This document shows, piece by piece, positions 1-64,000 of a stretch of 64,000 bases of DNA. A model generated the notes under the pieces. The model was not told the DNA's origin and did no database searches. It worked only from the letters and a program-made list of their open reading frames with translations. The DNA is from Trichosphaerium sp. ATCC 40318 (Eukaryota > Protista > Tubulinea). The stretch is taken from positions 186,001 through 250,000 of the forward strand of contig JALMLS010000374.1 of NCBI GenBank assembly GCA_038496445.1. The letters are read 5' to 3'. Made by a program: the position numbers and the translations under genes. Numbering within the stretch: the first letter of the stretch is position 1; each line of letters begins with the position of its first letter.

Positions 1-1
1 T

Positions 2-124
2 TCTTTGGATTACGAGAGACAAGGTAGTTGTCAGATTGTCTTTGAGGAAGGTCCAGATATAAGCGCTGCTCAAAATTCAATGAAAAGGTTCAGTGTTATT
101 GACAGAGAAAATAAAAACTTGTAA
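2..124 (+). CDS. Possible 3' end of a gene entering from the left edge (...SLDYERQGSCQIVFEEGPDISAAQNSMKRFSVIDRENKNL*)
   Basis: Open frame from base 2 to TAA at 122-124; no recognisable domain. Confidence 0.3.
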   Translation, partial: SLDYERQGSCQIVFEEGPDISAAQNSMKRFSVIDRENKNL

Positions 125-446
125 GAGTTTCTTCTATGGAAGATTTAGGTTGTTTCAAAATTAACTATTTGATCACGTGTATTGAGTATGAAAACCGGGA
201 CCATAGTTATAGACACTACACTTTGAGTTATAAGATATGTAATGATATTTATGTAATAGACAAGCAACTGTGTTCGACGCCAGTCAAGTTATTAATAATT
301 AACAATGAAATCAACAATAATATTGATAACTTGACTGCTGTCGACAATAAATGAGGAGAACAATTGTTCTTATACGACATTGTTACAACAGCGCATGTTT
401 TGGAAAGCTCTATTGTACTACTTTATTTATTAGCGACTTTAATGAT

Positions 447-591
447 AATTCGTAACCGTTTCTGTTGTGGTTAAGATGAAAGTTGTTGTCTTCACTTGTA
501 AGCCACCGGACACTGTTTTTTAAAGTAAGTGTAGGAGACCAGTTTGGATGAAAAAAACAAAGTCCGACATGTTGACTCAATTTGACAAACT
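447..591. repeat. Dispersed repeat copy 1, with internal stem-loop
   Basis: Shares aattcgtaaccg, ttgtaagccaccggacactgtttttt and aaaacaaagtccgac with 1517-1645. Confidence 0.85.
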
Positions 592-818
592 ATTTTTAGT
601 GAGTTGATTTTTGTTACAGTTTGCCTTTACTATTGTATTAGTTTGATAAAGATCAAACATACGAATAATTTTTGATTGATGTAAATCAAGCAGAAAAAAC
701 AAGTCATTCTTTGACTATGTACACGGTTTGAATTCCAAAAAGATGAGCATATACAAAACATACAAAGTATAATGGAATGTTGAGGGGTTTATTGGCGAAA
801 CAATAAACGAGCTGTTGG

Positions 819-1135
819 TTAATCTTCGCATATAAAGAATTTTCTGCCGTTAATTTTTCTTGATTGAGTACCACAGCCGCGCTCTTCGCATGACAGGCAT
901 TTTTTAGAACTTGTTTTTGCAGCTATACCAGGGTACTCCTTTTGAGGGCAATGCTTGTTTTTATGCTTACATAGCTTAACTCCATTATCACTGCGAACTA
1001 AACCCTTCATTAAATCAAAAACACAAAAGCGAGTTCTAAAGACATACCGTATCTCCTGGAGCATTTATAATCACAGCCTGATTTGACAAAGCATAGCAAG
1101 CAAAGAAATACGGCAAAGAGTAGTAAGAGTTTCAT
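819..1135 (-). CDS. Small secreted cationic Cys-rich peptide, 88 aa, 2 exons (1135-1048, 997-819)
   Basis: Removing a 50-nt GT-AG intron (998-1047) gives MKLLLLFAVFLCLLCFVKSG-CDYKCSRRYVRSDNGVKLCKHKNKHCPQKEYPGIAAKTSSKKCLSCEERGCGTQSRKINGRKFFICED*; signal peptide plus 8 Cys. Confidence 0.8.
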
Positions 1136-1516
1136 TTTTAAGGGTGTAGTTGTTTGTATTGTTGGTGTTAAAGAACAATGCTAACTTAAGTGAGATATTA
1201 TCTATTTTTAAGTTTGTGATTCCTCAATAACTTACTATTAACTTCTACGCTCATTGGGGTACCCAAAGAAGTGAATGGAATTAAAAATGAAACAAATTAA
1301 GTATCGGGGAAATAGTTACTACCGGACAAACTCCAAAAAACACGTGCACCGGAAAGGTAGTTTTATGATTGACACCTTTGAGTAGGTACTTAGGAAGCAC
1401 AACCAGCACCTCGATTGAGCGTGCACAATCAGAATAGACTTGTTTTTTCCAAACGCCTGATGACAAACAACATTACCGATAGAACTTAACGACTAGCTCA
1501 TTTTACCAGCTATTAC

Positions 1517-1645
1517 AATTCGTAACCGGTTGGGTTGAAAATGAGGCTTGTCGGCTTCATTTGTAAGCCACCGGACACTGTTTTTTCCATCCAAACTTCT
1601 CCTACACTTTACAAAACAAAGTCCGACTTGTTAAAGTGACAAACT
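1517..1645. repeat. Dispersed repeat copy 2, core inverted relative to copy 1
   Basis: Direct similarity to 447-591 except 1587-1610, which is the reverse complement of 528-550. Confidence 0.85.
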
Positions 1646-2798
1646 CCTCACTCGGATGCTTGAAGTACCTCAAATTGTTTCTTGAAGTTTTTTTTTTCGT
1701 CAAAAACAAGAGGATAGCCCCACTTTATTCATAATAATAATTACAAGATAATTACATCCCAGCTTGCCTGATCAGGCTCCGAAATTTGTTTTCACAAATT
1801 TTGGAGGGCCACATGCCAGTGTCATACCATGATATAACCTAAATTAAACCATAGGAAAGACATCCACTTGTACTTAGGAATCTTATGTTTCACGTCATTC
1901 CTTATAGTCCATGTAAAAGCCATATAGCACCTAAACAAAACAAAGTAGCAGGTTTTTTACATTTGATTAAATTTTGCTCGTTAAAGCAGGTATGTTAAAT
2001 TCTTCTAAGAGATCAGATAGTACTTCTCTAATACTAGCAACAACTTCCCAACCGTAGAATAACTCTTCATGTTTTTATGGAGGCATAGCGTCTTTGATAT
2101 TAGTCACAGGCATTACTCTCATTATCACTCTCCATATAACATCTCTAATATAATTTGCTGATTTAAGCTCTAACACAAATTGTTTCTTGAGATCACAACA
2201 TTGAGATTAATGGTAGCGTATTAAATTCACCAATGAATAGATTTTGAATGAAGATGTGCCACATTTCAAGCGTTTGGTTGGACTTAAGACAAGACTGACG
2301 ATACAACTTCAGACAGCACCCTATAAAATCCTTTTAGTTTTGTTTTCCTTTTTCTTTCATCAACATTGCATAGAGAAATTGATCTATACCAATCGCACTG
2401 TGTCAATACCGGTTTCAATTCAGGAACGCTGTAATGTGACACATGCAACTTAAAAAAGGTCCAACTTCTAAGCACGTGATTTAAACGCACGCTGCTCTAC
2501 ATAGCTCACAATTCGGGTAAATAACTAATAATATGTTTTAGGCAAAAAAGGGCTACCGGCTGAAAGGAGACACAATAGAAGGAATGTGTTACTAGTTCAA
2601 CATTTTGATATCACCCACTGTGCTGCACTATTAAAACAAACTTACTATTTCCTCAGTACTATTTTGAGCTTCCAGTACTTAGTTGAGTATTGTAGCTCTT
2701 AAAGAAGGTCGTAGCTTGTGTCACACAGATTGTAGGCAAGGAAGAAGTAGTAACTTTTCTATTTGTCTGTTTACTGCGCTACTACCCATCAATACACA

Positions 2799-4480
2799 AT
2801 GCAAGCAACAACATCTGGTTCTCACTTCCCTAACAACCAGTTCTTTTCTGCTGGCTTTTGGCTTCTTATAGTAGGATCTGCTGTTGCCTACTTCAAACAA
2901 ACAATGGGCTTTATCGTTGCTATTCTCATCCGTATGTTCTTCACAGAGGTCTGTATCAATGGCGTTGACTCGTCATATGAAGCAGTGCTTGCTTTTATCG
3001 CTGCTTACCCCGAAATGGTCGTTGTATCTGATAGCTTAAACATGGAGATTGACAGCAACTCCAATAAACCTGAAGTGTACACTACAGCCGACTAAGTGAT
3101 GGGTAAGTACTCTGAACCTCTTTCTGTGCGTCCTGGGTATGGATTTCACCTATTCAGGTGGCAATCAACGTTCTATGGCATGGTCGTCAGTAAAGAAGAC
3201 AAAGCGAAGCAAACTATCAACACAATAAAACTATACGCTCTAGGAAACGGTTTAGAAAATGTCAAGGCGCTAGTTAACAGAGCAATGGAATTCATGCGAA
3301 ACGAGACCAAAGACTCTGTAATCATCTATGACGTTTGCATCGTTGGACACCATTACGATTCAGCCGATTAGCGACAAAACCTCAGCGTTCTTTCGAATCT
3401 GTCATTTTAGCGTCTGGCGTTGCCCAAGAGCTACTTGAAGACATGCAACAGTTCTACAACTCCACTGAATGGTATAAAAAGATGGAAGTGCCTTATAGGC
3501 GTTCTTATCTCTTGTATGGAACCCCAGGATCCGGAAAAACAACTTTGATTGGTGCTCTTGCTGCTAAAATGGGTTTAAACATCTGTATCATTGCAACTAA
3601 TGACCAAGCTGTAACGGACAGAAAAATCTTGAAGGCTTTCAACAGTACACCAGCGAATACTATCATTCTGATAGAAGATGTAGATGCTGCTTTTCCAAAG
3701 CGCAATGGTCCAGAAAAACCGTTTCGGAAAGTGACATTTAGTGGCATCCTTAACTGCTTAGATGGGGTTGGTTCTGTGCAAGGACAGGTTATTTTTATGA
3801 CAACTAACAAGTTCGACCAACTCACAGATCCAGCTCTTATTCGTCCTGGTCGTATAGACAAGCTTGTGGAGTTTACAAATGCTTCAAGAGAACAAGCTAA
3901 AAAGATGTATTTACGGTACTTTCCAGAAGAAAAGGATCTAGCTCACGAATTTTCTCAAAAAATTCCTGAAAAAAATTCTCGGGCTATGCTTCAGGGATAC
4001 TTTATTAAACATAGAGATGATGCACTCGAGGCGTCAAAAAACGTTTCTGAATTAATTCTTCATATGAAGTTAATAGAAGAAGCTCAAACACATACAGAAA
4101 AAGAAGAGCAAGAAAAGAAAGCGCATGGACAACAACAAGAACCTGTGTACCCATGTAATGTTACTGTGGAAATTATTAAACAGTATGTCTTAATAAATCC
4201 CTTTATCGTTGCGTCTGTTTAAAATATCAAGGCATTAGGATGGAGTCCGAAAAACAAGGTGCCGCGGTAACTGTGTCCAATTGTGAAGGGAAATCTTGTA
4301 CTAAGAAACGTTATTTATAAGCCTACTGATGGCTATCAAACTAACTTTAAAGCTATACAAGCTGAGATTATAAGATGTACTGCCGCTGTATCTAATATTT
4401 CCTCAACACTTATTATTGTACCACCTAACATTGGTAATAAAACTGTCTATTGGTTCAGTAGTGATTATATTGTAAAATAA
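2799..4480 (+). pseudogene. BCS1-like AAA+ ATPase, disrupted, intronless
   Basis: NQFFSAGF...TM N-terminus, PGYGFHLF, RSFESVIL, Walker A GTPGSGKT, Walker B ILIEDVD, TFSGILNCLDG, DPALIRPGRID; in-frame TAA at 3093, frameshift near 3335, further in-frame TAA at 4220 and 4268. Confidence 0.8.
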
Positions 4481-4525
4481 TTATTTTTATTGAGCATCTA
4501 TCTACAGTTGTTTTCATGAAGCAGC

Positions 4526-5041
4526 TCAGCTCCTCGCTGATGATCTTTTTCGCTTAGGCCATACAGAATGGATCAACTCCTTCTCCCAGTCTGCCAGCTC
4601 TCTTTTTCCATCATTGCATAGACCCATTCTATTGCATGAGTTCGAGTTATACCCAAAAGTGCCGTCAGGCTTTATAGACCACCCACTAACATTAAGTTTG
4701 TCAGTTTTCGGGTTTATTATGTTTTCTTTTCGGCATTTGCCTAAGAGGTTCTGGTGAGCTACAACACGTTCAAGACGTGGGCAGTACTGGCCCTTGCAAG
4801 CAATAATAATAGTCTTTTCCCGTTCGTATACTATCAATCCGCAATACCCAGCTTTGCATTTAGGTGGAACAGCACATGGTCTCCCTTTAAGGGTTCGAGG
4901 AGCAAGTGATTTTTTGTCTGATTTCAATGAAGTGATGAGCAATACGGTGACTGGGTTGTTATCAATCTCCACTTTTGTTTTCTTCCTTGATTTTAATTTT
5001 CTGCCAAGGTCTCTTTCAAGGTCGCTTTTATTTTTGCCCAT
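4526..5041 (-). CDS. Intronless basic, Cys-containing hypothetical protein (171 aa)
   Basis: ATG-initiated ORF with AATAAA downstream; a decayed paralogous 3' end at 45775-45954 supports a real gene family. Confidence 0.7.
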   Translation of the reverse strand: MGKNKSDLERDLGRKLKSRKKTKVEIDNNPVTVLLITSLKSDKKSLAPRTLKGRPCAVPPKCKAGYCGLIVYEREKTIIIACKGQYCPRLERVVAHQNLLGKCRKENIINPKTDKLNVSGWSIKPDGTFGYNSNSCNRMGLCNDGKRELADWEKELIHSVWPKRKRSSARS

Positions 5042-5783
5042 TGTAAGTAGTTTGTTTTTAGTTGGTTGGTTTGTTGTTATTGATGTGTAAGATGTTTGAT
5101 TATGTTGTTGAGACTAATGCAAAGATGTTGTGAATATTCTTAAAACTCATACGAAATTCACCTGAACTGTAAAATCACGTGAACATTGCACATGACCTAT
5201 GTCGTCAACACAAATTTCTCCATTTTAAATCCACGCGATGCACGTGGAGTGGTAATGCTATTGAAAGCTATTACATTCGAAATTATGAACAGTTTGACGC
5301 TAGTTTCCTCCATTTTTTATTAATTCATAGTGAAAACTCAGGTGAACATTGATAATGTCATGCCCCCCGCAATTCCACTGGACGCAGTGTTGATTGTATG
5401 TTATTTCTACGACTGTTCGTTGCTAAGATCATTATCCGTTTTGTGCACTGTTTAAATTAATATGTATGCCATCATTGAAGATGCAAAATGAAACATAAAC
5501 TTATTGCTCGTTCAAACTGTTTATTAACAGCTTTTTACAAACAACGGCCGCTTTGGAACAAACACGCTTAGTTTTGAAGCCCTTGGTAAGGGATACATTC
5601 CACATTTTAACATGTGAGAGGCAATGTTGTTGAGGTAAAAAGGAAAAGAATTTAGGGATAGGCATTCCTTTTTTGGCATTGGACCGTAAGATAGTTTTCA
5701 TACTGTAATTTACGTTGTGACAGCTATTTCCTAGTAAGTATAGACTTGTAGAGTCCTGTTTGGGGTTGAAATGACTTAATGAA

Positions 5784-8766
5784 ATGTTTTTCGTACTGTT
5801 CTTTCCTATCAGCAGCTACTCAGCTATCAACGCATTTAAAAATGTATCGTTTGATGTTGTTTGGTACAATAAACGATTTTTAAACTCAACGCCACCAAAT
5901 AACATCAAAAACCTAGAAATAATGGTATTAGTTAGTATAGCTGGCTGTATTGCAATCCATGCTTTCCCTGCGCCAGCAATTTTTGCAGCGTCGCCGGATG
6001 GACGTCTCGGCGTACTTCAGCCAAGCGATAACATTGGTTGTAACGCAAAGTTTACAGATGTATCCTCAAACGTGTCTGTGTACGTAAAACATCACGTAAA
6101 CTTCATTCACATACCCCCATTACTATGAGCCGCCTTCTTTTTCTAAAATAGAAAGCAATACGAGCTTTTTGACGAAAACTTTTTCGTTTGCGTTTTGATT
6201 GGAACAAAACGTGCCTAAAATACCACAACACAAAAGATTTGAGTACATCTACGCGAAATATACTATCTTCCGCGGTTTGCGTGCTATTTGCAGCTTTCTT
6301 CTTTTTTTTTTTGACTTTTTACTAAAAACGTGGTTACTAGTTGCATATATGGGTTCACATGTCCTTCTTTTGATGAAGCTAGACTAATACCACCTGCGAG
6401 TGCAAAATCAGACGCTTGGATAGCCACTTGCCCCAGAGACTTTACATTACCATTTTCGTTTTTGGATGTATGGAGGTAACGTGTACTTTTTCTAACAATC
6501 AATCAGAAATTCCCAGTTTAAAGATATTTTGTACACTTGGCTATGGTTCTACATTAAGTGCTACAATATATACGCTCAAGTTTCAGTGATATTCACTAAA
6601 GTTCTTTTTTTCAAAATTTTATGTTACATTCCCAAAAAAAAAACCGGCTGAAACTAGTGCTTTTTTTTTAGACTTGAAGTATATAGAAGTGGTGCAAACG
6701 ATGTGTATACTTATACCTGGATAAACATAAATTTTGAATTGCCATTGTATACACAAACAACACATTTTGTGGCATTAGAAGGTGAAAATAGTGATACGTA
6801 TTGTTTTGGGAATGGAACAACAGTTATGATCAAAAATACTTCTTTACCTGAAGGCCAAGAATATGATTTAATGAATGAACTGTACGAAACTTTGTACCTT
6901 ATATATCAATGGATTCTTGCAGGATTATGAAGAGTTTTCTATTGCACATGATGTGCTTCAATCCAAATATCGCAAAAATTTCTTTTCTTCTTTTTTTCGC
7001 TGTTTGTTGTCTGTCTAATACGCTAACTATACTGTACATAGGAAAGGTAAAGTGAACAATTTAGAAGCAGTGGGAAACCATATTTGCATGCCTATAGCAT
7101 TTAATAGTACCTACTTTGCTTACCAATACCTCTCTGCTTCACAATTGCCATTATTTCATGCTACCACAAATATTGAGAGAATTACTGATTACGTAATGTA
7201 CGTGATTGTTTTACCAATGTTACTATTCCTTGACGTGCCTTAACACTTGCAATAGCGTATCAAGTCTACTAAACTATCCCTTTGTGAAGTTACTTAGCAT
7301 AAACTCCGAGAATGCAATAAGGTAATCAACAGCTTGTTTGCAGCCAAGCAAGGTCCTTTTTGAGTAAGCCTTTTTTTTTGTACTAACTTTTCATGTGATT
7401 CTAGGCTGGATACTATCAGCATACTCCTTTATAAGAGGAACATAGAACAACCTTTAGATCCAGTAATATTGGTTGAAGGAACAAGTAGTACAATTGTTAT
7501 TGACGCTAAAATTACAAGAATTAACAATGGATCACTTTGTGTTGTGTATCTTATGTACGTTTTTTTTGTTCAAACGGCATCAATTAAGGTGATCATGTGT
7601 TTATTGCTTCTAACTTACTGCTTAGTGGCGGATCTGAGCTTGGACTGTGGTATTTCTGTGTTGGTACAGGAGGTGCAATTGTGCCTAGACAAGTGAATAG
7701 TGTAGAGAATATTGTTACCTTCTCTGAAATAGATATCTTGCCTAAAGGTAATGACAGCGCTTGGATAGTATTTAGGGTAAGTATAGCTAGTACCCATTTT
7801 TTTTGTATATTTTGGCGAATTGGAAATAGAGGCTCAACACTAGTTGACTAACTAAATTAGTTTGAAAGTACCTTTTTTACTGTACCGATGAATGTGGCAA
7901 ACATCCCTACTGTGGAGCCTACAGCAACTCCAACTACTGAAATCATAGCTACACCTTCAATTATACCAACGACACAACCACCAACGTCTCAACCAACGTA
8001 AGTTTAAACCAATGTTCTGATAGTAACAAACTGTTTTCTCATTTTGTGGTTCAGAGTGATGTGTACTGTTGAAAACCCTGATAGTATATGTGAAGGTACA
8101 GTAATAACATTTAACAATGGGTGGAATATTACAGAGGAGCAAATAATAAGAGGACCAATTATTGTCAACGGTAGACAAGCAACTTATTTTTCTGTTTTTT
8201 GCTCATCCCAGGGTCAGGCGATTTGGATATTATGGATTCAATTATTATTATTGCTAGCGATAGTGCTAATATAACTATAAACGGATGCATATCCACAAGT
8301 ACAATCGTAGAGATTGATATAAACACAACAACATCATCTAAAGATGATAAAACAATATTGACTTGGGATCCAAGTTGCCAAGAACCTTCTTTTGAACTAA
8401 GCGATACATCATTAGAAGGGATCCCATGCGGATCACTAAGTGTTACAGGTATGTACATAATGAATCAGAAAAACACTATTTTCGTCACGTGTTTATCACG
8501 TGATTCTGGATTAGTAGTACCCAACCAAATACTTACTTTTTATACAAGGTAACAAGCTTGTTCTTGTTTTCCAGTCGAGCTGTAATGTACAAGATAAAAG
8601 TGGAATGAGTAGTACGACAAAGTCTATTATTTATGGATCTGTAGCTGCAGGTGTTTTACTGTTTGCTATTGTTATTATAGCTATAGTTCTTTACCTTAAA
8701 CCAGCTTTTATATTCCCATTCTTTAGAAGGCCGCAACGCCCTAAACAAGAGCTGTACACTAGCTAA
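5784..8766 (+). CDS. Multi-exon type I membrane/surface glycoprotein (start uncertain, 5784 or 5922)
   Basis: Hydrophobic N-terminus, many NxS/T sites, Pro/Thr linker (PTVEPTATPTT), Cys-containing ectodomain, TM IIYGSVAAGVLLFAIVIIAIVLYL, stop 8764-8766. Confidence 0.7.
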
Positions 8767-9269
8767 GCTAAAGTGGTGCAAGCCTCGGCAATATTGCTGT
8801 AAAATAAATACAATTTAATGTCTTTTAATATGCTTTTTTTTCTACAAAGTTGGTACTGTGCAATCGTTGGTTAAATTACATACAAATTCTTTAATAAATT
8901 TTAGAATTAATACTTGTACGCTAAGGCCACCCATAAAGATTTTCAGACAAACTTATCCATCTTCGTCATGTCCTGATACGCCGAGCTCGAGACAATGCTG
9001 CCATTCTCTTGCTGAATAAGGCAAACAGCAATCTCCGATACAAACAATGTGTTCGATATCAACTATCCGGCCACTATTTTATCCGCATGACTGTGGTGGA
9101 TTACGTACACGCATATTGTCTAATACACTCCAGAAGGTCAGCTATTAGCGTCGGCCTACCGGGACTAAACGGGTATATTGTTTACACGAAAATAGTTGAG
9201 TTTTCTACGCGAAAAAAAAAACCCGCATTTGATTCTCCGATATCATTTCATTAGAGTTGACAAAAATCA

Positions 9270-10549
9270 ATGACAGACACACGTAAAGCAAAATCATGGA
9301 TATCAGAGCGTCAGCTTATGCTTTTGCAAGCAGGTAAGCTCATTGTTTTAACCAAAAAGCGTTTAAACGATGATTGCGTTATTTAACGCATTGTTAAAGG
9401 TTCTGGACTTGCTTTCAGCACTTTTCTCGTTGGGCATCTATGCACGTCTTTATCTGCTAATATATCGCCTACCGCGTTTAATACATTACAAGTACGTGAT
9501 GTATATGATTTGTAACGTTCATTAGTCGCTTTAACGGTTTTTTGTGCTTACAAGCGTTAGACGTACTTTAGATGGTATTACCAGAACCCATTCATTGAGT
9601 TAACGGCTATAGCGGCATCTTTGCTTGTTCATCAAGCCGTGTCCGCAATTCGTTTGTTAAGACGAAAAGAAACAAAGTATCTACCTCCTTTATCGACAAG
9701 ACTACACCGATATTCAGCGTACGCGGACACTTCTAAACGATAAGCGTAGTCACAACACCCAAAAAACACTGTCATTTGAAACTACTCTTCCGGAACGGAT
9801 TTGGACTATTCTTCTTCAGAAACCAGAGCATAGTCTGCAATACAAAGTGCTCTGAGTTCACTTTGTATTGAAAACACGTGTCAAACATTGTTTTCTCCAA
9901 AAACAACATTTTATTGTTTCTTGGTGTTGTATCTTTACAATGGATGCAACAGTGGCCTGAAAAGACTATTGCTTGCTGTTATGTTACTAACACATATATA
10001 GGTACTTTCTAGGAGGTGTTGTTTTTATGCACGTGTTTGCAACACGTATATTTGCACTAATGAGTGGATCCAACTCTGATTTTTCACTTGTCGCTTTTAG
10101 TATATTCAATTGGCCTTTTGTGTTTTATCCATACTATACACTCCTAGCAGGATGTGGGTACGTTCATATTTATACGTAAAAATACTTAAAAATAATCATG
10201 CAAGTCAACGAACTCACTTTTTTCTTTCTAAAAATAGGTTCTACCACATGACTTATGGTGTACTTAAGTCTCTCAGTTTGTTCGGTATAAAGATACCTTC
10301 TTCGATTAAACCACACAAACCATATATTATTTACGTTGGAGCAGTTGGACTGTTGTTATCAATTTCTACGGTGCGTATCATGCCAAAGTTATGAAATCTC
10401 GTTCAAGTATGTTGATTTTATAAAAATAGGCTATTGCACTTGGTGGTAATTATGTTCCATTGAGTTCTATCGATACATCTCAGTTCCCTGCTTTTAGGGC
10501 AAAATACGAATCATTGGCTCCTGCTTTTTTGTTGCCATGGAAGAACTAG
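9270..10549 (+). CDS. Multi-pass membrane protein, MCP1/DUF1691-like with conserved His
   Basis: Spliced: LLQAGSGLAFSTFLVGHL...YYQNPFIE...LVHQAV...LHRYSAYFLGGVVFMHVFATR...FYHMTYG. Confidence 0.7.
9804..9972 (+). other. Cluster of hairpins in an unusually long intron (candidate structured RNA)
   Basis: Perfect 12-bp stem caatacaaagtg/cactttgtattg (9838-9870), plus gactat/atagtc and tgttgtatc/gatgcaaca stems. Confidence 0.4.
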
Positions 10550-10699
10550 AATGGCCAGACATTAAAAAACATGAATACACAATACCAAACTATAAAATCA
10601 CAAAGCGTTATTCATTGCTTAGAATTTGCGTTATAATTTTATTGTTTCCTACAATTTAGGTAATACAGTAACATCATTTTTGTCTTTTACAAGCGTTAA

Positions 10700-11812
10700 T
10701 CATTGGCAGAGGTGTCTGAACACATTTTGTTCTTGTTTTTCTGACTTTGTCGTTACTACCAAATACTCACTTTACTTTATTCGTTTCTTTATAAAAAGTC
10801 TGCAAGTAGCTCTTCTTCAAGAGCTATTCGTTCCCTTTCTTCTTTTAATTTTTTTTCTTGTTCTTCTTTACCTTGTCTAGCTTTCTTTTTTCTTTCTTGT
10901 TCTTCCTTTATTCTTGAAAGTTGTTCATTTCTTTTTTTTTTTGCTTGATTTCTTGCAATCATTGCATTCTTTCTTCTCTCCTTTTTCTTAGACAGTTGTG
11001 TACGTTTTTTTGAATCCTTTTCTTCTTGAGTTAGTTCCCTTGTGTTACTCTAATAAATTGTAAGTTTTGAACAATAGTTCAGTAAAACGTGCTCCAGAAA
11101 AGCTAAATCCTTTTTGCTCTTTTCTTCTCATTTTATTCTTATGTTGTACTATCTTACGCTGTAAACCAGCTTGATGTTTATCTGCTTTATCTTTTGTTGG
11201 GTTCTTTGTATGTTCTCGTTTGTACCTATTCGATTTAATAGTAGATTCTTGAATAAAACAATACCACAATGGCAAGTCTTCGTCTTTTGCTTCAGCATCA
11301 ACACTGATACTTTCCATTTTCTGTTCCTATAAATGTCAGCTTCCGAGCAATAACCCTTGGTTACTTGTGCAGGTGTATGATTTTCTGAAACTGTCACTAT
11401 TTCTTGGTGCGGAACGAGTTCAGTCTTAAAGACTTGACTGCCAGAGAATAACACATATCGACACTAACATTACTGTATCAAAAAAAAGAAGCAATAAATT
11501 CATGGCAACTACTTACATTTTTACAATGAACATCAGACTGTGGTGTATCTGGAAAGTCCAGCTACCAAAAATAAGTTCGTATGAACCGCTGAGGGTGTTA
11601 TCAAGAGCATTATATACCTTGCTTTCCACAAAAACATTAACACCATCTTTTCTACGCCCTAGCTTACTCTTACATTGTATACAAGTAATTTTAGTATTAT
11701 TTCCTACAATCAAAGTTAAATACTGGGCGTAAAACACTCACTACAGACCAGTATTGGCAAGCCAAAGCAGGGAACCAACATGAAAAAGCAAATGACCTGC
11801 TTTCGGCTCCAT
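10700..11812 (-). CDS. Hypothetical protein with CxxC zinc-binding motifs and Lys/Glu-rich coiled-coil tail (3' end approximate)
   Basis: Exons ITCIQCKSKLG, VHCKN|CRYVLF, RIKEEQERKKKARQGKEEQEKKLKEERERIALEEE; apparent frameshift in a poly-A run near 10935. Confidence 0.55.
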
Positions 11813-12066
11813 TTCGAAAAGTTGAAAGGAAAGTGAGAAGGTGATTGTATTATTTACTGAAAAAATCGATCACGTGATGTTTATGAAACAAATCTTAAGT
11901 TAGAGTTCACAAAAACTAGTTAGGCAAGGATGTGACAATGTATTTTTTTGGGTGAGAGTGAAGAAAATACCACGACAAATCAGATAAAGCAAAACAAACT
12001 TCGGATTTTTTTATTAGCATTGTTAAAGGTTTAACATAAGCTACATTGTATTGTGAATCAAGTAAT

Positions 12067-13558
12067 TTATTGCTTGCTTCGGGGTTTGTATTTCTTTGCT
12101 TCTTCGAGTTCACGTTGCATGAACCAGATTGACCTGTTGCAAAAAAAGTTAGAGCCGAAAAAAAAAAAAAAAGACTACAAACAAATCTAAAAAAGTTCAA
12201 TGTTTTCTGACGTACCCTTGAGCGGCAGTACCTTCCATCTTGGCAGCCTAAAAAATTTATCAGAGAAAACCATTGTATTCTATGCGGAGAAATATAGAGT
12301 CCGTTGAACACGTGAACGAGTGGGTACTCAAAAAATTGCTCGAAGTTTTTAGTCATCGCTTACCTTTCTTACAGCTGCTTCAGCAGTCAATACAGCGCGG
12401 TTCAAAGCGGTGTTATCAGAAGATAACAATTGCTCTAGCTCGTTCTTAGCAGCATTACCCTAAAACAGGCATTAAGAAATGAGTGAAAATTTTTTCAATA
12501 TTTTTCCTTGTTTTCAAAAAAAAAAAAATTATTGAGGTTGTATTACGGGAAATGCCTATTAACGTACTCTGACACCACCCTTGGCGCTCTTGGCTTGAAG
12601 TTCCTTCTTTTTTGCCTCAATTTTCTGAACATTACAGTAAGGGAGAGATACTTCTTTCGAAAATTATTAATAGAAACGTACAGCAATCTCAGTTTGGACA
12701 GCTTTTAGAGCTTGTTGAGCCTACATACGTATTTAATAAAACCGATACAGTATAGGAAATAAAACGACACATCTGGAAGCATAAATGTAACGAAAATCCA
12801 AATATTCTATTTTATCCACACAAATGAACGGTTTGTTTCGCTTCTTCGATTTTAGGTTTGTTCGCTTCAGTTTAGGTTATCAGAATACGTACTCTGGCGA
12901 GCATCTCATTAGTTCCTTGAGGTCTCTCAAGCATGACACTGATCTTGAATTTGTGTCTGAACAACAAATACTCAACAAGAGCCATCCTAAACGAAAACTA
13001 TTAAAAATCGCGTAAAAAACCGTCAAAAAAATTCATGTAGTCACGTGCCTTTTGTTAAAGTCCATATCAATCTCTCTTAGTGAGTCACGGAGTTCAACAA
13101 CACGCTTGGTAGTACCTAGACAAAGATTTTAAGCGTTTTATTGTAGTTTTGATTTCTCAGCTTCAACAAAAAGTTTTTGACCAAAAAAACGTACCAATCT
13201 TCTCCAAAAAGCGGTGAGCGTTGAATTCATCCAAGTCAGAGCCCTCATCACCTTTTTCAATGTCTAATTCGATAAACTAACATGCGCAGTTAGCGTTAAT
13301 CCTAAAACGATTTCTCTAAGGTAAAGTCGCCGTTTTTACCATGTTGACATATTTCCATGTGTTTTCGAGCTCGTCTTTCTTGTCTCCGAGTTCTGAATGG
13401 CGTAAATTAACCTTTAGTGATGTGAGAACGTACCAGGCCAGAAAGCATTGAGAAAGAAGGTAGCTAGGTAAGTCAGAAAAAGATCCTTCCCGTTTTGTGT
13501 TTTTAACAGTACCTTGATCGCGGTAGAGTCTAGAGGTTACGTCTTTAAAGGTTGTCAT
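12067..13558 (-). CDS. 34-kDa calcium-regulated actin-bundling protein family (Dictyostelium ABP34-like)
   Basis: Spliced: YRDQATFFLNAFW...DLDEFNAHRFLEKIG...LREIDMDFNKRMALVEYLLF...PQG...GGVRGNAAKNELEQLL...GSIWFMQRELEEAKKYKP. Confidence 0.85.
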
Positions 13559-13820
13559 TGTTGTACAGGTGGTTATGAACTGGTACACAAAAAAACCGTA
13601 CATCGACTTAACTGCAGTATTTTCAAAAGCCGTGGTAATGAGTCTCTGGCTACTGTGAGAGCTATAACAAGGTACATAAATATTCAATACGATTATTCCG
13701 CTGTTTACCCGTTGAGCGCTCATTTTTATGCTTTAATGCACAATACTACGCGCGTTTATAGTGCTCAAAGCTTTGTTACACTTTCCGAGAGACTTGAAGG
13801 AAGTTAAAAAAAAATACATT

Positions 13821-15057
13821 TCAGCAACACTTTTCTCGTTTTGTACAATCTCTGGACTTTTGAAATCTCATACACGTCCATGCCACTATATGCCTTATCA
13901 TCTTATCCATATGAGAAGAAATATAATGATCGTCATCAAACAAAACAAGCTCAGAAAACTGAACTTTTTCATGGAGTGATATTGAGTGCCTAAAATCCAC
14001 TTTAGCATCATTAGAGCCATGTAAAATTAATAACTTGGCTCCGTTTTTTATACGACAGGTGAGATCGTCACCTATCACGTGTGGATTAGCACGAGGATAC
14101 AAACTGGGTTCAGGTTTACCTGTTTCAGAAGTGGCAATAGAGATAATACCGTTAACGTCGTTTTTGAGACAACCACTTGCTATTGCTGAGGAACTACAAT
14201 TGTTCCATCCTAGTACAACTGCCAGTGATGCTCTGAAATGATATCTCGCATATTTTATAGCATGTAGTATAGAATCTACGCTATTATTGATGTCTTTTGG
14301 GTTTTGTAAAAAAAGAATTATGGTTGCAATGCCTGTGACATGTGTTAAACACAATTATGTCAAACTTTATGAGTGTACCCGTATCAGAAAAAGCACTTAC
14401 TAATGCTGTGTAAGCTCCTTTCGGACCATGGAAGGAATACTCTTTGTTGGTGATCATAACAACCTAAAGAAAAAAGTGAGTTGTTTTTTGGATATTTCTT
14501 AATTTATTCGTACAACTCCTGTTGGACTATAACATGGACACTCACAGAGTGCTCGTGCGCCATTAGAGAACAAATGCGTGCTTGTCATGTGTTGCCAAGA
14601 GTCATTTAGTTTGAAATTACCGCCACACTTCGCAATTGAAACAACTCTGTTTGCTCCTTGTTCCCAAGTAATGGCTTCGCCCGAATCTGTCCCTAAAGCC
14701 TGTACATTTAGTTTTAAATGGTATAATACTATAGAAAACGATATTTTTAACGTTGCAGAGATAAACTCAGGGTGTTTTAAAAGAATCTTACAGATTTGTT
14801 ACAGATTTTAATAAAAAACAACGGTAAAAACAACACCACGCGCCTATAAAGTATTTATATTCAATCTGTACCGTTGACGATGGTAAAACAAGTTTACCAC
14901 GCCAAATATCGCCAGAAGTCCATGACAGCTTAACAGCACGCTTTGTATCCCATGAACAATGAGTATTATCACATACAAATACGCTTTGGCCGTAAGACGT
15001 AGTATACGTTATTTGAACATCAATCTCCAGCTGTTGTGCCAACGGCGCTTGTCCCAT
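13821..15057 (-). CDS. CBM20 starch-binding domain plus alpha/beta-hydrolase-fold protein
   Basis: YTTSYGQSVFVC...WDTKRAVKLSWTSGDIW...IEYKYFI|GTDSGEAITWEQGANR; C-terminal LLILHGSNDAKV and DDDH. Confidence 0.8.
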
Positions 15058-15390
15058 TGCATTATAGGATTACAAGTCGAATAAAAACTCTCTGAGACAG
15101 GTTTTTGGTCAAAACGGGATTTGCCGTGCTAAATCATGCTTTGCGACAACAAGCTAGCTTTCTTCAAACCACAATAAATGAGTACGAAAAACTGATTCAT
15201 ATACTAATCTACGCTTATATGTGCTTATACTTGGATGTACATTATTGATAGCTTGAGTACCCCACGTGCTTTACACCCGTCAATATAACTGATGTTCATT
15301 ATTTACCTAGTTCCTATATCAAAGTGTACAGAGGCGCCTTGTGAGCATGTTCTTGTGTTCACTGCGTTGAAGTTCCTCTTCTTGTGTTGT

Positions 15391-16212
15391 TTATACAGTT
15401 CCAAGCCATTTTATACCCAATGATTCAACATAGTCTTTTGTAATCTGACTGAATGACCAAATCTTTATAAACTTTAAAGATGTCAAGTACTTTAAACAAT
15501 TATTTGTAATAAATCTACAATTTGTTTCTAGGTGCTCTAGATTAACCAAGTGCTTCATACCTTCATCTGATATTTCTCTACAATCAAACAAGGTTAGTTT
15601 CTTGACATTCGTCAATGCTTTAATCCCATCATTTGTTATCTTAGGTCCATAGAAAACAACAAGCGTGTGCACATTCCCAAGAAGCTTAAGAAAATCATCT
15701 TTTGGACTAAGTGTAATCTTATGTACATTCCTTAATGCCTTTATTCCTTCAACTGTAATATCACATCCAAGAATCTCTATAGTGTGTACACCAGTAAGCA
15801 TCTTTAATGCATCATCTGTAATCTTTGTATAGCCCAAGTTAATCTCATGAATTGTGTTCTGTCCTCCATTTAGTAGCACGTGTATACCTGAGCATGTAAT
15901 ATTTGAATGCTGTAAGTCTATGTTGTGAACACCTTGGAGGTTTGCCAAGTCGGTTAATGATAGATTCACGTGGCTACATCTAATTTTGGTGTTTTTGAGC
16001 AATGGACTGCCTTTAAGTACAAGACAATCCTCTGCTGCTGTATGATTTTTCAACTTGAGTATACTGAAGCCAATATTGTGCCTAATGATATCATTGAAGA
16101 GATGACAGACTGCAGAAGCCTTAATAAGATAGTTTTTACTAATATTACGTAAAATATGTGTTAAAGTCTCTGGTGGCAGTTGGTGGACAAGGTTACCTTG
16201 TTTCGATGACAT
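15391..16212 (-). CDS. Intronless F-box/LRR protein with diverged GVHTI-type repeats
   Basis: F-box LPPETLTHILRNI...AVCHLFNDII; LRRs LQGVHNIDL, LTGVHTIEILGCDIT, LTNVKKLTLFDCREISDEG. Confidence 0.88.
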   Translation of the reverse strand: MSSKQGNLVHQLPPETLTHILRNISKNYLIKASAVCHLFNDIIRHNIGFSILKLKNHTAAEDCLVLKGSPLLKNTKIRCSHVNLSLTDLANLQGVHNIDLQHSNITCSGIHVLLNGGQNTIHEINLGYTKITDDALKMLTGVHTIEILGCDITVEGIKALRNVHKITLSPKDDFLKLLGNVHTLVVFYGPKITNDGIKALTNVKKLTLFDCREISDEGMKHLVNLEHLETNCRFITNNCLKYLTSLKFIKIWSFSQITKDYVESLGIKWLGTV

Positions 16213-16481
16213 CAAGCTCGTGGAATGTGTTTAAAGAAATACCAAGACTGGTTTTTTTTCGTTCACCTCATTTAAACTCTCGTAACATACCGTCACAAAT
16301 GGCTGCCTGTGCAACACCAAACTCTGCCGCTCCTACTTACTTAACATACCTTACGACCGAGTTTTGTTGCTTCGTTTTGTATTTTGGACACGTGATTTAT
16401 ATATCAAAAACAATACAAAATTGAAAGTCGAGCTCGGTCAATTTTCGTATAATTTGACGGCTGTAATACGTTTAAAACGTT

Positions 16482-17886
16482 ATGCCAAATGCTATATGCA
16501 CCACTCATAGGGTGTGGCTTACTGTGAAGTATCTCACGATACTAACAGTGTCCGTAATTGTTATTTAACTACAAAATACTAAAAAAGATTCTTTTAGGTA
16601 TATTGGCATCTTTGTTGGGTTTTTCTTCTTCTTCTCGTCTAATGCGTTCGAAGACTTGACGTTTTGGGTGGAGAAGCATCAAATTATTGGATTGCTCGTT
16701 TTTTTCTGTTTATTCACCTTGGCGTCGTTCCCTCTTGTACCAGGTACTGTAGGGGCAAAATATTGTTCCATATCAAATAATTTTCGCTACACTTTCGCGG
16801 TTTTAAGCGGAAAAGCTTACTGAACGCTAGCATACGGAATTATATGCATGGTATCAGGTGTTATATGGGGTTTACTCTTTGGCACTTTGATTTCAGCGAT
16901 AATGAGCATCATAGGTGCTGGTATAGGTTTCTTCGCTTGTAGGTACGTTAACAAGCGTGTTAGAACCAAAAAAGCTTATTTTCGCAAACATATACTAACA
17001 ACTCGTTAGATACTTGCTACACGACTGGACATGGCGTCAAATAAAGCAAAGCGAGCGACTAACGTTTATTGTTGAAGCTCTAGTCAAATATAAATGGAAA
17101 ATGGCTTTCCTGATGAGATTAGCGCCTATACCTTGTGGTATAGTTAACGCTGTAATGGGTGTAAGTACTGAACAGAAAAAATAATTTATCCGCTTGCTGT
17201 CAGAAGAAGCAGACGAAATTTTTTTTACTGAAAAGATGATTTTTTGGTTTTTTCGTTGTTGGTTTTTTGACGCTTTGTACAAGGTTTCTGGGGTATCTTT
17301 TATCCATTTTATGATTGGTTCGTTTCTACCTATGATATTTGATGCGTTTATGTTTGTTTTGATTGGTGTACAGGCAAGAGATATTGCTTTGATTGTCAAA
17401 GGAAAAATGTACGTTGAACAATATGACTTAAAAGACAGTTTTTTTTGTTTCGGACTACATGTTTGTTCTACACATGTATAACAATGTGTATACGTATTTT
17501 GATAATAGTGGCGAGAGGATTTTCCAAAACACCACTTCAAATTATCTTTCGGTTCCCAGTAAATCAAGATTTCATCATATGGGTTTTTTTTCTCATTTTA
17601 TTCTGTTTTTTTTTTTTTTTGGTTCTTGAAATCGTACTTGCCAATCATGATGTCCTGATTTTTGTTAAATAGTAAGCGAAAATGGTGGGAATGGTTAATT
17701 GTAGCATTACAGTTTGCTGTTATATTTGGTATACTAGTCATTCTGTTTTTTGTTGTAAAGAGACAACTTAGCAAGTATAAAAAAGCAAAGCTTCTAGAAG
17801 TCGAACCAGACGAAGAAGACGCAAAACCATTGATTACAAGTAGAAATGATGAGGATGATACTGTACATGATAAACTATTAAATTAG
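16482..17886 (+). CDS. DedA/VTT (TVP38/TMEM64-like) membrane protein
   Basis: Spliced: SGVIWGLLFGTLISAIMSIIGAGIGFFACRYLL...FLMRLAPIPCGIVNAVMGVSGVSFIHFMIGSFLPM. Confidence 0.85.
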
Positions 17887-18503
17887 ATAACAAAAAAAAC
17901 CCCCAAACTCACAACAGCACTGTAACATTAAACACAAATAAAAACTAGTAAATTACTCTGGTACAGTCTCATGTTCTTTTCACATTCAGTTTTCCATGGC
18001 TTTTTAAATGGACAAATTTATTGTTCCATCTTGTATGAAGGAGTACTATTAGTTCAATTGGTTAAGCACAACAAGGTCACAATAAGTTTTAGTCGTTCTT
18101 CGATTTCTCGTCCATTGGATTGACCTAAAAAAACGCTATTTTGTTTTAGCGCTAAGCCTGATTTTCGGGCTGGTTTGTGAGCATGGGTAACCTTGTGCAA
18201 CTCTGCAAGCATACCTTTAGTGTATCCTTATGGAGTACTTTACATGAGCATAAAAGCAGAAAGTCACGTGCTACAACTCGGAGTGGCTGTTTCAAGTCAA
18301 ATCCATTGCAATATTACCTACCCCAAGGTTACGTATTTCAGGCTACATCAAGATAAATACAGTTCACACAGTTAAGTCACTACTAGTAAATAACAGACTA
18401 AGAATTTAGTATCAAGTTAACATCTGTTACATTGTGAGCCTAGAATGCTTAATATAACAATTACTGATAGTACGCCATAGTAATTGTTGATTAGTTTTTT
18501 TAT

Positions 18504-21500
18504 TCACTGCACACTACTCTTTGGTGCTATCTTAGTAGATTGGGTGCTGTAGGCAAAGTATCCTATGATAGCAGCTCCAACAACAACAGGAACAACCAAA
18601 ACAGCCCAGCTCCAGTTTGTTGTCTCAGGCTCGAGTATACTAGGATCTAATTCGCACTTAACTACCTTCAGTTCTTTTTCAATAAACTTAACAACAGTCT
18701 GAACTTGTTTGCTTGGTGTATCTTGTATCCACTCCTTTTGAGGTAAAATACGACTATACTTTTCCTTAACAGCTCTTGCTACTCGTTTACGGTTAGTACA
18801 CTGTTGAATGAGCTCAAGATCATCATTAAATTCCTAAGCAAAATAAGTATTAATCACAGTTTAAAGTTGCTTCATTAACAATGACGCACAACAACAAGAA
18901 GATGCTTCTTTGCAATTTCTAAGTAGTGTATAACACTAGTTGATAAAGCTTTTATATCTCTGGCTTCTAATAGACTATGTACATCCACTAAGAAGCCAAA
19001 CAAGCATAAGAACCTGAAGTAGTTGTTAAAAAACAAAATCAACAACAAAAAAAGAACTTACACGTGTATCACTTCAATGACTTTACTCTCATTGCTATGC
19101 TTCTTCAGAATTTCTATATCTAAACAAGAACATACTATTAATCGCTGCTTCAAGGTACAATAAACAAATACATACCTAAACTAACTTTGTGTAGTGTTCT
19201 TGGAAAATCTTTCCAATTCATTGTATTCCAATCTCTCTTTAGGGGCTTAATCCTTTCGAAATCTAGCCAGTATCTATGTTCTCCTAAGCATTGAACAAGT
19301 TGTCTAAACAGTAAGGTATTAATACTAAAATAACATCTCTCTAGCATTGTACTTCTGGACATCAGCACGTGGAAGATCAGAAAACTTATCAAGCTCAGAA
19401 ACCAGTTCATAGATAGATGCCATCAAATTAGGCATTGTTTGTGTCTACGAGTGCGTCTGTAAGAATAAAGAAAATTAAAATAACACCGCGGTGTAGACGT
19501 ACATCTTGATTAAATGTTACAGTTGTGTTATATTTATAAAGAGCTTCAAGAGCCTCATTCTGATTTATTGATAAATTCTAGAAAAAACTTTTAAGTCAGT
19601 GCTGTGTTGACATTAAAAAAAACCTAGGTAAAATATCACGTGCATGCATAGATAATGTGAGTCCAAAAATCTTCTCACAAAGAGCAACTTCAGTAGTTCG
19701 CTTCTTACACCTAAGAAAAATAGTCATGTTAACAAAACATTATCATCTGAATTCTAGTATACTAGAGTTTTAACACACGCACCACTTGAACCCTTGAGCC
19801 ATATTACATACATAGTAGAAGAAACAAAGTTCTCCATGAAGTGAATAAAATGCGGAGTCTATTAACACCTACACCAATCAGTATTAGAATGCAACTTAAA
19901 TTGATGATTCATAAAAAAAAAATTCGGCTCACGCACAAGAAGTTGTGCTTGTAAGTCTCCTGTATCTCCATGTTCTTGAATAGCCATATCGTGCTGCGAC
20001 GCTATAAACCGTGCTATTTGTTTTAAAGTATCAGGGGATATCTTACCACTCTCTAAAGCAGGTCATGAACAGTCAAGTCTTAAGGCATCAAGCAGAAAAA
20101 ATATACACGTTACTCACCTAGAAACGCTTTTGTACGACTTAGAATATAGCTCTCCCTGTCGAATGTTTCAGTTGAATCTAGATCATAAAGTAAGATATTT
20201 TAGTGGTTGTATGTTATTTACCGCTGTAAACAGAGAGCTCGTGAAGAGCTGCATTAACAAATCTTTGATTTTTTTCAGCATCGAATAATTTGATTCTTTC
20301 ACTCATAAGAACGAAAGATTGTGGACAGTAATCTTTTTGGTATTGTGGAATATCGAACACAAAAGGAGTAGCTCCAAAATTAAGCTTTAAGGATTCTCCT
20401 TGCCTAGCAATACCTGCATGCCGTAAACGTAAGGTACCACGAGACTTTGAGTCAAAGATATTGGGTTTTTTCTAAAAGCAGCAAACAATTGTTCAACTTC
20501 TCGTACTTATATAAGGGAATAAGAATCCTAACTGCTCAGAAGGTATATTATGGGAACTGGTGAATTCACCATTCCGTGTAAAAAACACTTGGCCTGTGTC
20601 ATAGTTTAACCCACATCTTTTATTCAAACAAAAATGTCAGAAAAAAAACAAATCTTCATTGTTGTTACATACCCTATTACATCGCCATCAACCCACTTTG
20701 GATTTCTATGCGATGAACCAGGAAAACCAAGCCATACACTACCATCCATACCCATATATCCATAACTCTATAGATGTATGAGAATCAAAACGGCGAAATA
20801 ATTTTCATGTAACATAAAACAATCACGTGCCTCTCTGAACATTCCAGGTGCTACAAATAGCTCTCTTTCTTCATTCCTACAAAATGGAGCTACTCCAATC
20901 GCTATATAACGACCAAAATCATCTTCTTCAACACTACTTATAGTTCATACAAAGCAAAACTTTCCTTTCTTGTTGTTCACTGAAAGAATTAAACGTACTA
21001 CTGTTTTTCTTGACAGGTCAACTCAAAATAGCCAATATTACATTGTGCTAGTGGAAGTGGCCATAAAGGAAGACTTCCTTGTAAGCACCAAAAGAGTTAA
21101 GGTTAAAACAATCCGTTGTTTCTCAATTGGTGTTTTTTACCGCTGTATCCGTGTCAAACAAAAGGACGTTATAGGATACTACTTGACCAAGACTTGCTGA
21201 TTCTGGGTATTGTACTACAAGACCATTCGGTCCAACATACGTCCGTTGTGGTGAAAAAGGCACTATAGTGCTACCCCTCACGTTGCGAAGGTACATAAAT
21301 ACGAACTCTTGGCGCCAGTCGATTTTAGAGCTTAGTTGCTTTGCACTTAACAAAAATACGGTAGAACACATTTGTCGCCATAGCCTTTGACTTTTGTGTA
21401 TTCTATACAGCCTACAGTGCGTTTGGAGAAAATGTATAAAATCTCTGGGTTCTAAGAACCTAAATACAGCTTAGACGCGTAATATAATACTATGTAGTGC

Positions 21501-21561
21501 GTGAAAACTACCTAGTGAGCTGAAAGATAATTAGGTCATTTGGAATGATGTCTAAAGACAT
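18504..21561 (-). CDS. F-box plus SPRY domain protein with C-terminal membrane anchor
   Basis: MSLDIIPNDLIIFQLTRFLEPRDF (F-box); IAIGVAP...PGMFRE|SYGYMGMDG...GDVIGCG...VFFTRNG (SPRY); terminal TM WSWAVLVVPVVVGAAIIGYFAY. Confidence 0.8.
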
Positions 21562-23011
21562 AATATACGTCTTCAGCGAGGTACGACGCGAAGCGACGTC
21601 TAAAACGCTATTTTAGTGCCCAACAGAGCTCATTTAAGGCGTCGCTATAACTTAAGTTGTGGAACTCCAGTAAAGTTGTAGTGGTGATTGGTGTTCAAAG
21701 TATAGGTTTAAGAATAGTTGTTTACCTCAATGCTGTAGGAATACAGCAACAGCTGTGTTTCACATGCTGGAATGACAGGTGCACGTGCTCATTCAAAAAC
21801 TAATTCTTCAGGCGCGACAAAATTGTGACATTTCAACAAAAAACCATTTGTTGGTTTAAAGATTGCTGACCCTGGTAGATACAAATCCATACTGAAAACA
21901 ACGTAACTTTTATTGATGCAAAAACACAAAGCGATCGGAGAGAACCATTAATGACTTTTTTTTGACAAAATTGTCCATATTTGGGCTTCCGAGAACCATC
22001 GGCATTTTGATTTACTAAACACTCTGATGGTACTTTCTCTGGCTTCTGGCACTCTCAACATAGTCACTTGATACGCTTGGATGCTATGTTTCATTACCAT
22101 GGTTTATTAAAAACAAGGTATGTGTCGTTCATATCAGAAGTGGTTCTCATTTGGTTTTCAGATATAGCGGTTAGGACGCATGTTTGAACTCACGTTGTAT
22201 AATTGTAGAGAAACTAAAATAACGTTTCAAAAAACAAAGAGGTCCGGCCGTTGGAGATAAACCAGGTAGTTGTTATAAAACAAAATGTTCGCTCAAAAGT
22301 ATTACTTTTTTTTGCAAAGGAACGTCCAGATTAACAGATTCAAATGCAAGTATGGGCTAGAAGATCTTGGAAGTTTCTCTAGGATCATTTTCAGCTAGCG
22401 ACCTTCTCATGGCGTTGTGGTCATAGAATGAAAAACCCTTTTGACTTTGCTTCTGCTACGCAAAGAGACATATCTAAGAACTTAGGAGCGACACTATTCT
22501 TTTGTAGAACTACGACGTACTCGGTCGTTGGAAACTGATTGGAAGCGGCGATATCAACCCCACTGACAATTGTAACGCGGATTGGTAGTGCGTAGAGAAA
22601 GGTTGTATACAGGAGGTCTCCATCAAGAAGATTTTCATGGTCGTGCGTGTGCTGTAGCAGGAAGATGTTCCAGCGCTTTTTCATTCAGACGCTTTTGTTT
22701 CGCTACTCGCGGCATAAAATGTCTGCTACGTACTTATGACGATATTGTACGTCTACCAAAGCGAAGGTTCAGTAAACAAAAGCGTTGAGCCAAGAGCAAA
22801 GCATTCTCTTCTCACTAAATCGCTAACAGTTTTCAACGGATTCTAAGCGAAAGGCGTCTTAACACATGACAAACGCTTAGCACTTTCCTATAGCGTCTTT
22901 ACACGCCATAGTCTCTATACCCGCTGAATAGATCGATTTTAAGAGGGGTATTTCGTCGAACATCAGTTTGGTTTTTCCGTCCAAAATCATAAAATAATCA
23001 AAGAAACGGCA

Positions 23012-23737
23012 ATGAAACGTACAAGGCAAGGCGTCTCTACACGAGCTCATCACGGTTATAATCCCCGTACTGTGGACACGTCGAATTTGTGTCAACCGCA
23101 CCTCCAACAAGGAAAAAGAAGGTTGGAAGGCGCCCAAACTTCAGAACGTAAACAATGCATGGTAAAGCGAAAGCGAACGCTAACGGCAGACCAAACGAGC
23201 CAAATGGACGATATTCTCGTGCGAGTTGTAGAATGGCTCTTAAATAACCGCCAAACACTTCCAAAAACGCTGGAGAAGCTTAAAAACGCGATAGCGCCCC
23301 TCTGCAATATAGTTACACGTGTAGACACCCAAGTACTCTTCTACCAACTTATATTCAACCGCGTCATTACGTTGGATGGTCAGAACTACGTGGTACCCAA
23401 CCCTTCATACGATCCTAGTGTTCAATTAATGGCTTTTGTGCCGTCTGATACCATTTTGCCGCCACGTTTTTCTGGTGACTTTAAAGAAGCTCTAGACAAA
23501 GCTATTGCATGGTTACGTTTTAACCGTCACTTACCGAGAAGTCCAGAATCTTTTCTTCGATGTCTCGACCAACTATGTACATTCAAACGCCAAGCGTCAC
23601 TTGACAAGATAATTGATGAACTCGTTAAAAAAGATTATATTCATGTGGAATTTGGGCAACTTGAGTACTTGCTCCCAAAACGACACCCATCGCCTGAAGT
23701 ACTCAGTCATTTCAGATCTCACGTAGCCATTTGTTAA
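23012..23737 (+). CDS. Intronless hypothetical protein with an internally duplicated ~70-aa helical domain
   Basis: VVEWLLNNRQTLPKTLEKLKNAIAPLC aligns with AIAWLRFNRHLPRSPESFLRCLDQLC; basic KRKR stretch. Confidence 0.75.
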   Translation: MKRTRQGVSTRAHHGYNPRTVDTSNLCQPHLQQGKRRLEGAQTSERKQCMVKRKRTLTADQTSQMDDILVRVVEWLLNNRQTLPKTLEKLKNAIAPLCNIVTRVDTQVLFYQLIFNRVITLDGQNYVVPNPSYDPSVQLMAFVPSDTILPPRFSGDFKEALDKAIAWLRFNRHLPRSPESFLRCLDQLCTFKRQASLDKIIDELVKKDYIHVEFGQLEYLLPKRHPSPEVLSHFRSHVAIC

Positions 23738-24122
23738 CGGTTAGTTTATTTCTAAACTATGCTGATAGAATCTCAAAAAACTCGCAAAAAAAAACTTTTT
23801 TTCTTGGACCGTTCTACAAAAACTTTAAAAATGTCTTACCAAACCCAAAAACTCCTTGTACAGATGTAAACACATGTAAACAATAAACACATAATCATAT
23901 TATTCGTTGTCAGACTTTGATTTTCTATTATTCCCGTCATCTTGTACCAAACAAGTCATTATTTTCTGTTTTGCCTTAAAGTGGTCGAACGTTTAAGCAA
24001 CCCTTTGTTTTTTTTAGCACAGACATCGATTCCTTTGTATAAAACAACGTAGTACTCCGTAACAGTACTAGTCCTATCCCAATAGTTTTGCAAAAAACGC
24101 TTGCTGCTTCACAAGTACAAAA

Positions 24123-27100
24123 ATGAGTTCGGACGTAGGGGCTGCACAGAGTGAGAAAGAACAGAAGCTCTCAAGGCTCCGCCAAGAGACTATGAAGGAA
24201 ATCGTCACAACTGAGTATGCTTACATCGAGGATATAAAGGCTTGCATAACAGTACGTTTTAAAGATTATTTATCAAGGAAGTGTATTTTAGGAGCATGAA
24301 AGTTATCGACAGTCAAATACTGTTTCATCACGCACGAACTAAACCATACAATAGCACTTCGTTACGCCACTTACTACAGGGAAACACTCTCAAGTACTAC
24401 CTCAAGATGATGTTAAAACGATATTTTCAGTGCGTTTCCTTAACTATAGCATTATATAACCTTCACCGGTCGCCTTTGTGAACTGTTCAACTCCGCTTCA
24501 AACATTCAGACTCTAAATAATGTATTTCTGTGTAGAATCTGCCTCAGATACTAGGAATTAACCAGGCGCTATATAAGTCTGTTCGGGAAAATATGGGCGT
24601 CATTACAGACCAAAGTAGTGTCAAAAGTATGGCAAACGCGTTTTTACAAATGGTACGCACAAGTAAACACATACAGATATACGCTAACGTCTAATAAATC
24701 ATTTGCTTCGATTTCGTTTCCTTTGATATTAACTCTCTTCTTTATAGGCTGATTACTTGAAAATGTACACAGGGTATATTGATAACTATGATTCAGCACT
24801 TGAGAAATTGCAGGAATGCCGTAAAAAGTATCCTAAGTTTGCAAAGTTTGAATCTGTACGAACTTCGGTTTTTGTGGAGAAATTTCTTATTTGTTTGGAA
24901 CTAGGAAACAGCGAAAAAGGCTCAAGTACTGCGTATAGATGATTTAATAGTACGACCTGTACAACGTATTTGGTGCGTTTTTGATTTTTTTAAATTCCTT
25001 TTATGCTAATTATGGTCTAGTAAATATCCCCTACTGTTTGACGTGCGTTGTAGTCGGTTTAAATCATATTTGACATAAAACGTTAACAAAAAGCGTAGAG
25101 TCTTATTAAAAATACTCCAGAGACACATGAAGTGCGTCCGTTATTAAAAGAAACGCTCGGAAAGGTTAAAGCAATAGCAAATCATGTAAATAAGTCTACG
25201 TACGTTTCCAAACATCCTTTACGAGTGTGTTTAACTCGAAACTAGAGGCTCAAAACAAAATTTTCAAAAGATGGTTGACTTTGCTGATCGGCTAAAAAGC
25301 AGGTGCGCGTTTAAAATAATACTTTGTACGCTTACTAATAGCATTGTAGCCTGGATGTGCGTGTTCTGATCATAAAACGTTTTGAATTCTTTTTTTTCCC
25401 TCTTGGAAGCGCTTGTACAGTGCTGTATTGACTTAGAAATAGGGAGAGGACTTGTTTGAGAACAATCGTAGTTTGATAAAGGAAGGTGCCATTGAAGTTG
25501 GTAGCAGTCAAGGAGGTCCGGTAGAAGAACGTACTGTGCTTATATTTTCGGATATGATTCTCATTACAAAGCCGAAAAAAAAGAAGCAATTGGCTGTAGT
25601 ACATAAACTACTCCTTTCTAATTGCTCAGACCCAAAAGAAGCAGAACGTACGTACAGGAGAGATGAGAATTTCTCTTTTTTTTTTTTGGTTTATTTCCGT
25701 TAATGTCTTCTTTAGAGGATGTTGCGTTTGATTTGCAGTGCAAGGATGACACATACTGTTTTATTACGAACTCTCAGTTAGATAAGAAAAGCTGGATGTC
25801 TGCAATATCCGGCCAGATTGTTACTGCAAAAGCATTGGTAAGACATTCACTTTTTCCTTTTTTTTTTTTTTGTGCTTACGTTGTTTGAAAGGCAAAGGAG
25901 CAGAGAAAGCGTAGACGTATGTCACATGATAAGGTGAAGGCAAAAAGAAGTGCAATGGTGAAATCACCATCCAGAAAGTACAAAGAAAACCCGGGCCTTT
26001 GCGGCACCAACACTGTTTCTTTTTCGTTTCTAAGTTAACTTCTCGTTGACCTTTTTTAAATTGTTATTTTTAATTTCTCTATTAATAGTATGAGAAAGAA
26101 GAAAAGGCATTCTAGAACAGGTTCAGCATCATCAGATAGCATAGAAGGATTACCAACGTTAAAGAAACTTGTACGTGATATTGACTAATCAAACTTTTTT
26201 TATTTGTTTTTGGTAAAAGATTGATTTGATTCTCACATTCTTTTGTAGTCATCTAATACTATACATGTATCACCAAAAAGGAGAAGAGGCGGTGAAGAAC
26301 CAAAGACACCAAAAGAAGCAAAAGAGCCAAAGACACCAACAGCGTACGCTGTTTTGATTCTTCCAATTTTTTTCTTTTTTTCAAGTGTCGCTCTGAAAAA
26401 TTCACGTGCGAAACTGGAGTAATAAACCTAGAATGGATTGCCTTAGGGTGATTCAGATCTATGTACCTATCCTAGATACGGAGAAATTGCTAAGGATAAT
26501 TTTACACAACAGTTCTCATAAAAACCTAAAAAAATCCGTTGCATTTTCTTTTTTGTTTTTGAAGACAATAAACCCCATTCTGTTCACACAATCTTAAAAA
26601 ACCACCCGCGTGCATGTGATTCAATTATTAACTCGCCTTTTTTTAGAGCGACTAATGGAAAACAAGAAGCAGCAATTCATAAGAGCGGTGTACCTCTTAA
26701 TATAAGAAGTCCACCAGACTTAGTGCCTCCGCCTATAACAGTTAATGGATCTCCAAGCAGTCCTACAGCTAGGCCTGTTCCTCCCGCTCCACCAACAGAT
26801 GGATTTGCGCCACCACCTCCTATATTCGCTCCACCTCCACGCGTTGCTGATGCACCAGAAAGCCAAGTTCCAGGTATAGTTATTATTGAGCTTAAAAAAA
26901 AGTTGTTTTTTCTTTCTCTGTTCGCTAAGTTCTTACTTTCTTGTAGCTTCGCCTAATAGTGCTACTGTCCCTCCGCCTATATTAGAAGATGCTACTACTA
27001 CTGATACTAGTAGCGCTTCAGAAAAAACAAAAGAAAAAAAGTTAGAGCATTTGGTAACGGAGTACAAAAAAACAAAGGCTGAGAATTCAAAGTTGAAAGA

Positions 27101-27266
27101 AAAGCTTTCTGCTCTACAAGAACTATTGAAAGAGAAGGATAATGTTCTTTTGAGTATGAATAACCTTTTAAATAATTTGAGCGCTTCTGTGACTGATATG
27201 AAAAAAATGATACCAGATGCTGTAAAGAGCAAACAAGAAAAAAAAGATGATGATAATGATGGATGA
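24123..27266 (+). CDS. RhoGEF (DH-PH) with Pro-rich region and C-terminal coiled coil
   Basis: RQETMKEIVTTEYAYIEDI, LKMYTGYIDNYDSAL, DLIVRPVQRI..YPLLF, ERTVLIFSDMILITK, KKSWMSAI. Confidence 0.9.
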
Positions 27267-27841
27267 TGATTTTTTTTTTTGGAAAAGATATTTTTTTTAT
27301 ATTACACTGGTCGTGGTAAACAAAATATTGTAAAAAACAAGATCATTTTGTACTTTAAATAATAATTAATGGAAAACAGAAACGAGAGTTAATTGAAGAA
27401 GCAAGAAGTGAAGAGAATTCACGAAAGAACTTTTTTCAGGTTTTTTTTTTTTGCGACTTTTTTTTGGGTTGTTTGCGACTAGATCTTTATGAAATTCTGT
27501 TATCTCAGTACGGATACTTCCGAGAAATGTCAGTGTGTAATTGTGTTGACGATAATGTTTTGTGTTGGCGTGGTTACTCAGTTTTCTTCGAAAATTATAA
27601 ACGTTGTTTAGAATAAGAAAACTGATATCCTATTGAAAAGTGGACTAGATCCCTTGTTCGGAGAATAGTCACGGAATCGGAAAATAAATAAGTTTTTTTA
27701 ATCCATGTATTCATTAACTTACGGTTAATTGATCGTACTTGGAATCACGTGAGAAAGAGAAAATGTGTACAAATGACACGCGCCGAGATCATTCTAAATA
27801 AATTGACTCATCGATAAAGCAAGTCCTCAAGCTTCATTACC

Positions 27842-30075
27842 ATGAAAATAAGAGAAGCTACTCTTCTGTTAGGTATCACTCAACAACATGCAAATAGTAC
27901 ATATCATCTACACGTGCTCACGTTGCGTTTTAGGATTTTTCTTATCATTTGTCGCGTGTTGTTCTGTTTACACCGAAGTGGATGGTTCTGATTCTCTAGG
28001 GAACGGATCGTTAGAAAAACCTTTCTATTCACTCGCAAAGGCAGTGTCTATGGTTGATGGACCGTCTGAATCATTTGTAGTATGCATCGGAGGCACGTGT
28101 TTTTACTGAAAGATCCAGCTTAATATTGTCGGTTATTTACACGTGTTACTTGTTATACAGGTGGTGTATATAACGATACAAATAATAAAATTGAAATAAT
28201 AACACGTGGCGATGTTTCTATACGTAAGTTTTATGTTAACGCTTTATTACCTCATAACTTGAATGGATGGGTATGTTATGGTGTTTGCTATAAGTTATTT
28301 TAACTATTGTTACAATAGACTATTATAAAAAAGAGTGGGTCTCTTGAGGTTGACGAGCTGAGCAGTTCTCTCAATTTGCAAGTTGCAAGTTTTTTAACAA
28401 TCACGAATTGTACTTTTAATGAAAAGCTTCATTGTACGCTTACGGCACTTCCTACTATGTAGGGAAACGGTATGTGTATTTAATATTACTATAGTGACTG
28501 TAGTTGGATCGGAGAGTACTAAGCTTCAAAATGTTTGGTTTAGCGAGAGCAATGTTGAGATAAATTCCAAGAAAGATATTGTTCTTGAGGATGTTTCGTT
28601 TTATGATGTTAACATTACTCTTATTTCAGGTTAGCACAGTTATAAAAAATGAGTTAACTTGGTGGGCAGGTGATAACTTGGTAATAAACAAGGGTCATTT
28701 CGAAGAGCAAAGAGCAACTTTTTGGCTACAGTCAAGCAACATTTCATTCATCGATACAGTCTTCAAATACAGTGACATCATTGTATGTATAACTCTAGAT
28801 CCATGCAATATATCACACTTATATCTTTGTATTAGCCATCTCATCCATTCATGAGTATTACAATGACTAAGTCACTTACAAACTCTAAAACACTTGATTC
28901 GGAATTAAAGTTTCTGAATTGTAGTTTTTCAGATGTTGTAACTTCTCACATGGTCAACAATGATAATGATTTGTTTACAATAGCAGAAATAACACCGCAA
29001 GACGTAAGTAAAGAGTTGTTTTATCGGAATAACCTAAATGAGAAACCTAGAAAGGAGACAAATACACATTTTCTTTAGAAGTAACTGGATCGGAGTTTTC
29101 GAACAATAGAGTTGTACAACAGGTGTCCAGCGAGAAGTGTTTGACTTGGTATAATTCTAAGTTTCTTATAAGGGATATGTCATTCACTCACCACCATTTC
29201 ATGTTGTTGAATCAAACGAAGTCACAGTTACTACATATTTTCACAACAATGTATTCAAAGACAAAGGTAACTAGAAGTTCTATTTTCACACATGCTAATG
29301 TGATAGTTGTCTGCAAAACATCCGGGTATTTCAGTCATGAGCATATGCTCACTTGCAAGCCTTGTATATTAGGGTCTTATGCCGTGAATACCAGCGCTCC
29401 TGAGTGTACTCTTTGCCCACCAGGTATCTCAACGATAGATATGAGTTTTTCTAATAAAAAAAAACAGGAACATTTGGCAATACCACAGGACTATCCGATT
29501 GCTTCCCTTGCAGTTTTGGCACTTACAGTGAGCAGTGCGTTGTTTTCCCTGCCTTCTACATTTTACATCTATACCTAGGTACGGTGCAACAAGTTGCGCT
29601 GAATGTCCACTTGATAGTACTTCCAGTATAAGCGCTAAAGGCTGTGATTGCAATGCAGGTAACTAAAGCAGCGTTGATAAGCTCTGTTGATTCTAATGGA
29701 AGGGTACTACTGGAAAGAAAACACATGCAAGGAGTGTTTTTTCATGACATCTGATGTTGGATCTACAAAGTGTATAAAAGGTAATATCATACTTTGATAG
29801 TACTATGATCAATAAAGCGCTTACACTAATAGTTGGATTGCTTGTTTATATAACTATTGGTGGATCTGTGTTGGTGTTGATTTTGGTGATTGGTACATTG
29901 AATTCCATTACTCAGTGTACTTACTTCCTCAGCAGTTATAGTTGGGTTGTGCATTGCTTATAGACGTGGTAAAAAACCAATGGCATATGTATCAGTTAAC
30001 TCAATTGAAAATAATGACAGTCTTTATCGTGATAATGATAACTACAATGACGATGATAATGACGACTCACAGTAG
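27842..30075 (+). CDS. Type I membrane protein with beta-helix-like ectodomain and Cys-rich (GCC2/GCC3-like) repeats
   Basis: Signal peptide, GSDSLGNGSLEKPFYSLAKAV, CKPCILGSYA...CTLCPPGTFG...CAECP...CDCNAGYY, TM, acidic tail. Confidence 0.75.
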
Positions 30076-30104
30076 TTGTTAAAAGAAATAAACAAAAGTT
30101 AATT

Positions 30105-30389
30105 TTATCTGAACAACAATTTATGTTCGAATTTACTCCAATCTAAAATCAGTTTGCACAGAAACAACACAATAACTTGGTACACAATAAGATAACCTAT
30201 TTTCTGTGTTAAACCTTGAACATTAGTCCTAAAGAAAGGAGACAATAGTAAGTTTTTCTTACTGATTAATAAAACTTTACTAGAGCAACAACTGCTTACA
30301 TATTGCACATGACGTGAAATAATTTTGCTGAATGTTTCCCAACTAATTAGTTTTGCACCTACCAGTGCACTTATTCCTATAGCCATCAT
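30105..30389 (-). pseudogene. Out-of-frame C-terminal cap of the adjacent F-box/LRR gene
   Basis: GISALVGAKLIS matches the cap GIIALVGARLIT of the 44461 gene and overlaps the stop of 30386-31600 in another frame. Confidence 0.55.
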
Positions 30390-31600
30390 TGATAGATAGT
30401 GTGTGCACCTGCCAATGCTGCAATGCCATTGTCTGTTATTGACTCACAACGATATAGGTCGATAGTGTGCACACCTGCCAATGCCTTCAAACCTTCATCT
30501 GTTACATTTGTAAATGATAAATTAGTCTCATGTACACCTGCCAATGCTGCAATGCCATTGTTTGTTATTGAATTACAACGACATAGGGAGATAGTGTGCA
30601 CACCTGCCAATGCCTTCAAACCTTCATCTGTTACATTTGTAGCTGATAAATCAATCTCATGTACACCTGCCAATGCCGCAATGCCATTGTCTGTTATTGA
30701 CTTACAACTATGTAGGTTGATAGTGTGTACACCTGCCAATGCCGCAATGCCATTGTCTGTTATTGAATTACAACTATGTAGGTTGATAGTGTGTACGCCT
30801 GCCAATGCTGCAATGCCATTGTCTGTTATTGAATTACAACGATATAGGTTGATAGTGTGTACACCTGCCAATGCCGCAATGCCATTGTCTGTTATTGACT
30901 CACAACGATATAGGTTGATAGTGTGCACACCTGCCAATGCCTTCAAACCTTCACCTGTTACATTTGTAGCTGATAAATCAATCTCATGTACACCTGCCAA
31001 TGCCTTCAAACCTTCATCTGTTACATTTGTAGCTGATAAATTAATCTTATGTACACCTGCCAATGCCGCAATGCCATTGTCTGTTATTGACTTACAACTA
31101 AATAGGTTGATAGTGTGTACGCCTGCCAATGCCGCAATGCCATTGTCTGTTATTGAATTACAACTAGATAGATTGATAGTGTGTACGCCTGCCAATGCCG
31201 CAATGCCATTGTCTGTTATTGAATTACAACGATATAGGTTGATAGTGTGTACACCTGCCAATGCCGCAATGCCATTGTCTGTTATTGACTTACAACTAAA
31301 TAGGTTGATAGTGTGTACGCCTGCCAATGCCGCAATAATGTCGTTTGGTAGCTTACATCGGCTGAGATCAATAGTCGTATTGTGGAGTAATGGACTACCA
31401 GAAAGCATCTGAACTTTAGTTGTGTTTTTAGTACGGATACAACCATACCCAACATGGTTGTGAACAATATCTCGTAAAAGATGGCATGTTTGGGCTGTAC
31501 GAAGCGTATACGTCCCTTGTTTGAGAATATGGACTATTAACTCAATTGGTAGCGCAACAAGGTCGAATACTTGGTTGAACTGTGCTTGTTGTTGTTCCAT
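30386..31600 (-). CDS. Intronless F-box/LRR protein with 14 complete, near-identical LRR units
   Basis: F-box LPIELIVHIL...TCHLLRDIV; ten 22-aa LAGVHTINLxxCxSITDNGIAA units and four 21-aa LAGVHxIxLSxTNVTDEGLKA units. Confidence 0.92.
   Translation of the reverse strand: MEQQQAQFNQVFDLVALPIELIVHILKQGTYTLRTAQTCHLLRDIVHNHVGYGCIRTKNTTKVQMLSGSPLLHNTTIDLSRCKLPNDIIAALAGVHTINLFSCKSITDNGIAALAGVHTINLYRCNSITDNGIAALAGVHTINLSSCNSITDNGIAALAGVHTINLFSCKSITDNGIAALAGVHKINLSATNVTDEGLKALAGVHEIDLSATNVTGEGLKALAGVHTINLYRCESITDNGIAALAGVHTINLYRCNSITDNGIAALAGVHTINLHSCNSITDNGIAALAGVHTINLHSCKSITDNGIAALAGVHEIDLSATNVTDEGLKALAGVHTISLCRCNSITNNGIAALAGVHETNLSFTNVTDEGLKALAGVHTIDLYRCESITDNGIAALAGAHTIYQ
30400..31335. repeat. 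Coding tandem repeat of 66- and 63-bp units
   Basis: Recurrent cctgccaatgccgcaatgccattgtctgttattga and cctgccaatgccttcaaaccttcatctgttacatttgta. Confidence 0.95.
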
Positions 31601-32130
31601 GTATGATCACCGTTAGTTTTCGTTAAGACAATGTTATAAACTAAAAAGAGAACTTGAGGGATTAAATGCGTTTAGCTGGGTGATATTAAATTAAACACTT
31701 AAGGAGCTCTATCAGAAAATTCACTAAAATTTGCTCTCAAATCGTACTAAAAACATACAAGAGGTGACTTCAGAAGCGTGTAAATGTGTGGAACACATCC
31801 GGTGGTTTTTTTTCCCCATGTTCACATGAAAGTCACAAACTTCACGTGAAATTGTTGTAGCTGACACCGAGACTATATTTCGCTCAAAAGAACGAATAAC
31901 AAGTGCTATAGATACGTTTAAGAACGTCTCCTGAAAAAGAGATGAATCTAAGTTCAAGAGAACTACAATCGCTATAAACACTCCCTAACGCGTTAATAGT
32001 ATATATAGCTTGTATTCAATCCAATGGCGGGCAATAAAATGTCCGTTCACGAAAGGAATTTCGCTAAAAAGAAAAAATATTGAATTTCCACAGCAACAAA
32101 TTATTAAAACAACACCAAGATAAACAACAA

Positions 32131-33619
32131 ATGGCAGCAAGTAAGATAGTAACTGTAACAGGCGCTACTGGGTTCGTTGGCGGTCATGCCATCAAAATAC
32201 TGTTAGAAAAGGGATATAATGTACGCGGTACTGTCCGTAATGCAAAGAACAAGGATAGGACAAAGCACTTGTTCGCTATTGCTGATAAGACTCCAGGAAA
32301 CCTTAAACTATACGGTAAGATGTGTAAATTTTTTCGAGTTTGTCCGAGCTGCACTTTGTTCACGTGATAAAAATTGAAAATTTTTGTTTTGTTACTAGAC
32401 GACTTCGGGCTTTGAGGTTTTGTGTTGGGTATTGTTTTTACTAATGTTGGTTTACGTGTAGAAGCTGATTTGAGCAATGAAGGGTCTTTTGAAGAAGCTA
32501 TTGATGGCGCTGATGCCGTACTTCATATTGCTTCACCAGTAACAATGACAGCTCAAAACCCTGAAGAAGAAATAGTCAAACCAGCGTAAGTTTTGTGTAT
32601 AACTCTCAATCGCAGCATCTTACTTGTGCTTAGTATTCAAGGTGCACTTAATGTCTTGCGTACATGCAAAAAAGTTGGTTCAGTGAAGAAGGTAATTAAT
32701 TGTAACAAAGAGAAACCTCAAGATATTTCTTTTGCAAAGCGATACTGACATTAAGAGTTATTTTACTTGCTTCCTAACTAATAATTAGGTCGTTATGACG
32801 TCTTCAGTTGCAGCTGTACGTTGGGCTGGAAAAGAACCTTCTGGCACACCAGCTGTATTCACGGAGAAGGACTGGAACACTGTTTCTACTATTAGTACTG
32901 AACCTTACCCAGTAAGCAAGGTAAAGGCCGAACAAGCTGCATGGGACTTTGTCAAAGAAGACAAGTCGTTTTCTCTTGTAACAATCTGTCCGTCTTTCAT
33001 ATTAGGACCAGTTTTAAGTCCAGGAAGATTAAGCGAAAGCTTATCAGCAGTAAAAAGGTACAACAGTCAAAAGAAACCATCTTGCTAACAATATTGAAAG
33101 TCTCATCACTGGTGGATACCCACGTGTTCCAGATATGTATTTTGGTATAACTGATGTAAGAGATGTTGCTTTGGCTCATATTATTTCGATGGAGAAGGAA
33201 GAAATTCAAAGTAAGAGGAAGCTTGTTCGGTTTTTTTTCTTACTTTTTGTTTAATAGACGAACGTTATATCTGCTCAAGAAACGGTCTTGTTGCAATGCT
33301 TGATTTGTCTAAAGCGCTCAAGAAGTTGTATCCAAAACAACCTATTCCTATGAACACCATGCCTAACTTTGCAATGTACGCAGCAGCAATATTTGATAAG
33401 AGATTATCTTGGAATTATTTGAACAACACTCTTGGAAAGAAGTATCACTACAACAACGAAAAGATTGTCAGGTTCGTACCTTTTGCACTGTGCTACTATT
33501 TCAAAGAGATAAACTAACAACTTACAAGTGAGCTTGGTATACAATTCAAGGATATGGATACATCACTTAGAGACAGCATTGAGGCTATGGCTGAACATGG
33601 ACACTTTGAATTAAAGTAG
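32131..33619 (+). CDS. NAD(P)-dependent epimerase/reductase (extended SDR, dihydroflavonol/aldehyde reductase-like)
   Basis: VTVTGATGFVGGH, VRGTVR, VLHIASP, VVMTSSVAA, YPVSKVKAEQAAW, TDVRDVALAH. Confidence 0.92.
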
Positions 33620-34332
33620 TGGAGTTAAGAAATAAAATATCAGATAGTTCTATACAGCGACAAGGTTAACTTTTAAGTAAATTGCTGATTTTAAACAATT
33701 TTACTACGGCATCCTACGGTGCCCATACTTCTGTCACATGGCCGCAATGTGATATAAAAGCGTCGACAGTAGTGATAGGGTGGAGAAAGATGGAGATTCT
33801 GAGAAATCGCCAAAAAACTGATACCTTTTGCTAATTTTTATTAGTTTTGTTTTTACAAACTCTACACCATTTGAAAGGGGAGAATATATACAGTAAAACG
33901 TTTTCACTTCCAAAATGTTTTTTGGCAGGCATAGCTGGCCGCTAGAGCTAAATTACCAAAAAAAAAAAATTGCATGAAAAATGGAGAAACCTGTAGTGGT
34001 TGTCACGTGATCTTTACAAAAAAACTACGTACTCAACAACAGTCTGCTTTGAACGTATGAACTAAATGGAACAAAAACTTTAGTAGAGAAAGTTGTTTCA
34101 GAATCACGTGATTTTTGTTACGCGTATTAACAAAGCATGTATGCCGAACAGCCATGAAGTTCTAGGGTAATACCAAACATGCTAATACTCAATAGTTCAA
34201 GTGAGTTCAAAGACAAAACTTAAACCACTTGGCGAACAAAAAACACATGATATCAGCCTTGTATTTCTGAGTTCATTTCTGATGTAACAGTACGCTTTTT
34301 TTATGTAATTACATTGTATTGTATAAATTAAT

Positions 34333-37288
34333 TTAGTTATCAATGCTAGCAGAAGGTGTTAAATATATAGGCTCGGTTTCAGAGTAAGAATTCTGATGTA
34401 CATCCAAACTTTCATACAGTGGAAAATCGATATCTGATTCATTGTTTTCTTCTTTACCAATACCCTCAAGATCTACCAATATAGACTTGAATAATGGACG
34501 TTTCTTAGGATTAGAATGCCAGCATTTTTCAATACAAGAGCGCCATGAAGGTGTAACAAATTCTACAAAAAAGAAAAAGTTAAGATTCTGATATCTCGCT
34601 ACTTTACAACTAACCTGGTAATTTCAATCGTTCACCTGATATTACCTTAATAGCCCAAGACATACAATTAAATCCTGAAGGTAAAGGTGTTTGTTGACAA
34701 TGTATTTCCCACCTTAGAAGAAACATGAGATCGAAAAAGAAGGGTACAGTTATTGCTACAATATAACTCACATTAGGATTGCAAAAGAATAAACATCGGC
34801 GCGTCTTGAATAATTTCCTGAATGATCTAGTATCTCTGGTGCCATCCAAGCTAGTAAAGCGTTAGATTAACACACCAATACTCTAATAACATACGTAAGG
34901 CCCCATGTGTACCACTAGCTATTCCTGAAGTGTACTCACGTTTATCTGTTAAAAAAAATTAGCCAACATTGAGAAAACATACAAATGCTCACCAAGTACT
35001 TTACTCAATCCAAAATCTGATACTTTTGCTCTACCACTTACATCTAACTAAGAAAAACTTAGCTAACAACTAGAGTTAATGTCACATACCAATACATTGC
35101 CACTGTTGAGATCTCTATGTAGTATTGGAATCGAATGCAAGTACTTCATACCACTTTACAAAGTTAGTACAAAAAGCCTGATCAAGATTCTAATTATGTA
35201 TACCTTGCTATATCTAGAGTTATCCTCAATTGCTTAGGTTTTGATAGAACACCTTTCTTAAGTACATCTTGAAGTGTTCCCCATGCCATGTACTAACAGA
35301 ACGTGAGTATTGTTGAAACTAATATAAATACAATGTTACCTCAAGAATCAGGTATTTGTCTTCCTCATCCTCTAAGCATGCTCCAAGAAACTGAACTATT
35401 CTTGGGTGCCTTACTTTTGTTAAAACATTCAATTCATCAATGAACAGCTGCTCTATAAAACAAATGTTAGGAATACGTTTTATGATGATTTTTTCTTTTG
35501 TTACCTTTGTCTTTATTTCTGAAATGCATCTTTGATATTATCTAAAAAAATGTTAAGAAAAGACTCACCTGATACCTATATACAATACCTTACAAACAAC
35601 TTGCTCACCATGCCATTTTGCAAGCCGTACTTCAGCAAAGAAACCCTGTTGCAGAAAAAGTAAGAAAACAAATGGAATTGAAGATCTTGTACCTTTCCTA
35701 GAACCTTATCTTGAAGATAAATGTCTTCTTTACTAATACCCCAATTTGTAACTGTTTGTAGTAAAGTATAACTAGACAATAACTCAGAAACTTTGGACCT
35801 TAAGTCTTCCAGCTCTGCTTTTTGAATTGCATTGATCTTTTTCTGTTTGGCCAATTCTGTTCGAATCTCAAGATCGCTTCTTCCATCGTCTTTTGATGTT
35901 GCACTTCTCCTCCTTGGACGTGGAAGAATACTTTCAGATACACCTAACCGGGATATAGGTTTTAAATCGGCGACTATAGTTGGTGATGAAGCAGATTTAA
36001 TGTCAAGTTCGTCATTGATAGTTTTTGTTAATCTATTTGAGTTTTTTGCTGCCTCGATTGTCTTTGCTACTAAAAGGTGTCCAGAGCGTTGAGAACTTCT
36101 TCTCTTCTGTGAGTCATTATAGCTACTCTTTGAAACCTTCAAAGCTACTTGTGCTGCGTTTGAGAAAACATAAAGGTTCTCTGAATCGAAGGTTATTCCG
36201 GCAAGAACATTGTACTTTGTAGGCAATGCCAGATGAACAATACGTTTTGTCACAAGGTCAATAACAGATATAGTATTAAAACCATCGGTACAATATATCA
36301 CGTGAACATCCTTATCATAGTTAATGTATATCTGCTTGACGTTCTTTGGTTTTGTTAGAATATGTCTAGTATCACGTTTTTTAACATCAACAATATGTAT
36401 CTCGAACCCGCCTATAAATTCGAATGCCACAGCAAATACACCAGGAGATATAAAAGCCACATCCTCACAATGCCATTTACCACGTGATTTTGAGTCTTTT
36501 TTACTCCAGCAAGCACTTACACTTCCTGTAGAGTCAACTTTATAAATACCTTTTTTGCAAGCCAAATAAATATTTCCTTGCATATCTGTTGTCATCCCCA
36601 TACTTCCTTTAGCGCCACTTGCTCTAATAGTTGATTCATCTACTATAAGTGATACTCCACGCCTTTTTTTAAGTACTTCTACAACGGCATCAGTGCCTAT
36701 AGTTGCAAATATACGATCTTGATGCGAATCAAAGTACACGATTAGAGCAATCTATTACAAAACCGTTAATGGCACTTTTTTTTTCTTACTTTTTCTTTAA
36801 AAATCACGTGCGTCATCTTCGTCGTAGTCTTCTAATCCTACTAAGATCCTAACAATACCAGTATTTATATCCATGCTAATGATACCATCATTCGACTCAG
36901 CGAGTATGAGCTACATGAATAAGAAAAGGAACAAAAAGATTAAAATAATAAAAAAATCCTGTCATAGCCGGTTTTAGAAAGATGCTAAAATGCCGCTTTT
37001 ACCTTTGATTTACGTATAGTAATATCGTTTATCGAATCCAGAAATATTGTTCGCCCTTTTGCGGTCTTGTAGCCTTATTTCAAATTAAGCTCAAAGATAA
37101 CTCGCTAACGTACCTTTTTTCGCGCAGATATTACCTCCAATCACCTCTGCGGTGACTACTAAACGCTCTTGTTCCTGTTTGTTGTTAGTGATATTTTTAT
37201 GTGTAATAGCGCACCATAGAGGTATCTCACTACGCTCAAGAAACTGTTCGGGTCGTTGATGTCCAGTCGAATTCTTGTTAGTCCACAA
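34333..37288 (-). CDS. TKL-family protein kinase with N-terminal beta-propeller-like region (start uncertain)
   Basis: LGKGFFAEV, HPRIVQFLGAC, ILHRDLNSGNVL, VSDFGLS, WMAPE, DVYSFAILMWE, CWHSNPKKRP; upstream GMTTDMQGNIYLA and GITFDSENLYV. Confidence 0.88.
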
Positions 37289-37498
37289 AAGTATTTTCGG
37301 GTTTTTTCTTTCGGTTATCTCTTTTTACTACTCGTTCTCAGCTAGCACCTTTCCAATGCTCGAATTTCTTTAAGTTCTTAGTTCTTATACAACACGAAGA
37401 GCATGTTAATAGAAAAGACGACGATTTTATAAAGGGACAAGCAGTACAACTAATTTCTTTTTTTTTTGTTTTTCTGGCAAAGTTGATTTTCTTCTTCG

Positions 37499-40400
37499 TT
37501 AAAATAGGTTGACATCACGCTTTGCCAAATTTTGGCGCCATCGTGGTAACTTGTAAAACTGATCTTTTGTAAGTTCAAACACCTCTTTAAACTCCGCATC
37601 ACTCAAGTAAGACTAAAAGAAAACGTGATTAAAATCAGTGAAAACAACAAAAAAAGAAGTGCTTAAAAAAAAATGAGTGAATGGTTCTCGTACTTCTCTC
37701 TTTGCTGGATCTACAGCCTTAGGATAAGGCCTATTTATCAAGTCTTCGTATGAGAAGCAACCAGTCTCCTCTCCATCACCCTCTGCTTTCTTGGTGTTTG
37801 TCTTTTCTCGGAGACGTTCATTTTCTTCTTTCAATCTTTGAATCATGAGCTCTTGCTCAGTCATTTGGTTCTTGACCTTGCTAGCAAGCTCTTGATTTTG
37901 TTTCTCAAGAGCCTCTATCTTATTTTGCATATGTTCATAATGCTTCTTAGCGAGTTCTCCATCTACAAACACAGTAAAAAAGCGAAGAAAAAAAAAACCC
38001 AAAAAAAAAAAAAGTTTTGGAACTTACCTTGAGGTACTTCGATGATTATCTTCTTTGGAGTAACGCTAACTTGTTCTTGTAGAGCTTTAGTTGTCTTAGC
38101 AGTATCTTTATACTCTACTTCTTCAATAGAAGGTTCATCAGACGTATCATTGTCATTTTTTTCAGTTGCTTTAAACTTATCTTCAGCAACCATATCCTTT
38201 CCAGCAGGAGACTCATTTCCATCTTCTGAAATAGTATCAAGATTGTTATTTGTTTGTTTATCAAAACTTCTAAAGTCTAATTTCTCATAATCAAGCTTGA
38301 TTTGATGCTGTGTGCCGCGTCTAAAAATAGATCAAAAAAACCGAAAGACCAAAAAAGACTAAACACGAACCTATGCGATCTCCTGAACTCCATATCTGCT
38401 TTTTGACGTTCTAGCATCTCTAACTCACTGTCTGAGTCTTCTTCTTCTGGATCTTCTTCTCCAATATCGTTGTTATCGCCGTCTTCAACGTCTTCTTGTT
38501 TCTCATCCTTGCCGTACTGTAGAACAATATCTTCAGGCTCTTCTTTGTCCTCTTGCTTGGTTTTATCCTTCGCGTCATCTTCAGCGGTAGCACCATCTCC
38601 TTCATCAGGTGATTCGTCTTTTGGAGCAGGCGTATCATCTCCTTCAACAGGGGTGTCTTCCTCAGCAGGGGTGTCATCATCTTTATCTTCACCGTCGTTA
38701 TCTTCTTCAGTAGGCGTAGTTTCAGTTGCCTCCTCAACTTTATCGTCGTCCTGGGCTTGCTCTGTTTCTTGAGTTTTCTCAGTGATTTGATCTTCTACTT
38801 TCTCTTCAGCGCTCGAATTTGCGGAACCGTTGTCCTTTGTAACGTCTTCTGGTGCTAGAGTTAAGTTAGTGAGGCTCTTTATTAGCTTATTGTACCATCT
38901 GATGTCTCAGTAGGTTTCTCTTCAGTAGGTTTTTCTGAGACATTGTTATCTTCTTCAACGTCTTCTGAATCATCCTTTTTTTTGGCTTCACCCTCAGTTG
39001 TTCCTTTCTTCTTTGAGCTCTTCTTGCCTTCTTTTTTCGATTCAACTTTTTCTCCTGGAGGAGATGTAACAGGAGAATCTCCTTCACCATTTGAGTCTTT
39101 CTCAGCCTTCTTAGAAGCGTCTAGAAGAAATGTAAGCATGGATTAACACGTGAACACACAAAAGAATTCAAACACATAGAACAAGTTGTTAGGACATGAA
39201 GCGTTTAGAAGATCGGCGATCGCGTAAAAATAAGTAATGTTGTTTTGCCATTTGTGTTGGTCAGAGTTTACACGTAAACTTAGTTTGACTTACCACTGAC
39301 AAGCAAATTCTTCGATTTCTTCCTCTTGCCAGATTTATCCCTTCTCTTCTTTCCTTTACCCTTTTTTTCACGTGTTTTCTTTGATCCACTTTCACGTATT
39401 CTCTTACTACTCTTTGTTCTCCTTGTGACACTACAAACTCTGTTAAGATTTTTTGAGAAGAGAAAAAATCAAACGCTTACGGTTTTGATCCTTTCTTGCC
39501 ACGACGCTTAGCTCCTGGTTTCTTTGTTATAATATCAACCTTGAGAGGTTCAGTGGCAAGGGATTTATTGATACCCAACGCAATCGAAAACTGTGGACCA
39601 GCAGCAACAGCTGTGAACTTAAAGTTTGGATATTCTTTAAGTTGTATAGGCTTATGACTATCCTTATCGTTACCAGTACCTAGAACGTTATGTAAATTAC
39701 GCGTGAATTAATGTCTAATAACTTACCAAGCTCTCCAAAAGATCCAGAACCCCAAGCCCACAAAGAACCATCAGCTACGTTGTCATCAGTTTGTTGATTT
39801 TTTCTTCAAGTTTTTTATATTTATTGTTTACCTGTGAGTGCAAGGGAGTGACCATCTCCAGAGGATGTAGCAATGAAGTTTTTGACTTCAAGAGATTTTA
39901 TTTTAGTTGGAGAAGTCTTTTGTTTATCATTGCCGTGACCGAGTTTTCCTAGGTGACAAAGTTTAAAAAAAACTGTTCAAAGAAAAAAATACTCTTTACC
40001 TTCTTCGCCGTCTCCCCATGTACAAATTTCGCCATCAACTAAAGTACACAGTCAAATATTATTCACTGTTATATTTGTACCTGTTACAGCAACGGCGTGG
40101 TTGTCAGAAGCGCTTAAAGTTTGACACTTGAGTTCAGGAACTTGTTCTGGTTTCTTTACCCTCTTGCGACTTCCATGACCCAACCTTTATTATTTATCAA
40201 TTAAACAAAACGTACAATCATTGACGTACTTTCCGTGGTCATTGTCGCCCCAAGAATAGACAGAAAAGTCCTCTACACAGAGTCTGTTAACACTGGCACG
40301 TTTTTTTTTGTGTTACGAAAAATTCGAGAAAAGAGAACGCGTACCAGTAATAGCATAAGCGTGTGTTCCACAGTTGTATACATTAATGAAACTTAGATTC

Positions 40401-43400
40401 TTAGTGAGGAGCCTTTTAGGTGCTAATGCCTTGTTCTCAATTCCAGAACTCCTAAGGAGATAGACAAGGTATTGAAGACCCCATCCAACCTTTCCACCCC
40501 AAATATACAATTCTCCAGTGTCTAAAAAAACAACACGTGAGAAACGAAGAAAAGCATGAAACAAGTTGGTTACCTGATAAAGCAAGTGTATTACATTCAG
40601 CGGCTGTAACTTTAGCGAATTCAACATCTTTGATCTCACTGATACGCCAAGGCTGAAAGAGAGAGGTGATTAATGTTCTTTCAATGTTGTAGTTTAATGG
40701 TAACCAAAGTACATACGCTGAAGTGTTGCTTTGTTTCTGGATCACCACATAGTATATCAAGGCCCCAAGAGAATGCTCCTCCATCAGCTAAGGGTTTGTT
40801 TTAATACATGCCTTTATATTTTGGAAAAAGGTATTTTTAAAGCGTACTGCTGATAGCAGCTGAGTGATGACTGCTAGCTGAGATATCTTGGAATTTTATA
40901 CTCTTTGTTACGTCGATCTGCTTAGGATTAAGTCTAGTCAACATATCTCCATGACCAAGTCTATCATTGATAAGTATTTACAACAACATTCTTTTTTTTT
41001 TTTTGTAACTCACTTTCCAGTTCCACCGTATCCCCAACTCCATATCTCTCCTTTGGCTGAAGAAAATCGTTTAGTTTTCGGCTGATAAATACAATAAAAC
41101 AACGCAATAAAAATCCGCTACTTACCTGTTAAAGCCAACACGTGAGGTTCTTCGAAGCCTCCTGTCGATATTTTTTTGAAATAAATATTTTGGAGAGAAA
41201 TAATAGGTGTTGGGCTCAATACCATCCCTTTTCCTGGTTGACACAATACAACAGGATCTTACATAAAAACATAAGACATTACAGTAACAAAACACTCTGT
41301 ACCTTGACCCCACGTAAAAACATGATACTGGCTATTGTCAACAGCAGCTTTTTTCTCAGTAATCGGCTTATCTTTTTAAAGGAGTTAACAGGATACAAAA
41401 ATACTTATCACGCACCTTCAATAAACTGAAGGTCTACTTTAATGACATCTTTTTCATCGAAGTCACGAAGTAAATTAGCTATCATAGGGAATCCACGCTT
41501 TAAACAATGTTAAAAGAGCGATTTTTTTTTCCGAAAAAACCAAAAAAGGCAGGTAGGTACCTTCTTTGCGATATCTCGAGGTGTAAGATTATTGAACATC
41601 ATGTCTTTGTGAGCACCATATTTCAATAAGAACTTTACTACGCTATGATGACCATTCTGCGCGGCCACATAAAGAGGTGTTGATTTATCTCCACCTAAAA
41701 GGAGCGTTAATTAATTAATTCTTCCTTTGTACATACCTCTTTGGTTAAGATTAGCGCCCATTTGAGCGAGATATTCGACGATTTCTGAGTGTCCTCTAAG
41801 CAAATATAAGCCGGGATTAATGAAGAATGGGATTTACCTCATGCAAGCTGCATATACAGGGGAATAACCTCTGAAAGTATCTTCAACAAAAGCGCCTTTT
41901 GATTTATGAGAAACACAGAAACCAAGAAGACTTTCGAGCGTACCTCTGCTTACTAGAAGTTTTGTAATCTCGAGGAATCCGTTCTGGCTAGCAATATAAA
42001 GTGGTGAAGAACCATCTCCTCCCTTTACGTTTATAATAGCGCCAACATTTATTAGTTTATGAACCACCTCAACGTGACCTTTCATGGCTATAAAAAAAAT
42101 ATTAGAACGAGAGAGAAATAAAATAAAAAAAGTGAAGCGTGTTAACAAGTAATAGTACATACCAGCAATGTAAAGTGGAGTAAATCCTCCTTTGTAAATA
42201 GCATTTACGGCTGCCCCATATTCTACCAATAATTGGACAATATCAAGAGCACCAAGCTGACATGCTGTAAAAATAATTAGCTCTCACGTGCTGTACAATA
42301 TTTATTGTTTTGGGTTTATTTACCAATATAAAAAGCCGTAGCGCCAGCTCTCGTTTTAGCTTCAATACTCGCACCACTAAATATTTTTAGATGCTAATAA
42401 TGATCCGAATATAAATTCTAAAATACTATGTACGCATCCAGGATAGCTTTAATAATATTTTTTTCACCTCTATGGCAAGCGATGTATAATACGGTTTTAC
42501 CATCCTTATTCCACTTATCTATAAAAGGCTTCGCCTGAATAAAATATTAAAAGGACTATTAACAAGCAAGACTGAATAAGAGGTGAATGGTAAGCAAAAA
42601 AAAGTCAAAAAACTCCAAAAAGCGAAAGCGTAATTTTGATTTGTTTGAAATCTGTTCTGCCTACCTCTGCCTGTCGCACGATCCATTTAACGGTGTCAAT
42701 ATCTTTCTTTAGTACGGCAGTAACTAATTGGTCTAGTGTAGGCTTAAGAGATGGTGGAAGCTCTAAAACATCAAATTGGAGTCCAGCAACCTAAAAATAC
42801 TTTTTAGTCACGTGATTTTTCTGAAAATAAAAAAAAAGTCGCATTATATTCATTTGTGTAGTGCACTTACTTGCTTTAAAGTGAGCGGCCCGTTAGCTCC
42901 AGCATAGACACATAAATCTTTAACTGTTTTCTTTGGATGGCTGCCTATAACACCGAAATAATCGCCTTGTATTGTAATAAAGACCTCCCCTTTATAACAA
43001 ACGTCATTGTTTTAATACTTTACAGCTAGTATAGAGTACCTGTAGCGATTTTTAACCCTATACCGATGATAGCACCTACGTAAAGTAGTTAACGAATTAT
43101 GTACTTCAAATCAAAGCAATGGTTGCGAGGTAGTTACACGTATGATTTACGTACCGTTTTCTCCCCATGGCTGCGAGAATTTTACAGGGTTCTTTACGTT
43201 ACTTTTAAAACCGTCTGATGATAATGCTATCAAATTGGAAGTACTACCTGATGCTAAAAGGGAGAGCGAGTAAGTTGGTTTTTTTTTTGTAGACTAGTAA
43301 TGCTTTTCAATTAAAATAGCCTATTAGCGTAGACAGTGCCCTGTGTAAAGCATTTCTGATGTGAATTCTATAAAACTATTCTAAAGTGCTAATACGTACC

Positions 43401-43545
43401 AACGCCAAGTAAAACCTTTGTCTTATTGCCTATTTCAGCTACTTCCCACTCCATGTAGGCAATATCATCGCTGGCTGTGAACGGCGAATCGCTTTTAACG
43501 AAGAGCTCTTCCTTTGTAGTTTCCGACCAGCTTATGCTCTGTCCT
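37499..43545 (-). CDS. Multidomain protein: SPRY-like, ankyrin repeats, RCC1 repeats, acidic region, coiled coil, villin headpiece (start approximate)
   Basis: YMEWEV...IIGIG...TIQGD; GFTPLYIA, GSSPLYIASQNGFLEI; YSWGDNDHGKLGHG, WGSGSFGELGTG; SYLSDAEFKEVFELTKDQFYKLPRWRQNLAKRDVNLF*. Confidence 0.85.
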
Positions 43546-44060
43546 GATAATGCATTAGAACGTTACCTAGCGCTCGCTAACTTCAAGTTTTTTTGTTTTT
43601 CAAAACGAGCAAATATTCCAACTAGGACCGCCTATCGGCATATCACATGCCCTGTCGTGTCATAAAACCGGTTTTTAAGGCTTTCTATGTCAATTACCTT
43701 CAATGTAAACTCCAGGGACATCGGGATCTACAAGTGTAAACTCCAGCATTGGGAAACACTCACGCTCTTGTTGATTACTTCTATAACGTGCGGGGCTAAT
43801 AAGACACCAGAATGTGCACCAATAGCTCACAACAAGATTGAGTGTGGCAACTTCACCTCGCTTCCCTTCCCGTCAAATAATACAGTCTTAATAACGGAAT
43901 AAAGGTCGCTTGGTAACTGCATTGTATAACAAAACCCTCAGTGTTGTTTTGGCATCAGTGAACACTATTTATCTATCAAAACGACGAGCAATATTATCAA
44001 TTGTAGGTGTCAGTTATGGGACATAACAAATTGACACACCGGATCGTTAGTGGTGATAAA

Positions 44061-44165
44061 TGCCTTGACACCTTCATCTTTTATTAGTTTACTTTGGCGT
44101 AGGTTCATAGTATGAACACCTCACCCTCCAATACCTTGACTCCTTGATCTTGTTACATGTGCATA
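44061..44165 (-). pseudogene. Decayed LRR repeat fragment, inverted relative to the neighbouring F-box/LRR gene
   Basis: Reads YAHVT/DQGVKVLEG/GVHTMNLRQSKLIKDEGVKAF with two frameshifts. Confidence 0.7.
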
Positions 44166-44460
44166 GGCCATGCGTCACGCCAGCCAATATATATCAAACA
44201 CGTTTTTTCAACAAATTTTCATCCTTTTTTTTTCAAAAGTATCACGTGTCAAATTGGTGTTATGTCTTTTCCTGTTGGTTGTCTATGGTAAATACTTGAA
44301 GAAGAAACACATCTGGCGTTTCAGAGCATGCAATATAAACTCCATAAGGTACATAGTTTACACTTTTGAAAAAGTACATACGTTTTACGTCGCTTTAAGT
44401 CAAACCACTATTACAACCTCACCCAGACATTACCCTTAAAAGCGTTCTATTATCTACAAC

Positions 44461-45639
44461 ATGAGTTTAATGCAGCTACCTACAGAGATATTAGCCCACA
44501 TCTTGCTTCACACAACAAAAGCGCGGTTTGTAGCTTGTCAAACGTGCCATCTCATTGCTTCAATCGTTCATGATGTTATTGGGTACGAAGAAGTGAAAAT
44601 TACAAATATCTCACAAGTGCAGCCGCTTTTAAAGCACCCCAGCACTCTTCGGAAAACAAAAATCTGCCTACATGGACTTTGTTTTAATGATAACATTATC
44701 AAGCTATTTGCTGGCGCTCAAAATATTAACTTTAGCGAGACTGCAGTGACGGACAAAGGTGTCAAAGAACTCGCTGGAGTTCATACTATTCATCTCAATC
44801 ACAGTAAAGTTACTGATGAAGGTATTAAAGCACTTGCTGGAGTTCATACTATTTACCTTCAAAAAACGAGAGTAACTGGTGAAGGTATTAGAGCACTTGC
44901 TGGAGTTCACACTATTTCTCTCCACGGATGTAGGAAAATAACTGACAAAGGTGTCAAAGCACTTGCTGGAGTTCATACTATTCGTCTCAGTTTCACTCCA
45001 GTAACTGACAAAGGTATTAAAGCACTTGCTGGAGTTCACACTATTTTCCTTCACAGTTGTAGCAATGTGACAGATGAAGGCGTTAAAGCGCTTGCTGGAG
45101 TACATGAGATACACCTTAGTGGAACCTCAGTAACAGATGAAGGTGTCAAAGAACTTGCTGGAGTTCATACTATTCATCTCAATCACAGTAAAGTAACTGA
45201 CGAAGGCGTTAAAGCACTTGCTGGAGTACACACTATTTTTCTTAGTGGTTGTGAGAATGTTACAGATGAAGGTGTTAAAGCGCTTGCTGGAGTACATGAG
45301 ATACACCTTAGTGGAACCTCCGTAGCAGATGAAGGTGTTAAAGCACTTGCTGGAGTTTACGCTATTTTCCTTTGTGGATGTAATGTTACCGATGAAGGTG
45401 TTAGAGCACTTGCTGGAGTTCATACTATTTCTCTCCACGGATGTAGGTATATAACAGACAAAGGTGTCAAAGAACTTGCTGGAGTTCATACTATCCACCT
45501 CAATTACACATCAGTAACTGACAAAGGTATCATAGCACTTGTTGGGGCAAGACTTATTACTGCCCTTAGAACTGCTGTAACTAAAGAAGGGGCTAAATCT
45601 TTAAAAGGGACTAAGGTTATTAGTAACCATCGCAAATAA
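44461..45639 (+). CDS. Intronless F-box/LRR protein with 12 LAGVH-type units
   Basis: F-box LPTEILAHIL...TCHLIASIV; repeats TDEGVKALAGVHTIxLxx. Confidence 0.92.
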   Translation: MSLMQLPTEILAHILLHTTKARFVACQTCHLIASIVHDVIGYEEVKITNISQVQPLLKHPSTLRKTKICLHGLCFNDNIIKLFAGAQNINFSETAVTDKGVKELAGVHTIHLNHSKVTDEGIKALAGVHTIYLQKTRVTGEGIRALAGVHTISLHGCRKITDKGVKALAGVHTIRLSFTPVTDKGIKALAGVHTIFLHSCSNVTDEGVKALAGVHEIHLSGTSVTDEGVKELAGVHTIHLNHSKVTDEGVKALAGVHTIFLSGCENVTDEGVKALAGVHEIHLSGTSVADEGVKALAGVYAIFLCGCNVTDEGVRALAGVHTISLHGCRYITDKGVKELAGVHTIHLNYTSVTDKGIIALVGARLITALRTAVTKEGAKSLKGTKVISNHRK

Positions 45640-45774
45640 ACTCTGGGTCCCATTGTTCCATGTAATCCCATCTCTTATACAACGTGGATGTAGAATGGAA
45701 ATTTTAGTTGACAAGATAAGTCATGTATTCACAAAAAACAGTTGATTCTCAGCCCCGAAACGAAATACGAAGAT

Positions 45775-45954
45775 GGTGGTCTATAAAGTCTGACAGCACT
45801 TTCGGATATAACTCGAACTAATGCAATATGGCAAAAGAGCACTGGCCTCATGGAGCAGGAGTTGATCCATAAGGTATGGCCTAAGAGAAAAAGCTCATCA
45901 GCGAGGAGCTTAGCTGCTTCATGAGAACAATTTTAGAAAGAGATGCTCAATAAA
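45775..45954 (+). pseudogene. Decayed copy of the 3' end and 3' UTR of the 4526-5041 gene
   Basis: ggtggtctataaag...tataactcgaact...ggagttgatccat...gtatggcctaag...tcatcagcgaggagct...agctgcttcatga...agatgctcaataaa matches the reverse complement of about 4486-4685. Confidence 0.85.
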
Positions 45955-46218
45955 CGACAAAGGTTGAGTGTCCGACTGGAACTCAGTTGAGCTTCCTAAA
46001 AAATAATACATAAAAATAAATACTATAAAAAGCACAGGGGCGGAAGGTCACTCCTTCACTGTTACGGTCCATCAAGTAGTTGTGTCCTCGTCATATATAC
46101 ACGTGGAAGATTGGTTTGGTGCAACTCCAAATGTCAACCCTTAGTGAGCACCAATGTAGGCTTGCTTAAGAATGGTAGTCCTGGCGTAGACAAATAACAG
46201 TAAAGTAGATGCTCAATA

Positions 46219-46373
46219 TTGTCCGTTTCAGTCAAGTTAGTCAACCCGTTATTTCGCCAGTTATTTTTCGCTCTTCAAGCAGTTTATTTGTATTATAGTA
46301 CGCATTGGAGCACTTATGTCGAAAAAAATAACTGGCGAAATAACGGGTTGACTAACTTGACTGAAACGGACAA
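46219..46373. mobile_element. 155-bp MITE with perfect 50-bp terminal inverted repeats and TA target-site duplication
   Basis: 46219-46268 is the exact reverse complement of 46324-46373; TA at 46217-46218 and 46374-46375. Confidence 0.88.
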
Positions 46374-46609
46374 TAAAAAGCAGTATTTCGTATTGTACTG
46401 TCATATTATTCAAAACGTTTTCGCACGTGATACAGCTATACGTATTGTTGGAGTACCAACATTGATATAGTGTTACACTGCCATAACAGATTCTGTGGAA
46501 TTCGTTTATTACTAAAATACCGCAGGACGTTTAAACAAAGAATAGTTTAAGTGAACAGCAACTTAATCCTATTCGGTGTTAGTACAATACCCAACCTAAA
46601 ACCTCCACA

Positions 46610-47106
46610 ATGAACCAAAAGGTCAAATCAAAAGCTAGTACAATAGTTAATGCAACAGTAAATATTACAAACGACCTACCTAACGGCCCATACGCTCAAA
46701 TAAAATCAGGAGGAAGCAATATGCCTATGGCAGCCGCGTTTATGTGTATCCACCCATAATTCGAGTTTTAAACCCGAAAATTAACGATTGTTACGTTTTC
46801 TTAACAGAACGACTAGCACCGGCATTAGAGGTGTTTGTAGCTGAAAGTAGCCTATGTAGAGACGCAGCACAGGCCGTTGTTAATTGTATACAACGATCTC
46901 AAGGCCAAATGACCTCAAACATGAGGAATACCAAGATTGAAATGCAATCTACCCCTACTGTAACTCAGGTAATATTTAAAGGAGGTGTGCTAGAATTGGA
47001 ATGTCAACTTGGCCCATTCGGTGTAAAAAATGGAGATTCTCTTGAAATGCATGTTTCTATTGCGTCTGTTACTAAAATTAAACAAAAACCTTGCTCTGTA
47101 ATGTAG
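46610..47106 (+). CDS. Small protein with ubiquitin-like C-terminal half and CaaX box (5' exon junction unresolved)
   Basis: VIFKGGVLELECQLGPFGVKNGDSLEMHV resembles the ubiquitin C-half; ends KIKQKPCSVM*. Confidence 0.55.
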
Positions 47107-47427
47107 TCAAAGAGTGTAGGGTACACAGTGATAGCATATCATAAGACAATTTGTAGCACAATAAATAGAAACACATCTTTACAAAATAAACTAAAATGAA
47201 CAAAAAAGTCACGTGACAGATTTTTTTTTGATGTATACTCCCTGCGTTAGATAAACAAGCCCAGCTTACAATTATTGATGTTACATAGATTGTTGTCAAG
47301 TATCTTTAGAATTACGCCTTTTGAAACACGCTTTAGCACATTAGTAAACCTCGCGAGAGTCCAGCTAAGAAATTCTGACAAATGGTAAAAAGATGAATGT
47401 GCGTTTATTTTAAAACTGGTGCAAGGT

Positions 47428-48774
47428 TTACAAGAGAAGTAAAAGCGCAGAGCAAATCAATACAAAGAAGACAGAAACAGTGGTCTGGATTGATCCGGAA
47501 GGAGGTGTAGTTCCTGTAGAAGGAGCTGGTGTTGTAGGTGGAGGTGTTGGAGATCCAGCGTCAGCTAGCACAATTGTTTGAATGCCGGCTGCGTTGGCTG
47601 TTAGGATAGCTTCTGGCACAGGAAAGAAACCAAATTCCTCTGTACTATTCTGACCTTTAGCAGATAGCGCATACTCAATAAACTCAACAATAAGTTGACC
47701 TTGTTCACGTGTCAAGAAACTTAAATCCTCGTAGATTAAAAAGTAACTGAACGTTGTGACTGGCCATACGCCGGAACCAGGTTGGTTGATTAGAGTGAGC
47801 TCGTCCCATTTGTCTGAGTTTGAAGGAGGTAAGTTGTTTAAATCTTGAGCTACTGCTTCGACATTTGCTTCTTCAGCTGTAAGGAACTCTCCTTCTTGGT
47901 TTTGAAGAGCAGCTTCAACGAGTCTGTTTGTTCTACCAAAACCAACATCGACATATCCGATTGTATAAGCGTTTGCTTTTAGAGCATCTGACATTGCGCT
48001 CGATCCTTCAACTTCAGTTGTATTAGCTGGAAAAGGGAGTTCTTTGCCTGTTCCCAATACCCAGACGCCAGGAGCAGCACTTGCGAGGTATTCAGAAAGA
48101 TTATTTGTAGATGAAGACCCATCTTTACGACGAACAACAAGAATAGGTTGGTTAGCATCTACAGTGAACCCAGGGTTGTCAGCCTACACGAGAACACGTT
48201 AGAAGACCAACTAATTAATAAAAAAAAGAATAAAATAAATTTCAAAAGTCACGTGACTTGCCATTATATCAGGGTGATCCCAAGTAGTAATATTCCTTTG
48301 AAAAATCTTTGCGGCGACTGCAGCAGTAAGATTTAATGTTCCACTGAGCCTTTCTGAAGGTACATTGTGGAAAATATTGACGGCACCCAATAGAAAAGGG
48401 ATGTGAAGTACTTTTGTATCACCAAGTTGTACGTGTTCATCGTCATTCAGTGGTACATCAGCAGCAGCCCAATCGTTGTCTCCTACAAAATTATTAAAAA
48501 AAATCAAAAAAAAGATTCTTTAAGAAATGTCTTTCATCACGTGCTGGTTGTTTTACTTACTTGCTAACAGGTCTGCGATACCTCCACCTGATCCAATTGC
48601 TCGGTAATCAATCGTAGAGGTGGGAAAATTTGTTGATTGGGCCTTGTAATCAGGAAACCAAGCGTCGGTAAAGAGACGGCTTGGGTTTGTAGTTCCCGAG
48701 CCCTCAATTGATACCTGAGCTACTGATCCTGCGATAAACGCTATCAATATGATGTTTAATGCTGTTGAAGCCAT
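47428..48774 (-). CDS. PstS-like phosphate-binding protein, secreted, probable GPI anchor, 2 introns
   Basis: Signal peptide; IEGSGTT, IDYRAIGSGGGI, DWAAADVPL, ITTWDHPDI, RKDGSSST, IGYVD, LQNQEGEF, WPVTTFSYFLIY; Pro/Thr/Ser linker and hydrophobic tail. Confidence 0.9.
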
Positions 48775-48840
48775 TAGGGGGATTTATGGGGATGAAGTGT
48801 CACTAAATCGTTTCAGCTTAAGTAAGATCACATAAACAAT

Positions 48841-48893
48841 CACGTGCCTATGTTCTTACTAAAAGTGGTAAGTAATGAAGGATGACGTCATCC
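48841..48893. promoter_or_regulatory. CACGTG plus 14-bp palindrome GGATGACGTCATCC (CRE/ATF-like core) upstream of the PstS-like gene
   Basis: CACGTG at 48841-48846; palindrome at 48880-48893; 65-120 bp upstream of the ATG. Confidence 0.35.
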
Positions 48894-49407
48894 GTCAAGA
48901 GTGTAAATAAACTAAGCTCAGGCATGCTTTTGTCGGCCGTAAGTGAAGTTCGAAGGAGCCCAAAATGACTCTTTTTACTTATTAGTCTGCGTTACTAGAA
49001 ACGGCTCGTTCTGACAAACATATTTGGTGTCTTGTGGTCATGTTAATCGGCCTTAGTCTTCCCTTGCGTCGAAAACTCTCAGTGCAATCCCATGTTAACT
49101 ATTTAGCATTGTAGCCCACGGTATCGTAACAAGGGGTTATTACCCGCCCACAGAGGGTCTGTGATGAATGCTAACAACTTGCAAAAGAATGCGAGGATGA
49201 ATAGAATTGATTGCTACTATGTCCATCATTTTAAGCCCATGCACATGTTAATAAAGATATCAAGCTGTTACATTTGTTACTACACCATGACTATACTCAA
49301 TGTCATAAGAACAAGTTTGGTCACCAGGCCAAAGACAAAACTGCTACACGCTGTTTGGCAATTGTGACATCCAATAAAGTTAATAAAAACATGTTTTGTT
49401 TCTAATG

Positions 49408-52400
49408 TCATTTTAATTTTGGATTATCAGTTTCTTTTCCTAACCATTTTTTAAATACAGTAGGTCTCGTTTCTAAACACAAAACTTAAAATTAACAAGG
49501 TGACTACGAACGTTAAACACTGAAACAAAGAAATCAAAAAAAATACTTCTCAAAAAAACATACCATAACACTTGTGTTCCCAAAGTAGCTTAGGTTTCTT
49601 TCTTCTTCTCTTACCAGATAGTTGTATATCTTCTTCTACATAGTATACTTTCCAAGAGAATAACCGTTCATCCCCTAGAACACATTGAGAAAAAAAACTA
49701 GCCAACATTTCATTTAAAAATGTCCAAAAAAAAAAGCCCATGTTCAACGCTATGTCAATCACGTGCCTTCATGGTATTTATTCCAGTTACGACAAACATA
49801 TTTACCAAAACCCTAAAGATATAATTAGGGCATTTAAATGTGAAACAGAATAAAGTTGAGTACCAAACGTAAATAATTTACATTCCCACCATTGTATCCG
49901 TTCTCAAAAAACTTGAACCACCTGTGACTTTTAAATGCTTGTTTAAAGCTTTTAGGTCTGGAAAATGGGATATCCTCATATGAATTAAAGTAGCGTGGCT
50001 GCCAGTGACGCCGTGTAATAGCTACGACAGCGATTTAGAGAAAAAAACAAGAAAAAGAAAAGGGAATCAATAGTAACATAAATGTCACAACTAACCTCCA
50101 TTTTGAAATAATTCTATTGCCTTTCCGTTAACTTGATCACCGGGCATAACGTAATACCTAAAAAGAAAACAATCAGTCAGTGGCAATCAAAAAAAATGAT
50201 CATCCATCCAAAAAAAGAAAAGTACCATGACTTCTTTGGTGGATGTGGTGCGAACATGCTCCATTCTTGTTCAGTCCTTCAAGCTATTAAAATTATGTTT
50301 GGGTTATATTTAGTTACCTGAGTGTCCAAATAAGCCCATGTAAAGGTGTACCAATCCTGAAAAAACAATCAAACGCATGCTATTTTAATTGGGTTTTTTC
50401 AAAAAAAATCAGTTGTAAGCATGCTACTGTACAAGCTGTACAAGCCAACTTTCTTGGTTGATCAAAGGGAGTATATATTTTGTGTGTTTTCAAAAGAAAG
50501 ATAGTGTGACGCACATGTGAATGTCCAAAGACTCAATGTTCCAGAGAACAATCTGTAAAATGATAAAGCCAATGAATACCGCTTTTACAATACTGAATGT
50601 ACACTTTACTGTTTCTTTGGCTTTCTTATATTTTACCTTATACTCCCTTTGTTTGTTCGTAAAGCCAATTTTTGTAATAGATTTGCCTGGTGGCAATGAT
50701 AATTTCGAAGAAAGAGAAACAGCATGGAAAAAATCAAAAAAAGTTCCAATGTTCGGTATCTTTTTGAGTACAAATCCTACCCTACAAATACTTATTAGAG
50801 AATGTACTTGCACTACAAGAATATAGAAATATTCACTTATTACCATTCAAGGAACCAAGAGAATGGAGATATAGTAAAAACACCAAGAAATGCATCAAAG
50901 TTTTCTAGACTTACTCCTGTTACAAACATGTTAGGTGGTGACTTGTTTATTCCTATTCAAGTGATACTGTGTACCTTTATCTGTTATAAATAATAGCCAC
51001 TGATCAGTATCAGTAATCTCATCTCCATCTGACGCTACGCTTCGCTCAACATCCTTAAAGTCTAAATAGAACTTGGCTATGAGGTAAACTTACACATGAA
51101 ACACGCACTGGCATGATTGTCTTGTTCAGAATCGTCTTTTTTATCTACAACACTATTACTGCTTCCATATATGCTATTAATACTATTCATTGGTAGAACG
51201 CTTGTATCAGGAGAAGTCAAAAACGTCGATACCAGCCCACCAATAAATAAGCCGAATGTTGAAGTCTAATTAAAATGTTAGGCATTTAAAATCAGGATCC
51301 TTACTATACCTCGTTATAGTATACCCTAGATCTCTTCCTCGATGCAGTGCTAAGATATGGGAATATCATATCATCCCAAACTAGAGAAGGAAAGAAAGCT
51401 AAATACCCAGCAAGTGGACAGAAGAAAAATAAACCTGTTATAAAAAGTAAGTAAACATACAAACGATATGAAACCAGATGTCGCTTGTACCTAGCCTCAT
51501 ACTAATACCCAGTCCGAAATGCATGCCCATGAATATTAAACTACCTGCTATACGACAATACTGTGTATAAAAAGGAAAGAAGAATAAAACAGGAGCAAAG
51601 AATTCCCTAACACGATATTTGAAAAGAGCTTATAAACAAAGCCAGCGACATACGTGTACATAACTGTCCATGTCATGATCTTACAGAAGTAAGGATAATT
51701 GCGCAAAAACATACCAAAAGGCATTGTAAAGTAATCAAGATTAAGCGCGTAATAAGTAGCAGTACCTGTACTAACGTTAGAACAAAAAAAAACTGAGAAC
51801 AGAAAAAAAAAAAAGGGAAACCTTTGAAAACACGTGCCATCTTCGCGCCATTCTTTTGAGTTCTTATGGAATGTTGATACAGTGTATATCAAAAAATATT
51901 GTAGTAGCCACCCAAATGTAGCAGCACTGAATGCTAAATGCGCACGTGATTCGCTCCTGAAAGAAAAAAGTAAATACTTTCTTTGAAACACTTTAAAAAG
52001 AAAAAAGTTATCTACACACCTTGCACTAAACGCAATAGGCCCTTTCTTACTTTTTTTTAAATTCCTTAATGCGGCATCAACTGACCAATACTACAAATCA
52101 TATAAAAACGCATACACTAGACAGAAAAACAAGCAAAACTTCAAATTTTTTTCTTCTGCTTTTTTTGTCAAGTTCACAAGATTGTCCTCCATCCGTACCT
52201 CTCCTATTGGACATAACATCAACCAGAATAACGTCATACGATGCATGACATCCCCACTGTGTCCAATAAATATAAAACTAGCTTGAAGACTACAAAGCAT
52301 CCACCATGTTAAGAATGTAAATAACCTCGTATAGAACCCAATACACATCATAAAAGCGAAGAACATGTGTAATAAGAAAATACAACGTTGACCGTTTAAA

Positions 52401-52730
52401 CTTGAGTTAATATGATGAAATGTAACGAATTGAGGCCGTGTTGTCCGTTCTAGGTACTCGTGGTGTTTTACAATACCGTCATTTGTATAATGCGGTATTA
52501 ACTCGTCGTATCGGTTTATTAGATCGCCAATGACCGAATAGAGGGTAAGCAAGGATGTCAAATGACGTTTTGCGTTCTTAAGTATACCAAAACGCTCGTA
52601 ATTATCTCATACGTACCACCAACGCGTAGAAAACGCGACATAGAGCTAAAGATCGTTTATCTAGGCTAAACATTGTTTTTAACCGATTATATACCCCACC
52701 ACCATCTAAACTAGGTCCGTGAGTGCGCAT
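49408..52730 (-). CDS. HTTM-domain multi-pass membrane protein
   Basis: LDKRSLALCR, IGFYTRLFTFLTWWMLCSLQ, HSGDVMHRMTLFWLMLCPIGEYWSVD, WREDG|TATYYAL, QEWSMFAPHP, YVCRNWN. Confidence 0.88.
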
Positions 52731-53316
52731 TGCACTCACTGGCACTGTGTGAAGCTGTAATTTAAGTTAAGTGAGACTGTAGCAAAGTAAAAGGACTGAC
52801 AAAACCAAATTGCAGTGTTGGTAAAATTGCGCAAGTATTGCATTGTATCACGACATGTAAACATCAGAAAAGCTGTACAATTAAAGCAGAGAAGCTAGAG
52901 AATATAGGGATTGATTAATTCCACGCATTACCCGATTGTAAGACAGTACACTGTAGGATTTAGAACTACAACTATTTTTTCAACTTAAATCACGTGCGTT
53001 CCTTTTTGTTCGTGAAATACTGTCTAATGTTTATTTTTTGGGAAACAGCGTAGTACTTGGATAGATGTATGATTTGGTAGTATCTAGAAGGGGATTTCAA
53101 ACCCCGCTACAAACCCCGTGTAACTTGAGACATCAGGGAACAAACTGAACAAAAAAACCGGTAGGAAAAAAACTGTTTCAAAATAAAGCTAAAAAAAGGT
53201 GAAGCATATGATCACTAACTTCAGTCGTAACATAATCACAAGTCAACAATTTTCCATAAAACGTTTCTACTGCACATAATTCCAACCATAGTCAAGTCTC
53301 CATAATTTTTATAATA

Positions 53317-54601
53317 ATGGAACTAACTGATAAACAACAACAAATATGGTACATATCCACTTGTTATTTTTTTTTAACATTGCTCTTGTTGTTGAAAGAC
53401 ATCTCCACTATTTGTTTTAATATTAACCTCCGATACAGGTCTTTAATGTTCCGACGCCAAGAGGGATATGCTAATAAGGCTAAGAAGATTATAAATGGTA
53501 AAGACCCGTGTAAGCTATATTTCCACAACGGTCCAAGAAAGGAGACACTACTCCATCTTATAGCACGTGATAAAGTAAATGGACCTGCATTGTATAAAAA
53601 TATAGCTGGTGCTATTCCTACCGACGCAGCTGATACATTTGGATGGACTGCGCTTCACAGTGCGGGTAAGCAAACCAAAAGGACTTTTTTTACGTTTTTT
53701 TGTTGAACATTTACATAAATTTATTTCCCCTCGTCTCACGTGACGTTGTCCGTTTTTTTGCTCTTCTAATTCTATTTATTAGCATGTGAAGGTAATCTAG
53801 TCGTTCTAAAAAAGCTTATAAGCGATGGTGCTAAACCCACTGCGAAAACTGGAAATGGATGGAGTCCTCTTCGGTTAGCATGTAAGCCATTGTGTCCTCA
53901 TTATACTCCTTACTCTTTTTTGAAGCATTAAAGGGCCATTTGGATTGTGTAAAGTGTTTATTATCAAAAGGAGCTTCGTTGAAAGCAAAATCAAAACTAG
54001 GATGGACAGCACTATTTGTTGCAGGTATGGATCTTTTTTTACAATGTTCAGTTGAAAAAAAAAGTTAAATGAAATCCTGGAACTTCGCTTTTGTCACGTG
54101 ATACCAATCTAGATTATTTTGATACACGCAAACTCTTTGGTATCAAAATACGTATCTTTCTTTTTTACAAAAAGCGTCATGGCGCCGGCACAAAGCGGTT
54201 TTTTGCTTGTTCAAATAAAAAACACTCAGCTGACTTTTTTTTTTTCAGTACGTGAAGGTCATCTAGAAACAGCGACGTACCTATTGGAACAAGGCGCAAA
54301 ACCGAATTGTAAAGATAACGAGGGAAGTTATCCACTTCACAGAGCAGCAGAGAAAGGATACGACGAAATAGTTAAAGTTCTAGTTAAGCAAGGAGCAAAA
54401 GTTAATGTACGAGATAAAAAAGGTCATACGGCATCTTACTACGCAGGCACGTGACCTACGTACTAAAACCAAGTACTTATTATGAAAATAGCAAACGAAG
54501 GATTCACAGATATTGTATCTATCCTCGATGATAACGGAGCAAAGGGCGGGAAACTTCGTAGCTCCAGATTGTTTAATAGTTTCTCAGGGAAAGCAGTGTA
54601 A
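53317..54601 (+). CDS. Ankyrin-repeat protein
   Basis: GWTALHSAACEGNL, GWSPLRLA, GWTALFVAVREGHLE, GSYPLHRAAEKGYDEIVKVLV, GHTASYYAANEGFTDIV. Confidence 0.92.
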
Positions 54602-55097
54602 AAAAAAACCCAAAGAAATAAACCCAACACAAAGTACTACGTTGTTTTTTTGATTTAAACTCTCTTAAATAACAACATAAGCAATATTTTAGAATGATTA
54701 CCGCACATAAATATTCATGCCACTGTCTTTTCTAATGTTACAAGATTTGTCTGAAATTTATTTAGTAAAACACGTGAAATAACTGTATAAATAGAATCGT
54801 GTATGTACGGTACCCAAAGCTCATCAAGTATTTCTCTCACCCACAGAAACGCCCTGGCGAACAAAGACTGAACCAATTGAATAATAGTATAAAAACAAAG
54901 TCAAGAAGTAAAGTACAAAGGTTTTTTATTTACATGGTTTTTTTTAGTTTTGATGTCCATCTTCCGAGGCATTTTATTAAACGGGTGGTTTAGTAGTTCT
55001 TTTGCAAGTGCTCCTCGAACAGACGACTCATGCAATCGAGTAAAATTCATCGCTTATCGATGATACCATTGCGTTGGCCGAAGCTTTAGATAGAGGT

Positions 55098-55565
55098 TTA
55101 TGAACTTGTGTCGAGTGAAATCCCTTGATCAAGAGCCCACTCCTCAACCACAGTACAAAACAGGTCCTCGACAATGTTGTCGTAAGTACCCACCACAGAG
55201 GGTTGCTGGTAGATCGCCATAGTGAGTGCATCACCTGTAGCCAGTGGTAATATGACGGCTGGCCCGTTTGGTGAGGTTTTTAGCACCTCTGCTGGTTGCA
55301 CACCGTTTTCGCCCTTCGTCTTTCTCTGTATCTTCGCTTCACGTAGGAGGATCTCGTCGCGCGGTTTGACTTCAGTTTCGGGGTGGTCATCGCGAACTAC
55401 TTTCGTCGCCATCTGGTGAGTGTTCGCGCAAGCGTAGGCAGTGCCGCAGGCATCTTCTCCGAGAATTTTGTCGTTGTCGGTTGTGTACTTTTGTTTAGAT
55501 CTCTTGCCGTTCTTCTTGAAGATGTTGCAGAAGGCGTTGAAACGTTGTTTGATAGTATCGAACAT
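55098..55565 (-). pseudogene. Truncated protein-kinase N-lobe fragment, intronless, GC-richer than flanks
   Basis: KILGEDACGTAY (degenerate Gly loop), MATKVV, LLREAKIQ, VILPLATGD; no HRD or DFG before the stop. Confidence 0.55.
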
Positions 55566-56169
55566 TGGATGAGGTGTTTAATTAGTTTGAGTAGATGAAT
55601 TATGAGTTTTTGAAACTCGTGTAGTTTTTGTCAACGAGTAGTCGTGTAATTCTCAGAGTTTCATTTTTAACGTCTCAGGCAAACATGCTGTGGTGCCAAT
55701 GTGAACGTAATTGAAGCGGTTTGAAGCTGTTTTCGGAGAAAAGGAAATCGTACGAACGTTTTATTAATTCCAACAACCTATCCTACGCGCAGAGAATACA
55801 CACTGTAGTTCTAGCCACATTTTGTAATATGTATAACAATACACACTCATAGCTTTTTCATGTACCGTAAGCAACTTTTTCTATATTCTAAAGGACTTAG
55901 TATGGAACAATGAATAAAAACGGTTGGTTGCACGTGAAGTTTTTGAGTGAGTACTTTATCGACAAACTGTAAGATACCCAAGGCTATTGCCAAGTGCAAA
56001 CCAATAGCAAGGACACCAGTTTCTTCACAAAAGAGAACTATACTTAGTACTCATGCACGTTCAAGTAATGTGTATTTCTGTTGATGTTGCTACACCCACT
56101 AATGTTAATATCACGTACACTTGCCTTGAGATCTTCACCAATGATTTTTGTGAACGATAACTCAATGGA

Positions 56170-57108
56170 ATGTACTTTCTATGGTTGCTTAAACACAACT
56201 TGGATTTAAGACACTGGGCAAAGGGTACCATGATCCCCACGCGTATCAAAGCTAACCTCAGAAATAACAACAAGAAAACAGCAACGACAGTAATAAACAA
56301 AGCACTACCTAACGAGATTATTACTTATATTCTGGACTACAACAATGAAAAATCAAGTCTATTCACCTACTTGATACTCTCCAAAGGCTTTGAAAGGTTT
56401 ATAAAATCAAAAGGGTCGTATTGGAGAAACATGTATCTCTCTTTATATGCCACAGGAGAATACGATGAAGCTGGAATGCTTGTTGAACAGCATATACGTT
56501 GTATTCTTGATGCTAAGTTTAATGATTTCTTCGAAGTACCAACACGTGATTTTGCCAATTCTCACAAACAATCAGAAAGTGTCACGTGTCAAAGTGAAAG
56601 AGACTCTAAATGTCGCTTAAAATATTGGAAAGATAGATGTCATAACATTAAGATTGCTTCATCACTTGCCAGGCATCTTGATAGCTTTGTTTTTCCATTC
56701 TACAATGAATTCTGTGTACCAAAGTTTACTCCTTTTCTTATATTTGTAGAAGAAGAACAGGATGATGTCATAGGAGAACATACACTGTTAAACATGCTCA
56801 GAAAATATGAACCAAATGAAAAGTTCTATAAACAAATGGACATTAAAGCATTTTCTGAGTATGTCAGAAAACCTGAGATATTAAACCCACTCCAAGAGAT
56901 TATAGACAAAAAAATATGTGGATTGGAAAATATAACATGTCTCAATTATACCAAAGGAGGCCAGTTTTATATGATACATAGTACATCACCTATAACAAAG
57001 GCAATTGTAGGTATTTTCCTTATTGAAGATTATACAAGCTGTGGCAATGGAAGCTTCAATGAGTACTATCGCAAAAAACATGAAGCAGGCTGGCAAATCC
57101 CACAGTAA
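56170..57108 (+). CDS. Intronless F-box protein with unknown C-terminal domain (alternative start 56230)
   Basis: ALPNEIITYILDY...ILSKGFERFI...YWRNMY. Confidence 0.75.
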   Translation: MYFLWLLKHNLDLRHWAKGTMIPTRIKANLRNNNKKTATTVINKALPNEIITYILDYNNEKSSLFTYLILSKGFERFIKSKGSYWRNMYLSLYATGEYDEAGMLVEQHIRCILDAKFNDFFEVPTRDFANSHKQSESVTCQSERDSKCRLKYWKDRCHNIKIASSLARHLDSFVFPFYNEFCVPKFTPFLIFVEEEQDDVIGEHTLLNMLRKYEPNEKFYKQMDIKAFSEYVRKPEILNPLQEIIDKKICGLENITCLNYTKGGQFYMIHSTSPITKAIVGIFLIEDYTSCGNGSFNEYYRKKHEAGWQIPQ

Positions 57109-57251
57109 AATAACTAGATGATTGGGCTATGTGTCAAAGATAAATCCCTCAATGACAGTAATTATGGAAACAATGTATCAAACAACAATAAACAAGTTTT
57201 TTTCAAAAAACAACAAAATCTATTATTTTTTTTCCATTGTTTTTTTTTCTG

Positions 57252-60200
57252 TTAAAGCCACTGTAATTCAAGTATATTGACCTCCTGAAGAAGGATGTTA
57301 TTCTGTGACTCGTCAAAAGTTGCTGGCAAAGGCATTCCTTGAAATAAAAAGTAAGTACACAAAACACTAAGAGTCAAAACAACAGACTGTTTTCAACTTC
57401 GTTTTTTAGTCCAAAAACAAAAAGAAAATCTATTATATCATTATTGACAATACCTTTTTTAACCCTTGCTGCTAATAGTACAGCGGTAGTCCATTCCTCA
57501 AAGTTGAGTTGGCTATCTTTGTCTCTATCCGAAAGACCCCTACAACACAAAATGAGTCAAACTTTTTTTTGGTCTTTTTTTTGTCTTTTTTTTGTTTGAC
57601 TATCAACTCAGGCCGTTTTTCATCACAAGGGCCAAAATAGCACTTATCCCTACGTACCAAATAGTTGCCAGATTTTGGTGATCAAGACCACTAGCTAGCA
57701 AAGCATCTCTGGCTTCAACACCACTAACAAAACCAGGTCTTGTAGTGCCTATTGTTACAAACTTTTTCTTTAATAAATCTAATACTTGATCGCGTGCAGA
57801 AACCATAGGTGTAGAAACGCTTTAAAAAAACAAAAAGTCAGCCAAAGACTTACTTGGACTCGAGAAACTTGCAGAACAAAGAAAAAAAGAATTTGACAAA
57901 AAACGCGTTATGAGGTTCAGGAAGGGTCACGCAAATGCCCTTCCCCAAAGTATCTACACTGATACCACACGAAGGAGGTATTTTCCGAGCGCAAGGATGG
58001 TTTTCATCATCACCACAAAAAAAACGTTTTCCGTGATTTTTTTGATTACGTTGCTAGTCTACAAAAACGTACCCAATGCCACTACCACCACGCAAAGACG
58101 CCAAAACAGAGGCAGGTACAGTATCAGGTAATTCAATACTCTTCTTTGCAAGGTTGATCAAATGGGTAGCAAGCATAAATTCAGTCTTGTTGAGATAGTT
58201 GTCTTGATCCATGTCGGACAGACTCCATACCTACATAGACTTTAGCTAAAATACCTATACAATACACTACACACCTTTGCGAGGATATTAACGCCAAGAC
58301 CAGTACGCATAAACAACGCACGAGCAGTATTGCCCGAAACTCTACCATCAGCCTCTTTGGGTGTTTTATCGTAAATAGCTGTATACTGAGGGATAGCCTA
58401 CGGGGTTTGTGAACGTCTGGCTTTCAAATGAAACAAACCACTTCCGGCCTGCGTTTACGTACATCTGCTGGTACTTCCATTGGACTAGAAGGCTCCTGAG
58501 GAGCTGCTGCAGGTTGAGGTACTTCCGCTTGGTCGGGGAAAACCATCAACGCTGATTCTGGTGCTTTAGCATGCTCTGGAGCTGGAGCAAAGGAGCTCCC
58601 AGCGGCCATGTTAGGCTCAGCTTTATCCTACAGCAAATTAAAAAAACCCACAATAGAAATGCCTTTTAACCCATACCATGCTGCTTCCAGTGGTTCCTTC
58701 CATTGACAATAGATCAGATTGTTGTAAAGCAGAAGTACCAGTATGAAGGAACGCATCAAGGTCTTCTTTTTGCTGAGAAATAAAGTCGTCTCGGCGCTTA
58801 GCAAGCTGTTCTTCAAATTTCTTACGTTCGTCGTTCAAAACGGCATCAAATTTTTCCAAGTCGACACGTTGTTGAGCTTGGAAAGCGTCTTTAGACACAA
58901 ATTCCTAAAGGAAATAAGTAAACGCCTGATCTGGGGGCTTTTTTTCAAAAAACAGAGCCATCAATCCTACCTGTGGCAATTTATCAGGTTTAAGTCTAGC
59001 AAGGATCAACTGAGCTAATTGACTGTCTTGTAAAACGTTATGGCAATGAGCCACCAACTTAGTTTCATCTAGTTCAACAGATAGTACCTAATAAAAGCAG
59101 TAAGTACCTCAGTAATACAAGATGTATAAGAATAACGCACTTGACCTGTTTGGTTCACTAATACAATACCACCTTCTGGCGTTGCAGCTGTTGTAAATGT
59201 AACAGATGGATCTCCTGTTCTAATAACACCCAATGGCGTAGCTGTTTCCACCTAATAAGATAACATTAATTTCTCCATCAATGAGACTTCTTTTTTATCG
59301 CGTAGTGACAGCATACTACGCGTCATGATGAAAAGTGCACGGTTTTTAAGAACGACTCTACTCACCTCATAAGCGGAGATATAACCATGCTTTGTAACCA
59401 TAAACACAACACCATACTTTTCACTAAATTCTAAGCCAACTGGGAAATCATCTGGGGCATCTGGGGCATAGTACACTGGACAACTACGTTTCTTTGATGT
59501 ACCAAGCGTAAATATACGTAACTAAAGCCAAACAAATAAGCAAACAAAGAAATGAAAAAAAAAAAAATAAAAAAATATCCACATAGACTTGATAAACGTA
59601 CTTTTCCATTACCATCAGCATCGCGTATAGCAAAAGCAAATATGGTATTACCTAGTAACGATGTTTAAATGAATCCCAAACAGAAAGGAAAAAGGAAAAA
59701 AGAGAAACAAAAAAAACCAAAAATTATTTTCTTGCAATTCCAAGTAGTAGTGTTTGTTTACCTCCAAATCTACCAAAACATGTTGCGTGAGCATCAATCC
59801 CTTGAGACATTTTTCTGTTCTTGCTAAAAAGTTGTGCACGCCCAGAAATCAGTTTAGTACCAGCCTAAAAGAGATGTCACATTCACAACTAATTTTCCTT
59901 CTCAAACGAAAACAAAAAAATCCCAAAAAAACGTACAGCAGGTGGTGCAGCACCAACAAGGCAACTCCATTGCCCATCAATAGACACATCGTAATTTAAT
60001 ATTCTACAATCCTTAACTTTTGAGCCAACATCACAAAATTTCTGGAGCGCTTCACCGTCTAACAATAGAAGTTAACACCCAAAACAAACGCGCATGGTGG
60101 GAAAAAAAATTGTGATTGGCGCGTAAACGAAAAGAGAAAAAAAAGACAAAAAAATTGCTCGTTTTTAGATAGATTTACAGTTAGATTGGTAATAATTACC

Positions 60201-61327
60201 TTGTTTGTTCCAGTGGTACACTGCGGTGTTTGTTACAATACCAATAGTATTATTGTTCACCCACTTCCAAAATAAAACGTTATCCAATGAAGTCGTATTT
60301 AAACGATTTCTTGTATCAGTTTCGAATACTTGTAGCCATGATCCGGCTAAAAACGTATAAGTCAAGAATATACGGAATTATCCTCTCAATTTTTTGAAAA
60401 AGAAATAAACCCAAACAAAAACCATTAGAGTCGCTATACTATACTCTCAAACACAATCCAGACAATTTATAAAATAGGACAGTTAAATTGAAAAAAAAAA
60501 AAAAAACAAATTGGGCGAAATATGCGTACAACGCAGAGCGAGTATCTTGGAGGTAGGGTGGTTGAGTACTGAGTTGACTTGCGATAGTATAGTTGTGCGT
60601 GAAACTTGAGGTTGGGCACCTGGACAGAGTATTTTAGCATTTAAGTATTACTAATGTTAGAATGAACCTGAACCAGGCTTTAAATCTACGATAGTTGCCG
60701 TAGGTTGTCCATTAAAGTTTTGCTTTGCACAAAGAAAACGATACGAGCTTAGCGTCACATCACCGTATTTCTTTAGAGTGTCTGTAGAGATTTCGAGTTC
60801 AGTAAGCTGAAATAAACAGATTAGCAGGCAAAAAAGACGAAAGAAAAAAACAGTCAGCTCGAAACCAGTTTGTTTGGTCGTAAATCCTTTATAAATCGCT
60901 TATTATTGATCACACGCTAAGCACGCGGCGATACAAAACGAGGTACAAACGCCGAGAGCTAAAACAGCGAAAAGAAAAAAACCAAACCAATACAATAAAT
61001 ACCTTGGCAAGTTCGACGCAATTAACAGGCAAATCAGCGGCTACAGGCTATATAAAAAGGGTCAATGAGTACGAAATTAAAAGAGAGGCTGGAAATAAAA
61101 AATAACTAAAATTGAGCAGTTATAGTGATTTGCTGTTAGCAGGACATTTCCGAAGAGGGTAACAGCGTAAATGTGACATTTATTTTTGCCTGCACGAAAG
61201 GGTGCTGCTGATTTTGTGCAAATAAGGGAGAACAGCGCAATCAAATCCACAAGTCTGTAGATGAGCTACACGAACAAAAAACAAGAGCAAAACGAAAAAT
61301 AAAATTAGCTTATACCTGTTGTGCCAT
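57252..61327 (-). CDS. Clathrin heavy-chain terminal-domain propeller fused to a coiled coil and two EH domains
   Basis: MAQQ|PVAADLPV...LFWKWVNNNTIGIVTNTAVYHW...DDFPVGLEFSEKYGVVFMVTKHGYI...GGIVLVNQTGQ|VLSV; EH1 GRVSGNTARALFMRTGLGVNILAK|VWSLSDMDQDNYLNKTEF; EH2 GFVSGVEARDALLASGLDHQNLATIW|GLSDRDKDSQLNFEEW. Confidence 0.88.
57911..58017 (-). ncRNA. Candidate intronic box C/D snoRNA with U6 snRNA complementarity
   Basis: Box C ATGATGA (58010-58004), box D CTGA (57920-57917), short terminal stem, GC-rich hairpins, same strand as the host gene. Confidence 0.55.
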
Positions 61328-61537
61328 GATGGCGAATGGTTCTTCACTGTATTTAGGCTCTGGCTTGACAAAAAAACAGCTCGTTTCGCACTAAAATTGA
61401 CTTCGTTTCTGGGGAATAAAACTGCGTGTTCTAAATAGTATTTATTTTTAGCGTTCGCTGTTTAAACAGCGTTAGCATAAAGAGACATCAATTGGGAAAA
61501 AACAAGTGATAATTTGATCCCGTTTAAACTTGTTATC

Positions 61538-64000
61538 ATGTCCAACTATTACAAATACACAACCATACCAAAAGGCATCAAAGTAGTAAACTTTAAAGAG
61601 GCTAGCGTGACGGATGGTAAAGATTATTTTGCTGGTACGTATTGATTGCCTGTTTTTGGCCTTAATTTGCGTTTTCCCGTTGAACTATTAGCGGTATATG
61701 TTATTTAGAGGTCCTTTTGCTTCTCTTGTTATTAGTTTAACTGATTCGTTTCGATCAGAGTTTGAAGAAGAGCACAAGCTTAATGAAAGCCCTGACGCGT
61801 TAAAAACCGATAAACCAGTCCTGTCAGTAAAGGGTATGCATCTAACGTCATTGACATTTTGCTAACAAATTGTTTACACCAGTTATCGCATGCCAAGAGC
61901 TTATGGCTGTCGATCAAAGCACACTAGCAGACGCATACGTCATGCTAGAATTGCATGGCACAAAATTCAAAACAAAAACTGTGAAAAAGACTCTTGAGCC
62001 TATATTTAAACAAACATTCGTGTTGTACGCACTTTAAAGCAAGAAAAATCCTTTTTGACACCAAAAAACCGTTTTATGACTTTTTAAACTGCTCTAACAA
62101 AATCATAGTGACATTGATCCTAATAAATACAATGAAATGGCTGTATACGCTTATTCTAGCGCAAAATTACGAGCAGATGATTTTCTTGGTGTGGTGTATT
62201 TAGATCTCGCTGATATATTAAAAGATAGTCCAAAGGTATGACACGTGAGAGAGATGGAGTACCAGCTTTCATATTTTTTTTTTTCGCGTTAAAGTTTTTT
62301 TTTTGTATTTTTTTGTACGCCTCAAGAGGTGTTTTACGATATTGCTGTGTTTTAATATTTACGTACCTATAGGTAAAGGACTGGTATGAGTTTACACCAA
62401 GGACATGGGGCGAACCTGTGCGTGGTGAAGTCCATCTCAAGTTCGAAACAAATACTAAATTAATACCTCAAATTCCTGTTCGGTATGTCCTTGTTTTTTG
62501 TGCCTTTGGTTATTGCAATGATAAATAATACTTTTCTTTCTAGCGAGCGTAAAAAGGGTATTTTCGATTTAGATCGTAAGTCACGTGATTTTTTGGTTTT
62601 TTTTTTATTTTAACGACAAGCTGATTGTTTCTTAGTCACGGAGGCTCAGCGTGTTGAGATACTTAGACCAGAGGCTAAACCGAGTCATGCACACTTGGTA
62701 CAAGTGACCAAAACAGGGGAATCGTTATTAAAGTTTATAAAACTACTTACAGGTACGAGGCCAGTTTATACTCTGTATGTTGAAAACCAGAAATATGGTT
62801 CTTTATTACGTTTACTTCACGGCTACTCTATATCTTCCGAAATACATTTTTCGCTAAATTTGCTACAAATGAATTTCAGCGCCAATCAAAAAAATCACTG
62901 ACTTTTTGGAAAGATGCAGAAAGTTAAACTTGTAACTTGTTTCTCACTTCTTTTTTAAGTTATCTCCTCCGCTTGTCTAATCCATTTTTAGCTGACATGA
63001 CATCTGCTGCTGATGAAAAACCTGCATCTGTAGCTCCTGTTACCACTCCAGAAAAGAGGAAACGAATCAAGTACGTGTTATGAAGAAGACCAAGCTCTTA
63101 TTATATATTGGTTCTTTATACCTATTTCTTTTAATTTATATGGTTCCATTTAAATCGTTCGCATATGTATTATATAGCTAGAAGGCGGAAAAACACGTTA
63201 CGAAACTCATTCTTGAGAGGGTGGGCATCTTTTTTTTTTACCGTCCTTTGCAGACATTTTAAGTAAGGCTTCTTTAAGATAGGAGTACAAATTGACATTT
63301 TTTGTCTTTTTCAAATGTACCATTTGTACTCTTATTGTAGTGTGTGCGCAATCTAGCGTTTATATTCTAATTTAACACGTTGTTCGTTTATATGTTGCAT
63401 ATAAATGAAGTAGCCTTGCTTATTGTCTTGTCAATCGCATAGATTAAAAAGGTTATTAACAATACCTTTCAGTTCTTTGTTCCGATCAAGAAAGCCTAAA
63501 GGACCTCAATGGTCTTTTGTCATGGAAGAGGATTGGTCAAAAGATAGCGGTGGTAAAGATGAACCAGTTGTATCAGAGGGTGCTTCTGGATTACCCGAAG
63601 AGGTACTTGAGTGTCATAACAGAACAGATCGACTAACTTTTTTGTATTAGCTTTTGTACAATGTTTTTCTCTTCTTGAATGCAATGCAGAGGATCAATGC
63701 TTCAAGAGTTTGCAGGCAATGGTGTCGTATTTTGGGTGATAGGTAGGTTTCTACCACAGTAGTTGATTAAGCGTTAACATACTTGTTTTAGTTCCCTAAA
63801 GGCGCCTGCAGTAGAATGTTTAGAGCTCATACAACTGGTACATAATTTTTTTTTTGTAGGTGTTGTTCACTAAAAATCTCTTTTAGGCCGCTGCAAATAA
63901 TGATCCCAATACAATAAACAAAGCGTGTGAAAAGATATTACCTATTATTGTATGTCTTGATAATATAGTAGCGTGGAACGCTACAGGATACAGTGAGTTA
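61538..64000 (+). CDS. C2-domain plus F-box protein, runs off the window end
   Basis: VIACQELMAVD...ADAYVML...KTKTVKKTLEPIFKQTF...DDFLGVV...RGEVHLKF; SGLPEE|LLYNVFLFL...ASRVCRQW. Confidence 0.8.

Follow-up and report, generated by a model that had tools for sequence, protein, structure and literature searches.

GC-AG introns with a GCACGTG donor and an over-represented CACGTG palindrome in a 64-kb window of a protist genome

Few bases in eukaryotic genes are more strongly conserved than the T at position +2 of the splice donor. Canonical GC-AG introns have a strong exon end and are removed by the major spliceosome. The palindrome CACGTG is the E-box or G-box of bHLH-ZIP and bZIP factors (Myc/Max, USF, Cbf1/Pho4, and TFE; TCACGTGA core), and we know of no case in which such a site is linked to position +2 of a donor. 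Bacterial very-short-patch repair is prokaryotic, depletes one-mismatch neighbors, and has no link to splicing; to our knowledge, there is no eukaryotic repair system of this type that makes CACGTG. In most eukaryotes, GC-AG introns account for about 0.5 to 1.6% of introns, with 1.59% in the amoebozoan Pelomyxa schiedti (PMC8887013). GC donors accumulate by GT>GC change in mammals (PMC2490688), and GC donors, which are otherwise near consensus, lean on compensatory or auxiliary signals (Kralovicova et al. 2011, PMC3167603).

The analysis covered one 64-kb stretch of DNA, referred to as the window. Eight GCACGTG heptamers and one GCGCGTG were found on the strands and at the positions given by the original prediction, in which at least eight GC-AG introns were claimed to begin with GCACGTG. 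That number was too low: the GCGCGTG site at 14843 was confirmed as a GC-AG intron by CBM20 geometry, and a tenth intron, absent from the earlier list, was fixed by a transcript. The predicted introns and a GT-AG control intron are as follows (the donor is given after the last three exon bases; slashes in the text mark splice junctions).

12987-13048, minus strand: GC-AG intron, 62 nt, donor AAG+GCACGTGAC, in an ABP34-like gene (actin-bundling, EF-hand-like)
14693-14843, minus strand: GC-AG intron, 151 nt, donor TAG+GCGCGTGGT, which differs from the motif by a single base; gene with a CBM20 starch-binding domain
19578-19643, minus strand: GC-AG intron, 66 nt, donor CAT+GCACGTGAT, in an F-box/SPRY gene; listed as probable in the original prediction
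20768-20830, minus strand: GC-AG intron, 63 nt, donor GAG+GCACGTGAT, within a SPRY domain
28093-28160, plus strand: GC-AG intron, 68 nt, donor GAG+GCACGTGTT, in a secreted beta-helix/ephrin-receptor-like repeat gene
36752-36811, minus strand: GC-AG intron, 60 nt, donor GAC+GCACGTGAT, in a beta-propeller and kinase gene
48184-48261, minus strand: GC-AG intron, 78 nt, donor ATG+GCAAGT followed by CACGTG at +7 to +12, fixed by a transcript
48483-48560, minus strand: control GT-AG intron, 78 nt, donor GTAAGT, in the gene at 47431-48774, from the P0272 alignment
49675-49766, minus strand: GC-AG intron, 92 nt, donor AAG+GCACGTGAT; HTTM gene, C-terminal part
51766-51837, minus strand: GC-AG intron, 72 nt, donor ATG+GCACGTGTT, inside the HTTM domain, in frame and stop-free
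54447-54491, plus strand: GC-AG intron, 45 nt, donor CAG+GCACGTGAC, the last intron of an ankyrin-repeat gene

The nine sites listed earlier behaved as the 5' ends of short introns. Reading through past each of them stopped or interrupted the open reading frame, and a T-rich tract followed by AG, 45 to 151 nt 3' of the donor, reopened it. Six of the nine junctions (HTTM twice, SPRY, ankyrin, EF-hand-like loop, and CBM20) were collinear with homologs or with fixed domain geometry, and the remaining three (19643, 28093, and 36811) rest on reading-frame logic and our own gene finder. A parse restricted to GT donors cost about 90 nats in the gene finder and left genes truncated or mutilated at every claimed site. 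Collinearity, frame logic, and the gene finder together support the predicted intron status of the eight GCACGTG sites.

The tenth intron lies in a gene on the minus strand that was 100% identical to the MMETSP transcript open reading frame P0272 (396 aa, complete) once two 78-nt introns were removed. The segment 48184-48261 was missing from this transcript-derived frame, and the alignment gave canonical ends only when the intron was placed as GC...AG. The other intron of the gene is the GT-AG control. Our gene finder mis-called the transcript-supported GC intron.

All 10 introns had GC at +1/+2 and AG at the 3' end, with the donor hexamers GCACGT (n = 8), GCAAGT (n = 1), and GCGCGT (n = 1). 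The species donor consensus, from the PWM and donor counts, is AG/GTACGT, and the GC donors kept close to it elsewhere, the GCACGT ones matching it at every other position, as originally claimed; AG stood immediately upstream in five of the eight GCACGTG donors. No donor resembling the U12-type (A/G)TATCCTT was found among the 10. Nine introns were 45 to 92 nt long and one was 151 nt (median for introns of the window, 68 nt), and T content was 0.40 to 0.54 in eight and 0.24 and 0.27 in the remaining two. GC donors made up about 10 of 148 introns (6.8%) in the window, well above the usual level of about 1%, which agrees with the original prediction. The sequence evidence indicates that the 10 are true GC-AG introns of the U2 type, in a protist that is amoebozoan-like. 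The variant U1 or U6 that had been proposed to explain them is pure conjecture. It is also not required, as a GC donor that matches the consensus elsewhere is accepted by ordinary spliceosomes. No snRNA or any other Rfam family was found in the window.

The motif contained in these donors is abundant in the window.

174-62587, no strand assigned: 66 CACGTG sites, with the preferred flanks T-CACGTG-A

The 66 sites compare with 8.4 expected (about 8-fold), and GCACGTG was observed 28 times versus 3.6 expected. CACGTG was the sole NACGTN hexamer in excess. T occupied position -1 in 64 of 132 half-sites, and TCACGTGA occurred 15 times. At least one CACGTG, read by eye, lies about 70 to 350 bp upstream of most placeable start codons. 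Promoter concentration relative to other noncoding DNA was not found, the density being about 1.2 per kb in intergenic DNA and about 1.1 per kb in the interior of introns. In exons it was 0.5 per kb, versus about 0.12 expected, and the frames were unbroken. The palindromic T...A flanks, and the fact that introns and intergenic DNA carry the motif at equal density, point to a candidate site for a dimeric DNA-binding protein. No gene for a cognate CACGTG factor was found in the window.

The C at +2 was coupled to this motif. GTACGT was the commonest donor hexamer, as predicted, accounting for 25 of the 146 supported introns. When G(T/C)ACGT donors were split by the base at +7, the set with G comprised eight GC and four GT donors, and the set with any other base comprised no GC and 21 GT donors (P = 3.6e-5). 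Two-thirds of the GYACGTG donors in the window therefore carried C. G is not the consensus base at +7 and was present in 16 to 23% of GT donors. The motif fell at intron register +1 in eight introns, versus 0.17 expected, and AG lay just upstream of five of the eight donor copies of GCACGTG versus 1 of 20 non-donor copies (P = 0.003). Chance is excluded by the motif counts, the register +1 excess, and the upstream AG bias.

These results make it somewhat more likely than not that ordinary U2-type GC-AG introns arise here because only one transition separates the commonest donor, GTACGTG, from a favored DNA motif. Where G follows GTACGT, one change at +2, presumably in the direction T>C, would turn GTACGTG into GCACGTG and complete CACGTG. 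The force is likely to be selection for a bound CACGTG site in noncoding DNA. A3, C4, G5, and T6 are kept at consensus, often with AG upstream, and recognition by U1/U6 would survive the C because the remaining donor positions are at consensus, in line with the established rule for GC donors. The benefit of the motif would have to outweigh the cost of C at +2, if the GC donor does carry a cost, and the outcome would be an unusually high GC-AG share (about 7% in the window), in which almost every intron has the same heptamer. This explanation builds on the demonstrated existence and frequency of the introns, their coupling to +7 G, and the distribution of the motif. The original prediction that whatever creates or selects CACGTG overwrites the +2 T was partly supported: the tie of C to +7 G (8:4 versus 0:21) fits such a force, but the prediction fell short at GCAAGT+CACGTG, where the C lies outside the motif. 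That donor counts against the preferred explanation, since completing the motif does not account for its C. The motif state was also reached by 8 of 12 donors one step away versus about 58 of 260 near-cognate sites overall (our arithmetic). This difference, together with an excess of the motif at register +6, abutting the donor hexamer, hints that the 5' splice site is preferred, something not predicted by the preferred explanation. The C outside the motif and the register +6 excess thus indicate that overwriting of +2 by the motif may be an incomplete account and that how near the motif lies to the 5' splice site may be important in its own right.

It is possible, though doubtful, that CACGTG near the 5' splice site is an auxiliary splicing signal that licenses weak donors, read either at the RNA level or by way of a factor bound to the DNA and slowing the polymerase. 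GC would then be tolerated only with the motif in the first 12 nt or so of the intron, the overlap register of +2 to +7 being the closest position compatible with a donor. Consistent with this, the motif lay within +2 to +12 in 9 of 10 GC donors versus 2 of about 138 GT donors, and in the transcript-supported GCAAGT+CACGTG the C is outside the motif. Register +6 was occupied in three introns versus 0.17 expected (P = 7e-4, uncorrected for the registers tried), including one with the weak donor GTATGA. GC 5' splice sites are also reported to lean on auxiliary signals (PMC3167603). However, the register +6 set consists of one GC and two GT introns, and the GCACGTG located 17 nt inside the GT-AG control intron 48483-48560 was not used as a donor. 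The motif is equally dense in intergenic DNA and deep in introns, and a palindrome with palindromic flanks is typical of a dimer DNA site, not of an RNA element. More specifically, CACGTG could be a bound element favored at the 5' end of introns, overlapping the donor (+2 to +7) or abutting it (+7 to +12) and licensing GC donors, for example, by polymerase pausing or recruitment of splicing factors; we hold this version to be just as tentative. If it is true, the palindrome, and not U1 complementarity alone, decides which introns can break the GT rule in this lineage.

A mutational or repair bias that makes CACGTG from its neighbors everywhere, with the donors passively swept along, is improbable. 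Such a bias, for example, a sequence-specific mismatch correction like bacterial very-short-patch repair, would fit the excess of CACGTG in every compartment, exons included. However, exon density was 2 to 3 times lower, and the one-mismatch neighbors of CACGTG were not depleted in the window (202 observed versus 187 expected). The latter result favors site-wise selection over a mutational or repair bias.

That the sites are not GC donors, with a nearby GT joined to another acceptor or the segments retained, is very unlikely. On paper, in-frame GT alternatives exist at 13048, 28093, 49766, and 51837, and the in-frame, stop-free intron at 51837 would leave the protein unbroken if it were retained. 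However, as originally predicted, the internal GT of the motif (+4) was out of frame with the best acceptor. The in-frame GT options work only with other acceptors and cause insertions or deletions that homologs lack, and the alternative donors match poorly (GTGACT and GTTTTC). The junctions quoted in the prediction (DFNKR/MALVEY, PGMFRE/SYGY, YHE-G-DERL, WREDG/TATYYAL, and YYA/ANEG) were reproduced.

In the HTTM gene, two HSPs adjoined exactly at 49766 in nine homologs, where WNKRHEG/PERLHSF of P0125 corresponds to WNKYHE-G-DERLFSW in the window with continuous coordinates. At 51837, a gap of 23 to 24 residues fell exactly over the 24 intron codons in 56 of 72 aligned HTTM homologs, the nearest of which read EWKID/GTAVFYALNLDYF versus EWRED/GTATYYALNLDYF in the window. 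At 13048 (gene-finder support, 6.6 nats), only this junction yields the loop D-x-D-x-N-x6-E (DMDFNKRMALVE), and the internal-GT alternative adds HFSF and breaks the EF-hand-like loop. In the SPRY domain, the exon 5' of 20830 ends in PGMFRE, where RanBP9 has PGWDKH, with equal spacing. The exon 3' of this junction starts exactly at SYGY, which corresponds to RanBP9 residue 144 (SYGYHGDDG; PDB 5ji7) in a weak match (E = 4.2), and the GT alternatives remove or add residues, breaking the RanBP9 spacing. The exon upstream of 14843 matches positions 3 to 67 of the 97 in Pfam CBM_20 and ends in YKYFI, equivalent to residue 68 of beta-amylase 1cqy; a conserved W follows 10 residues past the spliced junction, like W78 in 1cqy, and GT alternatives insert three to eight residues. 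The ankyrin register was kept only by GC+0 with the 45-nt intron, which aligns GHTASYYAANEGFTDIVSILDDNGAK to the preceding repeat GSYPLHRAAEKGYDEIVKVLVKQGAK.

No in-frame GT alternative was found that preserves the ankyrin repeat at 54447, and at 36811 and 19643 none leaves the domain or conserved exon residues intact. At 19643 (support, 11.5 to 14.5 nats), read-through hits a stop after 15 codons, and no sensible in-frame GT alternative was found. At 36811, read-through hits a stop after four codons, the acceptor opens a 391-codon exon (35579-36751), and GT alternatives lose at least 10 residues; a homolog search for this beta-propeller and kinase gene within a limited length range found none. 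The intron at 28093, which holds a second CACGTG at 28140, was the GC intron best supported by the gene finder (14.7 to 17.7 nats). Read-through there hits a stop after five codons, and the single GT alternative (+6, GTTTTT) is a poor donor.

A sequencing or assembly artifact, in which true GTACGTG donors had T miscalled as C at a modified motif, is the least likely reading: the in-frame TAA and 1-nt frameshift of the BCS1-like gene at 2799-4219 could be assembly errors, but the existence of an intact BCS1 transcript with 84% identity makes a pseudogene the better reading of this copy, 1,188 coding bases of the PBP-like gene match an independent transcriptome at 100%, TACGTG and other near-cognates are at expected abundance, four GTACGTG donors exist, and the exon motif excess occurs without frame breaks.

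A DNA palindrome whose function is apparently unrelated to splicing seems to have displaced the +2 T repeatedly, giving a GC-AG class that a single heptamer defines and that is several times commoner than normal. If this is true genome-wide, it offers a clean natural experiment on the selective cost of a GC donor and a case in which DNA-level and RNA-level codes compete for the same bases. It would also be a warning for annotation, in that GT-only gene finders would truncate or mis-splice about one-third of the genes in the window.

Like very-short-patch repair, the window presents a short palindrome over-represented through a sequence-specific force, but with undepleted neighbors and a link to splice donors. 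With the E-box or G-box it shares the identical palindromic hexamer, the T...A flanks, and the common occurrence upstream of genes, although here the motif occurs about once per kb and is no denser in promoters than within introns or 3' of genes. The introns resemble canonical U2-type GC-AG introns in having GC at +1/+2, AG at the 3' end, and an otherwise near-perfect donor consensus. They differ in their share of about 7% in the window and in the single heptamer of 8 of the 10, whose +7 G is not the consensus base yet completes the over-represented palindrome. Like known GC donors, they would have a GT origin and be retained where the C is compensated by other signals. Exonic enhancers and U1 complementarity are the compensators described so far, whereas here the compensator would be a DNA palindrome overlapping or abutting the donor.

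The eight GCACGTG heptamers and the single GCGCGTG that had been predicted to be GC donors were all present in the sequence. Each of the nine sites closed an open reading frame, which a T-rich stretch and an AG reopened 45 to 151 nt downstream. Reading through led to a stop codon at every site except 51837, where it added 24 codons missing from most homologues. Judged by these sequence features, the nine sites appear to be short GC-AG introns:

13048(-), GCACGTG donor; D-x-D-x-N-x6-E loop obtained only with the GC donor
14843(-), GCGCGTG donor; CBM20 match covers Pfam positions 3-67 of 97 and terminates where the exon does
19643(-), GCACGTG donor
20830(-), GCACGTG donor; SPRY domain, upstream exon ending in PGMFRE, downstream exon starting exactly at RanBP9 SYGYHGDDG (weak match, E=4.2)
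28093(+), GCACGTG donor
36811(-), GCACGTG donor
49766(-), GCACGTG donor; HTTM gene, homologue coordinates unbroken across the junction (WNKRHEG/PERLHSF; WNKYHE-G-DERLFSW in the window)
51837(-), GCACGTG donor; HTTM domain, 72 homologues aligned through the region, most with a gap of 23-24 residues that coincides exactly with the 24 codons
54447(+), GCACGTG donor; ankyrin repeats, register relative to the preceding repeat kept only when a 45-nt intron is spliced from the GC donor

Homologues and domain geometry provided outside information at six junctions (51837, 49766, 20830, 54447, 13048, and 14843). At 19643, 28093, and 36811, the evidence consisted of frame logic and our gene finder, which gave 5 to 15 nats despite a 3-nat GC penalty. 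Pfam and PDB queries with single short exons flanking the junctions mostly fell below scoring length, and usable coordinates were obtained only for CBM_20 and RanBP9; the homology search with the 391-amino-acid exon adjoining 36811 was empty within the allowed length range. At 51837, the nearest homologues read EWKID/GTAVFYALNLDYF against EWRED/GTATYYALNLDYF in the window. Splicing at 14843 placed the conserved tryptophan ten residues beyond FI, as in beta-amylase 1cqy. The RanBP9 counterpart of PGMFRE, which we take to be PGWDKH, has equal spacing, and at the 13048 loop the Dictyostelium 34-kDa actin-bundling protein presumably has the collinear VDVNFDGRVSFLEYLL.

Parsing with GT donors only lost about 90 nats, and at each site the gene was truncated or conserved residues were deleted. 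As had been predicted, the GT inside the motif (+4) was in the wrong phase for the natural acceptor. In-frame GT combinations inserted or deleted residues, in contradiction to the homologues.

Two of these introns had further features. The 72-nt intron at 51766-51837(-) is in frame and stop-free, and if retained it would add 24 hydrophobic residues to the HTTM protein without breaking it, making it a candidate for regulated retention. The intron at 28093-28160(+) contains two CACGTG copies, at +2 and +48, the latter 15 nt upstream of the 3' splice site. From their sequence, the two copies would be self-complementary as RNA, and their pairing could bring the intron ends together.

A tenth GC-AG intron, 48184-48261(-), was found in the gene at 47431-48774(-). 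Over 396 residues this gene was 100% identical to a complete open reading frame (P0272, Transcript_21260) of a public MMETSP transcriptome, which therefore appears to come from the same organism. The transcript fits the gene only when two 78-nt introns are removed. The first is GTAAGT...AG, and the other has canonical ends only when placed as ATG/GCAAGTCACGTGAC...GTGTAG/GCT, which shows that a junction with a genomic GC donor is spliced in this organism. Here CACGTG follows the donor hexamer and does not overlap it. The gene finder picked CAC/GTGACT at this intron, with a support of only 0.6, and thus under-calls GC donors. Three other GC introns that it called were rejected: 37520 (GCGTGAT) joins two genes beyond a C-terminal villin-headpiece-like exon, 3267 (GCGCTAG) merely skirts the frameshift of a BCS1-like gene, and the open reading frame upstream of 46423 is noncoding. 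Several low-support calls at zero GC penalty are kept as unconfirmed candidates.

The expressed gene at 47431-48774(-) encodes a homologue of bacterial-type periplasmic phosphate-binding proteins (Pfam PBP_like_2), with an N-terminal signal-like segment and a C-terminal hydrophobic segment as judged by eye. The only further relatives found were metagenome proteins with about 27 to 31% identity. The gene was possibly acquired horizontally and has gained its two introns since.

The predicted tie between C at +2 and the motif was borne out. GTACGT, present in 25 of 146 supported introns, is the commonest donor hexamer. When the G[T/C]ACGT donors were split by their base at +7, those with G comprised 8 GC and 4 GT donors, and those with A, C, or T comprised 0 GC and 21 GT donors (P=3.6e-5). 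G at +7 was not preferred in GT donors (16 to 23%), and C occupies that position in the transcript-supported GCAAGT donor, indicating that the CACGTG hexamer matters and not the G at +7 as such. Searches of the literature, including that on Amoebozoa, turned up no account of such a coupling. AG lay immediately upstream of five of eight donor GCACGTG copies but of only 1 of 20 nondonor copies (P=0.003).

CACGTG occurred 66 times in the window against 8.4 expected and was the only NACGTN hexamer in excess, with T-CACGTG-A as the preferred flanks. Its nine one-mismatch neighbors were about as abundant as expected (202 found against 187), which argues against a mutational bias and against base-calling errors converting neighbors to the motif. 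Density per kilobase was about 1.2 in intergenic DNA, 1.1 in intron interiors, and 0.5 in exons. By eye, a copy lay 70 to 350 bp upstream of most placeable start codons, and copies were equally common elsewhere in noncoding DNA. CAGGTG was in 1.9-fold excess, but its reading as a sign of the E-box family was dropped because CAG/GTG is the exon-intron junction. CACGTG was often paired at a spacing of 11 to 100 bp (8486-8502, 5176/5241, 34004/34105, 56543/56583, and 15877/15967); the closest pair, 8486 and 8497, lies within an intron, about one helical turn apart.

Relative to donors, the motif overlapped positions +2 to +7 in 8 introns against 0.17 expected. It abutted the donor hexamer, at +7 to +12, in three introns against 0.17 expected by position (P=7e-4 before correction for the registers tried):

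62236-62247(+), GTATGA/CACGTG
62576-62587(+), GTAAGT/CACGTG
48250-48261(-), GCAAGT/CACGTG

Other registers over GT donors were seen at 26406(+) and 19061(-), as CAC/GTGCGA and CACGT/GTAAGT. Counting these two, the GC donors, and the abutting cases, about 13 of the 66 sites were no more than 6 nt from a 5' splice site.

The original prediction, that CACGTG overwrites the T at +2 and the spliceosome tolerates the change, is still the simplest reading of the GC-donor introns, once its proposal of a special spliceosome is left out. On this reading CACGTG is favored as a DNA sequence, and T>C at +2 would be fixed since an otherwise perfect GC donor could still be spliced; the commonest donor with a following G lies one transition short of the motif. 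The excess of abutting motifs and the GCAAGT/CACGTG intron go beyond this account, as does the share of GYACGTG donors in the motif state (8 of 12, against roughly 58 of 260 near-cognate sites generally, by our own arithmetic). These observations suggest that a motif lying near the 5' splice site may be favored for that position itself or may aid a weak donor. Such help would be in line with the dependence of GC 5' splice sites on auxiliary signals (PMC3167603). Favored closeness is the main rival of the DNA-level account; the two are not mutually exclusive. An artefact is an unlikely source of the GC donors, because translations of the checked gene's exons match an independent transcriptome perfectly and some donors in the window still read GTACGTG.

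Other genes in the window included an intronless BCS1-like AAA ATPase gene at 2799-4219(+), interrupted by an in-frame TAA (3093-3095) and by a 1-nt frameshift close to 3339-3343. This gene shares 77 to 84% identity with an intact 452-amino-acid MMETSP BCS1 transcript (P0001) and is probably a pseudogene copy that has diverged, possibly after retroposition, and not the working gene; an assembly error is a possible alternative source of the TAA and the frameshift. A family of single-exon genes has four scattered copies, each with an F-box-like N terminus containing LP.E(I/T)L..IL followed by LRR_6-type leucine-rich repeats:

15394-16230(-), family copy
30389-31606(-), family copy, with a long opposite-strand open frame (30396-31409) that is a by-product of its repeats
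44440-45636(+), family copy
56161-57105(+), family copy

The window is compact, nonhuman nuclear DNA of a eukaryote, 37% G+C, whose numerous introns are short (median, 68 nt), and no snRNA or tRNA genes were found within it; genes of toxins and viruses are likewise absent. Two metagenome scans, one with the HTTM exon and one with a BCS1 alignment, and one prokaryotic-genome scan yielded no related genomic DNA. A representative search with the HTTM exon did not find a close relative (best, 43% identity), but the homologues were sufficient for collinearity. The nearest named relatives of the HTTM protein are amoebozoan (Pyxidicula, Vermistella, and Arcella; 35 to 43% identity). All frequencies and coupling counts refer to one 64-kb window, in which GC donors accounted for 10 of about 148 introns (6.8%); in the amoebozoan Pelomyxa, GC donors make up 1.59% (PMC8887013).
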